The notes beneath the pieces were generated by a model. The model saw only the letters and a list, made by a program, of their open reading frames with translations. It searched no databases and was not told the DNA's origin. Below are positions 1 to 64,000 of a stretch of DNA of 64,000 bases, in pieces (the stretch's first letter is position 1; every line of letters begins with the position of its first letter). A program made the translations under genes and the position numbers. The stretch lies in the NCBI GenBank assembly GCA_026712715.1, contig JAPOPW010000034.1, positions 31,720-95,719 on the forward strand, given 5' to 3'. The stretch is from Immundisolibacterales bacterium (GTDB lineage: Bacteria; Pseudomonadota; Gammaproteobacteria; HK1).

Positions 1-1
1 C

Positions 2-1000
2 GATCCCCAGCGGGCGAAGCGCCAGGACATCCGCGAGCTGCACATCGGTTTCCTCAACCTGATGCCGGACGCGGCCCTCGCGGCGACGGAGCGGCAGTTC
101 CTGCGGCTCATCGGCGCGTCGAACCGGATCGCCCAGCTCTTCGTGCATCCGTTCACGATGGCCGGGGTCGAGCGCAGCGGCGCCGCACGCGAACGGGTGG
201 AGCAGTACTACGAACCGTTCGACGAGCTCCGGCGCGAGGGTCTCGACGCCCTCATCGTGACCGGCGCCAACGTCACGGAGGCCGACATCACCCGCGAGGC
301 GTTCTGGGAGCCACTCATCGAGGTGCTCGACTGGGGCCGGCGCAACACGGCCTCGATCCTGTGCTCGTGCCTCGCGAGCCATGCCGTCTTCCAGTGGCTG
401 CACGGGGTGCAGCGCACCCACCTGCCGGCGAAGCGGTGGGGGGTCTTCTCGCACCGGGTGACGGATCGCGCACACCCGCTCGTCGCCGGGATCAACACCC
501 GTTTCGAGACCCCGCATTCGCGGTTCAACGACGTGGCTCGCAACCGGATGGAAGCGGCCGGGCTGCGGGTGCTGGTGGAGAGCGACGAGGGCGGAGTGCT
601 GGTGGCGACGAGCCCGGACGGCTTCCGCTTCGTCTATTTCCAGGGGCATCCGGAATACGACCGCGAGAGCCTCCTGAAGGAGTACAAGCGCGAGGTGGGC
701 CGCTACCTGCGGGCCGAATGCGAGGAGTACCCACCGTTCCCCGTGCACTACTTCCCGCCGCGGGTGGCGGCGCGCTTCGAGGACTATCGCGCCGACGCCG
801 AGCGCGCGCGCAACGCCGGCGACGCCGCGCCCGAGTTCCCGGAGGACGAGGTGCTGCCGGATCTGGACAACACCTGGACCGACACCGGCAAGGCGCTCGT
901 CAACAACTGGCTGGGGCTCGTCTACCAGCTCACCGACTATGACCGGCGCCGTCCCTACGCCCCCGGCGTCGACCCCTCCGACCCGCTCCGCCTTCGCTGA
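2..1000 (+). CDS. metA: Homoserine O-acyltransferase (MetA family), 5' end outside window
   Basis: Track ORF 62..1000. The same frame is open back to nt 2 (DPQRAKRQDIRELHIGFLNL-MPD), so the conserved N-terminal LNLMP motif spans the first ATG. The gene therefore starts upstream of the window. An FQGHPEYD motif typical of MetA is present. Confidence 0.85.
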   Translation, partial: DPQRAKRQDIRELHIGFLNLMPDAALAATERQFLRLIGASNRIAQLFVHPFTMAGVERSGAARERVEQYYEPFDELRREGLDALIVTGANVTEADITREAFWEPLIEVLDWGRRNTASILCSCLASHAVFQWLHGVQRTHLPAKRWGVFSHRVTDRAHPLVAGINTRFETPHSRFNDVARNRMEAAGLRVLVESDEGGVLVATSPDGFRFVYFQGHPEYDRESLLKEYKREVGRYLRAECEEYPPFPVHYFPPRVAARFEDYRADAERARNAGDAAPEFPEDEVLPDLDNTWTDTGKALVNNWLGLVYQLTDYDRRRPYAPGVDPSDPLRLR

Positions 1001-1178
1001 CCCGGCCGGCCGGCGCGCCCGTCAGGGCCCGCGACGAGTCGCAGCGGAGCCTGGCCGCAACGCTCCACCGATATCCCGCTGCGGACACCTGTCCGTTCGC
1101 GGAGCTGACGGCGGACGTTCGATTCGCGAGTGCGCTCGCCTCGACCGGGCATGGCGAGTCCGTCCTGATGCTGGCCGA

Positions 1179-2084
1179 CTATGCCAGGACACGGTGATGG
1201 AGTTTTTTTCGTGATAAGGGTACGAGCGAGATTTCCATGCGGAGGCGGTTGTAGAGCTGGGTGGTGCGGGTGGACTCGTGCCCCGCGATCCGGGCCGCGA
1301 CCTCGTGGTCGCCGCCGTTGCGCAGGTACTCGGTGATCCCGGTCCCGCGGAAGCTGTGGGCGCAGATCTCGGCCGGCAGCCCCGCCTTCCGGGCGCGGCG
1401 CTTGATCATCTTGAACGCACCCACCCTCGACATCCCCCGCTCCTGGAGCGCATCGCGCCGCCCGGGCTCGCAGCTCCGGAAGAGGGTTCCGCGCCGGTCC
1501 TCGCCGATCCGGGCGTCCTCGAGGTAGGCGTCAACGCAGCCTTGCGCCAGGCGGCGGGCGGGGACCACGTTGTACCGCCCGCCCTTCTCGTGGAGCCGGA
1601 AGACCGACCGTGGCCCCTGCGTGTAGTCGTCGGCGACCCGGAGCGAGACTGCGGCGCTCACCCGAGCGAAGCTGTAGACGAGGACGCCAAGGAACGCGCG
1701 GTCGCGGAGACCCACCAGGTTCGAGACGTCGATGCCGTCGAGGAGGGCCCGGGTCTCCGTTACGGAGAGGACCGGGGTCTTGCCGGCCTTGACGACGTGC
1801 CGGGGCCCGCGAACCGAGCTCGCGGGGTCGAAGGGGAGGATCTGGCCGACGACGAGCCGGTCGAAGAGCATCCGCAGCGCCGCGAGGTGCTGCTTGACGG
1901 TCGCCGGCGATCGCGCGCGCGTCAGCTCCTCGATGTAGGCCGCGACCACCACCGGCTCGACCTGGCCGAGGGCGAGGCCTCGGTCTTCGCACCACCCAGC
2001 GAAGCGGCGCACGGCCGCGAGGTACGCGTGTCGGGTGTTCCGGTTCCGGATGTGGGCAGTCCGGACTCTTGACCGCGCTTTCAT
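1179..2084 (-). CDS. Tyrosine recombinase / phage-type integrase
   Basis: Track ORF 1179..2174, started here at ATG 2084 (MKARSRVRT...). It has HSFRGTGITEYL (H-x-x-R) and HESTRTTQLY (catalytic Tyr). The last ~20 aa after EISL follow an A7 run and look divergent for the family, so the 3' end may be altered. Confidence 0.85.
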   Translation of the reverse strand: MKARSRVRTAHIRNRNTRHAYLAAVRRFAGWCEDRGLALGQVEPVVVAAYIEELTRARSPATVKQHLAALRMLFDRLVVGQILPFDPASSVRGPRHVVKAGKTPVLSVTETRALLDGIDVSNLVGLRDRAFLGVLVYSFARVSAAVSLRVADDYTQGPRSVFRLHEKGGRYNVVPARRLAQGCVDAYLEDARIGEDRRGTLFRSCEPGRRDALQERGMSRVGAFKMIKRRARKAGLPAEICAHSFRGTGITEYLRNGGDHEVAARIAGHESTRTTQLYNRLRMEISLVPLSRKKLHHRVLA

Positions 2085-2167
2085 CAGGCACCCGAATCCA
2101 CGTAGTGCGAGAAAAAAGCGAATGAAGACTTCCGAGCTTTCGTCCCACGCTGCCGCCAACCTTTGAC

Positions 2168-3142
2168 ATGACAACCGCCGGCAACATCGGCATCGCGGAA
2201 CGATCCCCGGAGGCGGTACTGGACTTCTGGCTCGGTCGCCTGCGCACGGCGGCCGATGCTTCGCGCAGGAACTGGCAGCAGGGGATGCTGAGATGGCGAA
2301 TCGGTCCGTTCGCCAGAGGCGCCGAGGACCCGACCATTCTTCGGGTGCAGCGCGAGTGGTGCGAACAGATGCACCGCGAAGGACTGGACCGCTTCTTCCG
2401 CGATCCGGTCCGGGACACGCCGAAGGGGTTTCTGGCGAAGCTGATCGTCCTCGACCAGTTCCCGCGAGGCGTCTATCGCGGCACGGCGCTGGCCTACGCG
2501 AACGACTCCCTTACCGCCTCGTTGTCCTGGCAGGCTTGCGAGGCCGACCGGGAGTTCGCGAACTACAACGTCATCGAGCGCTTCTGGATCTATCTTCCGC
2601 TCTCCCATGCAGAGGACCTGAAGCTCCAGGAGCTCTCGATCGAGAAATTTGCCCGCTGGAGCGTCGACCTCATCGCCGAGGTGTCGCCCGAGCGGCGCAG
2701 GATCAACCAGTTCGTGAGCTGGTCGATGATCAAGGCCGCGATCGAGCACGCCGAGACGCTGCTCCTCTTCGACCGCTTCCCCCACCGCAACGCCGTCATG
2801 CAGCGGACTCACCGCGGTGGCGAAGTTCGCAAGGCGCAACCGTTGTTCCCGGCCGAACGCGGGGCTCACGACGACGACATCGGGCCGAGCCTCATCGCGC
2901 AGACGGTCGCCGCCGGGGTCGCGGAGTGGGAGCGGACGGCGCCCCGACGGCAGCGCCCCCGGGGCTCGGCGCCCCATGGGCCGGATGTCGGGGGTGCCGG
3001 CACCTCGTTGCAGTGGCGGGAGCGGCACTCACGCGTCAGGGAATCGGCGGCCGCTGCAGGAATTCGTTGGTGTTCCCGGGCTAGATGGGCAGCCCCGGAA
3101 CCAGCCCGGTGCAGCCCGCCATCAGCATCGCGAGGCCCGTGA
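2168..3142 (+). CDS. DUF924 (YbaA-like) family protein, possibly with lost stop / C-terminal extension
   Basis: Track ORF 2168..3142. It carries the DUF924 signature motifs LDQFPRGVYRG and FDRFPHRNAVM. The region after about aa 225 is Arg/Ala/Gly low complexity. It also overlaps a convincing small ORF on the opposite strand, so the 3' end is uncertain. Confidence 0.7.
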   Translation: MTTAGNIGIAERSPEAVLDFWLGRLRTAADASRRNWQQGMLRWRIGPFARGAEDPTILRVQREWCEQMHREGLDRFFRDPVRDTPKGFLAKLIVLDQFPRGVYRGTALAYANDSLTASLSWQACEADREFANYNVIERFWIYLPLSHAEDLKLQELSIEKFARWSVDLIAEVSPERRRINQFVSWSMIKAAIEHAETLLLFDRFPHRNAVMQRTHRGGEVRKAQPLFPAERGAHDDDIGPSLIAQTVAAGVAEWERTAPRRQRPRGSAPHGPDVGGAGTSLQWRERHSRVRESAAAAGIRWCSRARWAAPEPARCSPPSASRGP

Positions 3143-3245
3143 TCGCGCAAAGCAGCGCGAGCCTCGTGCCGGCGCCCCGATTCCGGCGCGGGGAGTGCGG
3201 CGACGTGGGCGATCTGAATCGTTTCTGCACGGTCTTCCTCCTCAT
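3081..3245 (-). CDS. Small predicted lipoprotein (54 aa, not in ORF track)
   Basis: My translation is MRRKTVQKRFRSPTSPHSPRRNRGAGTRLALLCAITGLAMLMAGCTGLVPGLPI*. It has a basic n-region, a hydrophobic h-region and a lipobox LMAG-C. Its ATG (3243-3245) overlaps the TGA of the upstream PhyH gene (3242-3244), an ATGA coupling. Confidence 0.4.
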   Translation of the reverse strand: MRRKTVQKRFRSPTSPHSPRRNRGAGTRLALLCAITGLAMLMAGCTGLVPGLPI

Positions 3246-4147
3246 TCGGATACCCTCGCGCTCGCATCCTCTCCGGTCTGAGCGGCGAATATGGACGTGT
3301 AGCCACCGGACCAGTCCGGGGGAACGAGGCAGGGGCGCGGGTCATGGTGCGCCCATCGAGCGCTCCGGCCGCGCACGATTCTACCCGCGTGCCGGGACGG
3401 ATCCGGATGCGGCGTATAGGGAAGGGCGTCGGCGGACGCATAGGCGTTCAGGAGGAGCGGACGCCCGTCGTCGCGGCGGCTCGCCGGAGAGCCGTGCACC
3501 GTGCGGCAGTTGTGCACGGTGATCGACCCGGCCGGCGCCTCGACGTAGACCGCGCTCGACTCCGGGAGGAGGGCCGCCGCGTCGGCCGGGCCGAGGCACC
3601 CCGCCCACTGTCCCTTGTCGTTGTACTGATCGAAGAGCGGTCCGTTGTGGCTGCCGGGAATGAAGCCGAGCGCCCCGTCGTCGTAGCCGGTATCGCGGAG
3701 ATAGACGCCGATGGTGAGGGGGCTGTAGTTCGTGTGCGGGTAGAACTGGATGTCCTGATGCCAGTCGACCTGGTCCGCCCCGTCGTTCCACTTGTAGTTG
3801 AGCTTCGAATGGTGGAAGACGACGTCCGGTCCCACGAGATCGGCCGCGACGTCGGCAATGGCCCCGGTCGCGAACCTCCAGAAGACCTCGTGCCGCTCGT
3901 CGGGGCGCTTCAGCCGGCGAAGGCGCGGCGCCGAGGCCGAGTGCCCGGGAGCCACGTCGAAGACGTTCCCGGAGCGGGTCTCGGCGCGGCTGCGTTCCAC
4001 GAACTCGAGGGCGATCCGCCGCAGCCGCTCCAGCCACTCATCGTCGACGAAGCGCTCGACGGCGAGGTAGCCGTTCTCGAAGTAGAACTCCCGCCGGGAC
4101 TGCGACAGCGCCCGCGGCGGATGGGAGAGCACCTCTTCCGGGGTCAT
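3242..4147 (-). CDS. Phytanoyl-CoA dioxygenase (PhyH) family Fe(II)/2-oxoglutarate oxygenase
   Basis: Track ORF 3242..4147. FYFENGYL..., VDWHQDIQFYP (His-x-Asp facial triad region) and ITVHNCRTVHGS (distal His) fit the PhyH family. Confidence 0.85.
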   Translation of the reverse strand: MTPEEVLSHPPRALSQSRREFYFENGYLAVERFVDDEWLERLRRIALEFVERSRAETRSGNVFDVAPGHSASAPRLRRLKRPDERHEVFWRFATGAIADVAADLVGPDVVFHHSKLNYKWNDGADQVDWHQDIQFYPHTNYSPLTIGVYLRDTGYDDGALGFIPGSHNGPLFDQYNDKGQWAGCLGPADAAALLPESSAVYVEAPAGSITVHNCRTVHGSPASRRDDGRPLLLNAYASADALPYTPHPDPSRHAGRIVRGRSARWAHHDPRPCLVPPDWSGGYTSIFAAQTGEDASARVSE

Positions 4148-4194
4148 GTCCTTCTCCTTCCTGCGCGGCGGCGGGCGGCGCGGGCCCGCCGCGG

Positions 4195-5379
4195 CTAGTC
4201 CGGGGTGCCCGGTCCCGCGGCGAGATGGTCCATCGCCGCGTCGACCCCGCCCCGCTGAAACGGCGCACCGGCGATCGAGAGCCCCATCTCAATCGCGGCG
4301 AGGGTCCCGATGAGGGTCACCTCGTTGAGATCGCCGAGGTGGCCGATGCGGAACACCCGGTCCTGGAGCCTGCCGAGCCCGTTTCCGAGGGAGACGTCGA
4401 AACGCTCCAGGACGACGGCGCGAAGTGCGTCCGCGCTGAAGCCGTCCGGCACCCGGACGGCGGTCAGCGAAGCGCTCCGGTGCTCCGGCGGGAGGCAGTT
4501 GAAGTCGAGGCCCCATGCCTGGACCGCCCGCCCGGTCGCGGCGGCGAATCGCCGGTGCCGCTCGAAGACCTGCTCCAGCCCCTCCTCTTCCAGCATGGCG
4601 ACGGCTTCCTTCAGCCCGAAGAGCAGGTTCGTCGCCGGGGTGAAGGGGAAGTAGCCGGCGGCGTTGGCACCGTCCATCGCCCGCCAGTCCCAGTAGCTCC
4701 GCGCGAGCTTCGCCTCCTCCCCCGCGCGCCAGGCCTTCTCGCTCACCGCGTTGAAGCCGAGCCCGGGGGGCAGCATGAGGCCCTTTTGCGAGCCCGCGAC
4801 GGTCACGTCCACGCCCCAGGCGTCGTGCTCGTAGGGCATGGAGGCGAGGGAGGAGATCGTGTCCACGAGGAGCAGGGCGGGATGGTTGCCGGCATCCAGG
4901 ACCCGCCGCACCGCCGGCACGTCGCTCGCCGCCCCGCTCGACGTCTCGTTGTGGAGCACCGCGACGGCCCGGAAGGGCGGCTCGCCGGTGTCCCGGGAGA
5001 GGGCCTCCGCGACGGAACCCGCGTCGACGCCGGAACGCCAGTCGCCCTCGATCGTCTCCACCACGAGACCGAGGCGCCGGGCGACCTCCGCCCACAGCCG
5101 GGCGAAGTGGCCCGTCTCGTACACGAGCACCCGGTCTCCCGGCGACAGGGTGTTGACGAGCGCCGCCTCCCACGCCCCGGTTCCGGAGGAGGGGAAGATG
5201 AAGACCCGGCCGTCGGTGCGGAAGACACGGCGCATCGCCTCGAGGCATGCGAGCCCGAGGTCCGCGAACTCCGGCCCGCGGTGGTCGATGGTGGGCCGGC
5301 CGATGGCCTCGAGCACCCGCCCGGGCACGTTGGTCGGCCCCGGGATCTGCAGGAAGTGGCGCCCTGAGCGGTTGCGCAC
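4195..5379 (-). CDS. Class V aminotransferase (serine/alanine-glyoxylate aminotransferase-like)
   Basis: This is the C-terminal 394 aa of the artefactually long track ORF 4195..6750. I start it at GTG 5377-5379, preceded by GAGGAG (VRNRSGRHFLQIPGPTNVP...). It has an SQKGLMLPPG PLP-lysine motif. Confidence 0.85.
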   Translation of the reverse strand: MRNRSGRHFLQIPGPTNVPGRVLEAIGRPTIDHRGPEFADLGLACLEAMRRVFRTDGRVFIFPSSGTGAWEAALVNTLSPGDRVLVYETGHFARLWAEVARRLGLVVETIEGDWRSGVDAGSVAEALSRDTGEPPFRAVAVLHNETSSGAASDVPAVRRVLDAGNHPALLLVDTISSLASMPYEHDAWGVDVTVAGSQKGLMLPPGLGFNAVSEKAWRAGEEAKLARSYWDWRAMDGANAAGYFPFTPATNLLFGLKEAVAMLEEEGLEQVFERHRRFAAATGRAVQAWGLDFNCLPPEHRSASLTAVRVPDGFSADALRAVVLERFDVSLGNGLGRLQDRVFRIGHLGDLNEVTLIGTLAAIEMGLSIAGAPFQRGGVDAAMDHLAAGPGTPD

Positions 5380-5486
5380 GCGTTCTCCTCGAGCATTCGG
5401 AACGACGGCCGGATGATAAGCGGGGGCGGCCGCCGATTCATCACGCTCCCGCCTCTCGCGGCCACCGGGGGCCGCGGCCCCTGCGC

Positions 5487-6833
5487 TCAGTCCTCCTGCC
5501 GGAGGATCTCCCGCTGGGTGCGGCCCCGGTACTCGGTGCGGTAGCGGCCGCGCCGCTGGAGCTCCGGGACGACGAGGTCCACGAACTCCTCGATCGCCCC
5601 CGGAGAGTGGATGGCGGAGAGCATGAACCCGTCGCCGCCCACCTCGTCCATGAACGCCTCCATCTGGTCCGCGACGCCGGCCGGAGTGCCCGTGAACTGC
5701 GGCAGGCTCACGCTCTGCCCGTGCCGCGCCGCCACCTCCGCCACCGTCATGGGGGTGCCGTCCGGCTTGCGGAACCGGGTCCGCATGCGATGGAGCTGGG
5801 GCTCGGTCCGCTCCGCCATGATCGCGTCGAGCGGGAATCCGGAGAGGTCGAGGTCGAGGTGCGCGGAGAGGATCGCCATTCCGCCCTCGACGGGCACGAG
5901 AGCGTTGTGCTCCGCCTGGCGCTCTCTCGCCTCGGCCTGCGTCGCGCCGACGATCGGCTGCATCCCGAACAGGATCCGGCACTCGTCGGGGTTGCGCCCG
6001 AGATCCGACATCCGGCCCTTGATCGAGGCGAAGTAGGCCGCCGCATCCTCGGCGCGCGGCTGGATCGCGAAGATCGCGTCCGCGTACCTCGCGGCGAAGT
6101 CCTGGCCCTTGGGCGAGGTGCCGGCCTGGAAGATCGCGGGGCCGTTCTGGGGCGAGCGGGTGACGTTGAGCGGCCCGCGCGACCGGAAGAACCGGCCTTC
6201 GTACTCGATGCGGCGCACCTTGGCGGGATCCGCGAAGACGGCGGCCTCGCGGTCCATCACCACCGCGTCCTCGTCCCACGATTCCCAGAGCTTCCGGCAC
6301 ACCTCCATGAACTCGTGCGCGCGGTCGTAGCGGGTGTCGGTCGGCTGGCGTTCCTCGCCGTAGTTGGCCGCCTGGTTGCTGTTGATGGAGGTGACCACGT
6401 TCCAGCCGGCCCGCCCGCGGGTGAGATGGTCGAGGGTGGCCCACATGCGCGCGGCGTAGAAGGGGTGGCTGTGGCTCACCGAGAACGTGGACGCGACCCC
6501 GACTCGCTCGGTGACCGCGGCCATGTAGGACAGGAGCGGAATCGGGTCGTGCTCCGGCGCCTGGGTGGCGTTGCGAAGGGACGGGCCGATGCTTCCGGTG
6601 TAGGTGTCGGCGATGTAGTTGAGATCCGCGAAGAACACCGTGTCGAAGAGCCCCCGCTCGCAGACCCGGGCAATGTGCTGGTAGAGCTCCGGGCGGTCCC
6701 AGGCGAATCCCCGTTCGGCGCTCGCGGCCGCCGTCTTCGGATGCCGCCACATCGCGAGACTGTGCCAGGTCGGCCCGTGCACCAGGAACTGGGCCAGGTG
6801 CATCTTGCGCCGCTTTGCGCCCGCCCCCGCCAT
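5487..6833 (-). CDS. LLM-class FMN-dependent monooxygenase (NtaA/SnaA/DszA family)
   Basis: Track ORF 5487..6947. The conserved N-terminus MHLAQFLVHGPTWHS..., then WNVVTSINSNQAANYG and RAHEFMEVCRKLWESW are typical of the family. The start is either ATG 6833 or ATG 6803. Confidence 0.85.
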   Translation of the reverse strand: MAGAGAKRRKMHLAQFLVHGPTWHSLAMWRHPKTAAASAERGFAWDRPELYQHIARVCERGLFDTVFFADLNYIADTYTGSIGPSLRNATQAPEHDPIPLLSYMAAVTERVGVASTFSVSHSHPFYAARMWATLDHLTRGRAGWNVVTSINSNQAANYGEERQPTDTRYDRAHEFMEVCRKLWESWDEDAVVMDREAAVFADPAKVRRIEYEGRFFRSRGPLNVTRSPQNGPAIFQAGTSPKGQDFAARYADAIFAIQPRAEDAAAYFASIKGRMSDLGRNPDECRILFGMQPIVGATQAEARERQAEHNALVPVEGGMAILSAHLDLDLSGFPLDAIMAERTEPQLHRMRTRFRKPDGTPMTVAEVAARHGQSVSLPQFTGTPAGVADQMEAFMDEVGGDGFMLSAIHSPGAIEEFVDLVVPELQRRGRYRTEYRGRTQREILRQED

Positions 6834-7019
6834 CCTCAAGTCCGTCCGGACTGCCGCGATCGAAGCTCGCGTCGGTGAACGGCTCCCGACTTCAATCCCG
6901 GCGCCCCCTCCCCGCGTTCCGGGCCGCCTGCGTCGCCGGCACGGCATGGGTCCACGCCGGCGGTCGGGCCCCCGCCATCCGGGCGCGGCCGGGTTTCGAT
7001 GGTCGAAGCGGTCAGGACG

Positions 7020-7970
7020 TCAGCCACGCTTCGCATCGTCGCGTGCAAGGTGGCGAAACAGCTCGGCCTCGCGTTCGGCGAGAAGCCGTTCTCCGTCGCG
7101 TCGGCTCCCGTCGTAGACCCCGCGCCCGGACGGCAGGCCACGATGACCGGCCTCGACGAGGTCGGTGACCGCCCGGGCGGGCTGCGGGTCGTTGCGAAGG
7201 TGGGGAATCAGGTAGGCGCCGAAGGCGTGCAGGGTATCGAGCCCGCCGACATCCGCGGACTCGATGGGCCCGGTGATTGCCAGGCGGCGGCCGATGGACG
7301 CCTTTACCACCGTGTCGATCGCCTCCGCGGAGGCCGCCCCTTCCGACCAGAGCGCCCACGCCTCGCGCAGGATGGCGTACTGGAGCCGGTTGCCGAGGAA
7401 GCCCGGGATCTCCTTGTCGACGGTCACCGGCTCCTTGCCCGCCGCTCGCAGGACCTCGCAGAGCCACGGAGCCACGTCCGGATCGGTCTCCGGACCGGCG
7501 CACACCTCGACGAGCGGAATGAGCTGGGGCGGGTACCAGAAGTGGGCGGCGATGACCCGGCCGCGGTGGCGCACGTTCGCGACGAGGTCGCTCGCCGGCT
7601 GGCCGCTCCCGGAGGCGAACACCGTCGGGGGCGCGCAGATCCGGTCGAGCGCGCCGTAGACCTCGTCCTGGACCGCCTGGTCGGCGGGCACCGCCTCGAG
7701 GACGAGCTGGGCGGCGGCCGCGTCACCGAGGTCGGTAGAGGTACGGATGCGGGCGAACGCCGCCGCGACTTCCGCCGAGTCGAGGAGCCCGTGCGCCGCG
7801 AAGCTGGAGAGGCTCGCGCCGATCCGCTCCATCGCACCGGCGAGGCTCTCCTCGCGCCGCCCGATGAGTACCACCTCGCGGCCCGCGGCCGCGAAGATCT
7901 GAGCCATGCCGTGACCGATGAGTCCGTTTCCGACCACGGCGACGGTGTCGAGCGATGCGGGGACAGCCAC
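7020..7970 (-). CDS. 3-hydroxyacyl-CoA dehydrogenase family protein (NAD-binding)
   Basis: Track ORF 7020..7970. It has a GTG start preceded by AAGGAGGG. VAVVGNGLIGHGMAQ is the Rossmann GxGxxG motif, and HFWYPPQLIPLVEV is typical of the 3HCDH family. Confidence 0.8.
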   Translation of the reverse strand: MAVPASLDTVAVVGNGLIGHGMAQIFAAAGREVVLIGRREESLAGAMERIGASLSSFAAHGLLDSAEVAAAFARIRTSTDLGDAAAAQLVLEAVPADQAVQDEVYGALDRICAPPTVFASGSGQPASDLVANVRHRGRVIAAHFWYPPQLIPLVEVCAGPETDPDVAPWLCEVLRAAGKEPVTVDKEIPGFLGNRLQYAILREAWALWSEGAASAEAIDTVVKASIGRRLAITGPIESADVGGLDTLHAFGAYLIPHLRNDPQPARAVTDLVEAGHRGLPSGRGVYDGSRRDGERLLAEREAELFRHLARDDAKRG

Positions 7971-8164
7971 CGAAACCCTCCTTCACGTGCGATCCGCACC
8001 GCGCCCGGGACGGCGCGCCTTCCAAGTCTGCGATCCCCCGGCCCGCGCGGCAACCCCGTCGGAATCCCGACATCCATACCGCACCGATCGAACCGGTCGG
8101 AGCCTCGTCACGCTCTCCACTACGATCGCAACCGACGTCCCGGCGAACGGATACGGGATTGACC

Positions 8165-8225
8165 GAGCCTACCCCATGCCGACCGCCCGGAAAGTCGACC
8201 GTCATACCCGGCATGGGCTACTGGG
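8165..8225. repeat. Direct repeat copy A: dead duplicate of the 5' end of the VOC gene
   Basis: gagcctaccccatgccgaccgcccggaaagtcgaccgtcatacccggcatgggctactggg matches 9048..9107 with 3 mismatches and a 1-nt insertion. The insertion frameshifts the fragment. Confidence 0.85.
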
Positions 8226-8268
8226 CCCCTGCCACCGCACCGTTCGGGCTGGCGGGGGGCCGCGGGCG

Positions 8269-8688
8269 TCAGTCGAAGAGTGGGACTCCGCCACGCTCCA
8301 CCACGTTGCGCAGAGCCCGGTCCCGGGTACCGAGCGGCAGCTTGCGCCGCAGCGCGAGCTCCAGGCAGGCGGCATCGTAGACGGACAGGCCGTATTGCAC
8401 AGCCAGTGCCGACGTGCGGCCCAACGCATTCCGCGCGTCGTCCTCGTCGACGGTAAACGCCAAGGCGCAGAGGCGTTCCAGCGCCAGCTTCCGTTCGTCC
8501 GCCGTGATCAATCCGCGCCGCTCTGCCGTGAGCAATCCATTGGCGACCTCCAGGAACCAGAACGACGGCACGATGGGGCTCGCGCCGGCCTCGATGAGTT
8601 CCAACAGCGCATCGGCTTCGGCAGAGGCTTGGCCAGGCAGGACCCAAGCGCACGCCATGGACGCATCCACGACGAAGGCGGTGCTCAC
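8269..8688 (-). CDS. vapC: PIN-domain toxin (VapC-like), TA pair 1
   Basis: Track ORF 8269..8688. FVVDASMACAW (first acidic residue), LTAERRG and YDAACLELA are PIN motifs. It overlaps the upstream antitoxin by 4 nt. Confidence 0.85.
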   Translation of the reverse strand: MSTAFVVDASMACAWVLPGQASAEADALLELIEAGASPIVPSFWFLEVANGLLTAERRGLITADERKLALERLCALAFTVDEDDARNALGRTSALAVQYGLSVYDAACLELALRRKLPLGTRDRALRNVVERGGVPLFD

Positions 8689-8951
8689 CGGCGCCCTTGT
8701 TCGATCAGAGACTTGATCTCGGCGGCAGTGAGCACTGGATGCTGTTTGCGCTGCGTCGCAATCGCCTGGCGCAGCTCCCGCAAACCGGCGACGGCCGCGC
8801 GTACTTCCTGTTGTGCGGGCCTGCCCGCCGGAATGATCCGGGCGACAGGTTTATCGTGTCTGGTCACGATGATCTCCTCGCCCTTCGATACGCGGTCGAG
8901 GAGTCGACCGAAACGGGTCTTTGCCTCCAGTGCGGTCACGCGCGCCACCAT
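8685..8951 (-). CDS. Phd/YefM-type antitoxin, TA pair 1
   Basis: Track ORF 8685..8951. The N-terminus TALEAKTRFGRLLDRVSKGEEIIVTRHDKPVARIIP is classic Phd/YefM. Confidence 0.85.
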   Translation of the reverse strand: MVARVTALEAKTRFGRLLDRVSKGEEIIVTRHDKPVARIIPAGRPAQQEVRAAVAGLRELRQAIATQRKQHPVLTAAEIKSLIEQGRR

Positions 8952-8967
8952 GGTGATCTCACCGGAA

Positions 8968-8981
8968 ATTGACCATTGACC
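8968..8981. promoter_or_regulatory. Tandem ATTGACC-ATTGACC repeat upstream of TA pair 1 (possible antitoxin operator)
   Basis: The sequence attgaccattgacc lies 17 nt upstream of the antitoxin start. TGACCA-type half-sites recur upstream of the other two TA pairs. Confidence 0.3.
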
Positions 8982-9047
8982 AGCTGGTTTAGCGGGCAGA
9001 TCTCCGACACCGAGGTGCAGGATAGACTGGAAGCCTGACTCGATCGG

Positions 9048-9107
9048 GAGCCTGCCCCATGCCGACCGCCGGAAAGTCGACCGTCATACCCGGCATGCGC
9101 TACCGGG
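9048..9107. repeat. Direct repeat copy B (functional 5' end of VOC gene)
   Basis: This is the partner of 8165..8225. It contains the RBS region, the ATG (9059) and the first 16 codons of the VOC gene. Confidence 0.85.
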
Positions 9108-9484
9108 ACGCCCCCGCCGCCATCGAGTGGCTGTGCCGCGTGCTCGGATTCTCGACAAACCTGGTCGTGCCGGGGGACGGCGAGACCGTTCTCCACGCTC
9201 AGCTCGTCCTCGGCGACGGCATGGTCATGCTCGGGAGCGAACGCGACGACGCGCACGGGGAGCTGATGTCCGTCCCGGGTCCGGGAGGCAAGAATTCCCA
9301 GTCCGCCTACCTGGTGGTGGACGACCCCGAAGCGGTGCACGAGCGGGCGGTGGCGGCCGGCGCCGAGATCGTCTCCCCGCTCGAACACCCGGAGTACGGC
9401 GGCACCTTCTTCGCCTGCCGCGACCCCGAGGGCCACGTCTGGAACGTCGGCTCCTACGACCCCTGGGCGGAACCGTCCACGTAG
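9059..9484 (+). CDS. VOC / glyoxalase-bleomycin resistance family protein (PhnB-like)
   Basis: Track ORF 9059..9484. VIPGMRYRDAPAAIEWL..., HAQLVLGDGMVMLG and FFACRDPEGHVWNVGSYDPW fit the VOC (YecM/PhnB-like) fold. Confidence 0.8.
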   Translation: MPTAGKSTVIPGMRYRDAPAAIEWLCRVLGFSTNLVVPGDGETVLHAQLVLGDGMVMLGSERDDAHGELMSVPGPGGKNSQSAYLVVDDPEAVHERAVAAGAEIVSPLEHPEYGGTFFACRDPEGHVWNVGSYDPWAEPST

Positions 9485-9635
9485 CGACCGAGGGCGCGGC
9501 GCCCTGACGACATCGGTTTGGATGGCGCGCCGCAGCGGGTCGGCCGCGATGGCACGATCCGGGGTCGGCAGCGGCCGCCTTCGACTCGCGGACCGACACC
9601 TGGAACGGAGAGCAGAGCCAGCCGGCGGCGGGGAA

Positions 9636-10811
9636 TCAGGCGCGGGCGAGGGCCTGGTCGAGGTCGGCGATGAGGTCCGCGGGGGTCTCGAGGCCGACCG
9701 AGAGGCGGATGAGGCCGTCCGTGATCCCGAGGCGGGCGCGCTCGTCGGGTGCGATGTTGGCGTGGGTCATGGTGGCCGGGTGGGTGACGAGCGATTCCAC
9801 CGTGCCGAGGTTCTCCGCGAGGCTCCAGAGCTCGACCGCGTCCATGACCCGCTTGCCGGCCGCGGCCCCGCCCCGCACCTCGCAGCACACCATCGCGCCG
9901 TAGCCGGAGGCCTGGCGGCCCGCGAGGGCGTGCTGGGGAAACGAGGGGAGCCCGGGGTAGAGCACCCGTTCGACGGTGGGGTGGCTCTCGAGGTACGACG
10001 CGACTTCCAGGGCCGCCGCAGACTGCGCGTCCATGCGGACCGACAGGGTCTTGCAACCCTGCAGGGTGAGCCACGCCACGAAGGGCGACATGATGCTCCC
10101 GGTCGCGTTCTGAACGAAGCGCACGGCTTCCACCTGCTCCTTCGTCGCGCAGACCACCGCTCCCCCCACGGTGGCGTTGTGCCCGTCCAGATACTTCGTC
10201 GTGGAGTGCACCACGAGGTCGGCGCCGAGCTCGAACGGACGCTGGCAGCAGGGCGTCAGCAGGGTGTTGTCCACCACGTGGAGGATGCCGCGGGCGCGTG
10301 CGACCTCGGAGACGGCGGCGATGTCGGTGAGCCTGAGGGTGGGATTCGCCGGGGTTTCGCTGAGGATGAGCCGGGTCTCGGCACGCACGCCCGCCAACAC
10401 CGCGGCGGGGTCCGAGGTATCGACGAAGGTGAAGTCCACCCCGAAGCGGGCGAGGATCTGCCGGCACAGGCGCAGGGTGCCTCCGAAGATCACGTCCGAC
10501 ACGACAGCGTGCTCGCCCGCCCCGAGATACGCGAGCAAGACGGTGTGAATCGCCGCCATTCCGGTTCCGAACGCGCACGCGTCCACCCCCCCTTCGAGCG
10601 CGGCGAGCTTCGTCTCGAGCGCATGCACGGTGGGGTTGTGGGACCGCGAATAGGAATAGCCCTTCTCCCGGTACCCGTCGACGGAGGGCTGCACGTAGGT
10701 CGTCGTCTGGTGAATGGGAGTGAGGATCGCCCCGGTCACGGGGTCGGGCTCGACCCCGGCGCGCACCTGCCGGGTCGCGAATCCTTCGTTCGGCCGGCTG
10801 CCGCGGCTCAT
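9636..10811 (-). CDS. Trans-sulfuration PLP enzyme (cystathionine gamma-synthase / beta-lyase family)
   Basis: Track ORF 9636..10811. YSRSHNPT, the PLP lysine in VVHSTTKYLDGH, and a GLIRLSVGLE C-terminal motif are present. Confidence 0.85.
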   Translation of the reverse strand: MSRGSRPNEGFATRQVRAGVEPDPVTGAILTPIHQTTTYVQPSVDGYREKGYSYSRSHNPTVHALETKLAALEGGVDACAFGTGMAAIHTVLLAYLGAGEHAVVSDVIFGGTLRLCRQILARFGVDFTFVDTSDPAAVLAGVRAETRLILSETPANPTLRLTDIAAVSEVARARGILHVVDNTLLTPCCQRPFELGADLVVHSTTKYLDGHNATVGGAVVCATKEQVEAVRFVQNATGSIMSPFVAWLTLQGCKTLSVRMDAQSAAALEVASYLESHPTVERVLYPGLPSFPQHALAGRQASGYGAMVCCEVRGGAAAGKRVMDAVELWSLAENLGTVESLVTHPATMTHANIAPDERARLGITDGLIRLSVGLETPADLIADLDQALARA

Positions 10812-10961
10812 GTCACCGGCCCCGGGCCGGGCGGCTCGCGCAGGGTCCCGGCCTCGGCCACTCCATGGCCCGCGCCCTTCGTCGGATCACCGTCCATCCG
10901 GATGAAGGAATGACCGGCGGGCCCCCGGTTGTCGATGAACCCGACGGAAGGCACACCGCCT

Positions 10962-11777
10962 CTATCCGGCGGCGCGCGGCGGCGGGCGGATCCCCCAGGG
11001 ACGCGCCCAGCCGAGGCCGGCCTCGGTCCCCGCCGCGGGCTGGTACTCGCAGCCGACCCATCCCTCGTATCCGAGCTCGTCGATGAGGGGGAGCAGCCAC
11101 GCGTAGTTGAGCTCTCCCGCATCGGGCTCCAGCCGGGCCGGCGGGCCGGCAATCTGGATGTGGCCGACGTTGCTGTCCGGGCCGTCACCGAGATACGCCA
11201 TCAGCTTCTCCGCCACCCCGCCTTCGACGATCTGGCAGTGGTAGAGGTCGAACTGGACCTTGACGTTCGGGGCCCCGACCTCGGCCACGAGGGCGTGCGC
11301 GTCGGCCTGCCGATTGAGCGGATAGCCGGGGTTGTCGCGCGGATTGAGCGGCTCGACGAGCAGGGTGACACCGTCCTCGGCCGCGCGCGGAGCCCCGGCC
11401 CGCAGGTTGGCGACGAAGGTTGCCCGGCTCTCCTCGCGGCTGGTGGCCGCATCCGGCATCCCCCACATCGCATGCAGCCGGGGACACCCGGTCGCCCGGC
11501 AATAGCGGAGCGCGAGCTCCAGCCCTTCCCGAAACTCCGCCTCACGACCCGGCAGCCCCCCGAGCCCGCGCTCCCCCTCCCCGCCGGGGGGCAGGTTGAA
11601 CAGGACCGCCTCGAGGTCGTGCTCGCGAAGCCGCTCCCGTATCGCCCGCTCGGACGCTTCGCCGTAAGGAAACTGGTGCTCGACGGCCTCGAAGCCGCAG
11701 GCCGCCGCCGCCCCGAACCGCTCCAGAAGCGGGCGCTCCGTGAAGAGATAGCTCAGATTGGCGGCGAGGCGGGGCAT
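10962..11777 (-). CDS. Hydroxypyruvate isomerase family protein (TIM-barrel, Hyi/OtnI-like)
   Basis: Track ORF 10962..11777. MPRLAANLSYLFTE..., KVQFDLYHCQI and GWVGCEYQP are typical of Hyi. Confidence 0.8.
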   Translation of the reverse strand: MPRLAANLSYLFTERPLLERFGAAAACGFEAVEHQFPYGEASERAIRERLREHDLEAVLFNLPPGGEGERGLGGLPGREAEFREGLELALRYCRATGCPRLHAMWGMPDAATSREESRATFVANLRAGAPRAAEDGVTLLVEPLNPRDNPGYPLNRQADAHALVAEVGAPNVKVQFDLYHCQIVEGGVAEKLMAYLGDGPDSNVGHIQIAGPPARLEPDAGELNYAWLLPLIDELGYEGWVGCEYQPAAGTEAGLGWARPWGIRPPPRAAG

Positions 11778-12044
11778 GGCCGCCGGATAATACCCAAGTG
11801 CGAGCCGCCCCGCTTCGCTCGATACGCGATAATGCGCGAAATGGATAGCGCGTCCCCCTGCCGATCCATCTCACCGAAACCCTTCCGCGGATCTCGTTCC
11901 GTACACGGCGACGGGCCGTGCGTGCACCGGCCGGTCCGCGGGAGCTTCGACGGGAGAGACGTCCGCATCGCGGCCTGCGACCGCGGGCGGATGCTTCGCG
12001 CCCGGCCGGCGTCCCGGGTCCTTCGAGCCGGACGCCGGTGACAG

Positions 12045-18217
<6,173 letters not shown>

Positions 18218-18221
<4 letters not shown>

Positions 18222-19240
18222 ACCTCCTCATTCTCGACGGCTGCGACGAGACGCAGGGCGCCTCCGCCGCCGAACGGCTCGGGCCGGGATGGACGGTCAC
18301 CCCGGGCCGCCATTCGGACCCGCCGGACGTCCTCGCGAGCCGCCTCGCGGTCGCGGATGCGGCGGTTACCCAATACTGGACGGCGGACTTGCCTCCTGCC
18401 CCCCGCCTGCGGCTCCTCCAGCTTCCGGGAGCGGGATTCGACGCTGTCGATCTCGACGCGGTGCCGGCGGGCTGCGCCGTGTGCAACGTGTACGAACACG
18501 AGATCGGGATTTCGGAGTACATCGTCGCCGCCCTCCTCGAGCGCGAGATCCGTATCGCCCGCATGGATTCGGGCCTGCGGCGCGGAGAGTGGCGGGACGG
18601 CTTCGCGCTCGGCGCCCCCCTCCACGGCGAGCTCCACGGCAAGACGGTGGGATTCGTCGGCTACGGGCGCATCGCGCGGGCCACCGCCCGGCGCCTCGCC
18701 CCGTTCGGGGTGCGGATGGCCGCCCGCACCCGCTCGCCGGACCGGTCCGGTCCCGGAGCGGAGCTCGTCGGCGACCTTGCCGGCATCGACCGCCTCGACG
18801 ACATGCTCCCCGCGGTCGACTACCTGGTGATCACCTGCCCGCTGACCGAGACCACTCGCGGCCTCATCGACGCCCGGCGCCTCGCCAGGCTCGGCGCCGC
18901 CGCGGTGGTGGTGAACGTGTCGCGCGGCCCCATCGTCGACGAGGAGGCGCTCTACGCCGCCTGCCGGGACGGGACCATCGGGGGCGCGGTCATCGACACC
19001 TGGTACCGGTACCCGGATCCGTCCGGCGGCCGCGGGCAGCGTTGCCTGCCGTCCCGCTTCCCGTTCGAGACCCTCGCCAACGTGGTGATGACGCCGCACG
19101 CTTCGGGCTGGAGCGCACGCCTCCTCGAGCGCCGCTGGACGGTGATCGTCGAGAACCTGCTCCGTCTCGAGCGCGGCGAGCCACTATGCAACCTGCTGCG
19201 CCCGCCCGCCGGCGCGAATCCGGCGGCGGGTGCTCCGTGA
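18218..19240 (+). CDS. D-isomer-specific 2-hydroxyacid dehydrogenase family protein
   Basis: This lies in frame within track ORF 17357..19240. ATG 18218 overlaps the uvrA-like TGA (ATGA). It has the NAD motif GFVGYGRIARATARRL, then VVNVSRGPIVDEEAL and MTPHASG (catalytic His). Confidence 0.8.
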
Positions 19241-20523
19241 AGCGGACACGACTCGGCGCGGGTTTCGCCGCCCGCTTCGCGGCGCTCCGCGGTCCGCCCT
19301 TCCGGCGGTACTGGTTCGGCTCGGTTGCCTCGGTGGGGGCGTTCCAGCTCCTCATCATGGGCCAGGGGTGGCTCGTCTACGAGCTGAGCGGCTCGCCGCT
19401 GCAGCTCGGGTTCCTGGGCGCCGCCTCCTCGATTCCGACCATCATCGCCTCGCTCGCGGGCGGGGTCATCGCCGACCGGGTGGACCGGCGCCGGATGCTC
19501 ATCGCGACCTCGCTCTTCACCGCGGCGCTGCTCGCCCTTCTCGCCGCCCTGGACGGCTCCGGGGTGGTGGCGGTGTGGCACGTGCTCGCCATCGCGGGGA
19601 CGATCGCCCTCATCGTCGGCTTCGACTTCCCGGCCCGGATGGCGTTCTTCCCGAGCCTCATCGGGCGCAAGCACATGATGAGCGCGGTCGCCCTCAACGC
19701 CATGCTCTGGCAGGGCACCCGCATGTTCCTGCCCGCCCTGGGCGGCGTCATCATCGCGCTCAGCGACACCTGGGTCGTCTTCGCGCTCGGCGCGGCCGGG
19801 TTCGCCACCATGGCCGTGGTGATGGCGACCTTCGCACCGGCGAAGGAGGCGAGCCCGCCGGCGGGCCACTCCGGGCGGGAGTTCCTGGACGGCCTGCGCT
19901 TCATCGCCGCCGAGCGGCTCTTCCTCACCTTGATCCTCCTCACCTATGCGACCACGTTCTTCGGCATCTCCTACGTGCAGCTCATGCCCGCGTTCGCGCG
20001 CCTGCTCGAAGTGGGCGAAGCGGGGTTCGGCTTCATGCTGTCCGCCACCGGAATCGGCTCGGTCACCGGAACCCTGATGGTCGCGACCCTGCAGCGAAGC
20101 CCGCGGCTGGGACGGCTCATGCTGGCGTCGCTCGGGTGCGCCGCCCTCTCGTTCCTCGCCTTCAACGTCTGCGTGGCGCTGCTGTCCGGACACCCGGCCG
20201 GCTATCCGCTCGCGGTCGTCTGCTCGGTGTTCGCCGCCATGTTCACCGCGATGTTCCTGGTCTCGTCGATGACCGTGATGCAGCTCGCGGTGCCGGACCG
20301 GCTCCGCGGGCGGGTAATGGGAATGCACGGCATCTGCTTCAGCCTGATCCCGCTCGGAGGGCTGCTGGGCGGTGCGGTCGCGAACGCGACCTCGCCCCCC
20401 ACCGCCGCCGCGATCAACGCCGCCCTGCTGGGGGCGGTGGTCCTGATCGTGGCCGTGACCCAGCCCTCGGTGCGGCGGCTTCGCGGCGCCCGCGCCGGCC
20501 TCGTGGGCGCGGACACGCGGTGA
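19237..20523 (+). CDS. MFS transporter (EntS/MFS_3-like exporter)
   Basis: This is the C-terminal 428 aa of track ORF 18100..20523. GTG 19237 overlaps the preceding TGA (GTGA). FRRYWFGSVASVGAFQLLIMGQGWLVYELSGSP and GGVIADRVDRRRML are typical, and there are about 12 hydrophobic segments. Confidence 0.8.
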   Translation: MKRTRLGAGFAARFAALRGPPFRRYWFGSVASVGAFQLLIMGQGWLVYELSGSPLQLGFLGAASSIPTIIASLAGGVIADRVDRRRMLIATSLFTAALLALLAALDGSGVVAVWHVLAIAGTIALIVGFDFPARMAFFPSLIGRKHMMSAVALNAMLWQGTRMFLPALGGVIIALSDTWVVFALGAAGFATMAVVMATFAPAKEASPPAGHSGREFLDGLRFIAAERLFLTLILLTYATTFFGISYVQLMPAFARLLEVGEAGFGFMLSATGIGSVTGTLMVATLQRSPRLGRLMLASLGCAALSFLAFNVCVALLSGHPAGYPLAVVCSVFAAMFTAMFLVSSMTVMQLAVPDRLRGRVMGMHGICFSLIPLGGLLGGAVANATSPPTAAAINAALLGAVVLIVAVTQPSVRRLRGARAGLVGADTR

Positions 20524-20605
20524 GTCGGCGGCTCGGATAAGATCGTCCGGTGAACGTTCCTCCGGCATACCGCCCGCCGGTCGCGTCCCGGAACCCGACC
20601 CTGCA

Positions 20606-21817
20606 GTGAACGCGCCGGCCAGATACCGTACCTCGATCGCATTCTCCAATGCGGGTCACACGTGCACCCACCTGTGCACGGTGCTCTATGCCACCGCGGT
20701 GCTGCACCTTCCTCAGGTGTTCGGCCTTCCGTACGGCGAGCTGCTGAGCCTTTCCAGCCTCGGGCTCATCCTGTTCGGGGTCGCCGCGCTGCCCGCCGGC
20801 TGGCTCGGCGACCGGTGGAGCGTGGCGGGGGTGATGGTGGTCTTCTTCATCGGAGTCGGGATCGGCACGGTGGTGACCGGCCTCGCGGACGGCCCGGAGA
20901 TGCTGTTCGTCGGACTGACCCTGATCGGTCTCTTCGCGGCGATCTACCACCCGGTGGGGATCGCCTGGATCGTCGCCTCGGCCCGAAAGCGAGGCATGAC
21001 CCTCGGCATCAACGCGGTCTTCGGCAACGTCGGAAACGCCGTGGCACCGGTGTTCGTCGGGGTGATGATCGACTTCGTGTCGTGGCGGGCCGCCTTCATC
21101 ATCCCCGGCGTGTTGTCCCTCCTGGCCGGAATCGCCCTCCTGTTCGCGTGGCGGCGCGGCTGGGTGTCGGATGCGAAGACCGACCGGATGCCGGCGCCGG
21201 AAGCGGCGGATCGAAGCGCCGTGTACCGGATCTTCGTCGTGCTCACCTTCACCATGGCGTGCACGGGGTTCGTCTACGCCGGCCTCACCAATACCATGCC
21301 GAAGCTGTTCGAGATGGGACTCGGACCGGAGCTTGCGGTCAGCTACACCGAGATCGGGCTGTTCGTCGGCATCATTTCCGGCACGGCGTCGGCCAGCAGC
21401 ATCCTCGGCGGCTGGCTTGCCGACCGCTTCTCGGCGCGCGCCATCTACTTCGTGTTCTGGGGGTTGCAGGTGCCATTGCTGTTCGTCATCACCTCACTGG
21501 CGGACCTGCCCCTCCTCGTCGTCGCGCTGCTCGTGCTGAGCTTCAATCTTTCCTACTCCGCGGCGGAAAACATGCTGATCGCGCACTACACCCCGATACG
21601 CTGGCGCGCCTTCGCCTTCGGGGCCAGGTTCGTGCTGGCCCTCGGCGCCGCCGGGATCACCGTCATGCTTGCCGGCTGGATATTCGATACGCGGGGGAAC
21701 TTCGAAGTGCTGTACGTGTGGTTCGGCATCGCGGCAATCGGCGCCACCGCGGCCTGCCTGCTGCTGCCCGGCCGGCGGCGCCCGCCCGCGTTCGCGCCGG
21801 CCGGGGCCGCCGACTGA
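20606..21817 (+). CDS. MFS transporter
   Basis: Track ORF 20606..21817 (GTG start). It has a GWLGDRWS motif-A-like loop and multiple TM segments throughout. Confidence 0.8.
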   Translation: MNAPARYRTSIAFSNAGHTCTHLCTVLYATAVLHLPQVFGLPYGELLSLSSLGLILFGVAALPAGWLGDRWSVAGVMVVFFIGVGIGTVVTGLADGPEMLFVGLTLIGLFAAIYHPVGIAWIVASARKRGMTLGINAVFGNVGNAVAPVFVGVMIDFVSWRAAFIIPGVLSLLAGIALLFAWRRGWVSDAKTDRMPAPEAADRSAVYRIFVVLTFTMACTGFVYAGLTNTMPKLFEMGLGPELAVSYTEIGLFVGIISGTASASSILGGWLADRFSARAIYFVFWGLQVPLLFVITSLADLPLLVVALLVLSFNLSYSAAENMLIAHYTPIRWRAFAFGARFVLALGAAGITVMLAGWIFDTRGNFEVLYVWFGIAAIGATAACLLLPGRRRPPAFAPAGAAD

Positions 21818-21834
21818 CGCACCGCCTCAGGGGC

Positions 21835-23007
21835 TCAGGGCCCCACCTCGGAGACCTTCACCCAGCGACCCTCGGCGTCCGAGAGCATGCACGCATCGAC
21901 CAGGCGCTGGACCTCCGCCCCGAACCGGAAGTCGGGATAGCCCGGCTCGCCGGCCACGATCGCCTCGAGGAACGCCTGGGCCTCGATCACCTTGAAGTCG
22001 TTGTAGCCGGCCCCGATTCCGGGCACCGGAAAGAACGCCGCATAGCGCGGATCCGTCGGCCCCATCTCGATCCGCTGGAACCCCCTGGTCTCCTGCGGCC
22101 CCGTTTCGCGATAGACCTGGAGCTCGTTGAGCCGGTCGTACTGGTAGCGGAGCGCGCCTTCGGAGCCCGTCACGTCGTACCCGACCTCCATCCGTCGCCC
22201 CCGCGCCACCCGGCTCATCTCCATGTGGCCGGTCGTGCCGCCCGCGAACCGAATGAGGACGGTCGCGACGTCGTCGGTGTCGACCCGCAACATTTCCTCG
22301 CCACCCTCGGCATCCTGGCTGAAGGCCCCTTCATCCGCGGGCCGCGGACGCTCGCCGATCTCGATGCGAAGGTCGCACATCACCTCCTCGATCGGCTCGG
22401 CCACCAGGTGCCGGAAGTAGGCGAAGCAGTGGGCGCCCACGTCGCCGATCACGCCGGACCCGGCTCGCGCCTTTTCGTTGCGCCACGAGAACGGTATGTC
22501 GGGACGGGCGAGGAAATCCGAGTTGAACTGACCGCGGTAATAGGTGACGGAGCCAATCTCTCCTTCCTCGATCAGCTTTCGCGCGAGGAACTGAACCGGA
22601 TTCTTGATGTAGTTGAAGCCGACCATGGTGGTGATGCCCGCCTTCTCGGCCGCTTCCGCCATCTCGTACGAGGTAACCACGTCGTTCGTGAGCGGCTTCT
22701 CGCAGTAGATGTGCTTTCCGGCCGCGATCGCGGCCATGGCGATGTCGAAATGCAGGTCGTTCGGGGTGGTGATGTCGATGATGTCGATCCCGGGATCCTC
22801 GACCACCTCGCGCCAGTCGCGCGCGTGACGCCGGAATCCCATCTCGGCGGCGGCGCGTGCCGCAATCTCCTCGTTCGCATCCGCGACGACTTCCAGCGCG
22901 GCGGCCACCGGCTTTCCGCCGAATGCGAGCCGCGCAGTCCGGTACGACATGGAGTGGGCCTTGCCCATCCACCCCGCACCGACCAGACCGACCTTGAGTT
23001 CCGTCAT
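21835..23007 (-). CDS. Gfo/Idh/MocA family oxidoreductase
   Basis: Track ORF 21835..23067, started at ATG 23007, which is preceded by AAAGAGGTGG. KVGLVGAGWMGKAHS is the Rossmann motif, and an EKPL motif (HIYCEKPL) is present. Confidence 0.85.
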   Translation of the reverse strand: MTELKVGLVGAGWMGKAHSMSYRTARLAFGGKPVAAALEVVADANEEIAARAAAEMGFRRHARDWREVVEDPGIDIIDITTPNDLHFDIAMAAIAAGKHIYCEKPLTNDVVTSYEMAEAAEKAGITTMVGFNYIKNPVQFLARKLIEEGEIGSVTYYRGQFNSDFLARPDIPFSWRNEKARAGSGVIGDVGAHCFAYFRHLVAEPIEEVMCDLRIEIGERPRPADEGAFSQDAEGGEEMLRVDTDDVATVLIRFAGGTTGHMEMSRVARGRRMEVGYDVTGSEGALRYQYDRLNELQVYRETGPQETRGFQRIEMGPTDPRYAAFFPVPGIGAGYNDFKVIEAQAFLEAIVAGEPGYPDFRFGAEVQRLVDACMLSDAEGRWVKVSEVGP

Positions 23008-23315
23008 TTCGCCACCTCTTTTCCGCACATTCACCACCGCCCCGGACTTCCGCGCCAGGGAGGCCATCCAATCCCTGCATTATCGAAACTTGGCCCGAGC
23101 TCGGCAATTCGCCCGGGACGGCTGGTACCCGCGAGCGTTTCCGACTCGCTTGCGCAAGTATCCCGACCGGCCTTCGTCCCGCAGCGCTCCCCGGACGGTC
23201 CCCTTTCCCGGGTCGCGCTCCACCGTGGCGGTTCCGCGCGTCCTCGCGGGCAGCACGGCCGTTCGTTCCGCCCCGAGGAATCCGCGGGAGGGAAGGAGGG
23301 GTCCGGCGCCGGACC

Positions 23316-24677
<1,362 letters not shown>

Positions 24678-24731
24678 GACGGACCCGCTCGCTTCGCCTC
24701 GTACCGATGCCGACCCGGGCGCCGCAGGCGG

Positions 24732-26507
24732 CTAGTGGGAGGGACGGGGCACGAACCGCCTCACGTCCTGGTACTTGGTGGCGATGTCGAACACCCCGCC
24801 GTCCGCGAGCTGTCCCACATGGGCCCGGTATATCTCCTGCCACGGAGTATGGTTCGGAAGGTCCGGGGGGGTGAGACGCCGGCGGCGCGCCTCGAGCTCC
24901 TCGTCGGGAACCAGCATGTCGATGGACCCGGCCTCGAGGTCCACGCGGATGACGTCGTTCGTCTCCAGGACGGCGAGGCTGCCCCCCACCGCGGACTCGG
25001 GCGAGGCATTCAGGATGGACGGGCTCCCGGAGGTTCCGCTCTGACGCCCGTCGCCAATCGTCGGGAGCTCCCGGATCCCGCGCTTGATGAGCTCGTCGGG
25101 CGGCTGCATGTTGACCACCTCCGCCGAGCCGGGATACCCCACCGGGCCGCACCCGCGAATGACGAGGAAGCAGCCCTCGTCGACCTCGAGCGACGGGTCG
25201 TTGATGCGACGGTGATAGTCCTCCGGGCCGTCGAAGACGATCGCGCGTCCCTCCACGACGTTCTCCTGCCCGGGACGCTCCAGATAGCGCCGGCGGAAGG
25301 TCTCGTCGATGACCGACGTCTTCATGATGGCCGCATCGAAGAGATTTCCCTTGAGCACGACGAACCCGGCATCTTCCTTGAGTGGCCGATCGAAGGGGCG
25401 GACCACGTCCGTGTCTTCCGATTGCGAGCCCGAATAGTTCTCACCGACGGTCCGCCCGTTCACGGTGACGGCGTCGGCGTGAAGCTTGCCGGCCCGCAGC
25501 AGCTCCCCCATGACCGCCGGCAACCCGCCGGCCCGGAAATACCCTTCGCCGAGATGGCTTCCGGCCGGCTGCATGTTCACGAGCAGCGGGATCCGGTGCC
25601 CGATCCGCTGCCAATCGTCGATGGCGAGCGGCACGCCGACGTGGCGGGCGATGGCGTTGACGTGGATCGGCGCATTGGTCGACCCGCCAATTGCGGAGTT
25701 GGCGACGATGACGTTCTCGAACGCCTCGCGGGTCATGATCTTCGACGGGGTGATGTCTTCGCGGACCATCTCGACGATGCGCCGTCCCGTCCGGTATGCG
25801 ACCTGCCCCCGCTCCTTGTACGGGGCGGGGATTGCCGCGCATCCGGGAAGGGCCATCCCGAGCGCCTCCGCGAGGGAGTTCATCGTGGACGCGGTGCCCA
25901 TCGTGTTGCAGTGACCGTCCGACTTCGCCGACGAGGCCACCATCTCGATGAACTCCTCGTAATCGATCTCCCCGGCCGCGTAGAGCTTGCGCGCCTCCCA
26001 GAGGATCGTCCCGGAGCCGGTGAGCCGGCCCTTGTACCAGCCGTCGAGCATCGGTCCGCCCGATAGCACGATGGCCGGGATGTTGACCGTCGCCGCCGCC
26101 ATGAGCTGCGAGGGTGTCGTCTTGTCGCATCCGGTGGTGAGGACCACGCCGTCGAGCGGGTATCCGTGCAGCACCTCGACCAGCCCGAGATAGGCGAGGT
26201 TGCGGTCGAGCGCCGCGGTGGGCCGCTTGCCGGTCTCCTGGATCGGGTGAACCGGAAACTCGAGCGGTACCCCGCCCGCCGCCCGGATCCCGGCCTGCAC
26301 CCGCTCCGAGAGCCGCAGGTGCACGCGGTTGCAGGGCGAGAGATCGCTTCCCGACTGGGCGATGCCGATGATGGGGCTGCCCGACTGGAGCTCCTCCCGG
26401 GTGATCCCGAAATTCATGTAGCGCTCGATATGGATGGCGGTGTTGTCGGGGTCGCCAAGATCGTGAAACCAGAGCTGGCTTCGAAGTCGGGTTTCGGATG
26501 TGCTCAT
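24732..26507 (-). CDS. IlvD/Edd family dehydratase (sugar-acid / dihydroxy-acid dehydratase)
   Basis: Track ORF 24732..26546, started at ATG 26507 ([14 protein letters not shown]...). It has the Fe-S cluster motif [10 protein letters not shown], plus GHCNTMGTA and GGSTNA motifs. Confidence 0.9.
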
Positions 26508-26643
26508 GGGTACCTTCTCGCCCTCGCTTGCTCGCATTCGGACCATCGGCAGGATAGCATGCGCCCCTGCTCCCGGCGTGGGCGAAAGCTCCGCCCGTTC
26601 ATAGGAATATGGCCCTTTTCGACCGGGCGTCAGGAGGACGGCG

Positions 26644-27525
26644 ATCCCCCCCGAGTCCCTCCTTCCGGTCCTGATTTCCGTTGCTTCGGCGGTCGCGTTC
26701 GGGGGCTCCGGCGTGGCGGCGAAGCGCGGTCTCGCCCACGTCGATCCGCTGGCGGGAGCCGTCGTCGCGGTGGGAACCTGCTTCGGCGTCTATCTCCTGC
26801 TCGCGCCGTGGTGGATGCGCGCCGAGGACTGGTTCACGGCCGGATTCTGGGTCTTCGTGGTGATCGGCATCATCCAGCCGTCCCTCTCCATGTACCTCGC
26901 GAACGAGGCGTACGCGCGGGCCGGCGCGACCGTGACATCGACCTTCGCGGCGACTGCGCCAATGTTCGCGGCGGCCCTCGCCATCGCATTCCTCGGTGAA
27001 CGGCTCACCCTCGCGATCGCGACCGGCACCCTCCTCAGCGTGTCCGGGATCGTGGCCCTCTCGTGGGCGCCGCGCGGAAGCCGCCGCCAGCGGCTGGTGG
27101 TCGCGGCGCTGGCGTTCGCGACCGCCACCGCCGTCATCCGGGGGCTCGGCCACGCAGCCGGAAAGGTCGGCATGGAGCTCCTGCCGAACGCGTCCATGGC
27201 CGCATTCTGCTCGTTCGCGGTCTCGCTCGCGATTCTGGCCGCGACCTATCGCCTGCGCCGGGGACGGTGGCCGCGGAAGCTGCCACCGGCCGGGGTCGGC
27301 TACTTCTGCATTACCGGGGTGTGCATCGCGGGCGGGATCGGTCTGCTCTTCGCCGCCCTCATGCTCGGCCGTGTGGTCATCGTCTCGCCGATCGTCGGGA
27401 CCTATCCGGTGTTCACGCTGCTCGTCTCGGCCGCGTTCGGCGACGAGCGCATCACCGCAAGGGTGCTCGCCGGCGTCGGCCTCGTCGTGGTGGGGGTCGC
27501 GTTCGTCAGCACGTCGGCCGGATGA
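26644..27525 (+). CDS. EamA/DMT family transporter, probable non-canonical (ATC) start
   Basis: Track ORF 26713..27525 starts at GTG inside the first TM helix. The frame is open from 26605 with no ATG/GTG/TTG. A perfect AGGAGG (26632-26637) sits 6 nt before ATC 26644. From there the product begins [30 protein letters not shown], a complete first helix. Confidence 0.65.
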
Positions 27526-27603
27526 CGACCCGGCCGCGAATCCGGACCCGGAGGGACCATCGCGCCGCGCGGCCGAAGAGGCGGCGGCCGCCGCGCCGCT
27601 CGA

Positions 27604-27858
27604 TCACTCCCGATCCGGCTTGCCGCCCGCCGCGCCCGCAGCGAACCGCGTGAAGGTCCGCTGCATCGCATCCCACGCCTCCATGCCCGCCGGCATGAAC
27701 ATCTTCGCGAGCTTGTCCGGCTCCAGGGTATCGAGGTACTCCGAGGCGCGACGGTGCATCTGCTCCATGGCGGCGCGCTGGAAATCCGCGACATCCGGCC
27801 ATCCGAGGAACGCGCGCGCCTCTTCCGGCGAGCAGTCGATGTCGATCTTGATCTTCAT
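27604..27858 (-). CDS. Small conserved hypothetical protein downstream of phaC (resembles DUF6489 family, from memory)
   Basis: This is part of track ORF 27604..27942. I start it at ATG 27858, preceded by GGGAGG (MKIKIDIDCSPEEARAFLGWPDV...). It is 84 aa. Confidence 0.5.
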   Translation of the reverse strand: MKIKIDIDCSPEEARAFLGWPDVADFQRAAMEQMHRRASEYLDTLEPDKLAKMFMPAGMEAWDAMQRTFTRFAAGAAGGKPDRE

Positions 27859-27955
27859 GGACAGCCTCCCGAGCTGGCTCCGGTGGTGGCCGAATTGCGG
27901 AAAGACTCCCCGCCGCCGGGGCGGCGGCCGGGAGAGAAGCACGAGTCGGCGCGGC

Positions 27956-29797
27956 TCACGTGTCGCACCGCACGCGGACGTACGACCCGGGAGCCGGCTC
28001 GATCGGCGCGAGACCGCCGTCTCCCGGCACGCGCGCCGCCACCCGCCGGCCCGAGCGCCTCGACATCCACCGGTGCCAGTCGGGCCACCAGGATCCGGGA
28101 TGCTCCTCCGCCCCCTGCAGCCAATTGTCCAGCGAGCGGGGCCGCCGGCGCCCGGGGTTGATCCAGTGCTGGTACTTGCCCTTGTGCGGCGGATTGACCA
28201 CCCCCGCGATGTGTCCGGAACCGGCGAGGACGAAGCGCCGGGGGCCGGAGAAGAGATTCATCGCCTTGTAGACCGAAGCGGCCGGCGCGATGTGATCCTG
28301 GCGCGCCGCCTGGAGGTACACGGGGATGCGCACGTCGGCGAGATCGATCGGCTGGCCGAGCGCTTCGAACCCGCCCGGGGCGGCGAGACGGTTCTCCTGG
28401 TACATGCCCCGCAGGTAGTCGAACAGCAGGCGGGCCGGAAACCGGGTGGAGTCCGCGTTCCAGTACAGGAGGTCGAACGCACGGGGGGTCTTGCCGAGCA
28501 GGAAGCTCTCGATCGCGTAGTGCCACACGAGATCGCTCGAGCGCAACAGGTTGAAGGCGGCCGCCATGGAGGCACCGTCGAGGAAGCCCTGGCGCTCCAC
28601 CTCCCCTTCCACGAGCTTCAGGGTGGACGGATCGGTGAACACCCGCAGCTCGCCCCCCTCCGTGAAATCGACCTGCGTCGCGAGGAACGTGGCCGCACGA
28701 ATCCGGGTGTCGCCCCGGGCGCCGAGCCACGCGAGCGCCATCGAGAGCAGCGTGCCGCCGATGCAGTAGCCGATCGCGCCGACCTCCGATTCCCCGGTCG
28801 CCTGCTCGATGGCGGCTACCGCGGCGAGGATCCCGTCGCGGAGGTAGTCGTCGAAGCTCGAGTCGCGATGGCGCTCGTCGGGATTGACCCACGACACCAT
28901 GAACACGGTGTACCCCTGACCGACGCACCACGCGACGAACGAGTTCTCGGGGCGGAGATCCAGGATGTAGTACTTGTTGATCCAGGGCGGCACGATGAGG
29001 AGCGGCCGCTTGAAGACCGTCTCCGTCGCGGGTGCGTACTGGATGAGCTGCAACAGCTCGTTCTGGAAGATCACCTCGCCCGGGGTGACCGCGATGTCCG
29101 TTCCAATATCGAACGCGTCCGCGGGAACGTGCTCGACCGCAAGCGGACCCTTGCCCTTGGCGAGGATGGCGGCGAGGTTCTCGTACCCCTGACGGAGATT
29201 CTCCCCGCGGCGCTCCGACGTCTCGCGGATGACCGCCGGATTGGTGAGCGCGAAGTTGGTGGGGGCCATCGCGTCGACGATCTGCCGGCTGAAGAAGTCC
29301 ACCTTCTGCGCGGCATCGTCGTCGAGCCCGTCGATGCTCTCCACCATGCGCTTCGCCCATGCGGCGTTGAGCAGGTACGCCTGCTTGATGTAGTCGAATA
29401 CCGGGTTCTCGGTCCACTCGGCGTCGCGGAAGCGCTGGTCGCCGGGGGCGGGCTCGATGACCGGCTCGGCGGGCGGAGCCTGTTGGAGCAGCCGCGCCGT
29501 CGTTCCCATCCACAGCCGCTGGTAGTCCTCGAAGAGCTGCATCTGCGCCTCGACCATCCTGGTCGGCTCGAAGCGGACCTTGCCGGCCAGCTCGCCCATC
29601 GCCTCGACCGCCGCGCCGGCCGCGCTGCCGGCGCCCGCGGCCCATGCGCCGGCGAGGTCCGCCATCATCGCGTGGAGGCGGTCGGCGAACTCGCCCGCGA
29701 CCGTCTCCCCGGACCCGGCGGTCCGGGCGGACGCGTCAGCGCCGGCATCGGACCCGGCGGGCCGCTCCGGTCGACTCTCGTCGGATACGCTCGACAT
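27956..29797 (-). CDS. phaC: Class I poly(3-hydroxyalkanoate) synthase
   Basis: Track ORF 27956..29797. PPWINKYYILDL and the lipase-box-like GYCIGGT (active-site Cys) are present, and the length is ~600 aa. Confidence 0.9.
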   Translation of the reverse strand: MSSVSDESRPERPAGSDAGADASARTAGSGETVAGEFADRLHAMMADLAGAWAAGAGSAAGAAVEAMGELAGKVRFEPTRMVEAQMQLFEDYQRLWMGTTARLLQQAPPAEPVIEPAPGDQRFRDAEWTENPVFDYIKQAYLLNAAWAKRMVESIDGLDDDAAQKVDFFSRQIVDAMAPTNFALTNPAVIRETSERRGENLRQGYENLAAILAKGKGPLAVEHVPADAFDIGTDIAVTPGEVIFQNELLQLIQYAPATETVFKRPLLIVPPWINKYYILDLRPENSFVAWCVGQGYTVFMVSWVNPDERHRDSSFDDYLRDGILAAVAAIEQATGESEVGAIGYCIGGTLLSMALAWLGARGDTRIRAATFLATQVDFTEGGELRVFTDPSTLKLVEGEVERQGFLDGASMAAAFNLLRSSDLVWHYAIESFLLGKTPRAFDLLYWNADSTRFPARLLFDYLRGMYQENRLAAPGGFEALGQPIDLADVRIPVYLQAARQDHIAPAASVYKAMNLFSGPRRFVLAGSGHIAGVVNPPHKGKYQHWINPGRRRPRSLDNWLQGAEEHPGSWWPDWHRWMSRRSGRRVAARVPGDGGLAPIEPAPGSYVRVRCDT

Positions 29798-29899
29798 TCG
29801 TTCTCCCCCCGGGGACGAAATGACGGAGCCCGCAGGGTCGCGGCGGCCTCGGCCGGCCGGTCGGTCGGCCGGCGTGCAGACCCTTGCGCGCGCCGGGTC

Positions 29900-30421
29900 C
29901 TACGACGGCTTCGTGGCGCTCTCGGCCCGCCTCCCGAGCGGCTCCGCGCAACGGGTGGAGGTGTCGGTGACGATGCGAGCGATCTCTCCGGCCTGCGCAA
30001 GCCCCAGGTTCATCATACGGGTGGCCGAATCCATCTGCACTCCGACCCACTCGTTCATCGTCGTGGCCGCCAGCGAGCGGCTCACGCTCTCGACTCCGGC
30101 ATCCGCCGCGGCGCGCGTGTAGTCGATCGTCTTCTCCATGCAGGTCTCGATGCCGGTGACGGCCGCGTCGGTCGACGCGGACAGCGCCGCGACGTACTCA
30201 CCGCCGCCCCCGTCCATCTTCCCGCGCAGGGCCTGCGCCGCTTCGAGCTGGGCGGTGCCGGCCGCCGCCGCCCCGCGACAGGCGCGGACCGTGGCCTCCG
30301 CCGTCAGCCGCATCGTCCTTTCGAGCGCCTCACGACCAAGCGCGGCCGCGCTCTCCACCATCTCCGGGCCCGCGACCCCGAAAACCGACTGCTTCGCCCC
30401 GTTCTTCTCGCTCGCGTTCAT
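29900..30421 (-). CDS. phaP: Phasin family protein
   Basis: This is part of track ORF 29900..30481, started at ATG 30421, preceded by GAGGAGG. It is an Ala-rich helical protein of 173 aa lying between phaC and phaR. Confidence 0.7.
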   Translation of the reverse strand: MNASEKNGAKQSVFGVAGPEMVESAAALGREALERTMRLTAEATVRACRGAAAAGTAQLEAAQALRGKMDGGGGEYVAALSASTDAAVTGIETCMEKTIDYTRAAADAGVESVSRSLAATTMNEWVGVQMDSATRMMNLGLAQAGEIARIVTDTSTRCAEPLGRRAESATKPS

Positions 30422-30473
30422 CTCGAACCTCCTCGGCAGGTGCGCGCCGCGGTTGGTGCGGCGCAACGGAAAA

Positions 30474-30488
30474 TTTTGCAATGCAAAA
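30474..30488. promoter_or_regulatory. Palindrome TTTTGCA-A-TGCAAAA upstream of phaP (candidate PhaR operator)
   Basis: This is a perfect 7-bp inverted repeat in the AT-richer phaP-phaR divergent intergenic region, ~55 nt upstream of the phaP start. Confidence 0.4.
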
Positions 30489-30665
30489 TGATAGTGGCCG
30501 TATCGTTTCTGTCAACCCCCGAAGCTGGCGCGACACATCTCGGACCGGGAGGGTTGCGAGGAGAAGGAGGTCGGTTTCAACCAATTGATTTGAAGCCATT
30601 GAAAACGAATGGACGAACGACCGGAAGATGGTACGACTGCCGGCACCATCCGTCCGGTCGGATTT

Positions 30666-30676
30666 TTGCATTGCAA
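30666..30676. promoter_or_regulatory. Second TTGCA-T-TGCAA palindrome upstream of phaR (candidate autoregulatory operator)
   Basis: It has the same TGCA-N-TGCA core as 30474..30488 and lies ~60 nt upstream of my preferred phaR start. Confidence 0.35.
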
Positions 30677-30734
30677 CGAGGAATCGTATACAACTTTCTT
30701 CGACACGCTGCTCGCCCGCACCGGGAAGTCACCC

Positions 30735-31349
30735 GTGGACCCGAAGACCAACGCACCCACGATCATCCGCAAGTACGCCAACCGGAGGCTCTACAACACC
30801 GGCAACGGGCAGTTCGTGACCCTCGCCGACCTGCAGGCGATGATCCGCCGCGGGGAGGAATTCGTCGTCCGCGAGGCGAAGACTGACCGCGACATCACCG
30901 TTTCGGTCCTCGCCCAGATTGTCGCGGAGGAAGCGGCCAAGGGAAACAACCTGCTGTCGTCGGACTATCTCCGGCGCCTCCTGCTCTACTACCACGAAGG
31001 ACTGGGGGAACACCTCTCGGCGTACCTCGAGCGCAGCATGGACGTCTTCGCCGCGAATCAGCGAGACCTCCTCCGCCACCTGTCGAGCCCCTTCGATCCG
31101 GTCGGAGCACTCGCGACGTTCCGCGAGCTCGGTGAACGAAACGCCGAGTACTTCACGCGCCTGTTCACTCCGGGGGACCACGACGCCCCCGCGGACGGGG
31201 CCGGCCGGGCGGAGCGAGAGGCGGAGCGAAAGGCGGAGGATTCAAGGCCGAGCCCGGTCGCCGCCGGGCGCGACGACATCTTGGCCCTGCGGGCGCAGCT
31301 TCTCGCACTTCAGCGCCGCCTCGACGCCATCGAAAGGGAACGGGGATGA
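30735..31349 (+). CDS. phaR: Polyhydroxyalkanoate synthesis repressor PhaR
   Basis: Track ORF 30609..31349. IIRKYANRRLYNTGNGQFVTLADLQAMIRRGEEFVV is the hallmark PhaR N-terminus, which normally begins within ~15 aa of the start. I therefore prefer the in-frame GTG at 30735 (VDPKTNAPTIIRKY...). ATG 30609 would add 42 non-conserved residues and would cover the second palindrome. Confidence 0.85.
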   Translation: MDPKTNAPTIIRKYANRRLYNTGNGQFVTLADLQAMIRRGEEFVVREAKTDRDITVSVLAQIVAEEAAKGNNLLSSDYLRRLLLYYHEGLGEHLSAYLERSMDVFAANQRDLLRHLSSPFDPVGALATFRELGERNAEYFTRLFTPGDHDAPADGAGRAEREAERKAEDSRPSPVAAGRDDILALRAQLLALQRRLDAIERERG

Positions 31350-31380
31350 CGAGCTCGCCTCGGCGCGCTCCGGGTGGCGA

Positions 31381-32370
31381 TCAGGTGCCGGCGGCGGTCG
31401 GAGCCCGATAGACGAGGGGGGCGGCAACGCTCCAGTCCAACATCTCGTCATTGACCTCCAGGCTGATCCTCGACCAGGTGAGCCTCGCCGCCGTCGCGGT
31501 GCCTTCCACCAGCAGCTCGAAGCTTTCGAGATCGAGCTCCGCCGACGGTCTCGCCAGGAGCCGGGTGACGGCATGGGCCGCTTCGCAGGGCTCGAGCATT
31601 CGCGGCTGCCATCGTTCGAACACCCTGGGCTCCCCGGCGTACCGTTCGGTCATGCCGGTTCGCACGAACGGCAGCATGAGACAGCAGGCATCGACGAGGT
31701 GCGCGGAACGACCGAGGTTGGCCTGGAGCACCAGGGGCAGGGGCAGGACGGCCCAGTTCGCGATGACGTAGCCCGGCACCCCGACCCCCGGATCGATCGC
31801 CTGCCGGGAGGACACGTAGATCAGCGTCAACGGACGGTTGTGGTAGACCGCCTCTCCCGCCCAGAGGTGGGTCATCGCCACGAAGCCGTCGATCTTCGTG
31901 TCGAGCACCATCCGCGACTCCTCGAGGCGGTCGATGAAGCTCTGCCGGACCCGGGCTCGCCGCTCGGCCCGGCTCTCGCCCTCGCGCTCCGGGAGCGCCC
32001 GGCCGAACCGATACCCCTCTTCCGACAGTCCGGAATTGCAGATGATGAGGTCCGGCCCGCCCCCTTCCAGTTGATCGACGACGTAACCCCGCGAGGCCCA
32101 CAGGTCCTGCATGTTGGTGACGTCGGCCTGGAGCGCGAAGGCCCTGACGCCCTGCTCGCGCAGCTTGTCGACGAGATCGAAGCCGTCCCGATAGCTGCGA
32201 TGGAAGTGGACCCCCACCGCCGCGGCGCCGTTCAAGGCGGCGGCAAGCGCGAGCGCCTGCCCGATGCCCCCGTCGCGGCCCGACCCCGTGATGAGGACCC
32301 GCTTGCCGGCGAAAGCGCTGCGGTAGGACTCCGAAAATCGAAAGTGTTCAATCGGTGCAGTGAACGCCAT
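31381..32370 (-). CDS. SDR-like Rossmann-fold oxidoreductase (atypical: no YxxxK seen)
   Basis: This is the C-terminal 329 aa of track ORF 31381..32889. ATG 32370 is preceded by AAGGAGGAG. It has the dinucleotide-binding motif KRVLITGSGRDGGIGQA. The usual catalytic YxxxK position reads GYVIANW. Confidence 0.65.
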   Translation of the reverse strand: MAFTAPIEHFRFSESYRSAFAGKRVLITGSGRDGGIGQALALAAALNGAAAVGVHFHRSYRDGFDLVDKLREQGVRAFALQADVTNMQDLWASRGYVVDQLEGGGPDLIICNSGLSEEGYRFGRALPEREGESRAERRARVRQSFIDRLEESRMVLDTKIDGFVAMTHLWAGEAVYHNRPLTLIYVSSRQAIDPGVGVPGYVIANWAVLPLPLVLQANLGRSAHLVDACCLMLPFVRTGMTERYAGEPRVFERWQPRMLEPCEAAHAVTRLLARPSAELDLESFELLVEGTATAARLTWSRISLEVNDEMLDWSVAAPLVYRAPTAAGT

Positions 32371-32921
32371 GGCCCGACTCCTCCTTCTCAAAGCGCTCGA
32401 CGCGCCCGCCGGCTCCGGACCGAAGGCGCGGTCCAGGGCCCGTTTCCTGCCCGCCGCAACCGCGAGAAAATTTCCGCGCGCATTCCGTCGAAGCAGCAAC
32501 CTGCGCGCTTGGCCCGGCGCGCGGGTTCCTCGCCCGCGCCGCGGACACGGCGCCGCACCAACGAGCCGTCGCGTCCGTGCCGCACCATGATCGCATACGG
32601 GTACCGCAATGCACAGCAGCCGAAGACGGGAAATCGGGACACTTGGAGACCCGCGTCTGCGCCGACCGTGCCGGGCGACAGGAAGCGGAAAGGAAAGCGT
32701 GATTTCAATTCGGACTGCGCAGGGCACCCGCGGCGCCGGAACAGCATGTCCCATCCTCGGGCTCCGTGGCGACCGATGCGGCGGCCGCCGACTCAATCGT
32801 ACCGAGCCCGCCGCTGCCCGATGGACCGCGAAGCGCACTGCCGCGCTGCCGGTGCCTTCGGCCGGCCCCGCGGTTGCGGGTAGAATCACGGGCGCTCCCG
32901 AACCGTGCAGCCTCCCCGTCC

Positions 32922-33872
32922 GTGACTCTCTCCGTCGCCATCCAGATGGACCATGTGAACGGCGTCGACATCGACGCCGACAGCACTTTCGCCCTCGCCC
33001 TCGAGGCGCAGCGCCGCGGCCACACCCTCTACCACTACCTGCCCTCGGATCTCAGTTTCCGCGACCGGCGGCTCACCGCCCACGCCCAGCCGCTCGTGGT
33101 CCGGCGCGAACACGGCGGACATGCTTCCCTCGGCGCCTTCGAGACGGTCGATCTCGCCCGGTTCGACGTCGTCCTGATGCGGCAGGACCCGCCCTTCGAC
33201 CTTGCGTACATCACGGCCACCCACCTCCTCGAGCACATCCACCCCGCGACCCTCGTCGTCAACGATCCGGTGAGCGTGCGGAACGCACCCGAGAAGCTGT
33301 TCGCGACCCACTTCCCGGAGCTGATGCCGCCGACCCTCATCACCAACCGCGCGGACGACATCCACGCCTTCCGCCACGAGCACCGCGACATCATCGTCAA
33401 GCCCCTGCACGGCAACGGCGGCGCGGGGGTCTTCCACCTCCGGCCGGGCGACGAAAACCTGAACGCGCTGCTCGAGATGTGCGGCCAGCTCTGGCGCGAG
33501 CCGCTCATGATCCAGCGCTATCTTCCCGAGGTGCAGGAGGGCGACAAGCGCATCATCCTCGTCGACGGCGAGCCGGCCGGCGCGGTCGCCCGCATGCCGG
33601 CGGCGGGCGAGGCGCGGGCGAACTTCCACGCCGGAGGCACGCCCCGCAAGTCCGCCCTCACCCCGCGCGACCGCGAGATCTGCGAGGCGCTGGGGCCGGT
33701 GCTGCGGGAAAGGGGCCTCGTATTCGTCGGGATCGACGTGATCGGCGACTGGCTCACCGAGATCAACGTGACGTCGCCGACCGGCATCCAGGAGATCGAT
33801 CGCCTCGACGGGATCCGCATCGAGGCCGCCGTCTGGGATGCGATCGAGCGCCGCCGCGCCGCGGGCGGCTGA
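32922..33872 (+). CDS. gshB: Glutathione synthetase
   Basis: This lies in track ORF 32766..33872. I start it at GTG 32922 ([34 protein letters not shown]...), matching the family N-terminus. [24 protein letters not shown] and EINVTSPTG motifs are present. Confidence 0.9.
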
Positions 33873-33961
33873 GCGCTCCGGCCCGGCCCGCGCTTTCGCA
33901 CGGCCTCCGGCGCCCGCCCCTTCACGCACCGTTCCACGTTCGTTCTTCACCCATCTTCCCC

Positions 33962-34588
33962 GTGCTGATCCTCGACGACATCCGCGCGGCCCTCGAACGC
34001 CCGCAGCCGGCGGACTCCGATCCGCCGTTCACCCCGGAGTGGCGCAACGCCTCCGTCGCGATGGCGCTCGCCGGGGACGGCGACGGGCTGGAGACCTGCT
34101 TCATCCTGCGCACCGAGCGCGACGGCGATCCGTGGTCGGGCCAGGTCGCGTTCCCCGGCGGACGGGCCGAGCCCGGGGACGCCGATGCCGCGGCGGTCGC
34201 GGAACGCGAGACGTTCGAGGAGATCGGGCTTCGCCTCGCGCGCGGGCAATGCGTCGGCGCCCTTCCCGTCCAGCCGCTCCATCGCATCGGTCCGCGCGGC
34301 TCCCTCTCCCCCTTCGTCTACCACCTGGGTGCGGGGTTCACGCGCGGCGGCGAGGCGGGCTGGCGGGCCACCCTCAGCCACGAAGTGAGCGAGGCGTTCT
34401 GGGTGCCGCTCCGCCATCTCTTCGATCCCGGCGCGGCGACCACCATCGAATGGGTGCGTCCCGGCCGGCCGGAAACCACGCACGCGGGAATCGAGTTCGA
34501 GGGGCACGTCATCTGGGGCCTCACCCTGCGGGTGCTCGGCACGTTCGCCGAGCTGGTCGGCAAGCGGCTTCCCGCCCTCGACCCCTGA
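33962..34588 (+). CDS. NUDIX hydrolase (CoA pyrophosphatase-like)
   Basis: This is the C-terminal part of track ORF 32609..34588, starting at GTG 33962. It has the Nudix box GQVAFPGGRAEPGDADAAAVAERETFEEIGL. Confidence 0.8.
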   Translation: MLILDDIRAALERPQPADSDPPFTPEWRNASVAMALAGDGDGLETCFILRTERDGDPWSGQVAFPGGRAEPGDADAAAVAERETFEEIGLRLARGQCVGALPVQPLHRIGPRGSLSPFVYHLGAGFTRGGEAGWRATLSHEVSEAFWVPLRHLFDPGAATTIEWVRPGRPETTHAGIEFEGHVIWGLTLRVLGTFAELVGKRLPALDP

Positions 34589-34671
34589 CCGTCCCGCTCC
34601 GGGAGCCTCCGGCCTGCCGACTTCGAGGAGCCGGCCCGACCGTTCGACCCCGACCGGGGAGGAAATCCGAA

Positions 34672-35469
34672 ATGAGCGACGACATCCTCTACGAGAAGCA
34701 CGGCCACGTTAGGCTCATCACCATCAACCGGCCGGCGCGCATGAACTCCATGGACTTCGCGGCGAACGACGCGCTCATCGAGCGCTGGAAGGAGTTCGAC
34801 GCGGATGACGACGCCCGGTGCGCGGTGATCACCGGCGCCGGGGACCGTTCGTTCTGCGCCGGGGCGGACCTCAAGACCTACACGATGGCCTACGCCACCA
34901 CCCCGGTCCCGGAATTCCGCCGGCGGTTCACGAACGGCCCGGGGTTCGGCGGGATCACCCGGAACCTCCCCGTCTTCAAGCCCATCGTCGCGGCGGTGAA
35001 CGGCTACGCGGTGTCCGGGGGACTCGAGCTCGCCCTCGCGGCCGACATCCGCTTCTGCTCGGAGCAAGCCCGGTTCGGGCTCCAGGACACGCGCTGGGGC
35101 TTTCACGCGTGCGACGGGGCGCTGGTGCGCCTGAAGGAGATCGTCGGGCTCGGCAGCGCGATGGAGATGATCCTCTCGGGCGATCTCGTCGACGCCGAGC
35201 ACGCATTCCGGATCGGCCTCGTGAACCGAATCGTCGACGCCGAGCGCCTCGTCGCCGAATCCCTCGACTACGCCGCCCGGCTCGCGAGCCGCGCCCCCCT
35301 GCCGCAGCGGATGGCCAAGGAGGTCATGCACCGCATCCACGGCATGAGCCTGGACGAGGCGCTTCGCCTCGAGTCCGACTCGTTCCGCGATCTCGGCGAC
35401 ACCCGCGACCTCGAAGAGGGGACGCGCGCGTTCCGGGAAGGCCGCGACGCCGTGTTCACCGGCCGGTAG
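34672..35469 (+). CDS. Enoyl-CoA hydratase/isomerase (crotonase) family protein
   Basis: This is the C-terminal part of track ORF 33838..35469. ATG 34672 is preceded by GGGGAGGAAA. VRLITINRPARMNSM, ITGAGDRSFCAGADLK and GYAVSGGLELALAAD are present. Confidence 0.9.
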   Translation: MSDDILYEKHGHVRLITINRPARMNSMDFAANDALIERWKEFDADDDARCAVITGAGDRSFCAGADLKTYTMAYATTPVPEFRRRFTNGPGFGGITRNLPVFKPIVAAVNGYAVSGGLELALAADIRFCSEQARFGLQDTRWGFHACDGALVRLKEIVGLGSAMEMILSGDLVDAEHAFRIGLVNRIVDAERLVAESLDYAARLASRAPLPQRMAKEVMHRIHGMSLDEALRLESDSFRDLGDTRDLEEGTRAFREGRDAVFTGR

Positions 35470-35517
35470 CGCGCGCCCGGGCCCGAGGAACGCCGGCGCG
35501 GCAAACGCGGCGCCGTC

Positions 35518-35718
35518 CGGGAGAACGTGCCGCCACAGCACCCGGGACGACGCCATGCCGATCGCCTGCGAGGCTTCGATGAACGGACGCGGCCGGATGG
35601 TGACGACCACCGAGCGCATGACCGCCGCCACCCGCGTGGTATAGGCGATGGCGACGGCGAGGATCACGTTCACCGTGACGCCCATCAGGAGCAGCCTGCG
35701 CACTACATGGCACAGCAT
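35518..35718 (-). pseudogene. Remnant of a peptide/nickel-type ABC transporter permease (internally deleted and 3' truncated)
   Basis: This is the first 67 aa of track ORF 34318..35718. MLCHVVRRLLLMGV resembles the DppB/OppB-type N-terminus (MLxYxxRRLL). It is fused directly to ...RPRPFIEASQAIGMASSRVLWRHVLP, the conserved late-loop region. The frame then runs antisense into the crotonase gene. Confidence 0.6.
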
Positions 35719-35803
35719 CCGTGATTACTCGAACCGGACGGCCTCGGCCCGCGACCCGTAGGACGGGAGCGGAGCCGGGGCCGGGGCTGACTTCCGGGGA
35801 CGG

Positions 35804-35974
35804 CTACTCGCCGAGCGACACCCTGTAGGTATTGACGGAGAAGAGGGAATTCTGCACCAGCCCCTGCACGTGGTTGCCATGGGCGAGGAACAGCCGATCG
35901 GCATAGAGGGGCAGCACCGGGACGTCCTCCATGGTCTCGGCGAGGATCTCGTGGCCCGAGTGCCGACGAGGAGC
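35804..35974 (-). pseudogene. C-terminal 56-aa remnant of an ABC transporter substrate-binding protein (family 5)
   Basis: My translation is APRRHSGHEILAETMEDVPVLPLYADRLFLAHGNHVQGLVQNSLFSVNTYRVSLGE*, a typical SBP_bac_5 C-terminus. It begins immediately after the stop codon of the DinB gene and has no start codon or N-terminal part. Confidence 0.6.
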
Positions 35975-36739
35975 TCAGGTTTCGTCCCACACCTTCTCGG
36001 TGAGGGGGAGCCCCTTGATGTCCTCGGCCGTGAGCGGTGCGTCCGGCTCTACTCCCGTCTGCTCGAGCAGCGAGGCGAGCTGGCGCACGTGCTGGGTCGA
36101 GTGCCACACCGTGCGCTCGAGCATCTCGTGCCGGGTGGTGGTGCCGAAATAGACTTCCATCTCGCGATCGAAGTCTTCGTCGGCCACCTCGTTCCACCAC
36201 CCGTGGAACCGGTCTCGAGTCCGCTCGCCGAATGCGGCGATGTCGGCGCTCGAGCGGATTTCGTCGGGCGGCGGGGCGGTGAGGTCCTCGTAACGCATGG
36301 GAGTCCCGGACGCGTCCATGTCGAGAAAGGCGTTCGGGATCTGGAACAGGTGATGCATCAGGCCCCGCCACGAACGGGGCCGATTGGGAAGCTCGTTCTC
36401 GAGCCGGTCGTCCGGCATCTGCCGGGTGAGGCGGACGGCGGTCGCAAGCACGCGGCGGTAGCGTTCGGCGAGCTCGGCGGGAGAGAGCTGCGGCCGGGTA
36501 TCGTCGCCCAGGCCGAGAAAGTCCACGACGTCCTTGATGACCTGGGCGAAGACGAACTCGCTCCCCCGGGACACGACCGGGACCGAACGGGCACCCAGCG
36601 ACCTCAGGCGCTCAAGCCCGCCTTCGTCCTCGAGAACGTTTACCGATTCGAACTCGATCCCACGGACCGAGAGGTATTCCTTTACCCTGAGACAACTGGT
36701 TCAGTGCGGTTGCCAGAAGACCGCGATGGCGTCGGCCAT
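35975..36739 (-). CDS. Glutaredoxin-like / DinB-family fusion protein with in-frame TGA at the first Cys position of the CxxC motif (candidate selenoprotein or fresh pseudogene)
   Basis: Track ORF 35975..36574 is the DinB part (HHLFQIP..., WHSTQHVRQL His motifs; confidence ~0.85 on its own). The same frame continues upstream through a single TGA (36701-36703) to ATG 36737-36739, preceded by GGAG. That stretch reads MADAIAVFWQPH-TGA-TSCLRVKEYLSVRGIEFESVNVLEDEGGLERLRSLGARSVPVVSRGSEFVFAQ..., a glutaredoxin fold with U/stop-TSC where CxxC is expected. Confidence 0.55.
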
Positions 36740-36820
36740 GCCGATTTCTCCAGTTGCCGGGACAGGTGAATCGCGCCAGTTTAACCCATCGCACGCCGCC
36801 CCGCCGGGACCCGGGCACCC

Positions 36821-39349
36821 TCAATCGAAGTCGCGCGCCACCCGAAGACCGACGTTGCGATGGATGGCGTAGGCGATCCCGCTTCGATTCGCAGAACGCA
36901 TGCTCCAGGGACGATTGAGCCAGGAGCCGCCACGCAGCGTCCGGAACACGCACTTGCCGCCGAACTCCGCCGCCAGGTAGGCGCTTCCGTCAACCGGGGC
37001 TCCTTCGTAGGTCTTGCGCCAGCAATCCTCCGTCCACTCCCAGACGTTCCCGTGCACGTCGTGCAGGCCGAACGGGTTCGGGGGGAACGAGCCGACCGGA
37101 GCCGTCCGCTTCTGTCCGTCCCACTCGGACTTGCAGCCGGAACAGTTCGCCCGGCCCTTCCCCACCTTCCGGCCCCAGGAGTACCGGGAAGTCGAACCCG
37201 CCCGGGCCGCGTACTCCCACTCGGCCTCGGTCAGCAGGCGGTAGGGCTCGCCCGTCTTCCGCGAGAGCCACTTCACGTACGCGCGCGCGTCCTTCCAGCG
37301 CACACCGACGACGGGACGGCGGCCTTTTCCCCAGCCCTGATCGTCGGGGTTTCTTTTGCAGGCCCCGGCACGAAAACACGATTCCCATTCGGCGAAGGTC
37401 ACCTCGTATCGTCCCACCGCCAACGGCTCGGAGATGGATACGCGGCGCTGCGGTCCTTCGTCGTCGGAGCGGCCCATCTCCGTCCGGGGCGAGCCCATCA
37501 GGTAGCTTCCGGCCGGAACCACCACCATCTCCGGACACTCGCGGCAGTCCCGGAACGTCCGCCCGGGGGTGCGCTCCTCGGCGCGTCGCACCGCCGCGGC
37601 ACGTAGCCCGCGAATCTCCGCGGCGCCGGGACTGTCCCGATGCGACCGGAGATAGTCGTCGTAGGCAGCGACCGTGGCGACGCGAATCGCGCGCGCATGC
37701 GCCGCCCGTTCCGCGCGCCTCGCCTCTTCCCGCCGACGCTCTTCCTCGCGCCGCTTCGCCTCCGCGGCGAGCCGCTCGCGCTCCAGGCGTTCCTGAAGCT
37801 CGCGGCGGGCCGACTCCTCCCGGAGCTCCGTTTCGCGCCGGAACGCGTCGGCCAGGAAGCGTCCCTGCGGTTGCGTGAGCCGGTACTGCTCGAAGCCCTC
37901 GATCGTATCGAGCTGCTCTGCAAGCGCGAACGCCGCTTCATCCGCACGACGCTCCTTCTCACGGCCTCTTTCTTCGGCCGCGAGCCGCTCGCGGGCCAGG
38001 CGCTCCTCCTCCGCCCGGCGTGCCTCTTCTTCGGCCAGGCGCTCGCGCTCGAGCCGTGCTGCCGCGGCCACACGGGCCTCCTCGGCCCGGCGAGCGGCCT
38101 CCCGGCGCTCCGCGTCCGCCACCGCCGCCACCAGCGCGTCGACCTCCCCGCGAGTGAGAAATCCCGTCACCGGCTTGCCGTTGGCCGCCTGGTAGTCGCG
38201 GATCGCGCCGCGCGTCCTCGGACCGAACTTGCCGTCCGCGGCGCCGACGTCGAAGCCGAGAGACGCAAGGCTGCGTTGGACCATGGTCCGGTCCGCCCGC
38301 ACGAGATCCAGGGTCATCTCTCGCGCCGCCGCCAGCTCGACCGGCAGGGGCGACGTCTCGCTCGCGCCATCGGCCGGGCCGCCGGCCGCCGTTCCCGCTC
38401 CGGGCGTCTTCGATCCCTCTCGCTCGTCGCCGGCCGACTCGAGCATCGGCCGGGCTGGATACGTTCCTTCCGATGCGATCGCAACCACCGTCTCCGTCCG
38501 CCCGATGAGGCTCGCGCGCTGCCGCCGCTTGAACTTCCTCCGAACCGCCCGCGTCATGTGACGGTCGAGATACCGCTTCACCTCCCGTGCAGTCACCCGG
38601 CCGTCCTGATTCCGATCACCCTTGCCGTACAGGGCATCTAGGAGATGGTGGGTGAACGCTCCATGCCCCGCCTCCTCATCCCAGGACGCGAGTTGGGCCT
38701 TCGACGCAGCGGTCAGCACCGTGAACCGCCCGTGCGTCTGCACGGGAAGGCTCGCCTCCACGTAGACCGGCGAGGCTGAGCGAACCAGCGTCCCGCCGGG
38801 GCTGTCCCCGGAGAAGCACGCGTCGAGGTACATCGTGACCGAGCGCGCCTCCGTGAGCTTCGCGAGGTTCCCGTAGAGCACGTCGATGGGGAATCCGTTG
38901 ATCTCCGCGGTGTCGGCGTGGGCGTCCGACGGTAGCAGGTACCCCCGGCCGTCCTTCTGGCCCGGCACCCCGTGGCCGGAGTAGTAGACGACGACGTCCG
39001 AACCGCCCTCCGGATTCAGATAGCTCCAGAGATCGCCCTCGCCGCCGTGCTCGCGCTCATTGCCGAAGGTGGTTTCGAGCTCCACCTTCGTGGCGTCGCG
39101 CAGATCGATGATGTTCTCCGGGTCGTAACCGAGCACGTCGAGCACGTAGCGCTTGAACGCCTCCGCATCACGATGCGCGAAGTCCACCGACGGCACGCGG
39201 TCGTTCACGTAGTTGCGGTTGCCGACGATGACCGCGACGCCGTCCGGGTTGGCGAACTCCGCCCGCGCGGTGGCGAGGGGAGCGGACGCGGCCGCAGCGG
39301 CGGCTGCGAGCAGGACGCTCCTGGCGAGCGTGCGGACGTTCTTCACCAT
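36821..39349 (-). CDS. Secreted caspase-like peptidase (C14) + peptidoglycan-binding domain + coiled coil + SUMF1/EgtB/PvdO (FGE-sulfatase) domain protein, paralog 1
   Basis: Track ORF 36821..39637, started at ATG 39349, preceded by GGAGAG. The signal peptide ends ...ATARA/EFANP. The caspase dyad is YYSGHG (H126) and LDACFSG (C178). The PG_binding_1-like module is GAADGKFGPRTRGAIRDYQ. There is a Glu/Arg-rich coiled coil. FGE-type motifs are MVVVPAGSYLMGS, HGNVWEWTEDCW and LRGGSW. Confidence 0.85.
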   Translation of the reverse strand: MVKNVRTLARSVLLAAAAAAASAPLATARAEFANPDGVAVIVGNRNYVNDRVPSVDFAHRDAEAFKRYVLDVLGYDPENIIDLRDATKVELETTFGNEREHGGEGDLWSYLNPEGGSDVVVYYSGHGVPGQKDGRGYLLPSDAHADTAEINGFPIDVLYGNLAKLTEARSVTMYLDACFSGDSPGGTLVRSASPVYVEASLPVQTHGRFTVLTAASKAQLASWDEEAGHGAFTHHLLDALYGKGDRNQDGRVTAREVKRYLDRHMTRAVRRKFKRRQRASLIGRTETVVAIASEGTYPARPMLESAGDEREGSKTPGAGTAAGGPADGASETSPLPVELAAAREMTLDLVRADRTMVQRSLASLGFDVGAADGKFGPRTRGAIRDYQAANGKPVTGFLTRGEVDALVAAVADAERREAARRAEEARVAAAARLERERLAEEEARRAEEERLARERLAAEERGREKERRADEAAFALAEQLDTIEGFEQYRLTQPQGRFLADAFRRETELREESARRELQERLERERLAAEAKRREEERRREEARRAERAAHARAIRVATVAAYDDYLRSHRDSPGAAEIRGLRAAAVRRAEERTPGRTFRDCRECPEMVVVPAGSYLMGSPRTEMGRSDDEGPQRRVSISEPLAVGRYEVTFAEWESCFRAGACKRNPDDQGWGKGRRPVVGVRWKDARAYVKWLSRKTGEPYRLLTEAEWEYAARAGSTSRYSWGRKVGKGRANCSGCKSEWDGQKRTAPVGSFPPNPFGLHDVHGNVWEWTEDCWRKTYEGAPVDGSAYLAAEFGGKCVFRTLRGGSWLNRPWSMRSANRSGIAYAIHRNVGLRVARDFD

Positions 39350-39652
39350 GCTGTTCTCTCTCCTGCACGAAGCGGTCTGCGGCCAGGTATCCGCCTGCCT
39401 TCCGTGCAGCGGGTGGCCAGTGGAACCTCCGGTACCTGGCCCGTAAATGGAAGGTCCGGAAACCATTCTCGAAAACATCGCCTCGGGCCGCAACCGCGAA
39501 GGCGCATTCGCACGGCCCGGGCCGGGCGACGGTTCGGGCCGGACCGCGCCAGCGCGCGCGGCGGGACCGCGGGAGGGCGGCAATTTCACGCCCGTTCCTT
39601 CCATTGGCGGCACTGTACGATTACCGCATTCACTCACGAGAGGAACCGAACC

Positions 39653-40684
39653 ATGTCACAGCCCCTGCCTTCCACCGCCAGACTGCTCGGCCTCGCGGCC
39701 GTGGTGTCCTTCGCCACCGCATGCGCCACCGTGCCCCCCGCCGCGAGTGCGCAGGGCAACGTCGGCACCAACATTCCCGTGCTCGTCATGAGCGAGGACG
39801 AGGATCCGAACACGGTCAAGCGATCCAGCGACATCTTCAAGCGGGTCATCGCCGAGCTCCAGGGCTCGATGCAGCGCCACGGCTTCCGGATGATCGACGA
39901 GGAATCGGTGGCGGCCGACCTGGGCTGGGAGATTTCCGACCGGCGTCCCAAGCGCGAGCTCATCGAGTCCATCAAGCTCATGGGCAAGAGCGGCAAGGCG
40001 TCGCACCAGGTGCGCGCCTGGGTGCTGTTCCGCATCCACGCGCAGGCCAAGCAGCTCTCCTTCGCGACCAAGGTGCAGACCCGCATCGACGGCGAGCTCT
40101 ACGACGCCGCTTCCAACCAGTTCCTCGACACCTTCGAGATGCCCCGGGAGGAATATCCGGCGCCGAAGGACTGCCTGGAGTCCTCGATCTGCATCAGCGA
40201 GGTGGTGGGCGACCGCGCACGCGAGATCGCGGGCGGCCTCGGCGAGGTGCTGGCCCGCAAGCTCGAGCGCTACTCCCCGCCGCGGGCGAGCGGCGCGGGG
40301 AGCGGAACCGCGGTCACCGGCGGCTCGGGCGGCGGAACCCACACCGGCGCGGGCCACGGCATGATGACCCCGTACACGGTGACCCTGCGCTACTTCGACG
40401 ATCGCGAGGCGCTCACCATCATCGGGGTGATGGCCGACGAATTCCCCGGCTACGAGACCCACGACCTCATCAACAAGTCCGCCACCGTCCGGCGCTACGA
40501 GTACCTCACCACCGCGAAGGCGATGAAGCTCGAGGAATGGCTGTTCATCCTGCTCCGCGACATGGGCTTCGACGAGACGCGCGAGATCCTCGTCCACGTG
40601 CAGGGCACCGACATCACGGTGGACAAGCTCATCCCGACCCCGCACCGCCCGGCGTCGCCGGACGAGAAGAAGCGCTTCAACTAG
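39653..40684 (+). CDS. Hypothetical lipoprotein (two domains joined by Gly/Ser-rich linker)
   Basis: This is the C-terminal 343 aa of track ORF 38972..40684. ATG 39653 is preceded by GAGAGGAA. It has a signal peptide with a lipobox-like FATA-C. It is divergent from paralog 1 and is followed by a strong terminator. I recognised no family. Confidence 0.7.
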   Translation: MSQPLPSTARLLGLAAVVSFATACATVPPAASAQGNVGTNIPVLVMSEDEDPNTVKRSSDIFKRVIAELQGSMQRHGFRMIDEESVAADLGWEISDRRPKRELIESIKLMGKSGKASHQVRAWVLFRIHAQAKQLSFATKVQTRIDGELYDAASNQFLDTFEMPREEYPAPKDCLESSICISEVVGDRAREIAGGLGEVLARKLERYSPPRASGAGSGTAVTGGSGGGTHTGAGHGMMTPYTVTLRYFDDREALTIIGVMADEFPGYETHDLINKSATVRRYEYLTTAKAMKLEEWLFILLRDMGFDETREILVHVQGTDITVDKLIPTPHRPASPDEKKRFN

Positions 40685-40710
40685 GAAACGCGGCGACGTC
40701 CCGCCTCGAC

Positions 40711-40750
40711 GCCGGAGCGGCCCTCCTCGGGGGCCGCTCCGGCGTTTTGC
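40711..40750 (+). terminator. Rho-independent terminator
   Basis: The stem gccggagcggccc / gggccgctccggc (13 bp, perfect) has a ~6-nt loop and is followed by GTTTTGCG. It begins 27 nt after the stop at 40684. Confidence 0.65.
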
Positions 40751-41064
40751 GCTTCCACCCCCAGCGAGGCCGCGCCTCCGACCGACGACAGGGGTTCGGA
40801 GCCATCGGACGGTTCCGCAACCGCCGGCGCGTCGTGTCGGAAGCAGCCTCGTACCTCACGTACAGGACGCCGCATTGCAGACCTGATTCATCCGTGAGGA
40901 TCGGGGCCCCTCGAGGCGTCTGGAGCGGTGGTCGGCAGCGGCGGGCGAAACGGATCGGCAAATCGACCGGTTCGGGACGGGGGGACGGACTTCACTTCAT
41001 ACGCCGCGAGCTCGGGCTTGCAAACGCACCGGCGAGGCCTCATGATGAAAATCGTGCATTTTGA

Positions 41065-41600
41065 ATGCATGATTTCCACTTCCAGCGCCGGACGATCGTG
41101 AACTATATCGAGCGGTCCCTGGAGCCAATCCTCAGGCGAGCGGCAACCGAGTTTCCCGCGGTGGTGCTGACCGGGCCGCGCCAATCCGGGAAGACCGCCG
41201 TGCTGCGTCGCCTCTTCGGCGGTTCCCATCGTTACGTCTCCCTCGAACCGCCCGACGTGGGGGAGGCGGCGAGAGAGGATCCCTCGGCGGCGCCATCCTC
41301 GAGACTGCGGTCATCTCGGAGATCGTGAAGACTCTCACCCACCGGGCGATCGACCCGCAGGTGCATTTCTGGCGGACGCAGGCGGGAACGGAGGTGGACG
41401 TGGTGGTGGCGGCGCAAGGCAGGCTCGTGCCCGTCGAGGCCAAGCTCTCCGCAACGCCGCGGCCGGGCATGGCGGCCGCGATCCGGACGTTCAGGAAGGA
41501 TCTCGGGGCGGAGGCGTGGCCCGGATACGTGGTTCACCCGGGCGACGTCCGGCTGCCGCTGGGCGACGGCGCGACCGCGCTCCCGTTTGCGGACCTTTAG
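41065..41600 (+). pseudogene. AAA ATPase (DUF4143 family) with large internal deletion and frameshift
   Basis: Track ORFs 41065..41328 and 41325..41600 cover it. The N-terminal ~73 aa (FPAVVLTGPRQSGKTAVLRRLF...LEPPD...EDP) contain the Walker A. They join out of frame to the family C-terminus (AILETAVISEIVKTL...HFWRTQAGTEVDVVV...VEAKLSATP). About 250 central residues are missing. Confidence 0.7.
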
Positions 41601-41630
41601 CCCGCGGTCGGACGCGGGGCCGGGCAGGCG

Positions 41631-42419
41631 TCACTGGATGACGATGACGCCGCTCCCTCCCTTCTTGTCGTCCTCGTCCTCGTCTTCCGGCATGCGCTCC
41701 GGGGACCCGCCGCCCGGGACGCTGACGACGACGCCGTCGCCGCCGGCCCCGCCGCTCCCGCCCGACTGCGGTGGAGCCGGTGCCGGCGGTTCGGACGCCC
41801 CGGACGCAGCCCCGCCAGCCGGCTCATCGCCCGGCGCACGGTTCGCGGGCGGTTGAAAGGTGACGACCTCGACCCGCCGCTGGGCCGGATCGCCGTGGGG
41901 CAGGTCCTCGCGCGGGCGCTTCTCGCCGTGGCCCCGCACCTCGCGGAAACGGGTCTCGGCGATGGTGAAGTGCTCTCGCAGCCAGGCCGCGACCGCCTCG
42001 GCGCGCCGTTGGGAGAGCTTGCGGTTGAACTCGGCCGGCCCGCTCGAATCGGTGTGGCCGTACACCCCGATCGGTACCTGACCCAGCGCCTCCGAGACGA
42101 GCGCGGCGCCGAGCTCCCGGAGCTGGGCGACGGCGCTCTCGCCGAGCTCGGCCGAGTTCTTCCGGAACTCGACCCGGAGGTCGACGGAGCGGGTCTCGAG
42201 CGGGTCGCCGGTGATCGGGATGAGCTTGCCGACGAGGTCGTCTCGCCCCACCACCGGCACCGTGTCGCCCTCCTTCGGTGCGTCGCCGGCTGCCGCCGCG
42301 AGCGCGGGCAGCCCGCCGGCGAGGACGACGGTGAGCGCGAGCCCCGCCCGCGCCGCCGCTCTTGCGCGCGAACGGCGCCGCGGTCCGCGACGGGGGCCGG
42401 ATCGAGTGCGTGCCGCCAT
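41631..42419 (-). CDS. OmpA-family peptidoglycan-associated protein
   Basis: Track ORF 41631..42419. It has an Arg-rich signal region. The OmpA_C motifs are VEFRKNSAEL..., GHTDSSGPAEFNRKLSQRRAEAV and RRVEVV. The C-terminal tail is acidic and Gly-rich. Confidence 0.8.
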   Translation of the reverse strand: MAARTRSGPRRGPRRRSRARAAARAGLALTVVLAGGLPALAAAAGDAPKEGDTVPVVGRDDLVGKLIPITGDPLETRSVDLRVEFRKNSAELGESAVAQLRELGAALVSEALGQVPIGVYGHTDSSGPAEFNRKLSQRRAEAVAAWLREHFTIAETRFREVRGHGEKRPREDLPHGDPAQRRVEVVTFQPPANRAPGDEPAGGAASGASEPPAPAPPQSGGSGGAGGDGVVVSVPGGGSPERMPEDEDEDDKKGGSGVIVIQ

Positions 42420-42449
42420 GGTCGCTCCTCCTGCTACTGGGTGCGAGGG

Positions 42450-42911
42450 CTACTGAGCGCGCAGGACCGGCTGCGGCTCGGGCCGCCGCAGCTCGTGGTC
42501 CCGCTCGATGGACGCCACTTCGGGCATCTCGAGAAGGCGGGCGATGAGCTCACCGTCCGCGTCGAGGGCGATGACGGGGAAGAGGCTGAACGTGCGGACG
42601 GCGGCGAGCTCGCCGGCCGGCATGATCGCCGCGAGGCGCTCCATCACCCGCGCGGCGGCCCCCGTGCCCGAACCGTCCCCCACCGCGAGGTTTACGATGA
42701 TCGGCAGCTTCCCGGTCGCCGGCTGACCCGCCGCTTCCGCCGCGCGCACCGCCGCCTCCGGAGACTCCCCTTCCACTGCGGGGACCTGGCAGGCGGCGAG
42801 AAGGCCCGCGAGCAGCAGGCATGCCATCGCGTGCACCACCGCCCCGATCCCGGGAAGGCCCATGCGGCACCCGGCCTCCGGGCCGGCCGCTAACCGGTAA
42901 CGGGTTTCCAT
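42450..42911 (-). CDS. Lipoprotein resembling a stand-alone subtilase propeptide (inhibitor I9-like)
   Basis: This is part of track ORF 42450..43007, started at ATG 42911 (ATG 42863 is an alternative). The lipobox is LLAA-C. IIVNLA...VRTFSLFPVIALDADGELIARLLEMPEVASIERD follows the I9 propeptide pattern. It also parallels VTRRYENFPVLAMEMDRAALRAAKEYGGTVEVFDD in the N-terminus of the adjacent S8 protease. Confidence 0.55.
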   Translation of the reverse strand: METRYRLAAGPEAGCRMGLPGIGAVVHAMACLLLAGLLAACQVPAVEGESPEAAVRAAEAAGQPATGKLPIIVNLAVGDGSGTGAAARVMERLAAIMPAGELAAVRTFSLFPVIALDADGELIARLLEMPEVASIERDHELRRPEPQPVLRAQ

Positions 42912-43102
42912 CCCTTGCCATCCTCCGTCGGTGGGTCGGGCTGCGGCAGCGGGTCCGCCGGCGTCTGGGGCGCGCATCCGATGAGCAGGCCCGTGAGCAG
43001 CAGGCATGCGCCCAGGGCGGACCGCGCGCGCGCGCGGAGGGCGGGGGCGGGGGCGGGGGCGGGGCCTCTCGTCCCAGTCTCTAGCCGGTGATGGCCTTCC
43101 AT
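42890..43102 (-). CDS. Small Pro-rich lipoprotein (70 aa)
   Basis: Track ORF 42890..43102. The signal peptide is ...ALGACLLLTGLLIG-C (lipobox). The start overlaps the S8 gene end by 22 nt and the end overlaps the next gene start by 22 nt. Confidence 0.5.
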   Translation of the reverse strand: MEGHHRLETGTRGPAPAPAPALRARARSALGACLLLTGLLIGCAPQTPADPLPQPDPPTEDGKGWKPVTG

Positions 43103-44616
43103 TCTTTCTTCTCCTTTGCGGGTTCGGTACCTGGTCCCGGCGCGGGCTCCGGCTTGGGTCCGGGACTGCCGCCGGGCTTCGGCTCGAGGGTCAACTGCGG
43201 AACGGGCACCGCGGACGAGCCGGCCGCCGCGGGCCCGAGACGTTCGATGGCCGCGCCGACGTCGATCAGCCGGGCCGCCCGGCCGCCGCTTCGCCGGTCC
43301 GGGATCTGCGGACCGGTGCTCTCGAGCACCCGCAGCAGCTCCTCCACCGAGCTGTGGGGAGACGCCTGCTTCAGGACCGCGAAGGCGCCGGCGACGTGCG
43401 GAGCGGCCATGGACGTTCCCGGCCAGCTATCGAATCCACGCTCCAGCCGGCCTCCTCCCTCGTCCTTCACGACGGACGATTGGATGTCGACCCCGGGGGC
43501 CAGCAGGTCGAGGGTCGGTCCGCTGTTGGAGAAGGAGGCGACCTCCTTCCCCTTCGTGACCGCTCCAACGCTGACGAAGCCCTCGACGCAGGCAGGGAAT
43601 CCCACCGGCGCCGCCCGGTCTTCCTCGGAGTCGTTTCCGGACGCCACCACCACCGGGACCCCGACCTCCCGGAAGAGGCGCGATGCGAGGTCCCACACGC
43701 GCGACGGGCAGACCCCCGGCTCGTCGCGGGACGCACCCAGGCTCATGTTGACCGCTCCGATGACCCCCGGATAGCGCCGCGCGAGGGTGATGACGACGTC
43801 CAGCGCGGCGAGGATGTTCCGTCCGCTCATCCCGCGCCGGCTCCGGTTGGCGACACTGATGATGATGAGCCGAAGTTCCGGCCCGACCCCGGCGAGGTCC
43901 TCGTCCACCGCCCCCCCGAGGGCGATCCCGGCGACGTGGGTCCCGTGCGAGCCGGCCGGAAGGGCCGCGCCCGGGCCGATCATCTCGGGGCGGCCGTTCG
44001 GACAGACGTCGGCGAAGCAGGCCTCGAAGACGGTGCGGCCCGCGAGGAAGGGGTGGCGCGTGTCGGCACCGTCGTCGATGACCGCGACCGCGAGCCCCCG
44101 GCCGGCATAACCCCTCCTCCACGCCCGCGGCGCCCCCACGAGGCTCGCGCTCTCGTCGAGGAGCGGCTCGAGCACCGGGTCGTCGAAGACCTCTACGGTG
44201 CCGCCATACTCCTTCGCGGCCCGGAGCGCGGCCCGGTCCATCTCCATCGCGAGGACCGGGAAGTTCTCGTACCGCCGGGTGACCGCGACACGCGCGGACG
44301 TCCCTTCGAGGCGCTTCACGAACTCGTCGCCGGTGATCGCGACCAGCCCATTGCCGCGGCTCCCCCGGGCGGCCTCGTCGCCGGTGACGGGGCGCCACCC
44401 GGTGACGAGGGCCGACACCGTGCCATCGGACCCGGCGCTCCGAAGGAGCCGCTCGAAGTCGTCGGCGAGGGCGGGCGCCGACGACGGCAGGTGGGCGATG
44501 GCGACGACAAGGGCGGCGAGGAACGAGCGTCGGACGCGGGGACGCCATCGCCCGGCTCGGACCCTGGACTCTCCGGTGGAGGAAGCTCCCTTCGTCTTCG
44601 TCCCGTGCGCCATCAT
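43081..44616 (-). CDS. S8 family (subtilisin-like) serine peptidase, secreted
   Basis: Track ORF 43081..44766, started at ATGATG 44616, preceded by GGAGGAG. It has a signal peptide. The catalytic triad motifs are VAVIDDGAD (Asp), HGTHVAGIA (His) and GTSMAAPHVAG (Ser). Confidence 0.9.
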   Translation of the reverse strand: MMAHGTKTKGASSTGESRVRAGRWRPRVRRSFLAALVVAIAHLPSSAPALADDFERLLRSAGSDGTVSALVTGWRPVTGDEAARGSRGNGLVAITGDEFVKRLEGTSARVAVTRRYENFPVLAMEMDRAALRAAKEYGGTVEVFDDPVLEPLLDESASLVGAPRAWRRGYAGRGLAVAVIDDGADTRHPFLAGRTVFEACFADVCPNGRPEMIGPGAALPAGSHGTHVAGIALGGAVDEDLAGVGPELRLIIISVANRSRRGMSGRNILAALDVVITLARRYPGVIGAVNMSLGASRDEPGVCPSRVWDLASRLFREVGVPVVVASGNDSEEDRAAPVGFPACVEGFVSVGAVTKGKEVASFSNSGPTLDLLAPGVDIQSSVVKDEGGGRLERGFDSWPGTSMAAPHVAGAFAVLKQASPHSSVEELLRVLESTGPQIPDRRSGGRAARLIDVGAAIERLGPAAAGSSAVPVPQLTLEPKPGGSPGPKPEPAPGPGTEPAKEKKEWKAITG

Positions 44617-45067
44617 CCGGCGTCTCCTCCGTTCAACGTTCCGATTCGGTCCGGCCGCGGCCGACACACGGGTCAATGGAAGGTTCGGGAGCTCATTCTC
44701 GGAAGCCCGCCGTCGTGCCGCAAGCGAAGGGAGCTCCCCTGGAGGCCGCGAAGCGGTTTGCTCCACCGTCGTCCTCGCGAGAGGAGATGCCGGCGTGAAA
44801 CGACCGCTTCGTACTGAACCACGGTGCGTACCCGAAACTCGGAGCGCGCTTTACGCAGGGTGAAGGACAGCGGTGCAAGGACAGGTACCTTCGGGGCCCC
44901 GCTCACCGGACCCCGCAAGAACGGGGCAGGGAATCCTTGCAGCGGCCGGAGCGGCGGCGATGCGCGGGGATCCTTGAGGCAGTGAGCGTACGGGGCCGGA
45001 GTGCGACAAGTCCACCGGCGCCAAGCAATGGGCAATCGGATCCTCCATGAAAGGCAAGACTCGGGAG

Positions 45068-47287
45068 TCAATCCAGCGTCCTGGCGACTCGAAAACCGTT
45101 GAAGTGGTTCCGGTGCACGGAGCCGCTCCTGCCGCGAACCGCAGACCGAAGGCTCCCCGGCCTGCTGACCCACGAGCCGCCCCGCAACACACGGTAGTCG
45201 CAGTCACCGTCACCGTCGCGGGTCCACGCACCACCATCCGACGGCGCGCCCCGATAGCTGTCGTGCCAGCAGTCCTCCACCCACTCCCATACGTTTCCGT
45301 GAACGTCGCGAAGGCCGAACGCATTCGCGGTATGCGATCCCACCGGCTCCGTTCGCCCTCCGAAGCGCCCCGTGCGGCCGGAACCATACGCGAAGCTCCC
45401 GTTGTAGTTCGCCTGCTCGGGCGAGACTGTCGACCCGAAGTGGAACGGCGTCGTCGATCCCGCCCGCGCCGCATACTCCCACTCCGACTCGCTCAACAGC
45501 CGGTACTGCGCGTCCGTCTTCCGCGACAGCCAGCGCACGTACTCCCTGGCGTCGTGCCAGCTCACGTTCATGACCGGTCGATCGCCACGCCCCCATCCCT
45601 GATCGTCGGGATGGTGCGAACAACCACCGTCGCGACGGCATGCGTCCCACTCCCGGAACGTCACCTCGTGCACCCCCACCGCGAACGGCTGCGCGATGCT
45701 CACCAGGCGTACGGGACCTTCGTCATGAAAGCGGCCCTCTTCCCATGAGGGCGACCCCATCTCGAAGCTCCCCGCCGGCACCACCACCATCTTCGGACAG
45801 TCGTCGCACTCCCGGAGGTCTTGCCCTGCCGGCCATTTCGGCTTCGACACCTCGGCCAACCGGGTCCGGGCCTCTCCCTCGTGACGCCCCCCTCGCTCCA
45901 GGTACGCCCGATAGCTCGCCAGGGTGTTCAGCCGCCTCGCTTCCGCATACGCCTCGTCGTCCGCGCGCCGGTCCGCTTCTTCCTGCCGGCGTTTCATCGC
46001 GTACGCCTGCCCGTGCGCGACCAGGGCATCGCGGAGCTCCGCCGTCAGATGCCCCGTCTCCGGAAGGCCTTTCTCCTTCTGATAGCTCAGGATCCCGGCG
46101 CGGGTCCGGCGGCCGAACACCCCGTCCGCGCGACCGACGTCCTCGCCGAGCGACGTCAGCCCGTGCTGCACCAGCACCCGCTCCGCGAACGTGAGCCCAA
46201 GCGTCGCCTCCACCGACTCCGCCGTCTCGGCCGATGATGAAGGCGCTTCGATGGCGGCGGCGGTCTTCTTCTCCGGGCCGTCGTCCTTCGTCGGCACGGC
46301 GACGGTTTCCGCGGGCGCCTCGGAACCGGGCCGGGCCGGAAACGCCCCGCCGGCCGCCGCCGTCGCAAGCACCGCATCCTGCACCCCGATCAGACTCGCC
46401 TGCTGGACCCTCCGGTGCTGGCGCCGCGCCGCGCGCGTCATGTGGCGGTCGAGGTAGCGCTTCGCTTCCGCCGCGGTCACCTTTGCATCCCCATCCGCAT
46501 CGCCGCGCCCATGGAGCGCATCGAGGAGGTGGTGGGTGAAGAGGCCGTGGCGCGCGTTCTCGTCCCAGGACGCGATCTGCGTTCCGCTCGCGGCAGTGAG
46601 GGACGTCACCTTGTGCCCCACTCCCTCCGGCAGCGTTGCCTCCACGAACACCGGGCTCGCGTTGCGGATGAGGCCGCCTCCGTGGCTCCCGCCGGAGAAG
46701 CAGGCGTCGATGTACACCCGGACCGAGCCCGCCTCCGCGAGACCGCCCACGTTCCGGTAGAGGAGGTCGATGGGATAGCCGTCGTCTTCGGCCGCCCGCG
46801 GGTCCGCGTCCACCGGCAGGAGGTATCCTCGCCCGTCGTTCAACCCCGGCACCCCGTGCCCGGAGTAGAACACCACCACGTCCGAGCCTCCGTCCGGGTC
46901 GAGGTAGCTCCACAGGAGGCTGCGTGGATCGCTCTTCGTGCCGAGCGCGTCGAAGAGCTCTCTCCGCGTCGCGTCGCGAAGGTCGATGACGTTCACCGGG
47001 TCGAAGCCGAGCACGTCCACCACGTAGCGCCGGAGAGCGCCGGCGTCGCGGTGCGCGAACGTGACGTCCGGGACGTCGCGGTGCTCGTAGTTGGCATTGC
47101 CGATGATTACGGCCACTCCACGCGGATTCGCGAACTCCGCCCGCACCGGGGAAGGAGCCGCGAGGACCGAGATCGCAACGAGGAAGGCGAGCAGGCCGGC
47201 GCAACGGCGGCCGCGGGCTCCGGCGCGGGTCGCGCACGGGGCCGGTACGTTCGGCTCCGAAGGTACAGATCGCATCATTTTGAGCAT
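45068..47287 (-). CDS. Secreted caspase-like (C14) + peptidoglycan-binding + FGE-sulfatase domain protein, paralog 2
   Basis: Track ORF 45068..47341, started at ATG 47287, preceded by AAGGAGGG. The signal peptide ends ...PVRA/EFANP. It has FYSGHG (H144), IDACFSG (C196), the PG-binding module GRADGVFGRRTRAGILSYQ, and the FGE motifs MVVVPAGSFEMGS, HGNVWEWVEDCW and LRGGSW. Confidence 0.85.
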   Translation of the reverse strand: MLKMMRSVPSEPNVPAPCATRAGARGRRCAGLLAFLVAISVLAAPSPVRAEFANPRGVAVIIGNANYEHRDVPDVTFAHRDAGALRRYVVDVLGFDPVNVIDLRDATRRELFDALGTKSDPRSLLWSYLDPDGGSDVVVFYSGHGVPGLNDGRGYLLPVDADPRAAEDDGYPIDLLYRNVGGLAEAGSVRVYIDACFSGGSHGGGLIRNASPVFVEATLPEGVGHKVTSLTAASGTQIASWDENARHGLFTHHLLDALHGRGDADGDAKVTAAEAKRYLDRHMTRAARRQHRRVQQASLIGVQDAVLATAAAGGAFPARPGSEAPAETVAVPTKDDGPEKKTAAAIEAPSSSAETAESVEATLGLTFAERVLVQHGLTSLGEDVGRADGVFGRRTRAGILSYQKEKGLPETGHLTAELRDALVAHGQAYAMKRRQEEADRRADDEAYAEARRLNTLASYRAYLERGGRHEGEARTRLAEVSKPKWPAGQDLRECDDCPKMVVVPAGSFEMGSPSWEEGRFHDEGPVRLVSIAQPFAVGVHEVTFREWDACRRDGGCSHHPDDQGWGRGDRPVMNVSWHDAREYVRWLSRKTDAQYRLLSESEWEYAARAGSTTPFHFGSTVSPEQANYNGSFAYGSGRTGRFGGRTEPVGSHTANAFGLRDVHGNVWEWVEDCWHDSYRGAPSDGGAWTRDGDGDCDYRVLRGGSWVSRPGSLRSAVRGRSGSVHRNHFNGFRVARTLD

Positions 47288-47354
47288 TGCATCCCTCCTT
47301 CCGTTCACCGGCGCATCAAGACGGAGATATCGTCGCTGCACCCGCCGGATTCGT

Positions 47355-49214
47355 TCAATCGTGGACCTGGTAGGGGAGCCAGATCACCGCCATGCGGGCC
47401 GGGTCCTGTCCGGCGAGGGCGGCGAGGAAGCGAGACCCTTCGACCGACTGGCTCATCGTATCCGTGAGACTGGCGCCCGCCGCCCGGGCCATGGCGGCGA
47501 AGTTGATCGGGCTCGGGGACGCAACGACCACGAACGCCTCGTGGTCCTCCCGGTTCCCGGGAACCGGCAGCGGAGCGGAGAGGATCCGCCCCTCCCCGCG
47601 GCGCGGGAGAACGAGGGGCTCTCCGGCGCCGATCACGAGCCTGTCCCGCTCGCGCGGATAGAGCCGCACCACCCGGTTGTCCGCCCCCCACGCGAACAGC
47701 CCGAGATGGGCCGCCTCCTCGCTCCGCAGCTCTACCCGAATGGGCTCCAGCGCCCGGTACACCGTACGGTCGAGACGCGCGCTAACCGCCGGGCGGATGA
47801 CCCGGCCGATCGGCGCGACCCGGGCCGCGAGGCGAAGGGCGACTCTCTGCCCACCGCCGTCTTCGCCCTCGGGTACTGCCTCGTCGAAGCCTTCGTCCAC
47901 CGGGATCCCGGCATCGAGGAACCCTTCGAAGGACATGACCGCATCCGCCTCCGACCTCACCTCCGTCACGCCCGGAGGCGGCCGGCCGAGCGCCTGGGCG
48001 ACGACCCGGGCGCGGGCGAGATTGCGGGCGGCGCGAACGGCGGCCGCCCGGTCGAGGCGCTCGGAGACCACCGCCTCGGCGACCGCCTCGTACATCCGGC
48101 CGGGACTCCCTCCCGCACCGCTCCTCGCCGCCAGCCGAGGGGGCAGGGAGGAGGTCGCGATGTCGGCGCCGGCGGCAACGAGGCTCCGCCCGCGGTGCCG
48201 AAGACGCACCTCGAGGCGGACCCGGTCGTCGTCGAGGCGCCACAAGTCGCCGGCGAGGCGATAGCGCGGGACCTCTCCGCTCGTGTCCGGGGCCGTGCCG
48301 AGCACCGCGGCGACCCGCGCCTCGTCTCCTTCGCGCCGCGCCCGCTCCACGAACTGCCGGACCACCTCGCCTTCGAGGCGCTGGCCGAGGTAGACGCCGA
48401 GGTCTCCCCGCGCCCCGATCGAAACGTCCATCAGCATCACCCGCTCCACCGGACCCACCGCGGGTGCGCCGTCAGCGAGGCGCCGGGCGATCTCGGCCAC
48501 CGCATGGCTGTACGGTGCGGCGGTCCGTTCGAGGGGGAATCGCGCCATCGCGTGGGCCACGGTGACCGTCTCGACGAGGTCGACGGCGCCGCAGGAGAGG
48601 TTCACCCCGTCGGCGACCGGGCTCGCCTTGCAGATGACCTCGACGTCGGCCTGCGCCGCGCGCAGCATGGATTCGACGTCGCCCTGGTAGAACTCCTCGA
48701 GCGTGCCGTAGACCTCGTGAAGACGCTCGCGCGCGAGCACCGCGACGCCCCGGCCCGCGGCGGCGCGGACGATCGCGTTCAGCACCTCCTCGTAGAGCCG
48801 TGCGCCATCCTCCTGCGGCAATCTGGACTCGCGGGGGTCGAGCGGGCGCAGGGCAAGCCGGGCCCCCGGAGGAATGGTGTCGAGGAGCCCGGCCGCCAAA
48901 CGCACGGCCGGCGAGCCGGCCGGCTCCGGATCGGCCGGAGCGGGAGCCGGGTCCGGCGAGGGGGCGGGGACCGGCGGCTCCGCCGGAGCCGACGCCGGAC
49001 GAGGGACCGCGACCTCGCTCGCCGGCAACGCCGGGGCCGCGTCCGCCTGCTGCGGCGCCTTGCCGGCGGCAGGCGCCGGCGCCCCGAGCCCGACGGCCCA
49101 GGCCGCGAGCATGGCCGGAACGGCGGCGACGCGCGGCCACCGGCCCGCGCCTGCCGGACGCCCGATCATCTTCCTCCGCAATCCCGGACCCGAACCATCG
49201 TTGATCCTCGACAT
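47355..49214 (-). CDS. Secreted protein with C-terminal DUF4384 domain
   Basis: Track ORF 47355..49214. It has a signal-like segment (AAVPAMLAAWAVGLGAPAPAAG) and a Pro/Ala-rich linker. The C-terminus YRALEPIRVELRSEEAAHLGLFAWGADNRVVRLYPRE...LVLPRRG...HEAFVVVAS fits the DUF4384 pattern as I remember it. It ends 67 nt upstream of paralog 2. Confidence 0.7.
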   Translation of the reverse strand: MSRINDGSGPGLRRKMIGRPAGAGRWPRVAAVPAMLAAWAVGLGAPAPAAGKAPQQADAAPALPASEVAVPRPASAPAEPPVPAPSPDPAPAPADPEPAGSPAVRLAAGLLDTIPPGARLALRPLDPRESRLPQEDGARLYEEVLNAIVRAAAGRGVAVLARERLHEVYGTLEEFYQGDVESMLRAAQADVEVICKASPVADGVNLSCGAVDLVETVTVAHAMARFPLERTAAPYSHAVAEIARRLADGAPAVGPVERVMLMDVSIGARGDLGVYLGQRLEGEVVRQFVERARREGDEARVAAVLGTAPDTSGEVPRYRLAGDLWRLDDDRVRLEVRLRHRGRSLVAAGADIATSSLPPRLAARSGAGGSPGRMYEAVAEAVVSERLDRAAAVRAARNLARARVVAQALGRPPPGVTEVRSEADAVMSFEGFLDAGIPVDEGFDEAVPEGEDGGGQRVALRLAARVAPIGRVIRPAVSARLDRTVYRALEPIRVELRSEEAAHLGLFAWGADNRVVRLYPRERDRLVIGAGEPLVLPRRGEGRILSAPLPVPGNREDHEAFVVVASPSPINFAAMARAAGASLTDTMSQSVEGSRFLAALAGQDPARMAVIWLPYQVHD

Positions 49215-49495
49215 GGCGACCTCCCCTTGCTTCCCATCATCGTACGGTGCGCTCGGCTACCGCAACGAACAATGGGAGCAATGGGGCGAAATTCCGGGAA
49301 TCGCGCCAACGCCGTCAGGCGCGAGTGCGGTCGTCCTGGCAGCGTCGCCGAGACGGATGATGGCTCAGCGGCCGGCAAGAGGCGCAGGATACGGCAGCTC
49401 CGCACTGCTCTCGTACCGCGGGCGCGGCAACCCCGGAAATGGCCAGGAATCGGCCAGGGGCTCCACCCGCTGGACCCCCGCAAATGAGGCAAGAG

Positions 49496-50971
49496 TCAAT
49501 CCAACGTCCTGGCGACACGAAACCCGACAACGTCGTACCGGTGCCCGGTTTCGCGCCTGTTGCGCAGCGCGGATCGCTGAACCCCCGAACTGCCGATCCA
49601 CGAGCCACCACGCAACACACGCAGATTGCAGTTGCTTCCCGTCGTCCACGCGCGACCGTCCGACGGCGCTCCCGCATAGCTCTCATGCCAGCAGTCCTCA
49701 ACCCACTCCGAGACGTTCCCCGAAACGTCATGCAAGCCATATCGGTTCGGGCTGAAGCTCCCGACCGGTGACGTATGAACATGGCCGTCATCACACGATG
49801 CATGACTCCATCCCACATCGCTGTAGCGCCGCTTCAGTGCCTGGTCCGCTCCGTTCGCATGAACGCACTGGCCGCTCTCACTGCCTCCCCAATGGTGCAA
49901 CGTCGTAGTGCCTCCACGCGCCACGTACTCCCACTCCGACTCGCTCGGCAGCCGGTATTCAGCCCCGGCCTCGCGCGAAAGCCACCGAACGTAGGCCCGC
50001 GCATCCTCCCAGCTCACGCACGCCACCGGATGCTCATCGTCCTGAACGTAGCCCGGTTGGCGCCAGCTTCGTCCCGAACGCTTCTTCCACTCGCCGCCCG
50101 CGTGCGTCCGGCATGAATCGCCTGACGAATGGCCCGTCGCCTCGACGAACCGGCGCCATTCCTCGCGCGTCACCTCGTGCACCCCCACCGCGAACGGCTT
50201 CCGAATTGTCACCCGATGCACCGGACCCTCCTCCGTGAGCCATTGCTCCCACGACGGGGAACCCATCTCGTAGCTGCCTGCCGGGACCACCACCATCTCC
50301 GGACATCCTGGACAATCCCTGAACGTCTTCCCTACCTCCAGCTTCTGTTTCGACACCTCGGCAAGCAAGACCCGGGCTTCCGACTCGTGGCGACCCCCTC
50401 GGTCCAGATACGAGCGATAGCCTCCCGGCGTGTTCAGCCGCTTCGCTTCGAAAAACGCCTCGTCGTCCGCGCGGCGCTCCGGGTCCACACGCAGGCGCTC
50501 CGCCTCGCGGGCTGCCTCTTCCTGCCCCAGCTTCGCCGCATGCGCCTCCCCGCGCGCAACCAGCGCGTCGCGGAGCTCCGCCGTCAAATGCCCCGTCGCG
50601 GCAAGACCCTTCTTCTCCTGGTAGCTCCGGATCCCGGCCCGGGTCCGGCGGCCGAACACCCCGTCCGCTCCGCCGACGTCCTCCCCGAGCGAGGAGAGAC
50701 CGTGCTGAACCAGCACCCGGTCCTCGAACGTGAGACCGAGCGACACCTCCACCGACTCCGGCGTCCGGACCGGCGCGGCCACCGGGGCCTCTTCCCCCGC
50801 AGCGGCACTCGCCGCCTCCGCCGTCCCGGGAATTTCCGCGTCGAGCGACGGGCGGGACAGAAACGCGCCTTCGAAGCTGCTCGAGCGGCTCATCGGAAAG
50901 GACGACAGCCGCCCGCGCGGGGACGGGGCGAGCGGGCGGCCCCGAGCCCGCACGCTTCTCCTTGCCTCCAT
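49496..50971 (-). CDS. Peptidoglycan-binding + FGE-sulfatase domain protein, paralog 3 (no signal peptide, no caspase domain)
   Basis: Track ORF 49496..51112, started at ATG 50971, preceded by GGGAGGGG (ATG 50893 is an alternative). The PG-binding segment is ~85% identical to paralog 2 (LGLTFEDRVLVQHGLSSLGEDVGGADGVFGRRTRAGIRSYQ). FGE motifs are present (MVVVPAGSYEMGS, SGNVSEWVEDCW, LRGGSW). Confidence 0.75.
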   Translation of the reverse strand: MEARRSVRARGRPLAPSPRGRLSSFPMSRSSSFEGAFLSRPSLDAEIPGTAEAASAAAGEEAPVAAPVRTPESVEVSLGLTFEDRVLVQHGLSSLGEDVGGADGVFGRRTRAGIRSYQEKKGLAATGHLTAELRDALVARGEAHAAKLGQEEAAREAERLRVDPERRADDEAFFEAKRLNTPGGYRSYLDRGGRHESEARVLLAEVSKQKLEVGKTFRDCPGCPEMVVVPAGSYEMGSPSWEQWLTEEGPVHRVTIRKPFAVGVHEVTREEWRRFVEATGHSSGDSCRTHAGGEWKKRSGRSWRQPGYVQDDEHPVACVSWEDARAYVRWLSREAGAEYRLPSESEWEYVARGGTTTLHHWGGSESGQCVHANGADQALKRRYSDVGWSHASCDDGHVHTSPVGSFSPNRYGLHDVSGNVSEWVEDCWHESYAGAPSDGRAWTTGSNCNLRVLRGGSWIGSSGVQRSALRNRRETGHRYDVVGFRVARTLD

Positions 50972-51162
50972 GATGCCCCTCCCTGCAAGTTGCGGGCGCA
51001 ATCCAGTTTCGGCAACGAAAGGACGAGACCCCCAGCCTCGATGGACCGGCCCGCGCCGCGCCGGGGTTCGGACCGCGTGCACGACCGGGCAAAACGCGCC
51101 AGAACCTTCCATTGCGGGGTACGACTGGTACCGACCCGCAAGGCGGGGAAAGGAGCACTCTC

Positions 51163-52047
51163 ATGCAGCAGTCGAGCGGAACGGGGCGCGGCATCCGGCG
51201 CGCGGCCCTCGTCCTCGCGGCCGGGCTCGGCCCGGGCGCCGTCGTCCTTCCCCTGGCGGCCGGGGCCGCGATCTACGTCGATCCGGCAACCGCCGTCGTC
51301 GAGGACCGGGCCGCCGTCCAGCGGCTGGTCGTCGCGGAGGCGGTGCGAAACGGGGTGGTCCCCGCTCCCCTCGCCCTCGCAGTGGTCGAGGTCGAGTCGG
51401 AATTCGTCCCGCGGACGGTCGGCACGTCCGGTGCAATCGGACTCATGCAGATCCTCCCCGCCGTCGCGGAGCGCGAGTTCGCGGCCAATGCGGACGCGCT
51501 CTGGGAGCCGGTGACGAACCTTCGCATGGGCCTTGGCCGCCTCGCACGACTCCACGACCGCTACGACGGCGACTGGGAGCTCGCCCTCTCGCACTTCCGG
51601 GGCGGTGAGCTGCGGCGCGAAGCCGGGCGCTACGTCGCGCACGGCTACACGCTCGGCTACGTCGAGCGGGTGATGCGCGGCTGGCGGCGCTACCAGCGCG
51701 ACCCGCTCGTTCGGGCCTGGATCCGGGGGGCACGGGGAGTTCCGCGCTTCGTCGCGGCGGATGCGCTCCCTCGTTTCGAGACGCGGTCGGCCTTGGCAAC
51801 ACCGCCGATCCGGTGGGAGAGCGCGGCGGATTCAACCCGTCCGCGCCACCATCTTCGCGGCCATCACCACCGCCTCACCGATCGGTGCGACGAGACGCAC
51901 GCGGCGCGCCGGCCGGCCGGGTACCGCTTCGGCCGCAGCGGCGGAAGCGGCGGACGGTGGACGGCGATCGAAGGTGCGCCCTCCCCTGCTCTTCGCTTTC
52001 GCGACGGCCGGTGGGTGGCGGTCACCGGCGGCCCACGCTTCCGCTAG
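51163..52047 (+). CDS. Lytic transglycosylase (SLT domain) protein
   Basis: This lies in track ORF 51112..52047, starting at ATG 51163, preceded by AAAGGAG. It has a signal peptide. VVEVESEF (catalytic Glu) and SGAIGLMQI motifs are present. Confidence 0.8.
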   Translation: MQQSSGTGRGIRRAALVLAAGLGPGAVVLPLAAGAAIYVDPATAVVEDRAAVQRLVVAEAVRNGVVPAPLALAVVEVESEFVPRTVGTSGAIGLMQILPAVAEREFAANADALWEPVTNLRMGLGRLARLHDRYDGDWELALSHFRGGELRREAGRYVAHGYTLGYVERVMRGWRRYQRDPLVRAWIRGARGVPRFVAADALPRFETRSALATPPIRWESAADSTRPRHHLRGHHHRLTDRCDETHAARRPAGYRFGRSGGSGGRWTAIEGAPSPALRFRDGRWVAVTGGPRFR

Positions 52048-52556
52048 GCTCCTTGACGTGCCCCGATCCATAAAGATGATTCAAGTTTGCAAATCGGTTT
52101 CAGGAACCGAAACGTACGAGGCTGCTACCACTACCCAGCAGCCGGGTCTTGAACCAGGATGGGTGGCTTCGAACCGGTCTCGTCGTCCTGACGCGCAGCC
52201 TCGCTGGGATTCCGGGGCGCATCGTGTTCGATAGCTCGCTATTTCCGCGACCAGGCACGGTCGAGCTTGGGCAGGATGTCGGCCTCTCCCGCGGGCTCGT
52301 TCCGTCCGTGCCCCGGCACGAACACGGAAGGCGCGGCGGTGATGGTGCGCCCGAGAACCAGCGTCCCGGCGGCCGAGGAGACACTGCGCCGAGGCCGCCG
52401 GCGCTCGGTTGCCTCTTCCGGTTCGCGGCACGCCCCGAAGGCCCGGAGCGCGCCCTCGATGCGCGAATGCCCCTGCCGTTCGGTCACGGGGGCAATCTTT
52501 GCAGTGCGCGTGCGAGCGCTTATTCTCCGGCTTTCGGCGAGAGGCGGAGAGGGTGC

Positions 52557-54353
52557 ATGGGCGAGAGGGCCAGGGTCCGGCTCATCCGGGGCGCGCAGAG
52601 CGACGAGCTGCGCGCGACCTTCCGCCAGCTCGCCGAGCTCGACGGACCGAACGGTCCGAAATTCCCGCGACGGGTCCTCATGGAGCTTGCGGCCCGGATC
52701 GTGGGCCGGGCCTACGAGCCGATGCTGCTCGAGCTCTCCCACCTCGCGCGCGCCGCCCGGCTGGCAACGCAGGGGCTGCCGGGAGGGCGGCGCGGCGCGG
52801 ACGCAGGGGCCGGCTTCGAGTGGCTCTTCTGGGGCGTCGAGGAGGCACGGGCCGGTGCGTTCCGGGCCGCCTTCCTCGAATCGAACGGCACCTTCGCGAG
52901 CCCCGCCCCACCTCCGGCGACCCATGACGACGAGGGCCGGTCCGGCGCGGCGGGCGGCGCGCTCCGCATCGGGGAGGACGGCGTCATCCTCAGCTACCCG
53001 GACGGCCGGTTCGAGCTCCGGTACGGACGCATGGTGGACCTCGCCGCAATGATGGAGCTGCTCGTCTCCACCCTCGGCTACCGCGCGCTCGTCGATGTCC
53101 TCGATCCGCTCGCGGCGCCCGTCGTCGACCGCGGGACGGTCGCGGGAGCCGCCCGCGACCTCGCCCGCCGGTTCTACGAGTGGCTGGGCGGCCATCTCCC
53201 GACCGCCCAGGCGCAACGCAAGTTCCACGCGATGATCGCGTTCCTCGAAGAGTCGCTCGGGGCCGACTTCACGGACGAGGACATCGACGACGAGGCGGTC
53301 CTTCGCTTCTGGCTCCGCCAGGTTGCGCCCGCCGGCGGCGAGACGCCGGCGGGCGGCGCGGGCACCGACTTTCGCGGCTACCGCAACACCTTCCTCGCCT
53401 TCCTCGCCCTCGCCCGGGTGCTCGAGGAAGGGGCGGAGCGCGGGCGCTTCGAGCGGCACGTGTCGATCGGCTCCGACTTCGAGGCGGGGGAGATTGACCC
53501 TGCGGCCGAGTCCGCGGCAACGCCGGAGGGCGCGGCCGAGTTCGACCCCCTCGCGCTGCTCCAGGAGGAGCCGGCCGCCGTGATCAAGGCGCTCAACCAG
53601 CGCGAGCTCACCCTCCTCCGGCTCCCGGTCGGAGAAAACGACGGGGTGCGGCGCCTGCCCCGCTCGTACCTGCGGGCCGAGTGCTTCGGTCCGGTGCAGA
53701 ACCGCCTGTCGCAGGCGCTACGCCGCAAGGCGGGCGCGGCGGAGCTCGCGGCGGTGGTCGCGGCCGGGCCGGATCCGGGCTATCGCGCCCGGATCGAAGC
53801 ACTGAAGAAGGCCGACGTGCACGTGCGCCGGGTGGCCAGGGCGTGCCTCTTCGTCCTGCACCGGATGGGGGGCGACGCGGGCGGCGGCGGCGGCGAACGC
53901 GACCGCGGACGCGCGAAGACCGGCCCCGGCGAGGGAAGCGAGAGCGGCGTCGGGCCGGTGCTCGACTTCCGGCTTCTCGGGGAAGCCCGCAAGGCATTCG
54001 AAGGACTGAACCGCGCGGGCTTCGAGCGCTCCGCCCCGAGCGACCCCGAGCTCGCGCCCGCCTACGGCGCGCTCGCGGACACCTTGCCGTGCGTCGCCGA
54101 ACGTCTGGGGGCGGTCCTTCTCACCTTCGGTCCGCCGGACTCGTGGGAGCGCGCCGAGGCGGAGGATCGCGCGGTCTTCTCGCGCACCTTCGCCCGGCTC
54201 TACGGCGCGGCGACGAACGAGCCGCCGCCGGAACCGGACGGGGAGGCGCGAGGACGCGGTGGCGCTTGCAGCACGCGCGGCGACGGCGGACCGATCCGGT
54301 CGCCGCCCCCGCCGCGCACGAGCCCGGCACGACCGGCGGGAGGACGACCATGA
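52557..54353 (+). CDS. Hypothetical protein (598 aa), no recognisable domain
   Basis: This lies in track ORF 52149..54353, starting at ATG 52557, preceded by GGAGAGGG. It has coding-like GC3 bias and an acidic/helical composition. It is translationally coupled (ATGA) to the next gene. Confidence 0.6.
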   Translation: MGERARVRLIRGAQSDELRATFRQLAELDGPNGPKFPRRVLMELAARIVGRAYEPMLLELSHLARAARLATQGLPGGRRGADAGAGFEWLFWGVEEARAGAFRAAFLESNGTFASPAPPPATHDDEGRSGAAGGALRIGEDGVILSYPDGRFELRYGRMVDLAAMMELLVSTLGYRALVDVLDPLAAPVVDRGTVAGAARDLARRFYEWLGGHLPTAQAQRKFHAMIAFLEESLGADFTDEDIDDEAVLRFWLRQVAPAGGETPAGGAGTDFRGYRNTFLAFLALARVLEEGAERGRFERHVSIGSDFEAGEIDPAAESAATPEGAAEFDPLALLQEEPAAVIKALNQRELTLLRLPVGENDGVRRLPRSYLRAECFGPVQNRLSQALRRKAGAAELAAVVAAGPDPGYRARIEALKKADVHVRRVARACLFVLHRMGGDAGGGGGERDRGRAKTGPGEGSESGVGPVLDFRLLGEARKAFEGLNRAGFERSAPSDPELAPAYGALADTLPCVAERLGAVLLTFGPPDSWERAEAEDRAVFSRTFARLYGAATNEPPPEPDGEARGRGGACSTRGDGGPIRSPPPPRTSPARPAGGRP

Positions 54354-55093
54354 GCAGGCCGTGGAGCGCAAGGAGCGAGGCGGAACGAAAACGAATGGAG
54401 GCGGCGTTCGTGGCCCGCCACGGCGCCGAGATGCTGCTCGACGGCGATTCGGAGCCTCCGCCCGCGACCGGAGACGAGTTGCCGCCCGGAACGCTGCGTC
54501 CGGGCCGCCGACTTCCCTTCGCGCACCTCCACGCGTCCCTGCGCGGTGGCCGGCCGCTGCCGCCCGAGGTCTCGGCCGCGCTTCGATCGGACCCCGCGCT
54601 CCGCGACGACTTCGCGCTCCTCGTCCGCCGGAGCGCCCGCCAGCACCTGCCGCGCGCGGCCGCCGCGGCGGGGCGTGAAGGCATTCTCCGGCGCGAGGCG
54701 GGGGGGTTCGTCGTCCGCCTCGTCGCGTCGCGGGCCGGCCGCGACCAGGTCTACCTCCTCGTCGAGCTGCCCGAGGAGGTGGCCGCGGAGGCACAGGTGC
54801 GGGCAGGACCGGATGCAAACGGTTCCGGGCGCCAGCCGGCGGAGGTTCGGGCGGCTGACGACCGGATCGGCGGGGACCCCGCGCCCGACGCGGCGGGCGG
54901 AACGCCCCCGCCCGCCGCCCGACGCGCGGCGCCTGCCGCACCGGATCGGATGGTCGTGCGGACCGCGGACGGGGAATTCCTGAAGCAGGCCCTCCCGTCG
55001 CCCGAAGACCGCACCGTGCGACTCGTGATGGAGGCGGACGACCCGCTGATACGGGCGGTGGCCGAACCCGCGAGCGAGATCTATCTGCTGTGA
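54350..55093 (+). CDS. Hypothetical protein (247 aa)
   Basis: This lies in track ORF 53681..55093. ATG 54350 is preceded by GGGAGGA and overlaps the upstream TGA. I recognised no family. Confidence 0.55.
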   Translation: MSRPWSARSEAERKRMEAAFVARHGAEMLLDGDSEPPPATGDELPPGTLRPGRRLPFAHLHASLRGGRPLPPEVSAALRSDPALRDDFALLVRRSARQHLPRAAAAAGREGILRREAGGFVVRLVASRAGRDQVYLLVELPEEVAAEAQVRAGPDANGSGRQPAEVRAADDRIGGDPAPDAAGGTPPPAARRAAPAAPDRMVVRTADGEFLKQALPSPEDRTVRLVMEADDPLIRAVAEPASEIYLL

Positions 55094-55259
55094 GGGCCGC
55101 CGGCGAGACGACACTCCGCCGCCGCGGCGGACGGGACGCCGCGGTGCGCGAGTCCGGGCCGCGCGAGGCCGGCCGGAGTCCGCCTGCCGGATTCGGGGTG
55201 CCGCGGGGCACGGCCCCGCGCCGCTCTTCCGTCCGCCGCCGCCGCGAACGAAGCCGCGC

Positions 55260-56882
55260 GTGAACCGGATCCGGGTGTTCATCGCGACCACGGAGGGGCC
55301 GGTTGCGGTGCAGAAGATTACCGCCGAGGACCCGGACGTTCCGTCCGTCGCCTGCCGCGACGGCACCACCGAGGTCCTCGCGATCTCACGCGACTACACC
55401 CGCTTCGTCGAGCGGGGCACCGGCCTGGTGGCGGCGCTCACCGGCCACGGCGCGTACCGCCTGGATCTGGACCGGCCGGTGGACGGCGGGCGGAGCTGGC
55501 AGCTACCGGTGCTGCTGGCCCACCTCCTCGAGGCCGAGGGGCGCCTCGCGGGGCCGGACGAGCCCGCCGACCTCGCGCTCCTCGCGACCGGGGAGGTCGA
55601 CCGCGATCAGCGGGTGCGGCGGGGCGGCCGGATCCCCGAGAAGCTCGCCGCCGCGAACGACCTCGTCACCCGGCACCGGCAAGCCGGCCCGCCCCTGGTG
55701 GTGCTGGTGCCGGCGGCGGATCGGACACCCGCGATCGATGCGGCGCCGCCGGCGCCGGGCGGCGACTTCGAAGGCATGGTGTCGGTGCTCGCCTGGGAGC
55801 GGGTCATGGGTCTCACCGACCTCGAGGCGGCGCCGGCGGGCCGGTTGGCACCGCATGCGGGACGGGCGCCGGGCGATGCCCCGGACCCGCAAGCGGGCGC
55901 GGGCGGAGGCGCATCACGCGCCGTCCCGAAAGACGCCGCCCGGCGGGCGGCGGAGAGCGGCACGGGCAACGGCTCGCATCGCGGCCCCACCGGCGACTCC
56001 GGGGACGTGGACGCTCCCCCGCGCCGGCCCGCGAATCCGTCCACGCCGTCACGAGAGCACGCCGCCGCCGAACCGGACCCGGATCCGGTTCCGGCCCCGC
56101 CGGGCGGAGCGGCCGCCGCACGCCCCCGGCGCCGGACGGGGCGGACGGCCACCGCGATCCTTCTCGTCGCGGCAGTGGCGGGGGCAGCGTCCGGAGCCGC
56201 CTGGTGGAACGGCCCGCGGGACTGGGAGATGCTGCGTCGCGCGGGAGACTACGAGGGTCTCGAACGCGCCCTCCGGCAGTCCGTCGTCGCTCCCCTGGCC
56301 GATCGGTACCGGTCCGGACTCCTCGCCGGCGCGCCCGCCCCGGAGAGCCTCGTCTTCAGCCTCGTGGAGCAACGGACGGCGGACGGGCAGCCCTGCGATC
56401 CGGGCGGCTTCCGCGACGCGGACCGCACGGAGCGCGCCCGCCTGGCGGGGACCCCCATGCCCCCCCTCAGGCCGGGGTTCTTTCGCTCCGAGGGGGGCGC
56501 GAGCCTCTGCCGGGCGGTGTATCGCGTCGCCAACGAGGGCGAGCGGCTGGTCTACGTCTACTTCGCGGTCCGGCCGTCGCTCTCGTCGGCGGCCGGCAAG
56601 GCGGAGGCTCCGGCGGTCCGGCGCGCTGCCGCCCTCCCCCCCGGCGCGAGCCTCGCTCTCGACCTCGACCTCGACCTCCGGCTCTTTCGGGACCGGATTC
56701 TCGGTGCCGACCTGCTGGTCCTCGCCGCCCCCAGCCCGTCCCCACAGATTCGCCACGCATTCGAGCTCGCGTCGGAGGCCGGCGCGGGGAGCCGTGCACG
56801 GGGGGCGGCTCCGCTCGATCTCACCGCACTGCCCGCGCTCGGCCTCACCGTCAAGGGGGCGAGCCACGCCATCCTGCGGTAG
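55260..56882 (+). CDS. Membrane protein with N-terminal Lon-protease-like (S16 fold) domain, one TM helix and a C-terminal extracytoplasmic domain
   Basis: Track ORF 55260..56882 (GTG start). PVDGGRSWQLPVLLAHLL...LLATGEVDRDQRVRRGGRIPEKLAAAN...VVLVPAAD parallels Lon_C (DGPSAGIA...AMTGEITLRGxVLPIGGLKEKLLAAHR...VLIPxxN). The TM helix is TATAILLVAAVAGAASGAAWW, around aa 300. Confidence 0.55.
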   Translation: MNRIRVFIATTEGPVAVQKITAEDPDVPSVACRDGTTEVLAISRDYTRFVERGTGLVAALTGHGAYRLDLDRPVDGGRSWQLPVLLAHLLEAEGRLAGPDEPADLALLATGEVDRDQRVRRGGRIPEKLAAANDLVTRHRQAGPPLVVLVPAADRTPAIDAAPPAPGGDFEGMVSVLAWERVMGLTDLEAAPAGRLAPHAGRAPGDAPDPQAGAGGGASRAVPKDAARRAAESGTGNGSHRGPTGDSGDVDAPPRRPANPSTPSREHAAAEPDPDPVPAPPGGAAAARPRRRTGRTATAILLVAAVAGAASGAAWWNGPRDWEMLRRAGDYEGLERALRQSVVAPLADRYRSGLLAGAPAPESLVFSLVEQRTADGQPCDPGGFRDADRTERARLAGTPMPPLRPGFFRSEGGASLCRAVYRVANEGERLVYVYFAVRPSLSSAAGKAEAPAVRRAAALPPGASLALDLDLDLRLFRDRILGADLLVLAAPSPSPQIRHAFELASEAGAGSRARGAAPLDLTALPALGLTVKGASHAILR

Positions 56883-57098
56883 CGCGTCCGGCCGTGCCGT
56901 CGCCCCATCCTGCATCGGCGGCGCGGAAAGAGCGGGGCAGTGAGGCAGCGGGGCGGCCTTCCGTACGGGATGGGTGGCCGGGCGGCGGTCACTGGGGATG
57001 GGCGCGCGTTGAATCCCGCGGGCCCGACCGGGCCGGGCCGGTGAGGGCCGGATGCCGTTTGCGGAACCGGCCTGCCACGACGCGCCGCGGTCGCCCCG

Positions 57099-58844
57099 TC
57101 AGCGGCGGTTGAGGATTCCGCCCATGATGGTGCCGAAGACCTTCAGGGCCTGCGTCGCCTGCTGCTCCTCCGCCTGTCGCCGATCGCGCAAGCCGCGCGC
57201 CTCCGCAACGTGGCGGCCCCGGGGGAACGCCAACAGATACTCGTGATAGCCGGCCGCGGTGTTCGCCGCCTTCGCCCGCACGAACGCATCGTCGTCCGCG
57301 GCCTGGCGCTTCAGCGTCTCGGCATGCCGCAGCGCATCGCGCTCCCGGCGGGCCTCCGCCACGTGGATCCCGTCCGGAAACATGCCGAGGTACTCGTCGT
57401 ACCCCGCCACCGTGCCGAGCGTCCTGGCCCATGCGAACGCGTCGTCGTCCGCCGCCTTCCGCTTCGCGTCCGCGGCCTTGCGCTTCGCGTCCGCTTCGTT
57501 CCGGGCCGCGGTCAGCCGCTCGCGCTCGCGGCGCTCCGCCTCCACGTTCGCCCGTGCCTGCGCCGCCCGCCCGAACGGCTCCAGCGCAGCCACCTGCCCG
57601 CCCGTGAGATAACCCGTCGGCGAGTATCCCTTCGAGGACTGCCAGCCGCGGATCCCCCGCCGCGTTCGCGGCCCGAACTTCCCGTCCGCGCCACCGACGT
57701 CGAAGTCGAGGGCATTGAGGGCGTGCTGGATCAGGCGGCGGTCCTGCCGGAGGAGTCCGAGCCCCGCCTCGACCTCCCGCGGCGTCAGCGAGGACGGCAC
57801 GGCCGGGGCGGAAGCCGCAGGCGCGGCTGGGGCGGAAACCGCGACCTGCCCTGCGCCGGTGGCCGGAGCGGTCTTGCTCCCGCCCGCCGGGAGGTCTTCC
57901 GTGGCCGGCTGCGTCTCGACGAGGGCCAGCTCCGGCCGGTCCGGGAACCCTCTGCCGCCCGCGAAGGCGGCGAGCACGGTGTCGGCGTTTCCGGTGAAGC
58001 TCACCCGCTGCCGCCGCTTGTAGGTACGGCGCGCCGCGCGGGTCATGTGGCGGTCGAGGTACGCCTTCGCCTCCCGGGCGGTCACCCGCCCGTCCGTGTC
58101 CGCATCGCTCTTGCCGTAGAGGGCGTCGAGGAGGTGATGCGTGAACAGGCCGTGACCCGCCTCGTGATCCCACGACGCGAGCTGCTCCCCCGTCGCCGCG
58201 GTCAGCACCGAGAGGCGCTCCCCGGCCTGCGCGGGAAGGTCGGCGCCGACGTAGACCGGAGAGGCGGACCGGATGAGCATCCCGCCGCCGCCGCTCCCGC
58301 CCGAGAAGCACGCGTCGAGGTACACCGCGACCGAGCGGGCTTCTTCGAGACTGGACAGGTTCTCGTACAGGACGTCGATGGGGTAGCCGTTCAGCTCCGC
58401 GGTATTCGGGTCGGCGTTCACCGGCAGGAGGTAGCCGCGCTTGTCCTCGAGCCCCGGCGCTCCGTGCCCGGAATAGAAGACCACCACGTCCGACCGGCCA
58501 TCGGGGTCGAGGTACGACCAGAGCTCGCTCCGATCCGCGGTCGCCCGGCTCCCGAAGGTGGACCACATCTCGGCCTGGGTCGCGTCACGGAGATCGATGA
58601 CGTTCTCCGGGTCGAACCCGAGCACGTCGACCACGTATCGCCGGAACGCCTCGGCGTCGCGGTGGGCGAACTCCACGTCCGGGATATCGCCCTGGTAGGT
58701 CCGGTTGCCGATGATGACCGCCACCCCGTCCGGGTTCGCGAACTCCGCACGCGCGGGGACGAAGGAGCCGGCGACCGCCGCCGAAATCAAGGCGCACCCG
58801 AGCATGAGAGAGCGAGAGACCGCCCGTGTCGCTTGCGCTGCCAT
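57099..58844 (-). CDS. Secreted caspase-like (C14) + peptidoglycan-binding + coiled-coil protein, paralog 4 (no FGE domain)
   Basis: Track ORF 57099..58865, started at ATG 58844, preceded by GGAGGG. The signal peptide ends ...PARA/EFANP. It has FYSGHG (H127), LDACFSG (C179) and the PG-binding module GGADGKFGPRTRRGIRGWQ. Two tandem copies of a DDDAF...GY.EYL..FP.G.HVAEAR motif lie near the C-terminus. Confidence 0.85.
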   Translation of the reverse strand: MAAQATRAVSRSLMLGCALISAAVAGSFVPARAEFANPDGVAVIIGNRTYQGDIPDVEFAHRDAEAFRRYVVDVLGFDPENVIDLRDATQAEMWSTFGSRATADRSELWSYLDPDGRSDVVVFYSGHGAPGLEDKRGYLLPVNADPNTAELNGYPIDVLYENLSSLEEARSVAVYLDACFSGGSGGGGMLIRSASPVYVGADLPAQAGERLSVLTAATGEQLASWDHEAGHGLFTHHLLDALYGKSDADTDGRVTAREAKAYLDRHMTRAARRTYKRRQRVSFTGNADTVLAAFAGGRGFPDRPELALVETQPATEDLPAGGSKTAPATGAGQVAVSAPAAPAASAPAVPSSLTPREVEAGLGLLRQDRRLIQHALNALDFDVGGADGKFGPRTRRGIRGWQSSKGYSPTGYLTGGQVAALEPFGRAAQARANVEAERRERERLTAARNEADAKRKAADAKRKAADDDAFAWARTLGTVAGYDEYLGMFPDGIHVAEARRERDALRHAETLKRQAADDDAFVRAKAANTAAGYHEYLLAFPRGRHVAEARGLRDRRQAEEQQATQALKVFGTIMGGILNRR

Positions 58845-59017
58845 CTTCCACCCTCCGTCCATCACCGACCCGACTGCGGCGGAGGGCCCTCCCAGCCGAT
58901 GGTGCGCGCACCCGGCGGCGTCCGCCGGTCGTCGGAGAACGGCTCCCCGCGTCGCTAACGGTGCACCCGCGGCCCGCCGCCTGTCAACCGGGCGAAGAGA
59001 TCACCCCCGGCATCTGC

Positions 59018-59392
59018 TCAGGCCCTCACGACCAGGACATCGTACCTGGCGATGTCCGGATCCCGTGTGACCAGTACGAGCCCTCCCAGTTGCGCTTGCG
59101 CCACCAGCAGGCGGTCGAACGGGTCGCGGTGATGCATGGGCAGACTTGCACACGCTTCCACATGGGAAAGCTCGATACCGAGAATCTCGTAGTCTTCGGA
59201 AACGATTCGCCAGAAGCCGATCGGAACGTCGAGCTTGCCGATAGAGGCCTTGATCGCGCACTCCCACAGCGACGCCATGCTGACGTACAGGGTGTTGCCG
59301 GTCGACTGCAGAACGGAGAGCGCCTCCGCGGATAGCCGCTCGGGCGCCGACCGTGCCCAGAGCAGGGCGTGCGTGTCGAGCAGATATCTCAC
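59018..59392 (-). CDS. vapC: PIN-domain toxin (VapC-like), TA pair 3
   Basis: Track ORF 59018..59392. YLLDTHALLW, SLWECAIKASIGKL and HHRDPFDRLLVAQA are present. It is the same PIN subfamily as pair 2 and overlaps the antitoxin by 4 nt. Confidence 0.85.
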   Translation of the reverse strand: MRYLLDTHALLWARSAPERLSAEALSVLQSTGNTLYVSMASLWECAIKASIGKLDVPIGFWRIVSEDYEILGIELSHVEACASLPMHHRDPFDRLLVAQAQLGGLVLVTRDPDIARYDVLVVRA

Positions 59393-59634
59393 TCGGGCTC
59401 GGCCATTCCGAGCGCTTCTCGCAGATCGGGCGGCCAGTCGTCGAAATCTTCGCTGATCCGAATCTGTCCGGCGAGATCGCCGAGCTTGCGCCGTTCACCG
59501 GACGTGACGAAACGGCTGATCCGCACCACGGGCTTGCCCATGCGGGTGACTATGAACTCGTCGCCGTTGACGGCCTTCTCGACAATCTCGGAGAACCGGG
59601 CCTTGGCGTCGCTGAGGGTCACTACGGATTCCAC
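59389..59634 (-). CDS. Phd/YefM-type antitoxin, TA pair 3
   Basis: Track ORF 59389..59634 (GTG start). It reads VTLSDAKARFSEIVEKAVNGDEFIVTRMGKPVVRI. Confidence 0.85.
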   Translation of the reverse strand: MESVVTLSDAKARFSEIVEKAVNGDEFIVTRMGKPVVRISRFVTSGERRKLGDLAGQIRISEDFDDWPPDLREALGMAEPE

Positions 59635-59644
59635 GTCGGATGTT

Positions 59645-59659
59645 CCTGGTCAAACCAGG
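59645..59659. promoter_or_regulatory. Palindrome CCTGGT-CAA-ACCAGG upstream of TA pair 3 (possible operator)
   Basis: It has perfect 6-bp arms and lies 10 nt upstream of the antitoxin start. GGTCA/GACCA half-sites are adjacent. Confidence 0.3.
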
Positions 59660-59736
59660 TCAGACCATAGCCTGTCGAGCGGGAGAGATTCAACTGCAAC
59701 GCCGGGTCGGACCCATCGGGGGGCGTCCTCCCCACG

Positions 59737-60345
59737 TCAGGCGAGGATCTCGAAGTGGGCCTCGCGGGGCGGCTGTCCGCCCTCGCCGTTGATGGGAAGG
59801 ATGTCCTGCGGGCAGGACGAGAAGACGACGAAGCAGTCCATCTCCGCACGGAGGACGATGTGGTCCCCGGGGGAGCAGACCGTCGGGCGGTAGTCGAGCG
59901 AGTTCCGGTCCTCGCCGACCGGGATGTTCATGAAGATGTTCCAGGAGCCGGACACCTTGAACGGCGGGGTCACGCCAAGCTCCGAAAGCCCCTCGACCAT
60001 GTTGTCCTGACAGTTGCGGTGGTAGCCGTCGCACCCGAGGAGGTCGTAGCGGTAGCGGTCGCAGGCGGACATCAGGGTGTCGTGGATCCCCGGGCTCGTG
60101 TCCTCTTCGAAGGTCAGGATGGGGCGGCGCTGGTTGGTGACGAAGACGTCGCCCGTGATCACGTTGATCCGCCCGTTCCACACGCGCGTCGCCTCCATCG
60201 ACATGAACTCGCGAAGGTCGTAGGCGTTGAACGCCCAGCCGTCCACGACCTGGGTGCCGTGGGTGTTGATGAGGCGTACCCGCTCGCCCGCCTCGACCCG
60301 CACGGCCTTGCCGTGCCCCGCCGGAATCCGCACCCGTGCCCCCAT
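59737..60345 (-). CDS. DUF1989 (urea carboxylase-associated) family protein
   Basis: Track ORF 59737..60345. IPAGHGKAVRVEAGERVRLINTHGTQVVD, HDTLMSACD and NIFMNIP are typical of the family. Confidence 0.85.
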   Translation of the reverse strand: MGARVRIPAGHGKAVRVEAGERVRLINTHGTQVVDGWAFNAYDLREFMSMEATRVWNGRINVITGDVFVTNQRRPILTFEEDTSPGIHDTLMSACDRYRYDLLGCDGYHRNCQDNMVEGLSELGVTPPFKVSGSWNIFMNIPVGEDRNSLDYRPTVCSPGDHIVLRAEMDCFVVFSSCPQDILPINGEGGQPPREAHFEILA

Positions 60346-60649
60346 TTCCTCATCCTCCCCGCATGGCTCGCGGAGGCAGGATACCGCCTTGTCCCGGGTG
60401 TGGCCGACACCTGCGCCCGTCGCTCCGGAATGGCGGCGGGGTCAGGAGCCGCGCGCGTCGTGCGCCGGTCCTGGTTCCGGTCCCGGCGCGATGATCGAAC
60501 AACAATTGTTACCCCGTGGTTGATCAATCGTTTCTTGGTCCTCGACCGGGGGTGGAGTAGCATCCCGCCCCGGTCGCCGTCGCGCGACCGCGACCACTCC
60601 CGGCGGGCTTAGCACATTGCGCGCGCGTCGCAACCGGAGTCGTGCCGGC

Positions 60650-61927
60650 ATGGCCATGACCCATTCGGATCAGGCGTCCGCGAACCTTCGCCGCGCGGTC
60701 ATCGTGCTCATCTGCGCGAGCGTGATCCTGGTGGTCGGGAACGGGATCCGCACGAGCTTCGGGCTCATGCTCGTGCCCATGACCACCGACCTCGGCTGGA
60801 GCCGCGAGTCGTTCTCCCTCGCTCTCGCCATCCAGAACTTCGTCTGGGGCGCCGCTCAGCCCTTCGCGGGCGCGCTCGCGGACAAGTTCGGGGATCGCCG
60901 GGTAATCGCGTCGAGCGTGGGTCTGTATGCGGTGGGACTGTTCCTCACCGCCTACAGCTCGACTCCCCTCGACTTCGCGGTGAACGGGGGGGTGCTCATC
61001 GGCATCGCCATGTCCGGGACGGGCATCCCGATCATGCTTTCCGTAGTCGGGCGGTCGGTGCCGGAATCGAGACGCAGCCTCTTCCTCGGAATCGCCGGCT
61101 CCGCGGGTGCGCTCGGACAGGCGACGGTGGTGCACGGGGTCCAGTTCCTCATCGCGAGCGGTGGCTGGGGGTGGATGCTGCTCGTCCTCTCGGTCGCGAG
61201 CGCCGCGCTCATTCCCCTCGCCGCCGCGTTTGCGGGCCGCCTGCACCGGCAGTTCGGGCCGGCCGGAAGCCCATCCGGCCCCCCGGCCCCGGCGGCCGCA
61301 TCCTTCGACGAGCAGTCGATGACGCGGGCCATCCGCAGCGCGGGGAGAAACGGCGGGTTCTGGTACCTGAGCGGAGGCTTCTTCGTCTGCGGCTTCCACG
61401 TCATATTCATTCAGACCCCCCTCCCCGCCTACATCGGCGACGCGGGACTCTCGCCCAACCTCGCCGCCGTGAGCATCTCCGTCATCGCAATCGGCAACAT
61501 CTTCGGCTCCATCATCGCGGGGATGCTCGGCGAGCGGTATCGCAAGCGCACGGTGCTCTCGGGGCTCTACTTCGGGCGGGCGGTGATCATCGCGGTCTTC
61601 GTCCTGAGTCCGGTCAGCGAGGTGAGCGTCCTCGTCTTCTCCTTCCTCATCGGGCTCGTGTGGCTCTCCACGGTGCCGCTTACTACCGCGCTCGTGGCCC
61701 AGATGTTCGGCATCCGCTACCTCGCGACCCTCTTTGGCCTCGTCTTCTTCGGGCACCAGCTCGGGAGCTTCCTCGGGGCCTGGCTCGGCGGCTACGTCTA
61801 CGACGCGACGGGGAGCTACGACATCGTGTGGTGGATCGCGATCGCGCTCGGGGTGGTGGCCGCGGCGCTGCACTGGCCGATCCGCGAGCCGCGGCCGAGG
61901 CTCCGTTTCGCGGCCCAGCAGGCCTGA
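60650..61927 (+). CDS. MFS transporter
   Basis: This lies in track ORF 60617..61927, starting at ATG 60650 (MAMTHSDQ...). It has GALADKFGDRRV (MFS motif A) and about 12 hydrophobic segments. Confidence 0.8.
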   Translation: MAMTHSDQASANLRRAVIVLICASVILVVGNGIRTSFGLMLVPMTTDLGWSRESFSLALAIQNFVWGAAQPFAGALADKFGDRRVIASSVGLYAVGLFLTAYSSTPLDFAVNGGVLIGIAMSGTGIPIMLSVVGRSVPESRRSLFLGIAGSAGALGQATVVHGVQFLIASGGWGWMLLVLSVASAALIPLAAAFAGRLHRQFGPAGSPSGPPAPAAASFDEQSMTRAIRSAGRNGGFWYLSGGFFVCGFHVIFIQTPLPAYIGDAGLSPNLAAVSISVIAIGNIFGSIIAGMLGERYRKRTVLSGLYFGRAVIIAVFVLSPVSEVSVLVFSFLIGLVWLSTVPLTTALVAQMFGIRYLATLFGLVFFGHQLGSFLGAWLGGYVYDATGSYDIVWWIAIALGVVAAALHWPIREPRPRLRFAAQQA

Positions 61928-62061
61928 TTCCGGCGCCGGTCCGCGCCGGCGCGTCTCGCCCGGGTCGCGCGAGCCGGCCTCGGGCCGCTCTCTCGCGGTT
62001 CCTCTCCCGAGGGTAAACTCCCTTGCCGTACCCTGCTGTCGACGAGAGAGGGAGAGACCCG

Positions 62062-63753
62062 ATGGCCGCGACGAGCTCGGGCGGGGCAGCGCGCGACGAC
62101 TGGCGCGTCATGTTGACGCAGGAGCGGATCGATTCCGCCACCGCGGCCGGCCACTGGCCGGACCGCACCGCCGGCGACTATCTCGACGCGGGGCTGGACA
62201 GCCATCCGGACAAGGTCTTCCTCACCGGCTATCGCACCGAGACCGGGACCCGCCAAACCTTCTCCTATCGCGACATCGACCGGATCTCGCGGCGGATCGG
62301 CGCAGGACTCGCAGCCCACGGCATCGGCAAGGGAGACGTGGTCGCGTTCCAGCTCCCCAACTGGTGGGAGTTCGCGGCCCTGCACCTCGCGTGCGTGCGG
62401 ATCGGCGCGATCTCGAATCCCCTGATGCCCATCTTCCGGGCCCGCGAGCTCGAGTTCATGCTGTCGTTCGCCGAGCCCCGCGCCCTCGTCATCCCCCGCG
62501 TCTTCCGCGGGTTCGAGTACGAGCCGATGATCGACGGGCTGCGCGGGAGGCTTCCGGATCTCGCGCACGTCTTCGTTCTCGGAGGCGAAGGCGAGAACGG
62601 GTTCGAATCCACCTTGATCGAGCGGCGCTGGGAGGACGAGGTCGATACCCGGGCGCTGTTCGACGAGCGGCGGGTCGATCCCAACGAGGTGATCGAGATC
62701 TGCTACACGTCCGGCACCACCGGACAGCCGAAGGGGGTGATGCACACCAGCAACACCCTCGCCGCCTGCGTGGGCATCGGCCCCGCCCGCCTCGGACTCG
62801 GGTCGGACACCGTCGTTCTCATGGCCTCGCCGCTCGCTCACCAGACCGGCTATCTCTACGGACTCCTGTTGCCGATCCGGCTCGGCGCGCGGACCGTGCT
62901 GCAGGACGTCTGGGACCCGACCACGGCGGCCCGCATCATCCACGACGAGCAGGTCACGTTCACCATGGGCGCGACCCCGTTCCTCGCCGATCTCGCCCAC
63001 GCGGACGCGCTCGAACGCTATCCGACCGAGTCGCTCGAGGTGTTCATCACCGCCGGCGCTCCGGTTCCCCGGGTGCTGGTGCAGACCGCGACGCAGCGCC
63101 TGGGGACGAACGTCGTCGCGGGCTGGGGGATGACCGAGAACGGCCTCGTCACCTGCACGCTCGCCGGGGACCCGCCGGAGAAGGTCTTCGGGTCCGACGG
63201 CGGGTCATGGGACGGGATGGAGGTGCGGGTCGTGGACGCGGCACGAAAGCCGGCGCCGCCGGGGGTGTCCGGCGATCTCCAGGCGCGGGGCGCAGCCAAC
63301 TTCGTCGGCTATCTCAAGCGGCCGGAAGCCTTCGCGACGGACGACGACGGGTGGTTCGACACCGGCGACATCGCCTCGATGGACGAGAGCGGCTACATCC
63401 GCATCACCAGCCGTGCGAAGGACATCATCATCCGCGGCGGCGAGAACGTCCCCGTCGTCGAGGTGGAGGAGCTCCTCTACCGGCACGACGCGGTGAGCGA
63501 TGCGTCCATCGTCGCGATGCCCGACCCCCGAATGGGAGAGCGCGGCTGCCTGTTCGTCACCTTGCGCCCGGGTGGATCGCTCGACTTCGCGTCGATGCAG
63601 CGTTACCTCGAGGAGAAGCAGCTCGCCAAGCAGTACTGGCCGGAGCGGCTCGAGATCATCGACGAGATGCCGCGTACCCCGAGCGGCAAGATCCAGAAGT
63701 TCAAGCTGCGCGAGATCGCCTCCGGGCTCGAACCGGACGAAGCGCGGGCGTAG
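62062..63753 (+). CDS. AMP-dependent acyl-CoA synthetase/ligase (cyclohexanecarboxylate/medium-chain type)
   Basis: This lies in track ORF 62023..63753, starting at ATG 62062, preceded by GGGAGAG. It has the AMP-binding motif I YTSGTTGQPKGV, then GWGMTE, FDTGDIA and PRTPSGKIQKFKLR. Confidence 0.85.
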   Translation: MAATSSGGAARDDWRVMLTQERIDSATAAGHWPDRTAGDYLDAGLDSHPDKVFLTGYRTETGTRQTFSYRDIDRISRRIGAGLAAHGIGKGDVVAFQLPNWWEFAALHLACVRIGAISNPLMPIFRARELEFMLSFAEPRALVIPRVFRGFEYEPMIDGLRGRLPDLAHVFVLGGEGENGFESTLIERRWEDEVDTRALFDERRVDPNEVIEICYTSGTTGQPKGVMHTSNTLAACVGIGPARLGLGSDTVVLMASPLAHQTGYLYGLLLPIRLGARTVLQDVWDPTTAARIIHDEQVTFTMGATPFLADLAHADALERYPTESLEVFITAGAPVPRVLVQTATQRLGTNVVAGWGMTENGLVTCTLAGDPPEKVFGSDGGSWDGMEVRVVDAARKPAPPGVSGDLQARGAANFVGYLKRPEAFATDDDGWFDTGDIASMDESGYIRITSRAKDIIIRGGENVPVVEVEELLYRHDAVSDASIVAMPDPRMGERGCLFVTLRPGGSLDFASMQRYLEEKQLAKQYWPERLEIIDEMPRTPSGKIQKFKLREIASGLEPDEARA

Positions 63754-63868
63754 GCCCGAGCCCGAGCCCGGCCCCCGTCCCCCGGCCGACCCTCGGGCGA
63801 CCGCGGGGGCGGCTGGCGCGGGGAACCGCGGATGCGGCCGCCTCCGTCCGAGAGCGGCCCGGCCGGGC

Positions 63869-64000
63869 TCACCAGGCCGTCGCGTAGCCTTCGAAGGTGG
63901 CCGGCAGGCGGCGGATGTCCTGGATGAGGTCTGGCGGAAGGGCGGGCCGCATGTCCATCGACAGGCTGGCATAGACGGTGTCCGCCGCGCCGCCGAAGCG
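63869..64000 (-). CDS. 3' end of an unidentified gene (start beyond window)
   Basis: My translation of the minus strand, in frame with the window edge, is RFGGAADTVYASLSMDMRPALPPDLIQDIRRLPATFEGYATAW*. It has good GC3 bias. It is in a different frame from track ORF 63205..63972, which looks artefactual. Confidence 0.4.
   Translation of the reverse strand, partial: RFGGAADTVYASLSMDMRPALPPDLIQDIRRLPATFEGYATAW

What the first reader, a model, noticed from the sequence alone, without database searches (positions are those of the whole stretch)
35975..36739. In-frame TGA exactly at the first Cys of the CxxC motif of a glutaredoxin-like/DinB fusion: candidate selenoprotein (U-T-S-C)
Reading upstream of the track's DinB ORF in the same frame gives an ATG (36737-36739) with a GGAG RBS. 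The product is MADAIAVFWQPH-[TGA 36701-36703]-TSCLRVKEYLSVRGIEFESVNVLEDEGGLERLRSLGARSVPVVSRGSEFVF.... This is a textbook glutaredoxin beta-alpha-beta start, and the stop codon replaces the N-terminal redox Cys.

UxxC thioredoxin-fold selenoproteins are well established in bacteria.

Downstream mRNA can form two hairpins:
- GGGUA-AAGGAA-UACCU starts 13 nt after UGA.
- CUCGGUCC-GUG-GGAUCGAG starts 29 nt after UGA.

I cannot judge whether either is a valid bacterial SECIS.

The alternative is a single-base TGC/TGT-to-TGA nonsense mutation. That is plausible because the neighbouring genes are debris. In that case DinB would be re-initiated from GTG 36574.
Basis: partly seen in the sequence, partly recalled or inferred. 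Interest (0 to 1): 0.7.

Follow-up and report, generated by a model that had tools for sequence, protein, structure and literature searches.

The report
Selenocysteine glutaredoxin–DinB fusion gene
The in-frame TGA is almost certainly a genuine selenocysteine codon in an intact gene for a redox enzyme (glutaredoxin domain fused to a DinB domain) whose family is widespread in bacteria but is truncated by gene callers and missing from the selenoprotein catalogues I could search.

Summary
A minus-strand ORF (ATG 36739, GGAG RBS, terminator 35975) carries one in-frame TGA (36703-36701) at the first Cys of the glutaredoxin CxxC, and a DinB domain follows.

It is not a pseudogene:
- All 80 species-level genomic homologues plus the window (81/81) have TGA there, never TAA/TAG, although their real terminators vary.
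- The peptide upstream of the TGA is under strong purifying selection (pN/pS 0.05).
- More distant full-length homologues have an invariant Cys at that position.
- Of 71 conserved four-fold codons, only three consecutive ones (+33..+41 after the UGA) have frozen third positions. A distant subfamily keeps one of its pairs through a compensatory U-A to C-G change.
- In seven Hyphomicrobiaceae-type genomes the gene sits directly upstream of selA-selB, and tRNA-Sec was called just after selB in five of them. In at least four it follows a GRDB-like UxxC selenoprotein gene.

Sec-machinery genes are not within the 64 kb window, so the trait is unverified for this genome. No NCBIfam model or searched catalogue covers a Grx-DinB selenoprotein. 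I file it as a new family of a well-known kind.

The parts
35975..36739 (-). Complete coding sequence of the Sec-containing glutaredoxin-DinB fusion protein (254 codons including Sec13; stop codon included)
   Evidence: reading frame; Pfam Grx + DinB_2/DinB; tblastn matches to query residues 1-254 in 80 loci; same organisation in 81/81 sequences
36748..36751 (-). Shine-Dalgarno-like GGAG, 8 nt upstream of the ATG
   Evidence: Read directly
36737..36739 (-). Start codon ATG, 12 codons upstream of the Sec codon
   Evidence: In one search a Met (rarely Val/GTG) sits at this position, 12 codons before the TGA, in nearly all 80 homologues
36701..36703 (-). UGA selenocysteine codon (residue 13), first position of the U-T-S-C redox motif
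   Evidence: TGA in 81/81 and never TAA/TAG, while true terminators are TGA/TAG/TAA; this column is an invariant Cys in 26 divergent full-length homologues. TGC in the near-identical Cys form
36653..36671 (-). SECIS hairpin: 8-bp stem CUCGGUCC/GGAUCGAG with apical GUG (C-GUG-G); the loop begins 36-37 nt after the UGA
   Evidence: -10.1 kcal/mol, 1 of 200 shuffles as stable. RNAalifold consensus; 93% of cells paired, compensatory changes; third positions of Ser-Val-Arg codons at +33..+41 have 0-0.1 bits against >=0.77 bits at all 68 other four-fold sites; meets the published bSECIS criteria. U-A to C-G compensatory change in the distant subfamily L087
36672..36687 (-). Weak upstream hairpin GGGUA-AAGGAA-UACCU, directly abutting the SECIS stem; possibly an auxiliary or coaxially stacked extension, not a SECIS by itself
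   Evidence: -4.0 kcal/mol and no G in the first two loop positions, so it fails the bSECIS criteria; the fifth pair is broken in 49/79 sequences; the Arg codon third position (+17) is G in 80/80, which hints at some RNA constraint
36554..36727 (-). Glutaredoxin/NrdH-like thioredoxin-fold domain (residues 5-62)
   Evidence: PF00462, 40.6 bits against a cutoff of 22.9; closest solved: Grx 7c10, NrdH 4hs1/1h75; beta1 at residues 5-9, then a helix from residue 14
36044..36436 (-). DinB/YfiT-type four-helix-bundle domain (residues 102-232)
   Evidence: PF12867, 30.9 bits against a cutoff of 24.8; Foldseek: 6iz2 DR0053, TM 0.84 normalised by target; also 3dka, 2p1a, 1rxq YfiT
36350..36352 (-). His130 codon, first member of the predicted metal-binding His triad
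   Evidence: Invariant (H128 in P0020 numbering); triad role inferred from DinB superfamily structures (PMC10950700)
36089..36103 (-). His213 and His217 codons (W-H-S-T-Q-H), remaining members of the predicted His triad
   Evidence: Invariant (H211, H215 in P0020 numbering)
35975..35977 (-). True terminator, also TGA, showing that UGA is a normal stop in this organism

Best explanation
This is an intact selenoprotein gene.

How it works:
1. Translation starts at ATG 36739.
2. At UGA 36703-36701, the SECIS hairpin 30-50 nt downstream in the mRNA (36671-36653, apical loop C-GUG-G) recruits SelB carrying Sec-tRNA(Sec). Selenocysteine is inserted instead of termination.
3. The 254-residue product has a U13-T-S-C16 selenenylsulfide redox centre at the start of helix 1 of a glutaredoxin/NrdH-like fold.
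4. That domain is rigidly joined to a DinB/YfiT-type four-helix bundle carrying an invariant His triad (H130, H213, H217).

Shown by comparison: the recoding signature, the RNA constraint, the Sec/Cys pairing and the linkage to the sel genes.

Inferred:
- By analogy with DinB-superfamily metal-dependent low-molecular-weight-thiol S-transferases, the DinB domain binds a metal and a thiol (glutathione in Proteobacteria).
- The Sec-glutaredoxin domain, acting in cis, reduces or resolves the resulting mixed disulfide or selenenylsulfide intermediate. This would be a GST-like division of labour built from different parts.
For: Recoding signature:
- 81/81 sequences have TGA at this codon, never TAA/TAG, while their terminators are a mix of TGA/TAG/TAA.
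- A Met start lies 12 codons upstream in nearly all.
- The 8 codons upstream of the TGA have pS 0.72, pN 0.035, ratio 0.05.
- Gene callers truncate almost all close homologues to 199-240 aa.

Sec/Cys pair:
- 26 divergent full-length homologues have invariant C13 and C16.
- P0020 is a TGC form that still carries the hairpin.
- Two distant subfamilies (L086, L087) also have TGA at the same site.

SECIS:
- Synonymous sites are frozen only at +33..+41.
- The hairpin has -10.1 kcal/mol and a loop starting with GU 36-37 nt from the UGA, which fits the published model.
- RNAalifold and pair counts support it.
- L087 has a compensatory U-A to C-G change. L086 has a different hairpin with a GUU loop 23 nt from the UGA.

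Machinery linkage:
- selA-selB lie immediately downstream on the same strand in L023, L043, L046, L051, L056 and L060; in L063 the contig ends within selA. tRNA-Sec (tca) was called just after selB in L023, L043, L046, L051 and L056.
- A GRDB-family UxxC gene with its own TGA lies immediately upstream in at least 4 of them.

UGA is a normal stop here: the gene itself ends in TGA.

Domains and fold.
Against: - No selA, selB, selD or tRNA-Sec lies within the 64 kb window, so the Sec trait is not demonstrated for this genome.
- The loop-to-UGA spacing (36-37 nt) is at the extreme upper limit of the published 16-37 nt range.
- Covariation in the main hairpin is sparse. Most of the evidence is invariance, and part of that could be amino-acid constraint.
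- The minimum free energy of the whole 69-nt stretch is no better than shuffles (z = 0.05).
- The flanking ABC-transporter operon has decayed in this genome.
- There is no experimental evidence of Se incorporation for any member.
- The biochemical role of the DinB domain is inferred only from superfamily membership.
Confidence: 0.9

Rival explanations
1. Pseudogene: a recent TGC/TGT-to-TGA nonsense mutation killed the glutaredoxin part, and only a DinB protein is made, by re-initiation at GTG 36574.
For: The neighbouring ABC-transporter operon is reduced to fragments in this genome. A mechanical ORF of 199 aa starts at GTG 36574. A single base separates TGA from TGC.
Against: - The TGA is present in 81/81 sequences from several phyla, so it is ancestral and not a recent lesion.
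- The peptide upstream of the TGA and the 41 codons between the TGA and GTG 36574 are strongly conserved at the protein level while synonymous sites vary.
- The window copy keeps the start codon, RBS, consensus hairpin and all invariant residues.
Confidence: 0.03
2. Relic in this particular genome: the gene is still intact in sequence, but the host lineage has lost the Sec machinery. The UGA then terminates, and the locus is on its way to decay or to Cys conversion.
For: No sel genes or tRNA-Sec in the window. No other selenoprotein candidate in the window. Local gene decay next door. Sec-to-Cys conversion does occur in this family.
Against: - 64 kb is about 1% of a genome of this type, so absence from the window is uninformative.
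- The copy shows no disabling change.
- It is 98% identical to P0002 and 85-88% identical to L001-L003, all with the TGA and an identical hairpin core. That would not be expected after loss of function.
Confidence: 0.05
3. The UGA is decoded by something other than Sec, such as a reassigned genetic code, near-cognate read-through (Trp/Cys/Arg), or a programmed frameshift.
For: Read-through in frame is all that sequence conservation strictly proves.
Against: - UGA is used as the terminator of this very gene and of about 30 orthologues, so the code is not reassigned.
- The frame is unchanged across the UGA.
- The position aligns with a catalytic Cys.
- A SECIS-type hairpin is under selection.
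- The gene is co-located with selA-selB-tRNA-Sec.
Confidence: 0.02

Closest known systems
Sec-containing glutaredoxins (Grx, PF00462, UxxC; e.g. WP_010943784.1) and the generic 'Grx' / 'Grx-like' UxxC families of the Sargasso Sea and GOS selenoproteomes (PMC1088965, PMC2398784, PMC13188914)
   Same: Thioredoxin/glutaredoxin fold. Sec replaces the N-terminal Cys of CxxC at the start of helix 1. Decoded by a coding-region SECIS. Cys homologues exist.
   Different: Those are single-domain proteins of about 80-120 aa with other motifs (TUPWC, GUPYC). They share only 28% identity over 60 residues with this N-terminal domain. This family is 250 aa with a C-terminal DinB domain and an invariant WQPH-U-TSC motif. 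Short-read 'Grx' hits in those surveys may have included members, but this could not be checked.
ArsC-like 'arsenate reductase-like' selenoprotein with a U-T-S-C motif (MDE3003982.1, NF041106; deep-Sep supplement)
   Same: Identical UTSC tetrapeptide and a similar following helix (48% identity over 21 residues).
   Different: Similarity stops after 21 residues. It is a 115-aa ArsC/Spx-type protein with no DinB domain. The NCBIfam models do not reach their cutoffs.
DinB/YfiT (S-transferase-like, STL) superfamily: BstA/YfiT bacillithiol transferases, mycothiol S-transferase MST, DR0053 (PMC10950700; PDB 6iz2, 1rxq)
   Same: Four-helix bundle (TM 0.84 to 6iz2). Three invariant His in the positions of the metal triad. 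Pfam DinB_2 is above threshold.
   Different: Known members are stand-alone, have no selenocysteine and have no fused redoxin. Sequence identity is 9-19%. No activity has been tested for this family.
Bacterial SECIS consensus (bSECISearch model) and the E. coli fdhF SECIS
   Same: Stem-loop in the coding region downstream of the UGA. Small apical loop with G followed by U in the N1-G-[G/U]-N-N2 pattern. Stem of 7-8 bp. MFE below -7.5 kcal/mol.
   Different: The spacing of 36-37 nt is at the upper limit of the model. A second weak hairpin fills the gap between the UGA and the SECIS stem. There is no sequence resemblance to fdhF.
Canonical glutathione S-transferases and Grx2 (thioredoxin-fold N-domain plus helical C-domain)
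   Same: Same order of a thiol-binding Trx-fold domain followed by an all-helical domain.
   Different: Structural superposition is poor (TM about 0.3, rmsd 13 Å). The helical domain is a DinB bundle, not a GST C-domain. This is analogy only, not membership.

Membership tests
Bacterial selenoprotein gene (Sec-UGA decoded through SECIS/SelB) | In-frame UGA aligned with Cys in homologues (Sec/Cys pair) | tested here: met
   invariant Cys at this column in 26 divergent full-length homologues; a TGC form differs by one base.
Bacterial selenoprotein gene (Sec-UGA decoded through SECIS/SelB) | The stop is specifically UGA and is conserved among orthologues | tested here: met
   TGA in 81/81, no TAA/TAG; terminators vary. 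TGA also in two distant subfamilies.
Bacterial selenoprotein gene (Sec-UGA decoded through SECIS/SelB) | Protein-level conservation on both sides of the UGA in one frame | tested here: met
   pN/pS 0.05 upstream and 0.13 downstream; tblastn matches from residue 1.
Bacterial selenoprotein gene (Sec-UGA decoded through SECIS/SelB) | Downstream stem-loop meeting the bSECIS model (loop 3-9 nt, stem 4-16 bp, G in the first two loop positions, 16-37 nt spacing, MFE <= -7.5 kcal/mol) | tested here: met
   Criteria from PMC13188914. Hairpin 2: 8 bp, loop GUG, 36-37 nt (upper limit), -10.1 kcal/mol. Synonymous sites frozen. Pairs kept in 93% of cells.
Bacterial selenoprotein gene (Sec-UGA decoded through SECIS/SelB) | selA, selB, selC and selD present in the same genome | tested here: inconclusive
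   Not in the 64 kb window; the rest of the genome is unavailable. In seven orthologous loci selA lies directly downstream, followed by selB in six and by a called tRNA-Sec in five. selD was not seen in any flank.
Bacterial selenoprotein gene (Sec-UGA decoded through SECIS/SelB) | Selenium actually incorporated (75Se labelling or MS) | not testable with these tools
   Experimental.
Glutaredoxin / NrdH-like redoxin (PF00462) | Pfam score above the gathering threshold; beta-alpha-beta start with the CxxC at the N-terminus of helix 1; cis-Pro motif | tested here: met
   40.6 bits against 22.9; strand at residues 5-9, helix at 14-25; invariant P52 in the (S/G)VP motif.
NrdH / YruB / mycoredoxin / Uxx-star equivalogs (NCBIfam) | Score at or above the curated cutoff of the model | tested here: not met
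   best scores are 40.9 against 88.55 (YruB), 39.3 against 85.75 (NrdH) and 29.1 against 66 (Uxx-star). Not a member of any named redoxin equivalog.
DinB/YfiT (STL) superfamily | Four-helix bundle with a conserved metal-binding His triad | tested here: met
   DinB_2 30.9 bits against 24.8. TM 0.84 to 6iz2. H128, H211 and H215 invariant (window H130, H213, H217). Metal binding itself was not tested.
DinB/YfiT (STL) superfamily | Low-molecular-weight-thiol S-transferase activity | not testable with these tools
   Biochemical; inferred from PMC10950700.
Catalogued small Sec-glutaredoxin family (e.g. WP_010943784.1) | Single-domain protein of about 80-120 aa closely related in sequence | tested here: not met
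   254 aa with a DinB domain. Only 28% identity over 60 residues to a catalogued Sec-Grx. The motifs WQPHU and PRSWR are absent from the deep-Sep family sequences.

The most novel reading that the evidence does not exclude
This may be an uncatalogued, widespread selenoprotein family and the first selenocysteine-containing member of the DinB/S-transferase-like superfamily. It would be a GST-like enzyme assembled from a Sec-glutaredoxin and a metal-binding DinB bundle.

In Hyphomicrobiaceae it is embedded in a 'selenium island' (GRDB-like selenoprotein, Grx-DinB, selA, selB, tRNA-Sec). That placement leaves open a more adventurous reading: that its function is tied to selenium handling itself, or that it is a principal reason the Sec trait is retained in these lineages.
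Probability: 0.5. Interest if true: 0.6.

Novelty: new member of a known kind. Interest (0 to 1): 0.5.

Why it matters
- Annotation. Essentially every database entry for the close homologues of this gene is truncated (199-240 aa labelled 'DinB family protein', 'NrdH-redoxin, partial' or hypothetical). The catalytic redox centre is therefore missing from over a thousand protein clusters across Alpha-, Beta- and Gammaproteobacteria, Planctomycetota and others. A curated model would fix this and would add a marker for the Sec trait in uncultured soil and marine lineages.
- Biology. A Sec-for-Cys swap flags the CxxC as the catalytic centre of a Grx-DinB fusion. That gives a concrete, testable handle on what DinB-type thiol transferases do in glutathione-using bacteria, where their substrates are unknown.
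- Evolution. The family offers natural Sec and Cys versions, including a one-base Sec-to-Cys derivative that still carries its SECIS, and at least two different SECIS solutions at the same site. This is useful material for studying Sec/Cys exchange and SECIS evolution.

Tried and rejected
- Rfam gathering scan of the window: no hit. Rfam gave no hit for this hairpin, so this says nothing either way.
- Single-sequence folding of the 69 nt after the UGA: z-score 0.05, not informative in 70% GC sequence. The argument was moved to comparative evidence.
- Hairpin 1 as the SECIS: rejected. It has -4.0 kcal/mol, no G at the loop start, and its fifth pair is broken in most species. It may still act as an extension of the structure, because +17 is invariant.
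- Search of the window for selA/selB/selD (tblastn with the E. coli proteins) and for tRNA-Sec: nothing found.
- Scan of the window for other UxxC/CxxU in-frame TGAs in high-GC3 frames: one unconvincing candidate.
- Conserved-neighbourhood analysis over 81 loci: no universal partner. Amidase, SDR and ABC substrate-binding genes recur in only 11-16 loci, so no operon-based functional inference is possible outside the sel-linked clade.
- Whole-chain structural matches to GSTs: rejected as membership evidence (TM about 0.3, rmsd 13 Å).
- The ArsC-like UTSC selenoprotein as the same family: rejected, because similarity is limited to 21 residues.
- The V126G substitution in the window copy as a sign of decay: rejected, because this column is variable in the wider family.
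- BSepDB supplements: none are held, so that catalogue could not be checked.

Full report
OBSERVATION. On the minus strand an ORF starts at ATG 36739-36737, preceded by GGAG at 36751-36748. It runs 254 codons to TGA 35977-35975 and contains one in-frame TGA at 36703-36701. The product reads MADAIAVFWQPH-[UGA]-TSCLRVKEYLSVRGIEF.... Pfam finds Glutaredoxin at residues 5-62 (E=3e-10, 40.6 bits against a cutoff of 22.9) and DinB_2/DinB at residues 102-232.

IS THE TGA A LESION OR A CODON? A search of 5.8 billion proteins returned 1285 homologues at E<=1e-10. Nearly all close ones are called as 199-240 aa proteins that begin at L/M-RVKEYL or later, just past the CxxC. Only P0020 (252 aa) is full length, and it has Cys: VFWQPHCTSC.

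I then fetched the DNA of 80 species-level genomic homologues from Alpha-, Beta- and Gammaproteobacteria, Planctomycetota and Acidimicrobiales MAGs. In all 80, and in the window, the codon is TGA and never TAA or TAG, inside an almost invariant VFWQPH-TGA-TSCLRVKEYLSVRGIE context. The same genes terminate with a mixture of TGA, TAG and TAA, and a Met lies 12 codons upstream of the TGA in nearly all.

The eight codons before the TGA have pS 0.72 but pN 0.035 (ratio 0.05). The peptide upstream of the 'stop' is therefore under strong purifying selection in the same frame as the rest. This rules out a recent nonsense mutation and rules out GTG 36574 as the real start. UGA is an ordinary terminator in these organisms, since the window gene itself ends in TGA. 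A reassigned code is therefore excluded.

SEC/CYS PAIR. A HMMER search of 1.84 billion cluster representatives found 523 relatives at E<=1e-10, many of them full-length (250-276 aa) at 30-46% identity. In an alignment of 26 of these, C13 and C16 of a WQP[G/H]-C-[S/T]-S-C motif are invariant. So are H128, H211 and H215 of the DinB half, plus R207, R217 and Q218. The UGA therefore replaces the invariant catalytic Cys.

The DNA of the Cys form P0020 differs at this codon by one base (TGC) and still carries the complete downstream hairpin. It is a very recent Sec-to-Cys derivative. Two more distant subfamilies (about 37-39% identity) also have TGA at exactly this position: L086 with QPG-TGA-SSC and L087 with QPG-TGA-TSC.

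SECIS. Column statistics over 80 sequences showed that neighbouring third-codon positions vary freely while +17, +35, +38, +41 and +44 are invariant or nearly so. I quantified this over the whole gene. Of 71 conserved four-fold-degenerate codons, 68 have third-position entropies of 0.77-1.92 bits. The other three, Ser-Val-Arg at +33..+41, have 0-0.1 bits. Arg there is always CGT, in genomes of about 70% GC. pS falls from about 0.72 to 0.46 in the 20 codons after the UGA.

RNAalifold recovers its core independently. 93% of cells are paired, and pairs 43-59, 45-57 and 42-60 are kept through changes on both sides in a few sequences.

Against the published bacterial SECIS model (3-9 nt loop, 4-16 bp stem, G in the first two loop positions in the pattern N1-G-[G/U]-N-N2, 16-37 nt spacing, MFE <= -7.5 kcal/mol; PMC13188914), hairpin 2 passes all four criteria:
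- an 8-bp stem;
- loop context C-GUG-G;
- 36-37 nt spacing;
- -10.1 kcal/mol, with 1 of 200 shuffles as stable.

The spacing is at the upper limit, which is the main structural oddity. Hairpin 1 fails, with -4.0 kcal/mol, loop AAGGAA, and its fifth pair broken in 49 of 79 sequences. However, it abuts hairpin 2 without a spacer and its +17 G is invariant. It may extend the structure toward the UGA by stacking; this is my inference.

The distant subfamilies give independent support. L087 has UCGGCCC-GUG-GGGUCGA, in which the U-A pair of the main family is replaced by C-G. L086 has a different 8-bp hairpin, ACGAAAGA-GUU-UCUUUCGU, with a GU-led triloop 23 nt from the UGA.

SEC MACHINERY. The window contains no tRNA-Sec and no selA/selB/selD (tblastn with the E. 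coli proteins). That is uninformative for about 1% of a genome.

In seven Hyphomicrobiaceae-type loci, however, selA lies directly downstream of the Grx-DinB gene on the same strand. These are L023, L043, L046, L051, L056 and L060, plus L063, where the contig ends within selA. selB follows selA in the first six. ARAGORN called tRNA-Sec (anticodon TCA) just after selB in L023, L043, L046, L051 and L056. In L023 the layout is:
- Grx-DinB, 10001-10771;
- selA, 10865-12283;
- selB, 12280-14205;
- tRNA-Sec, 14298-14393.

Immediately upstream in at least L023, L046, L051 and L063 is a GRDB-family (PF07355) gene, itself interrupted by a TGA in a U-P-F-C motif. This is the PrdB/GrdB-like family already known from marine selenoproteomes (PMC2398784). 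So in this lineage two UxxC selenoprotein genes and the Sec-insertion genes form one cluster.

THE PROTEIN. AlphaFold2 on the Cys form gives pLDDT 94.8 and pTM 0.91. That implies a fixed inter-domain arrangement. The N-terminal half is a Grx fold with the redox motif between strand 5-9 and helix 14-25, followed by a helical bundle.

The N-terminal half is closest to small Grx/NrdH redoxins (7c10, E=7e-15). The C-terminal half superposes on DinB/YfiT proteins (6iz2 with TM 0.84 over the target; also 3dka, 2p1a and 1rxq). DinB-superfamily enzymes are four-helix-bundle metalloproteins with a His triad. They include bacillithiol, mycothiol and glutathione S-transferases (PMC10950700). Whole-chain hits to GSTs are poor (TM about 0.3) and reflect only the shared layout of a Trx-fold domain plus a helical domain.

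My mechanistic proposal is inferred, not shown. The DinB domain binds metal and glutathione and acts on an electrophile or oxidised substrate. The Sec13/Cys16 centre in cis resolves the resulting mixed disulfide through a selenenylsulfide. A gshB gene lies 3 kb away in the window, but no neighbour is conserved across the family.

THE WINDOW COPY. It is 98% identical to P0002 and 85-88% identical to L001-L003. It keeps the start, RBS, TGA, consensus hairpin and all invariant residues. Its V126G difference falls in a column that varies in the wider family.

Relative to L002/L003 the window has lost about 1, 1.3 and 2.6 kb blocks immediately downstream. What remains is an ABC substrate-binding-protein tail and a permease fragment. 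The gene itself is colinear with its orthologues.

COMPARISON WITH WHAT IS KNOWN. UxxC thioredoxin-fold selenoproteins, including Grx, are a long-established kind. This family itself does not appear in the sources I could search:
- No NCBIfam model comes near its cutoff.
- Full-text searches for selenoprotein plus DinB find nothing relevant.
- The 2026 review of prokaryotic selenoprotein families has no DinB entry.
- The deep-Sep family sequences lack the WQPHU and PRSWR signatures.
- The catalogued Sec-Grx and the ArsC-like UTSC protein are only marginally similar.
- Sources name the truncated products 'DinB family protein', 'NrdH-redoxin, partial' or 'hypothetical'.

Caveats: BSepDB could not be inspected, and short-read 'Grx' or 'Grx-like' hits in the Sargasso and GOS surveys may have included members.

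VERDICT. This is a real selenocysteine codon in an intact gene (confidence about 0.9). The residual doubt is whether this particular genome still has the machinery. I file it as a new family within a well-known kind. It is moderately interesting for its breadth, its systematic mis-annotation, its sel-operon linkage and for being a Sec-bearing DinB enzyme.

Noticed in passing
window 34318-35974 (minus strand): Remnants of a peptide-type ABC transporter operon lie directly downstream of the gene: a C-terminal tail of about 50 aa from a substrate-binding protein, and a permease fragment (PF00528). Relative to L002/L003 the window lacks blocks of about 1, 1.3 and 2.6 kb here, so this operon has decayed by deletion in this genome.
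   Followed up: partly
L023 8691-9914 (also L046, L051, L063): A GRDB-family (PF07355) gene with its own in-frame TGA in a U-P-F-C motif lies immediately upstream of the Grx-DinB gene. It forms a cluster of GRDB-like(U), Grx-DinB(U), selA, selB and tRNA-Sec. Gene callers split it into two ORFs.
   Followed up: partly
L004 287-350: A truncated duplicate of the first ~62 nt of the gene (ATG...CAGCCGCAC-TGA-ACCAGC...) lies about 1.5 kb upstream of the real copy and then diverges. It is probably a rearrangement scar.
   Followed up: partly
window 63712-63802 (minus strand): ARAGORN calls a 91-nt 'tRNA-Pro (cgg)' with the anticodon at position 39. The sequence is GC-rich and repetitive (gggctcgggctcgggc), and Rfam's gathering scan found no tRNA there, so it is most likely a false positive.
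   Followed up: partly
window 36821-39637 (minus strand): The upstream neighbour is a large secreted-looking protein that combines a caspase (Peptidase_C14) domain, a peptidoglycan-binding domain, a long Glu/Arg/Ala-rich coiled region and a C-terminal FGE-sulfatase (SUMF1-like) domain. This is an unusual architecture.
   Followed up: no
window 32946-33872 (plus strand): A prokaryotic glutathione synthetase (gshB; PF02951 + PF02955) lies about 3 kb from the Grx-DinB gene, and an enoyl-CoA hydratase at about 34675-35469. The proximity to gshB is suggestive for a glutathione-dependent enzyme, but it is not conserved in other loci.
   Followed up: partly
L050 about 7150-7210; L078 5517 onward: L050 has an N-terminal tandem TETI repeat (MTETITETITETITETIKVFWQPH) before the conserved motif. 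In L078 the ORF ends after only 167 codons past the Sec codon, which suggests a pseudogene or an assembly error in that MAG.
   Followed up: no
L086 195-260: A distant Sec-containing subfamily (QPG-U-SSC) uses a different SECIS from the main family. It is a perfect 8-bp hairpin, ACGAAAGA-GUU-UCUUUCGU, with its loop 23 nt after the UGA. So the SECIS has been re-invented or has migrated within one protein family.
   Followed up: partly

What the first reader, a model, noticed from the sequence alone, without database searches (positions are those of the whole stretch)
36821..58844. Four paralogous caspase-like (C14) / peptidoglycan-binding / FGE-domain mosaic proteins clustered with other envelope proteases in ~22 kb
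CDS 36821-39349, 45068-47287, 49496-50971 and 57099-58844 are all on the minus strand. They are clearly paralogous but carry different domain subsets.
- Paralogs 1 and 2 have a signal peptide with an A-x-A site (…ARA/EFANP). They have a caspase-like domain with an intact His/Cys dyad (SGHG … DACFSG), a PG_binding_1-like module, a Glu/Arg coiled coil and a C-terminal SUMF1/EgtB/PvdO-type domain.
- Paralog 3 lacks the signal peptide and the caspase domain.
- Paralog 4 lacks the FGE domain.

They are interleaved with a DUF4384 protein, an S8 protease operon, an OmpA-like protein, lipoproteins and a lytic transglycosylase. Nearly every product is therefore predicted to act in the periplasm or on peptidoglycan.

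C14-FGE fusions have been listed in surveys of prokaryotic caspase homologues. To my knowledge they have no assigned function, and a multi-paralog, multi-protease envelope cluster is not a described system.

Hypothesis: this is a peptidoglycan-anchored proteolytic cascade or an envelope-stress / cell-death module.
Basis: partly seen in the sequence, partly recalled or inferred. Interest (0 to 1): 0.8.

Follow-up and report, generated by a model that had tools for sequence, protein, structure and literature searches.

The report
Conserved periplasmic caspase-lectin envelope system
The four caspase-like genes are real, and they belong to a gene cluster conserved across several bacterial phyla: cell-wall-anchored proteases with variable lectin-like heads, joined to an unnamed four-gene operon that spans the inner membrane, none of which matches a described system.

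Summary
Window 36.8-58.9 kb (Immundisolibacterales MAG) holds four old paralogues, 46-56% identical. Each carries some of: signal peptide, Peptidase_C14 (His/Cys intact), PG_binding_1 and a C-terminal FGE-fold domain.

- The FGE domain is PvdO-like (PDB 5HHA, E 1.5e-59) and lacks the FGE catalytic cysteines.
- Its lectin-type binding patch is the most variable part of the domain across the family. In one relative (L105) a diversity-generating retroelement mutates it: 16 of 18 VR/TR mismatches lie at template adenines.
- Paralogue 3 is a 5'-truncated remnant.

The neighbours are not incidental. A lytic transglycosylase and three unannotated genes (A, B, C) keep one order from Gamma- and Alphaproteobacteria to Binatia, Nitrospinaceae and Thermodesulfobacteriota. 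A 343-aa lipoprotein, a DUF4384 protein and an OmpA-like anchor usually accompany them.
- The periplasmic proteases vary: C14-FGE in one to six copies, S8 or trypsin.
- A has a confident model with no structural relative.
- C joins a cytoplasmic Lon-like domain (invariant Ser/Lys) to a periplasmic Ig-like domain. That Lon-like domain also sits at the N-terminus of NACHT and nSTAND1 NTPases.

Pfam, NCBIfam, PADLOC and the literature name no such system. Best reading: a periplasm-surveillance proteolytic signalling system. Function is untested.

The parts
36821..39349 (-). Paralogue 1 (842 aa): signal peptide, orthocaspase-like C14 domain, PG_binding_1, long Glu/Arg-rich helix with two DDxAFxxA..YxxYL..EAR motifs, and a PvdO-type FGE/C-lectin-fold domain
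   Evidence: Pfam. PDB 5HHA PvdO, E 1.5e-59. Identical to a public protein named SUMF1/EgtB/PvdO family, from an Immundisolibacterales MAG.
39653..40684 (+). 343-aa lipoprotein ('lipo343'), in no Pfam, NCBIfam or PADLOC family. The most widely conserved periplasmic partner of the core.
   Evidence: Lipobox-like FATAC, with clear L-S-A-C in homologues. Found in 18 C14 loci and 9 distant A-B-C loci. One homologue gives a weak FlgO hit, E 0.004. PGAP gene model is identical.
41631..42419 (-). OmpA-like peptidoglycan-binding protein (262 aa)
   Evidence: Pfam OmpA 51.8 bits. Co-occurs in 12 loci and in the distant loci L086, L101, L091 and L096.
42450..42911 (-). 153-aa lipoprotein (LLAAC lipobox) downstream of S8. 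Possible propeptide-like partner of S8.
   Evidence: Gene calls in L001 and L002. Conserved in 8 loci. Weak similarity to the N-terminal region of S8, E 0.016.
42890..43102 (-). Small ORF (about 70 aa) overlapping the end of the S8 gene. Uncertain.
   Evidence: Called in L001 (70 aa) and in the relative L002 (68 aa) at the same position. Not analysed further.
43081..44613 (-). S8 subtilase (510 aa) with D/H/S motifs (VIDDG, HGTHVAG, GTSMAAP) and a twin-arginine-like N-terminus
   Evidence: Pfam Peptidase_S8 149.8 bits. Start taken from the public gene call. Co-occurs in 12 loci and in L107.
45068..47287 (-). Paralogue 2 (739 aa): signal peptide, C14, PG_binding_1, one helical motif, PvdO-type FGE domain
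   Evidence: Pfam. The public gene call has the same length, 739 aa. Orthologues at 74% (L002) and 63% (L003) identity.
47355..49214 (-). DUF4384-type periplasmic protein (about 604-619 aa; start uncertain)
   Evidence: Pfam DUF4384 20.2 bits, below the cut-off of 27. The call is consistent in 4 homologues, and the L086 orthologue scores 69.8 bits. Conserved in 11 or more loci.
49496..50971 (-). Paralogue 3: 5'-truncated copy (PG_binding_1 plus FGE only, no signal peptide). Probably a remnant or pseudogene.
   Evidence: Pfam. The orthologue next to SLT in L004 is full length, with 63% identity from P3-ORF residue 82 onward. The first 100 codons of the ORF have a non-coding GC pattern, and GC3 is lower overall at 0.77.
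51112..52047 (+). Lytic transglycosylase (SLT), first gene of the core operon. The likely start is the ATG at about 51163.
   Evidence: Pfam SLT 59.2 bits. Lies directly upstream of A in nearly all loci.
52557..54353 (+). Core protein A (598 aa): cytoplasmic, mostly alpha-helical, no known family or fold
   Evidence: 67 homologues, none with Pfam domains or informative names. AF2 pLDDT 80.9, pTM 0.70. No Foldseek match in PDB (best E 0.36) or BFVD. No HMM hit in PDB. PGAP model is identical, 'hypothetical protein'.
54350..55093 (+). Core protein B (247 aa here, about 180 aa elsewhere). Its start overlaps the stop codon of A.
   Evidence: Conserved between A and C in all loci with enough sequence. 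No Pfam hit. PGAP model is identical.
55260..56882 (+). Core protein C (540 aa): cytoplasmic Lon-protease-like domain (invariant S79 and K128), Pro-rich linker, one TM helix (about 293-327), periplasmic Ig-like beta-sandwich with a conserved Cys pair
   Evidence: Alignments. AF2 model. Foldseek top hits are Lon proteolytic domains 8dvh_B and 3wu4_B, probability 0.99, E 1.9e-3 and 1.4e-2. hhalign motif alignment to Lon. 923 cluster representatives share the N-domain, and fusions to NACHT, nSTAND1 and FGE occur.
57099..58844 (-). Paralogue 4 (581 aa): signal peptide, C14, PG_binding_1, two helical motifs, no FGE domain
   Evidence: Pfam. Closest relative is in L007, 65% identity.

Best explanation
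The cluster encodes a conserved system that spans the cell envelope.

Shown by computation:
- Three intact paralogues are Sec-type exported. They have a peptidoglycan-binding module and an orthocaspase domain with an intact His/Cys dyad.
- Two of them end in a PvdO-type C-lectin-fold domain. Its scaffold is conserved but its canonical binding patch is hypervariable.
- They sit with an S8 protease, an OmpA-like anchor, two lipoproteins and a DUF4384 protein. All are arranged around an invariant operon SLT-A-B-C.
- C is a bitopic membrane protein. A Lon-like Ser/Lys domain faces the cytoplasm and an Ig-like domain faces the periplasm.

Inferred mechanism:
- The C14-lectin paralogues act as wall-tethered 'recognise and cut' units with different specificities.
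- Binding of a periplasmic ligand, either a foreign molecule or a damaged envelope component, triggers proteolysis in the periplasm. S8 or trypsin serve as alternative or additional proteases.
- Protein C relays the event across the inner membrane, in logic like a BlaR1-type sensor-protease.
- Its cytoplasmic protease-like domain then acts with or on A and B to produce the response: growth arrest, autolysis or a change in regulation.
- SLT either opens the wall so the complex can assemble or takes part in lysis.

The direction of signalling and the substrates are unknown.
For: 1. Conserved linkage.
- SLT, A, B and C appear in the same order and on the same strand in 14 C14-anchored loci. These come from Gammaproteobacteria, Pseudomonadales, Azotimanducaceae, Binatia, Thermodesulfobacteriota, Nitrospinaceae, a Rhizobiaceae MAG, Nisaea, Thalassobaculum and Rhodospirillales.
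- The same order holds in 23 distant metagenome loci.
- All five loci reached from the A or C side that carry gene calls have C14-FGE genes beside the core. L107 has four C14-FGE genes plus S8, a DUF4384 protein and a 342-aa, lipo343-sized unannotated gene, all on one strand.

2. Recognition role of the FGE domain.
- In L105 a family member 4 kb from the core is followed by bAvd and RVT_1 genes.
- Its last 121 nt form a VR/TR pair in which 16 of 18 mismatches are at TR adenines, and the TR is rich in AAC codons.
- Across 107 family members, the 11 equivalent positions have a mean entropy of 3.26 bits against 1.13 elsewhere (p = 5e-8). That segment is the most variable 15-residue window of the domain.
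- P1, P2 and P3 differ at exactly these positions.
- P0402 links C's N-domain through a TM helix to the same FGE domain.

3. Effector-like nature of C's N-domain.
- S79, K128, H88 and R67 are invariant in 145 representatives.
- Lon-domain fold hits have probability 0.99.
- The domain occupies the N-terminal position on NACHT (P0389) and nSTAND1 (P0405) NTPases.
- About 83% of 150 representatives have a TM segment followed by a variable C-terminal domain.

4. Topology.
- The periplasmic parts have signal peptides or lipoboxes. Basic residues lie on the N-terminal side of C's TM helix. The Ig-like domain has a conserved Cys pair.

5. Literature.
- FGE/CLec domains are proposed or used as sensors in conflict systems, some of them periplasmic (PMC7159879, PMC8195603, PMC10907252, PMC13581612).
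- Orthocaspase-CLec proteins are DGR targets in cyanobacteria (PMC7517822).
Against: - There is no functional data of any kind.
- The Lon assignment rests on weak scores: Foldseek E about 2e-3, hhalign E 2e-3 to 2e-2 against a single sequence, and no Pfam Lon_C hit. AF2 models the most conserved stretch of C (residues 13-77) poorly.
- No known defence gene is in the window cluster, and PADLOC finds no system.
- No homologues of A, C or the C14 family occur in IMG/VR viral contigs, and C has none on PLSDB plasmids. The flanks are housekeeping genes. None of this looks like a mobile defence island.
- The window has no reverse transcriptase. I saw DGR linkage in one locus only.
- Most C14 paralogues are solo, and distant cores lack C14 within 10 kb, so the caspases are not obligatory.
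- The PvdO-like domain is about 50% identical to an enzyme-annotated protein, so an enzymatic role is not excluded.
Confidence: 0.5

Rival explanations
1. Housekeeping envelope maintenance. The wall-bound proteases, SLT and OmpA-like anchor remodel peptidoglycan-associated proteins or outer-membrane tethers during growth or differentiation. A-B-C is their regulator.
For: - Every periplasmic part has a wall-related domain.
- The cluster is chromosomal with housekeeping flanks.
- It is absent from viral contigs and plasmids.
- The C14 and FGE scaffolds are well conserved, at 62% and 57% median identity.
Against: - Distribution is patchy and crosses phyla, with high identity. The lipoprotein is 60% identical between a gammaproteobacterial and a Thermodesulfobacteriota MAG, which suggests an accessory, transferable function.
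- The binding patch is hypervariable, and in one case DGR-driven.
- Paralogue number (1 to 6) and protease type both vary.
- C's domain occurs on STAND NTPases.
Confidence: 0.22
2. A trans-envelope assembly or secretion machine. The FGE-fold proteins would serve as structural ring components (as PorK/GldK do in the type IX system). The clan-CD protease would act as a sortase-like processing enzyme, OmpA as the anchor and SLT as the wall-opening enzyme.
For: - FGE-fold hits to PorK/GldK structures and models.
- A dedicated SLT at the head of the operon is typical of envelope machines.
- Lipoproteins and an OmpA-like anchor are present.
Against: - The GldK score is 85 bits against a cut-off of 350.
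- There are no PorL/M/N-like genes, no ATPase or secretin, and no outer-membrane barrel gene in the cluster.
- C14-FGE genes are dispensable in distant versions.
- A DGR-diversified tip fits a binding function better than a ring structure.
Confidence: 0.1
3. A periplasmic tailoring pathway. The PvdO-like domains would be oxidative enzymes, and the proteases would mature a secreted peptide or siderophore-like product.
For: - The FGE domain is about 50% identical to PvdO (5HHA, E 1.5e-59).
- The NCBIfam PvdO model gives 244 bits.
Against: - That score is below the PvdO equivalog cut-off of 500.
- No NRPS, precursor or transporter genes are conserved with the cluster.
- P4 and the trypsin-type versions lack the domain.
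- The variable patch is unlike an active site.
Confidence: 0.06
4. Fortuitous neighbourhood. The paralogues arose by local duplication, and the other envelope genes are unrelated bystanders.
For: - 32 of 46 full-flank C14 loci have no partner gene within 10 kb.
- One copy is a remnant.
- A decayed, unrelated ATPase gene sits inside the cluster.
Against: - The same partner families recur beside C14 genes in many phyla despite gene-order shuffling.
- Each paralogue is closer to orthologues elsewhere (63-79% identity) than to its neighbours (46-56%), so the copies are old and have been maintained.
Confidence: 0.03

Closest known systems
Prokaryotic metacaspase/orthocaspase proteins with FGE-sulfatase or peptidoglycan-binding domains (Asplund-Samuelsson et al. 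2012, PMC3501461)
   Same: - The same domain combinations are reported: C14+FGE in 33 of 671 sequences and C14+PG-binding in 11.
- Multi-caspase operons are reported.
- OmpA was noted in 14 caspase operons.
- The His/Cys dyad is intact.
   Different: - That survey assigned no function and defined no system.
- It did not recognise the SLT-A-B-C core, the lipoprotein or the DUF4384 partners.
- It did not recognise the PvdO-like, Cys-less nature of the FGE domain.
Orthocaspase-CLec variable proteins of diversity-generating retroelements and their paralogues (cyanobacteria, PMC7517822; putative antigen sensors, PMC10907252)
   Same: - An N-terminal orthocaspase is joined to a C-terminal C-lectin/FGE fold.
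- The VR lies at the extreme C-terminus.
- Non-diversified paralogues exist in the same family.
- L105 shows a genuine VR/TR pair in this family.
   Different: - The window has no RT or TR.
- The proteins here are exported and wall-binding.
- They are linked to a core without an NTPase.
- The hosts are Proteobacteria, Binatia, Nitrospinae and others rather than cyanobacteria.
FGS-sensor and peptidase-effector conflict systems, and STAND/NLR-like defence proteins with FGE-like sensors (PMC7159879, PMC8195603, PMC13581612)
   Same: - A lectin-fold FGE domain serves as the presumed sensor.
- Caspase, trypsin or subtilisin peptidases serve as effectors.
- Paralogue expansion and variable effectors are features of both.
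- C's N-domain is found on NACHT and nSTAND1 proteins.
   Different: - The defining NTPase (MoxR-vWA, STAND or GTPase) is absent from this cluster.
- The action is predicted in the periplasm.
- The constant core (SLT, A, B, C, lipoprotein) is not among the systems described in those papers, as far as term searches of two of them (PMC7159879, PMC8195603) showed.
PvdO (periplasmic pyoverdine maturation protein, PDB 5HHA)
   Same: - It is the closest solved relative of the C-terminal domain, at about 50% identity over 250 residues.
- It is periplasmic and lacks the FGE catalytic cysteines.
- It shares the CxxCPEMVV motif.
   Different: - PvdO is a single-domain protein in a siderophore pathway.
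- Here the domain is fused to a protease and a wall-binding module, there is no pvd context, and the score is below the equivalog cut-off.
Lon protease proteolytic (S16) domain, and BlaR1/MecR1-type transmembrane sensor-proteases (the latter from general knowledge)
   Same: - Fold hit to Lon P-domains.
- An invariant Ser and Lys at Lon-like spacing, with the motif ATGEV..RV..V..EK against Lon's MTGEI..VLPIGGLKEK.
- Overall logic of an outside sensor domain, one membrane pass and an inside protease.
   Different: - There is no AAA+ module, no Pfam Lon_C hit and no sequence homology to BlaR1 (a zinc protease).
- Activity is untested.
Type IX secretion components PorK/GldK (FGE-fold lipoprotein), PorE (OmpA-like), PorU (clan CD peptidase)
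   Same: The same three domain types are present in the periplasm: an FGE fold, an OmpA-like anchor and a clan CD cysteine peptidase.
   Different: - There are no PorL/M/N/V genes.
- The hosts are not Bacteroidota.
- The domains are fused differently.
- Scores are far below the family cut-offs.

Membership tests
Peptidase C14 (caspase / metacaspase / orthocaspase) | Match to the family profile above its curated score | tested here: met
   PF00656 scores 47.6, 44.3 and 48.8 bits against a cut-off of 21.4 in P1, P2 and P4. There is no hit in P3.
Peptidase C14 (caspase / metacaspase / orthocaspase) | Catalytic His-Cys dyad | tested here: met
   SGHG and DACFSG are present in P1, P2 and P4. H102 and C154 are invariant in 23 family members.
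Peptidase C14 (caspase / metacaspase / orthocaspase) | Peptidase activity and P1 specificity (Arg/Lys for orthocaspases) | not testable with these tools
   Needs enzyme assays.
PG_binding_1 | Match to the family profile above its curated score | tested here: met
   36.7-47.6 bits against a cut-off of 23 in all four paralogues.
Formylglycine-generating enzyme (FGE/SUMF1) | FGE-sulfatase fold/profile | tested here: met
   PF03781 scores 177.8-216.7 bits in P1-P3.
Formylglycine-generating enzyme (FGE/SUMF1) | Pair of catalytic cysteines in the C-terminal segment | tested here: not met
   The segment reads RGGSW(L/V/I)..(P/S)....RSA.R with no Cys. Alignments to FGE structures stop before it, and the best structure is the Cys-less PvdO. 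The position of the Cys pair in FGE comes from general knowledge.
PvdO (NCBIfam NF051459 equivalog) | Score above the equivalog cut-off, and pyoverdine gene context | tested here: not met
   244.5 bits against a cut-off of 500. There are no pvd or NRPS genes in the cluster.
DGR variable protein (C-lectin fold target) | VR/TR pair with adenine-specific mismatches, plus a nearby reverse transcriptase | tested here: not met
   The window has no RVT among the genes scanned. The feature is met in the relative L105: bAvd plus RVT_1, and 16 of 18 mismatches at TR adenines.
DUF4384 | Match to the family profile above its curated score | tested here: inconclusive
   The window protein scores 20.2 bits against a cut-off of 27. 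Homologues score 17.5-24.6 bits. The distant orthologue in L086 scores 69.8 bits.
Lon protease S16 proteolytic domain (protein C, N-terminal domain) | Sequence-profile match (Pfam Lon_C) | tested here: not met
   No Pfam or NCBIfam hit. No PDB hit by phmmer or profile search.
Lon protease S16 proteolytic domain (protein C, N-terminal domain) | Fold, and a Ser-Lys dyad in equivalent positions | tested here: inconclusive
   Foldseek hits 8dvh_B and 3wu4_B with probability 0.99, but E values are only 1.9e-3 and 1.4e-2. S79 and K128 are invariant in 145 representatives.
Known anti-phage defence systems (PADLOC-DB v2) | Match of the system's proteins to defence-system models | tested here: not met
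   Only generic caspase, subtilase and MotB-like hits. Nothing for A, B, C or the lipoproteins.
NTP-dependent ternary / STAND conflict systems (Kaur et al.) | A MoxR-vWA, STAND or GTPase core encoded with the sensor and effector | tested here: not met
   No such domain occurs in any gene of the cluster. C's N-domain does occur fused to NACHT or nSTAND1, but only in other proteins elsewhere.
Type IX secretion system | PorK/GldK equivalog together with PorL/M/N | tested here: not met
   GldK scores 85 bits against a cut-off of 350. No PorL/M/N-like genes are present.

The most novel reading that the evidence does not exclude
This is a previously undescribed immune-like surveillance system of the Gram-negative periplasm, widespread across phyla.
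- Wall-tethered caspase-like proteases carry a repertoire of lectin-fold 'antigen-binding' heads. These are diversified by paralogy and, in some hosts, by a retroelement.
- They detect foreign or damaged material between the membranes.
- They signal through a new bitopic protein whose Lon-like effector domain is shared with bacterial NLR-type proteins.
- Two cytoplasmic proteins of unknown fold complete the pathway.
Probability: 0.3. Interest if true: 0.9.

Novelty: categorically new. Interest (0 to 1): 0.8.

Why it matters
Bacterial caspase homologues fused to FGE-like domains have been catalogued since 2012 without a function or a partner.

What this work gives them:
- A defined and conserved genetic context.
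- A likely role for the FGE domain as a variable binding head.
- Five partner families with no annotation.

Among those partners are a protein with no structural relative and a large family of putative Ser/Lys protease domains (923 cluster representatives), which also sit on NLR-like NTPases.

If the system surveys the periplasm, it would extend the 'sensor plus protease' logic of cytoplasmic bacterial immunity to the compartment that phage, predators and toxins cross first. It would also turn the long-open question of what prokaryotic caspases do into a set of direct genetic and biochemical tests.

If it is instead a housekeeping wall-remodelling module, it is still a new multi-protein envelope system found in many environmental lineages.

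Tried and rejected
Searches that found nothing:
- Pfam, NCBIfam and PADLOC on A, B, C, the 343-aa lipoprotein and the 153-aa lipoprotein: no family.
- PDB sequence and profile searches with A and C: nothing meaningful.
- Foldseek of the A model against PDB and BFVD: best E values 0.36 and 0.64.
- Viral contigs searched with the C14, A and C alignments: no relatives.
- Plasmids: no C homologue, and P1 matches only through its FGE domain.
- Rfam on the whole window: no family.

Calls that failed:
- Protein comparison with an alignment failed. I replaced it with a local hhalign run.
I replaced it with local phmmer and a crude TM count.

A test that misled at first:
- Overall identity suggested the FGE domain is not hypervariable: 57% median against 62% for C14. 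That was misleading. The position-specific test shows that the variability is concentrated in the VR-equivalent patch.

Readings considered and rejected:
- A true FGE enzyme: no Cys pair.
- A PvdO orthologue: below the cut-off and no pathway context.
- A type IX secretion system: no core genes.
- A DGR in the window itself: no RT.
- A mobile defence island: flanks are housekeeping genes, with no integrase or tRNA.
- Generic families that recurred in the all-against-all clustering of the loci (ABC transporters, histidine kinases, enoyl-CoA hydratases): not specific partners.

Full report
**1. The observation**

The window is about 70% G+C, so ORF lists are crowded with shadow frames. I picked real genes by codon-position GC.

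Pfam finds the following domains, all above gathering score:
- Peptidase_C14, PG_binding_1 and FGE-sulfatase in P1 (36821-39349) and P2 (45068-47287).
- PG_binding_1 and FGE-sulfatase in P3 (49496-50971).
- Peptidase_C14 and PG_binding_1 in P4 (57099-58844).

Further checks:
- The paralogues are 46-56% identical to P1 overall.
- The SGHG and DACFSG motifs are present. The His and Cys are invariant in 23 diverse relatives.
- P1, P2 and P4 start with a basic and then hydrophobic stretch ending in (A/V)RA just before EFANP. No signal-peptide predictor was available, so this rests on inspection.
DUF4384 is confirmed only weakly in the window protein.
- The organism is an Immundisolibacterales MAG, according to the source names of identical public proteins.

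**2. Corrections to the anatomy**

*The FGE domain.*
- Its closest solved relative by far is PvdO (5HHA, E 1.5e-59, about 50% identity). True FGEs align only over the middle of the domain.
- The C-terminal segment, where FGE has its two catalytic cysteines (general knowledge), has none.
- NCBIfam's PvdO model scores 244 bits, below its equivalog cut-off of 500.
- It is therefore an FGE/C-lectin-fold module, not a formylglycine-generating enzyme.

*Paralogue 3 is a remnant.*
- Its best match (L004, 63% identity) begins at ORF residue 82.
- In L004 the gene at the same position, divergent from SLT, is a full-length C14-PGB-FGE gene.
- The first 100 codons of the P3 ORF have a non-coding GC pattern, and its GC3 is lower than in the other paralogues.

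*The paralogues are old.* Each has closer orthologues in other genomes (63-79% identity) than in its own cluster.

**3. The family**

- The C14-PGB-FGE architecture is very common. There are 1128 hits at E <= 1e-10 among the candidates scored, and the C14 domains are 50-68% identical.
- A scan of one genome per species found 241 relatives. They lie in Gamma- and Alphaproteobacteria, Binatia, Nitrospira, Thermodesulfobacteriota and Nitrospinaceae, often with several per genome.
- The fusion itself is in the literature: C14+FGE in 33 of 671 prokaryotic metacaspases and C14+PG-binding in 11. OmpA was noted in 14 caspase operons. No function was assigned (PMC3501461).

**4. The neighbourhood is a conserved system, and its core was overlooked**

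tblastn of the window's neighbours against 76 foreign C14 loci gave these counts:

| Neighbour | Loci |
|---|---|
| 343-aa lipoprotein | 18 |
| SLT | 15 |
| ORF at 52149-54353 | 14 |
| ORF at 55260-56882 | 13 |
| S8 | 12 |
| OmpA | 12 |
| DUF4384-like protein | 11 |

Gene maps show SLT followed by A, then B, then C, always in that order and on one strand. The periplasmic genes are shuffled around them. The hosts are Gammaproteobacteria, Pseudomonadales, Azotimanducaceae, Binatia, Thermodesulfobacteriota, Nitrospinaceae, a Rhizobiaceae MAG, Nisaea, Thalassobaculum and Rhodospirillales.

In the window:
- A is 52557-54353 (598 aa).
- B is 54350-55093 (247 aa). It overlaps A's stop codon.
- C is 55260-56882 (540 aa).
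- These models equal the public gene calls, all named 'hypothetical protein'.

Loci reached from the A or C side:
- L079: C14-SH3-FGE, SLT, A, B, C, with the lipoprotein nearby.
- L106: lipoprotein, two C14-SH3-FGE genes, SLT, A, B, C.
- L107: C14-FGE, SLT, A, B, C, a DUF4384 protein, S8, two small genes, then three more C14-FGE genes, all on one strand. This is essentially the window's gene set in compact form.

Twenty-three much more distant A homologues (28-36% identity) from metagenomes keep SLT-A-B-C, and often the lipoprotein. They have no C14 gene within 10 kb. L086 has a trypsin-like protease, the lipoprotein, OmpA and a clear DUF4384 protein (69.8 bits) in front of SLT-SLT-A-B-C.

From the C14 side, 14 of 46 loci with full flanks have at least one specific partner. 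The other 32 are solo.

The system therefore has:
- a constant core: SLT, A, B and C, usually with the lipoprotein, a DUF4384 protein and OmpA;
- a variable set of periplasmic proteases: one to six C14-FGE copies, S8 or trypsin.

**5. The core proteins**

*Protein A*
- It has 67 detectable homologues with no Pfam domain or name.
- Its AlphaFold model is confident (pLDDT 80.9, pTM 0.70) and mostly helical.
- It has no structural match in the PDB (best E 0.36) or in BFVD.

*Protein C*
- The N-terminal 150 residues are extremely conserved.
- A proline-rich linker follows, then one TM helix with basic residues on its N-terminal side, then a C-terminal beta-sandwich with a conserved Cys pair.
- Foldseek's best hits for the model are the proteolytic domains of B. 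subtilis and E. coli Lon, at probability 0.99 but E only 1.9e-3 and 1.4e-2.
- The motif ATGEV..RV..V..I.EK aligns with Lon's MTGEI..VLPIGGLKEK, and GxSWQL aligns with GPSAG.
- An exhaustive search with the N-domain found 923 cluster representatives.
- In 145 of them T10, Y46, F49, G55, R67, G77, S79, H88 and K128 are invariant.
- About 83% have a TM segment followed by unrelated C-terminal domains.
- Some are fused instead to NACHT (P0389), to nSTAND1 plus TPR (P0405), to cytochrome c domains (P0393) or, through a TM helix, to the same PvdO-type FGE domain (P0402).
- An N-terminal position on STAND NTPases is where effector or adaptor domains sit (literature: PMC7159879, PMC8195603).

**6. The FGE domain as a variable binding head**

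- In L105, a family member is 64% identical to P1 in the C14 domain and 54% identical to P3 in the FGE domain. It lies 4 kb downstream of SLT-A-B-C. It is followed directly by bAvd and RVT_1 genes and then by a DUF4384 protein.
- The last 121 nt of that gene repeat at the end of the RT gene with 85% identity.
- 16 of the 18 mismatches are at adenines of the RT-proximal copy. That copy encodes an AAC-rich template...GGSWNNKPSNLRAANRNRNTTGNRNNNNGFRVAR. This is the signature of a diversity-generating retroelement.
- Across 107 family members, the 11 positions equivalent to the mutated codons have a mean entropy of 3.26 bits, against 1.13 for the rest of the domain (Mann-Whitney p = 5e-8). The most variable 15-residue window of the domain is that same segment.
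- P1, P2 and P3 differ at exactly those positions.
- Overall identity had hidden this.
- Orthocaspase-CLec DGR targets and their paralogues are known in cyanobacteria (PMC7517822). CLec/FGE domains are proposed antigen sensors, some of them periplasmic (PMC10907252), and are used as STAND sensors (PMC13581612).

**7. Interpretation**

Shown:
- A conserved gene system that crosses phyla.
- Its predicted topology.
- Intact catalytic motifs in C14 and S8.
- A hypervariable binding patch that is sometimes DGR-driven.
- A Ser/Lys-invariant, Lon-like cytoplasmic domain that is shared with STAND proteins.

Inferred:
- The wall-tethered C14-lectin paralogues act as recognition-and-cleavage units of differing specificity.
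- C relays the event across the inner membrane.
- A and B are its cytoplasmic partners or substrates.
- SLT serves assembly or lysis.

I put this reading at about 0.5. The rivals are:

| Rival | Confidence |
|---|---|
| Housekeeping wall or tether remodelling | 0.22 |
| A secretion or assembly machine by analogy with PorK/PorE/PorU | 0.10 |
| PvdO-like tailoring chemistry | 0.06 |
| Chance clustering (essentially excluded) | 0.03 |

Points against a classical mobile defence island:
- The flanks are housekeeping genes.
- PADLOC finds no system.
- There are no viral or plasmid homologues.

**8. Novelty**

- The domain fusion and DGR targeting of orthocaspase-CLec proteins are known.
- The periplasmic, wall-bound version together with the SLT-A-B-C core, the lipoprotein and the DUF4384 partner did not appear in Pfam, NCBIfam or PADLOC, or in nine full-text searches and the six papers I opened, mostly by term search.
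- The literature search covers open-access text only, so a prior description elsewhere cannot be excluded.

Noticed in passing
window 12042-18221 (+): A 2059-aa UvrA-like protein with UvrA_inter and UvrA_DNA-bind domains and several ABC P-loops. It is about twice the usual UvrA length.
   Followed up: no
window 41065-41600 (+): Decayed remnants of an AAA_14/DUF4143 ATPase gene between the lipoprotein and OmpA genes. The gene is intact (405 aa) at the same place in the relative L002. It is probably an unrelated insertion that is being lost.
   Followed up: partly
window 43081-44613 (-), N-terminus of the S8 protease: A twin-arginine-like motif (RVRRSFLAAL) precedes the hydrophobic stretch. The subtilase may therefore be exported folded through Tat rather than Sec (sequence inspection).
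   Followed up: no
window 42450-42911 (-): Residues 66-119 of the 153-aa lipoprotein weakly resemble the propeptide-like N-terminal region of the adjacent S8 protease (BLASTP E 0.016). It may be a stand-alone inhibitor or chaperone.
   Followed up: partly
L105 15527-19410: A complete diversity-generating retroelement (bAvd, RVT_1, and a 121-nt TR at 19247-19367) targets the 3' end of a C14-FGE gene (VR at 17500-17620). HicB-like antitoxin genes and a transposase lie nearby.
   Followed up: yes
L079 1-1214 and 4352-5935: An AAA_15/AAA_21 ATPase gene and a DUF4276 gene (the domain pair of the PARIS defence system, from general knowledge), plus two transposase genes, lie next to the lipoprotein / C14-FGE / SLT-A-B-C cluster.
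   Followed up: no
L086 8086-8508 and 13407-18113; also L101, L091, L096, L097, L092, L058/L032, L068, L046: The alphaproteobacterial-type version of the system carries further conserved genes that are absent from the window. These are a small membrane protein of about 140 aa upstream of SLT (14 loci), and proteins of about 197, 307, 168, 329 and 223 aa downstream of C. None is in Pfam.
   Followed up: partly
L002 12582-15080: A tandem duplicate of P1 (79% identical over its full length). The precomputed table showed no Pfam family for it, although its neighbour has all three domains.
   Followed up: no
window 37501-38250: The codon-position GC plot favours a plus-strand frame inside P1. This is an artefact of the Glu/Arg-rich low-complexity segment, not a gene.
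   Followed up: yes
protein C residues 13-77 (window 55296-55490): AlphaFold gives pLDDT below 50 for much of residues 13-77, the most conserved stretch of the family, although it holds several invariant residues. The stretch may fold only in an oligomer or with a partner.
   Followed up: no
L087 1806-4244 and L089 1276-3714: An 812-aa ORF whose C-terminal region carries Lon-like motifs (DGDSAS, VTGSV..IGGVNEK) lies about 6 kb upstream of A-B-C in two distant loci. This may be coincidence.
   Followed up: no
window 27956-31349: An ordinary polyhydroxyalkanoate gene set (PhaC synthase, phasin, PhaR-type regulator) lies about 5.5 kb upstream of the cluster; glutathione synthetase, enoyl-CoA hydratase and a glutaredoxin-DinB gene lie between and form the immediate left flank.
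   Followed up: no

Follow-up and report, generated by a model that had tools for sequence, protein, structure and literature searches.

The window analysed here is a 64,000-nucleotide stretch of DNA from a sponge-associated bacterium (genome G000), the cluster DNA of which was found in six sponge metagenomes. Between an ECH gene and a DUF1989 gene it carries a strain-variable island holding four caspase-like paralogs (P1–P4), a series of envelope proteins, and the four-gene operon SLT-Y-Y2-Z. Its features are as follows (window positions):

35470–59736, no strand: strain-variable genomic island, between the ECH gene (34672–35469) and the DUF1989 gene (59737–60333)
35975–36574, minus strand: DinB-family gene, inside the variable interval
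36821–39349, minus strand: P1; signal peptide, C14 domain (His124/Cys176), PG_binding_1, Glu/Arg-rich coil, PvdO-like lectin-fold (FGE-sulfatase) domain; intact copy
39650–40684, plus strand: lipoprotein, lipobox ...FATAC, of no known family
41325–41600, plus strand: DUF4143 fragment of 91 aa, a gene remnant whose match is confined to the DUF4143 C-terminus
41631–42419, minus strand: OmpA-like peptidoglycan-binding protein with signal peptide
42450–43007, minus strand: X, small lipoprotein, lipobox LLAAC, with weak likeness to subtilase pro-peptide / Inhibitor_I9
43081–44766, minus strand: S8 subtilase, Asp/His/Ser motifs intact, start codon uncertain
45068–47287, minus strand: P2; signal peptide, C14 domain (His142/Cys194), PG_binding_1, PvdO-like lectin-fold domain; intact copy, with a syntenic ortholog in G004
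47355–49214, minus strand: DUF4384-like exported protein, Pfam match below cut-off
49496–50971, minus strand: P3; 5'-truncated, PG_binding_1 and 'long-type' lectin-fold domain, without signal peptide or caspase domain
51163–52047, plus strand: SLT-family lytic transglycosylase with signal peptide, first gene of the SLT-Y-Y2-Z operon
52557–54353, plus strand: Y, cytoplasmic, ~600 aa, of no known family
54395–55093, plus strand: Y2, small protein of no known family, always between Y and Z
55260–56882, plus strand: Z, bitopic membrane protein; cytoplasmic Lon-protease-like domain, transmembrane helix at ~aa 296–314, periplasmic C-terminal domain
57099–58844, minus strand: P4; signal peptide, C14 domain (His125/Cys177), PG_binding_1, two short helical repeats; lectin-fold domain lost
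59018–59634, minus strand: Phd/YefM antitoxin (59389–59634) and PIN toxin (59018–59392), at the island edge

The four minus-strand ORFs that a first-pass annotation had described as paralogs with different domain subsets were confirmed by Pfam matches above gathering cut-offs and by caspase domains 63–69% identical to that of P1. Peptidase_C14 (PF00656, cut-off 21.4 bits) was matched at 44–49 bits by P1, P2 and P4, and was absent from P3 in the Pfam search; the individual scores for Peptidase_C14, PG_binding_1 and FGE-sulfatase were 47.6, 47.6 and 186.6 bits for P1, and 44.3, 36.7 and 177.8 bits for P2, while P3 matched PG_binding_1 (41 bits) and FGE-sulfatase (216.7 bits) only, and P4 matched Peptidase_C14 (48.8 bits) and PG_binding_1 (43.5 bits) only. 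DNA repeats of 60–82% identity connect the paralog genes, the paralogy of the four is far above chance, and the family is also dispersed elsewhere in the genome, which has 6 C14 and 9 FGE-domain genes overall. The His/Cys dyad claimed for P1 and P2 is intact in both, and also in P4 (SGHG and DACFSG), and a genus census found both residues retained in 42/42 close carriers. Likewise, the signal peptides with an A-x-A site reported for P1 and P2 were seen by eye there and in P4, as a hydrophobic segment ending in A-R-A or V-R-A before EFANP. The domain subsets are not designed variants: P3 is a 5'-truncated copy, the N-terminus of which aligns to the last residues of the caspase domain, and P4 is a 3'-truncated copy. 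The position equivalent to P4 in G004, a genome of the same genus, holds pseudogene fragments including caspase and lectin-fold pieces.

Formylglycine-generating enzymes (FGEs) have as their hallmark a copper-binding catalytic cysteine pair, C-x4-C after GGS[WY]. The C-terminal domain of P1–P3 matched PF03781 (FGE-sulfatase) at 178–217 bits and FGEs in the PDB at E ~1e-21; however, P1–P3 carry no Cys in the segment after RGGSW where the CxxxxC would stand, so the domain is not a plausible FGE, and this identity was rejected. The cysteine pair is present in a separate FGE paralog on contig C21 of the same genome (LKGGSYLCHPDSC). The best matches were to PvdO (NCBIfam NF051459 at 244.5 bits, short of the 500-bit equivalog cut-off; PDB 5HHA at E 7e-56, full length), and the DGR variable protein TvpA (PDB 2Y3C) was also matched, at E 1e-10 to 1e-18. 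This is the domain that the first-pass annotation had called SUMF1/EgtB/PvdO-type. The 'FGE' tail is a PvdO-like C-type-lectin-fold domain, the variable domain of DGR target proteins, since an intact DGR acts on paralogs in the same-genus genome G001, and P2 and P3 keep an adenine-specific signature. Between copies, the segment from RGGSW to GFRVA is 42–54% identical, versus 88–92% for the remaining domain. The VR-like segments are:

36851–36919, minus strand: hypervariable segment of P1, between RGGSW and GLRVA
45098–45169, minus strand: segment of P2, adenine-biased versus the G001 template repeat
49526–49597, minus strand: segment of P3, adenine-biased versus the G001 template repeat

An Avd-RT-template cassette adjoins a C14 paralog in G001 (bAvd 71.5 bits; RT 58 bits, with IGNLTSQ and YVDD motifs), and its template repeat codes an Asn(AAC)-rich version of the RGGSW...GFRIA segment. 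Mismatches between the template and the first target VR fall at 18/33 template adenines and 2/87 other bases (p 1e-10), and those with the second target, the paralog beside SLT-Y-Y2-Z, at 12/33 adenines versus 2/87 bases elsewhere; by this pattern, the cassette uses adenine-specific mutagenesis to rewrite a 3'-terminal stretch of ~100 nt in at least two paralogs. Compared with the G001 template, P2 has mismatches at 21/33 adenines versus 14/87 other bases (Fisher p 9e-7), and P3 at 20/33 versus 13/87 (p 2e-6), both comparisons being indirect because they were made with the heterologous G001 template and not with their own. A bAvd gene lies directly after the caspase-lectin gene at loci L014 and L020, and bAvd occurs in G004 only as stop-containing or fragmentary remnants. 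Profile searches of the window genome (97.9% complete) found neither RVT_1 (PF00078) nor bAvd (PF22296), the G001 RT and Avd gave no tblastn match there, and the template repeat was not found in it. The VR-like segments of P1, P2 and P3 showed 0 differences in covering contigs, each from 3/4 other sponge metagenomes, as far as contigs, which cannot show rare variants, can tell. Because RT, Avd and template are all missing and the segments are identical in other sponge metagenomes, we conclude that the window genome has lost the DGR and that its variable segments are frozen. Frozen segments together with truncated copies could mean that the system is no longer functional in this genome. Sequences mapping at high depth in these sponge samples include lectin-fold look-alikes from other members of the community.

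The neighbours listed in the first-pass annotation were largely upheld, namely the S8 protease with its D/H/S triad (PF00082 149.8 bits; VIDDG, HGTHVAG, GTSMAAP), the OmpA-like protein, the SLT with its catalytic Glu-Ser motif (PF01464 59.3 bits; VESEF from residue 77), and two lipobox proteins. X resembles the S8 pro-region weakly (BLASTP E 0.019; Pfam Inhibitor_I9 E 0.042, below cut-off), and its place next to S8 is kept in G004, L014 and L015. The lipoprotein at 39650–40684 gave no Pfam, NCBIfam or PDB match, and has counterparts near the cluster in G004 (86% identity) and L015 (74%). The DUF4384 gene is present, but its Pfam match lies below the cut-off (20.2 versus 27 bits); orthologs adjoin caspase-lectin genes in G004, L014, L020 and G001. 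Pfam, NCBIfam and PADLOC detected neither an NTPase nor a vWA domain in the island genes, and PADLOC gave no system-level match for the island. The view that nearly every product is periplasmic holds for most of the genes, which are exported or belong to the envelope, but not for Y, Y2, DinB, Phd/PIN and the DUF4143 fragment, which have no export signal, nor for the bitopic Z. This cytoplasmic and membrane arm of the cluster (Y, Y2, Z) goes beyond the envelope picture drawn earlier.

Within that arm, Y gave a confident AF2 model, yet no PDB fold match and no P-loop-fold match either. In Z, a ~200-aa N-terminal domain is followed by a linker, one transmembrane helix and a periplasmic domain. 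Foldseek placed the N-terminal domain with Lon, the best 50 matches listed all being Lon proteolytic or RadA/ComM Lon-like domains (best E 4.5e-5, with TM only ~0.45–0.5), and no Pfam Lon_C match or PDB sequence-profile match was obtained. Ser79 (60/60 carriers) and Lys128 (57/57) are invariant, and their spacing of ~49 residues matches the dyad of Lon (S16); unlike Lon, Z has no detectable AAA+ module, and its Lon-like domain is joined to a transmembrane helix and a periplasmic part.

Comparison within the genus showed that ECH and DUF1989 are adjacent in G002, G003 and G005 (spacing 44–190 bp) and are separated by 6.4 kb in G006, 60 kb in G004 and 24.3 kb in the window genome; the whole caspase-lectin cluster is a 24-kb strain-variable island, dispensable within the genus. 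Other cargo occupies the interval in G006; in G004 its contents include IS66, rve, serine-recombinase and Opp-transporter genes. The DinB gene adjoins DUF1989 in G006, where the caspase cluster is absent, and is probably older local gene content rather than part of the system. The comparison of neighbourhoods in relatives called for in the first-pass annotation again found the cluster core linked, both in a same-genus genome, where it is syntenic, and in other genera (caspase-lectin genes, S8 with the I9-like lipoprotein, DUF4384-like gene, lipoprotein, SLT-Y-Y2-Z). Of the genera carrying Z, 9/81 have a C14 gene no more than 10 kb from it; of the close C14 carriers, 6/39 have Z at such a distance from C14 and 33/39 have no nearby Z. 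Random places gave 0 in both counts. SLT-Y-Y2-Z is mostly found without a nearby C14, in Alphaproteobacteria among housekeeping genes, so that its association with the caspase-lectin genes may reflect position rather than function.

Mtd of Bordetella phage is the lectin-fold DGR variable protein of a phage tail fibre, without a protease or peptidoglycan-binding domain. TvpA of Treponema denticola shares with the island proteins an FGE-subtype C-type-lectin fold and a variable region at the extreme C-terminus, but is a surface lipoprotein and likewise has neither of those domains. PvdO, the closest solved relative, is also periplasmic and devoid of the FGE cysteines; it acts in pyoverdine maturation as a stand-alone conserved protein encoded in pyoverdine loci, whereas the island domain is fused to a protease and hypervariable in its C-terminal segment. 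Orthocaspase-CLec variable proteins and their paralogs are known from cyanobacterial DGRs (Vallota-Eastman et al. 2020, PMC7517822). Those proteins have the same N-terminal C14/orthocaspase and C-terminal C-type-lectin fold, with the last ~100 nt DGR-diversified, and paralogs without an adjacent DGR are common among them; they differ in being mostly predicted cytosolic, whereas the window proteins have a Sec-type signal peptide and PG_binding_1, have S8, DUF4384-like, OmpA-like and SLT-Y-Y2-Z neighbours, and stand in a genome without a DGR. DGR-diversified CLec/FGS 'antigen sensors' with peptidase effectors have been described in predicted conflict systems (Kaur et al. 2020, PMC7159879; Dore et al. 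2024, PMC10907252), in which the FGE-type lectin-fold sensor is always C-terminal, caspase, trypsin or S8 peptidases serve as effectors or neighbours, and targets are duplicated and in some cases predicted periplasmic. Unlike the island, in which none were detected, these systems are built around STAND or MoxR-vWA NTPases and adaptor domains, and their conserved partners differ. A survey of prokaryotic caspase homologues listed metacaspase-FGE-sulfatase fusions in 33/671 sequences and peptidoglycan-binding partners in 11 (Asplund-Samuelsson et al. 2012, PMC3501461), the same domain pair; it took the FGE-sulfatase domain for a formylglycine-generating enzyme and described neither a link to DGRs nor a system of neighbouring genes. 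The first-pass view that C14-FGE fusions have no assigned function or context therefore overstated their novelty, since caspase-lectin DGR variable proteins had already been described (PMC7517822, PMC10907252, PMC7159879).

The P1–P4 family most likely represents periplasmic proteases that serve a conflict or recognition system as variable receptors, and for the island as a whole we favour, at a probability of about 60%, a counterpart of the 'lectin sensor plus peptidase effector' conflict systems diversified by DGRs, one that works in the periplasm and independently of NTPases, here post-DGR and partly eroded. Judging from signal peptides read by eye, the caspase-lectin proteins would be secreted by Sec and held on murein by PG_binding_1, where the hypervariable groove of the lectin-fold domain may bind a changeable periplasmic ligand, candidates being incoming phage or toxin proteins and foreign or host glycans and proteins. 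Ligand binding would bring the caspase-like protease to its substrate or activate it. Accessory processing may fall to S8, the DUF4384-like protein and the I9-like partner of S8, and SLT-Y-Y2-Z, with the cytoplasm-facing Lon-like Ser-Lys domain of Z, is the best candidate for coupling envelope to cytoplasm.

Several other readings were weighed against this one. The clustering may be largely positional, the ECH-DUF1989 interval being an integration hot-spot for unrelated cargo and SLT-Y-Y2-Z being independent of the caspase-lectin, S8 and DUF4384 genes. The differing cargo of G006, the mobile-element and transporter genes of G004, the solitary alphaproteobacterial operons and the low pairing frequencies given above speak for this less likely reading, but the pairing recurs in six distinct caspase-lectin loci (four complete, two partial) of several genera, with rearranged order and 40–60% protein identity, was never seen at random control places, and includes a G001 paralog adjoining SLT-Y-Y2-Z that is itself a DGR target. 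It is unlikely that, as the first-pass annotation proposed, the genes form a peptidoglycan-anchored proteolytic cascade or an envelope-stress/programmed-death module of fixed enzymes (caspase, FGE-type modifier, S8, SLT) without variable ligand recognition. Three hydrolase classes (C14, S8, SLT) do occur here with three peptidoglycan-binding modules, mostly with export signals, in an arrangement conserved in relatives, and the variable segments are in fact fixed in the window genome. Against this, the catalytic cysteines are missing from the 'FGE' domain, which DGRs target in relatives, so that recognition of changing ligands is the defining property of the family, and the dispensability of the island within the genus argues against a housekeeping envelope function.

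Colonisation rather than defence would be the role of the proteins if they served a sponge symbiont as adhesins, at the surface or in the periplasm, or as factors of host/microbe recognition, with the protease processing host or neighbour proteins. There are parallels in the DGR-diversified lipoproteins TvpA and LdtA, Treponema DGR variable proteins being lectin-fold surface proteins and TvpA a detectable relative, and both the presence of the DNA in six sponge metagenomes and the abundant look-alikes in the same samples would fit; we nevertheless consider it improbable, as a periplasmic rather than a surface location is indicated by PG_binding_1 and by the lack of a lipobox or of any outer-membrane or secretion signal, and the neighbours (S8, OmpA-like, SLT, bitopic Z) are envelope-internal. 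Hardly credible is a catalytic role of the lectin-fold domain as a PvdO-like or FGE-like oxidative maturase of a secreted metabolite, such as a siderophore chromophore, or of a secreted protein, such as a sulfatase. Its full-length similarity to PvdO and its FGE-sulfatase scores agree with such a role, but the PvdO equivalog cut-off is missed by a wide margin, the FGE cysteine pair is absent, and no pyoverdine or sulfatase genes lie within the island; moreover, the segment that forms the substrate groove in FGE is the very part that is hypervariable and rewritten by the retroelement, and a conserved active site cannot be reconciled with that. Set against these readings, the periplasmic sensor-effector interpretation remains the preferred one.

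Next to the Phd/PIN pair at the island edge, one parallel was observed at locus L014, where a PIN gene also comes after Z.

ORF lists were noisy because the G+C content of the window is about 70%, and genes were picked by third-position G+C and then checked against profile libraries. Profile search recovered the four minus-strand paralogs with exactly the domain subsets that the first-pass annotation had assigned to them, all as stop-free translations:

36821-39349, minus strand: P1, with Peptidase_C14, PG_binding_1 and FGE-sulfatase
45068-47287, minus strand: P2, with Peptidase_C14, PG_binding_1 and FGE-sulfatase
49496-50971, minus strand: P3, with PG_binding_1 and FGE-sulfatase
57099-58844, minus strand: P4, with Peptidase_C14 and PG_binding_1

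Their paralogy was borne out by caspase domains 63–69% identical to that of P1 and by long DNA repeats joining the genes, and the His/Cys dyad claimed for the caspase-like domain was intact, the SGHG His and the DACFSG Cys being present in P1, P2 and P4. The N-termini of these three, read by eye, run from a basic stretch through a hydrophobic stretch to A-R-A or V-R-A, followed by EFANP. In the family alignment, P3 begins opposite the last residues of its paralogs' caspase domain and is therefore a 5'-truncated copy without signal peptide and protease; it is also a mosaic, with peptidoglycan-binding and linker DNA 82% identical to that of P2, and a lectin-fold domain of the longer subtype common to other paralogs. 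P4 breaks off after a pair of short helical repeats that lie ahead of the lectin-fold domain in P2 and P3, and the syntenic position in the same-genus genome G004 holds pseudogene fragments including caspase and lectin-fold pieces; P4 is thus a 3'-truncated copy.

The C-terminal domain had been taken for a formylglycine-generating (FGE-type) domain, a reading that did not hold, as P1–P3 lack the C-x4-C pair after GGS[WY]. That pair is kept in an FGE-domain gene outside the window (C21:95033-95827, minus strand), which is probably a true formylglycine-generating enzyme. The best profile for the lectin-fold domain was PvdO, at 244 bits against an equivalog cut-off of 500 bits, and the best solved relative was PvdO 5HHA (E 7e-56), with TvpA, a variable protein of a Treponema diversity-generating retroelement (DGR), also detectable (E 1e-10). 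A profile search of the PDB with the whole caspase-lectin alignment returned lectin-fold relatives only, and no solved caspase. Alignment of 18 domain copies from the genome and its relatives revealed good conservation except in 23–24 residues between RGGSW and GFRVA, a segment with 42–54% identity in pairs whose remaining domain is 88–92% identical.

The DGR accessory gene bAvd directly follows a caspase-lectin gene at two loci in relatives (L014 and L020), and a stop-containing bAvd remnant follows one in G004, where the interval holds two Avd remnants and no reverse transcriptase (RT). A direct-repeat scan beside the L014 Avd gene found no template/variable-region repeat. On contig C417 of another same-genus genome, G001, the order is bAvd (71.5 bits), RT (58 bits, with IGNLTSQ and YVDD motifs), a template copy, and a caspase-lectin gene of 1061 aa, the template being an AAC-codon-rich copy, about 120 nt long, of the RGGSW...GFRIA segment. 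Compared with the 3' end of the 1061-aa gene, mismatches hit 18 of the 33 template adenines but just 2 of the 87 remaining bases (Fisher p 1e-10), and compared with a second G001 paralog, located beside the SLT-Y-Y2-Z operon (a lytic transglycosylase gene and the three genes after it), on 12/33 adenines and 2/87 other bases (Fisher p 2e-6). Such mismatches between template and 3' end, confined almost entirely to template adenines, are the diagnostic signature of DGR mutagenic retrohoming. Against the same template, here heterologous, P2 differed at 21/33 adenines and 14/87 other bases, and P3 at 20/33 and 13/87 (p about 1e-6 for each), and four G004 copies behaved in the same way. C417 also carries, between the DGR target and a DUF4384-like gene, a 1861-codon stop-to-stop ORF (L040, 3032-8617, minus strand) that matched none of the cluster proteins used as queries, and that may be spurious given the very high G+C of the DNA.

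In the assembly studied here (5.06 Mb in 82 contigs, 97.9% complete), profile search found neither RVT_1 nor bAvd, no template copy was found, and protein queries with the G001 RT and Avd and the L014 Avd detected no DGR remnant, with none in the intergenic gaps of the window. DNA of the window occurs in six sponge metagenomes, and no RNA dataset was among the sequencing runs listed as containing it. Contigs were compared from four of the six, other than the likely source sample, and those that cover the variable (VR-like) segments of P1 (36851-36919), P2 (45098-45169) and P3 (49526-49597) showed zero differences, a fixation that applies to the major allele only, since contigs cannot reveal rare variants. 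The DGR is gone from this genome and the variable segments are fixed, and the system in the window is a frozen, partly eroded copy. At 37034-37567 and 45044-45577, many short contigs of other organisms map at 5–15x local depth (four sponge metagenomes); these cover the conserved core of the lectin-fold domain, so that related domains are apparently common among members of the sponge community.

As an accessory island, the cluster is flanked by an ECH gene (34672-35469) on the left and a DUF1989 gene (59737-60333) on the right. Spacing between the two is 24.3 kb here, 60 kb in G004, 6.4 kb in G006, where the gap contains DinB and unrelated genes, and 44–190 bp in G002, G003 and G005, all of the same genus. 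The caspase family was found in 3 of the 7 other same-genus genomes searched, and the sole match in G003 was distant (29% identity). Between the caspase-lectin paralogs of the G004 interval (L011-L012, C1:2120001-2160000) there are two IS66 transposases and a large serine recombinase, together with rve integrases and Mu/Tn7-like genes; an AAA_22 protein and an Opp-type peptide ABC transporter are encoded there as well. The right edge of the island in the window carries a toxin–antitoxin pair:

59018-59634, minus strand: Phd/YefM antitoxin (38.8 bits) overlapping the start of a PIN toxin

At least four further PIN paralogs occur in the genome, and in a distant relative Z is likewise followed by a PIN gene. 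Within the island, a 91-aa ORF (41325-41600, plus strand) matches only the last 35 positions of DUF4143, and is what remains of an AAA-ATPase-associated gene. A ~165-nt element forms an inverted pair at 40760-40925 (plus strand) and 52040-52210 (minus strand), 11 kb apart; the pair was rejected as the ends of an 11-kb transposon because the element is dispersed genome-wide, with more than 50 copies spread over more than 30 contigs, 70–85% identical and frequently split into two half-elements. No copy occurs in the syntenic 60 kb of G004, and the element has the look of a dispersed intergenic repeat of the MITE/REP kind.

Among the neighbours, the OmpA-like protein, X (a small lipoprotein beside S8), the S8 subtilase with its triad motifs, SLT, and a 344-aa lipoprotein belonging to no known family were confirmed, whereas the DUF4384 assignment of a further exported protein fell below the Pfam cut-off (20 bits against 27). 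Neither this DUF4384-like protein nor the 344-aa lipoprotein gave anything meaningful against PDB sequences, and X weakly resembles the S8 pro-region/Inhibitor_I9 (E 0.02–0.04). The expectation that nearly every product acts in the periplasm or on peptidoglycan holds only in part, as Y and Y2 have no export signal and Z has one transmembrane helix. PADLOC returned its generic 'caspase' and 'subtilase' models only, with no system match for the cluster; Y, Y2, Z, X, the lipoprotein and the DUF4384-like protein drew no hit. The genome has in total six C14 genes of the P1–P4 type and nine FGE-domain genes, with one copy each of S8, X, the lipoprotein, the DUF4384-like gene, the island SLT, Y, Y2 and Z; contigs C66, C68 and C8 carry stand-alone and Sel1-fused secreted lectin-fold paralogs.

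No library assigned a family to the three genes that follow SLT:

52557-54353: Y
54395-55093: Y2
55260-56882: Z

In relatives (loci L014-L031), start and stop codons overlap within SLT-Y-Y2-Z (51163-56882 in the window). Z is strongly conserved over its N-terminal ~190 residues, and an AF2 model built from 21 sequences (pLDDT 70, pTM 0.73) was compared with the PDB using Foldseek; among the best 50 matches listed, all were Lon proteolytic or RadA/ComM Lon-like domains (E down to 4.5e-5, TM about 0.45–0.5), and ESM Atlas structure neighbours agreed with a Lon-like fold. Ser79 is invariant in 60/60 carriers and Lys128 in 57/57, and by eye the surrounding motifs are reminiscent of the Ser-Lys dyad of Lon. 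Sequence profiles gave no connection between Z and Lon, including a profile of Z against the PDB, so that its Lon-likeness comes from fold comparison, and no AAA+ module was found. Taken together, these features predict an N-terminal Lon-type protease-like domain outside the Lon family. Arginines ahead of the transmembrane helix would, by the positive-inside rule, make this domain cytoplasmic and the C-terminal domain of ~220 aa periplasmic. For Y, with 418 representative relatives and an AF2 model at pLDDT 85 and pTM 0.82, there was no PDB sequence-profile match, no Foldseek match at E <= 0.001, and no usable ESM Atlas lead; VIA-align gave generic helical-bundle matches only (Z score <= 7.5).

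The partner set is conserved. In G004, inverted synteny retains the lipoprotein (86% identity), OmpA-like protein (74%), X (48%), S8 (73%), DUF4384-like protein (59%), SLT (62%), Y (66%), Y2 (60%), Z (62%), and a P2 ortholog whose caspase domain is 78% and whose lectin domain is 61% identical. Across genera, contexts were read starting from Z homologues. Several metagenome-assembled genomes, publicly labelled Gammaproteobacteria, Pseudomonadales or Candidatus Azotimanducaceae, have SLT-Y-Y2-Z plus one to three caspase-lectin genes, and most of these add S8 with X, the DUF4384-like gene and the lipoprotein; gene order varies, and protein identity is 40–65%. Alphaproteobacterial (Rhodospirillales-type) loci have SLT-Y-Y2-Z alone amid housekeeping genes. 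In a genus census, Z occurred in ~81 of 36,145 genera, mostly Alphaproteobacteria, with a C14 gene within 10 kb of Z in 9/81 and at 0 random places; conversely, Z lay within 10 kb of the best C14 match in 6/39 close carriers, 0/255 distant carriers, and 0 random places. The C14–Z linkage is real, yet not obligate. The same-genus genomes carry the public label 'Gammaproteobacteria bacterium', whereas in the census the nearest carriers of both the caspase subfamily and Z fall in Alphaproteobacteria, and one of the Z loci comes from a bin labelled Acidobacteriota. The class to which the lineage is assigned, or some of the binning, is doubtful.

As a mechanism, P1 and P2 would be secreted and tethered to murein, where their hypervariable groove could bind a changeable ligand in the periplasm, and binding may direct or activate the caspase-like protease, with S8, X and the DUF4384-like protein assisting; together with Y and Y2, Z may link what happens in the envelope to the cytoplasm. 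Roughly one chance in five is given to a fuller reading, in which the island is a hitherto undescribed, NTPase-independent, periplasmic, immune-like surveillance system, and SLT-Y-Y2-Z, separately, a new transenvelope proteolytic signalling operon of ~80 genera. Murein-tethered caspases with retroelement-diversified lectin receptors would then sense incoming proteins or glycans of foreign origin (phage, toxins) in the periplasm, acting together with the S8/I9 pair and the DUF4384-like protein, and would signal through SLT-Y-Y2-Z, the membrane-anchored Lon-like Z passing the signal on to the cytoplasm.

The nearest published parallels are lectin 'sensors' diversified by DGRs and paired with peptidase effectors (PMC7159879; PMC10907252) and cyanobacterial orthocaspase-CLec variable proteins (PMC7517822). 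The cluster reported in the first-pass annotation is real and more structured than was thought, but the first reading of its central domain was wrong, and the general principle of a diversified lectin sensor with a peptidase effector is already known. Described diversified-sensor systems have NTPase hubs, whereas the island form is secreted, peptidoglycan-tethered and without such hubs; this form and its conserved partner set are new. No paper pairing DGRs with Peptidase_C14 by name was found in a limited search of the open-access subset. A 2012 survey listed metacaspase-FGE fusions with the domain read as an enzyme (PMC3501461), and a common annotation trap is hereby corrected: 'caspase-FGE' fusions, listed in surveys since then as protease plus sulfatase-maturase, are, at least in the lineage studied, a protease plus a hypervariable receptor made by a DGR. 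The partners (S8/I9-like, DUF4384-like, lipoprotein, SLT-Y-Y2-Z) are now defined and testable. Also new are a decay series that traces the life cycle of the system within one genus, from an active DGR (G001) through Avd remnants and pseudogenes (G004) and frozen variable regions with truncated copies (here) to an empty site (G002, G003 and G005), and the uncharacterised four-gene operon, with a predicted Lon-like membrane protease bearing an invariant Ser-Lys and a confidently folded Y without known fold. The direct experimental value of the window is tempered by its copy being frozen and partly eroded.

Elsewhere in the window, a 2044-aa ORF (12087-18221, plus strand) contains two UvrA-like units, with DNA-binding and interaction domains and several ABC/P-loop motifs, and looks like a giant UvrA paralog.
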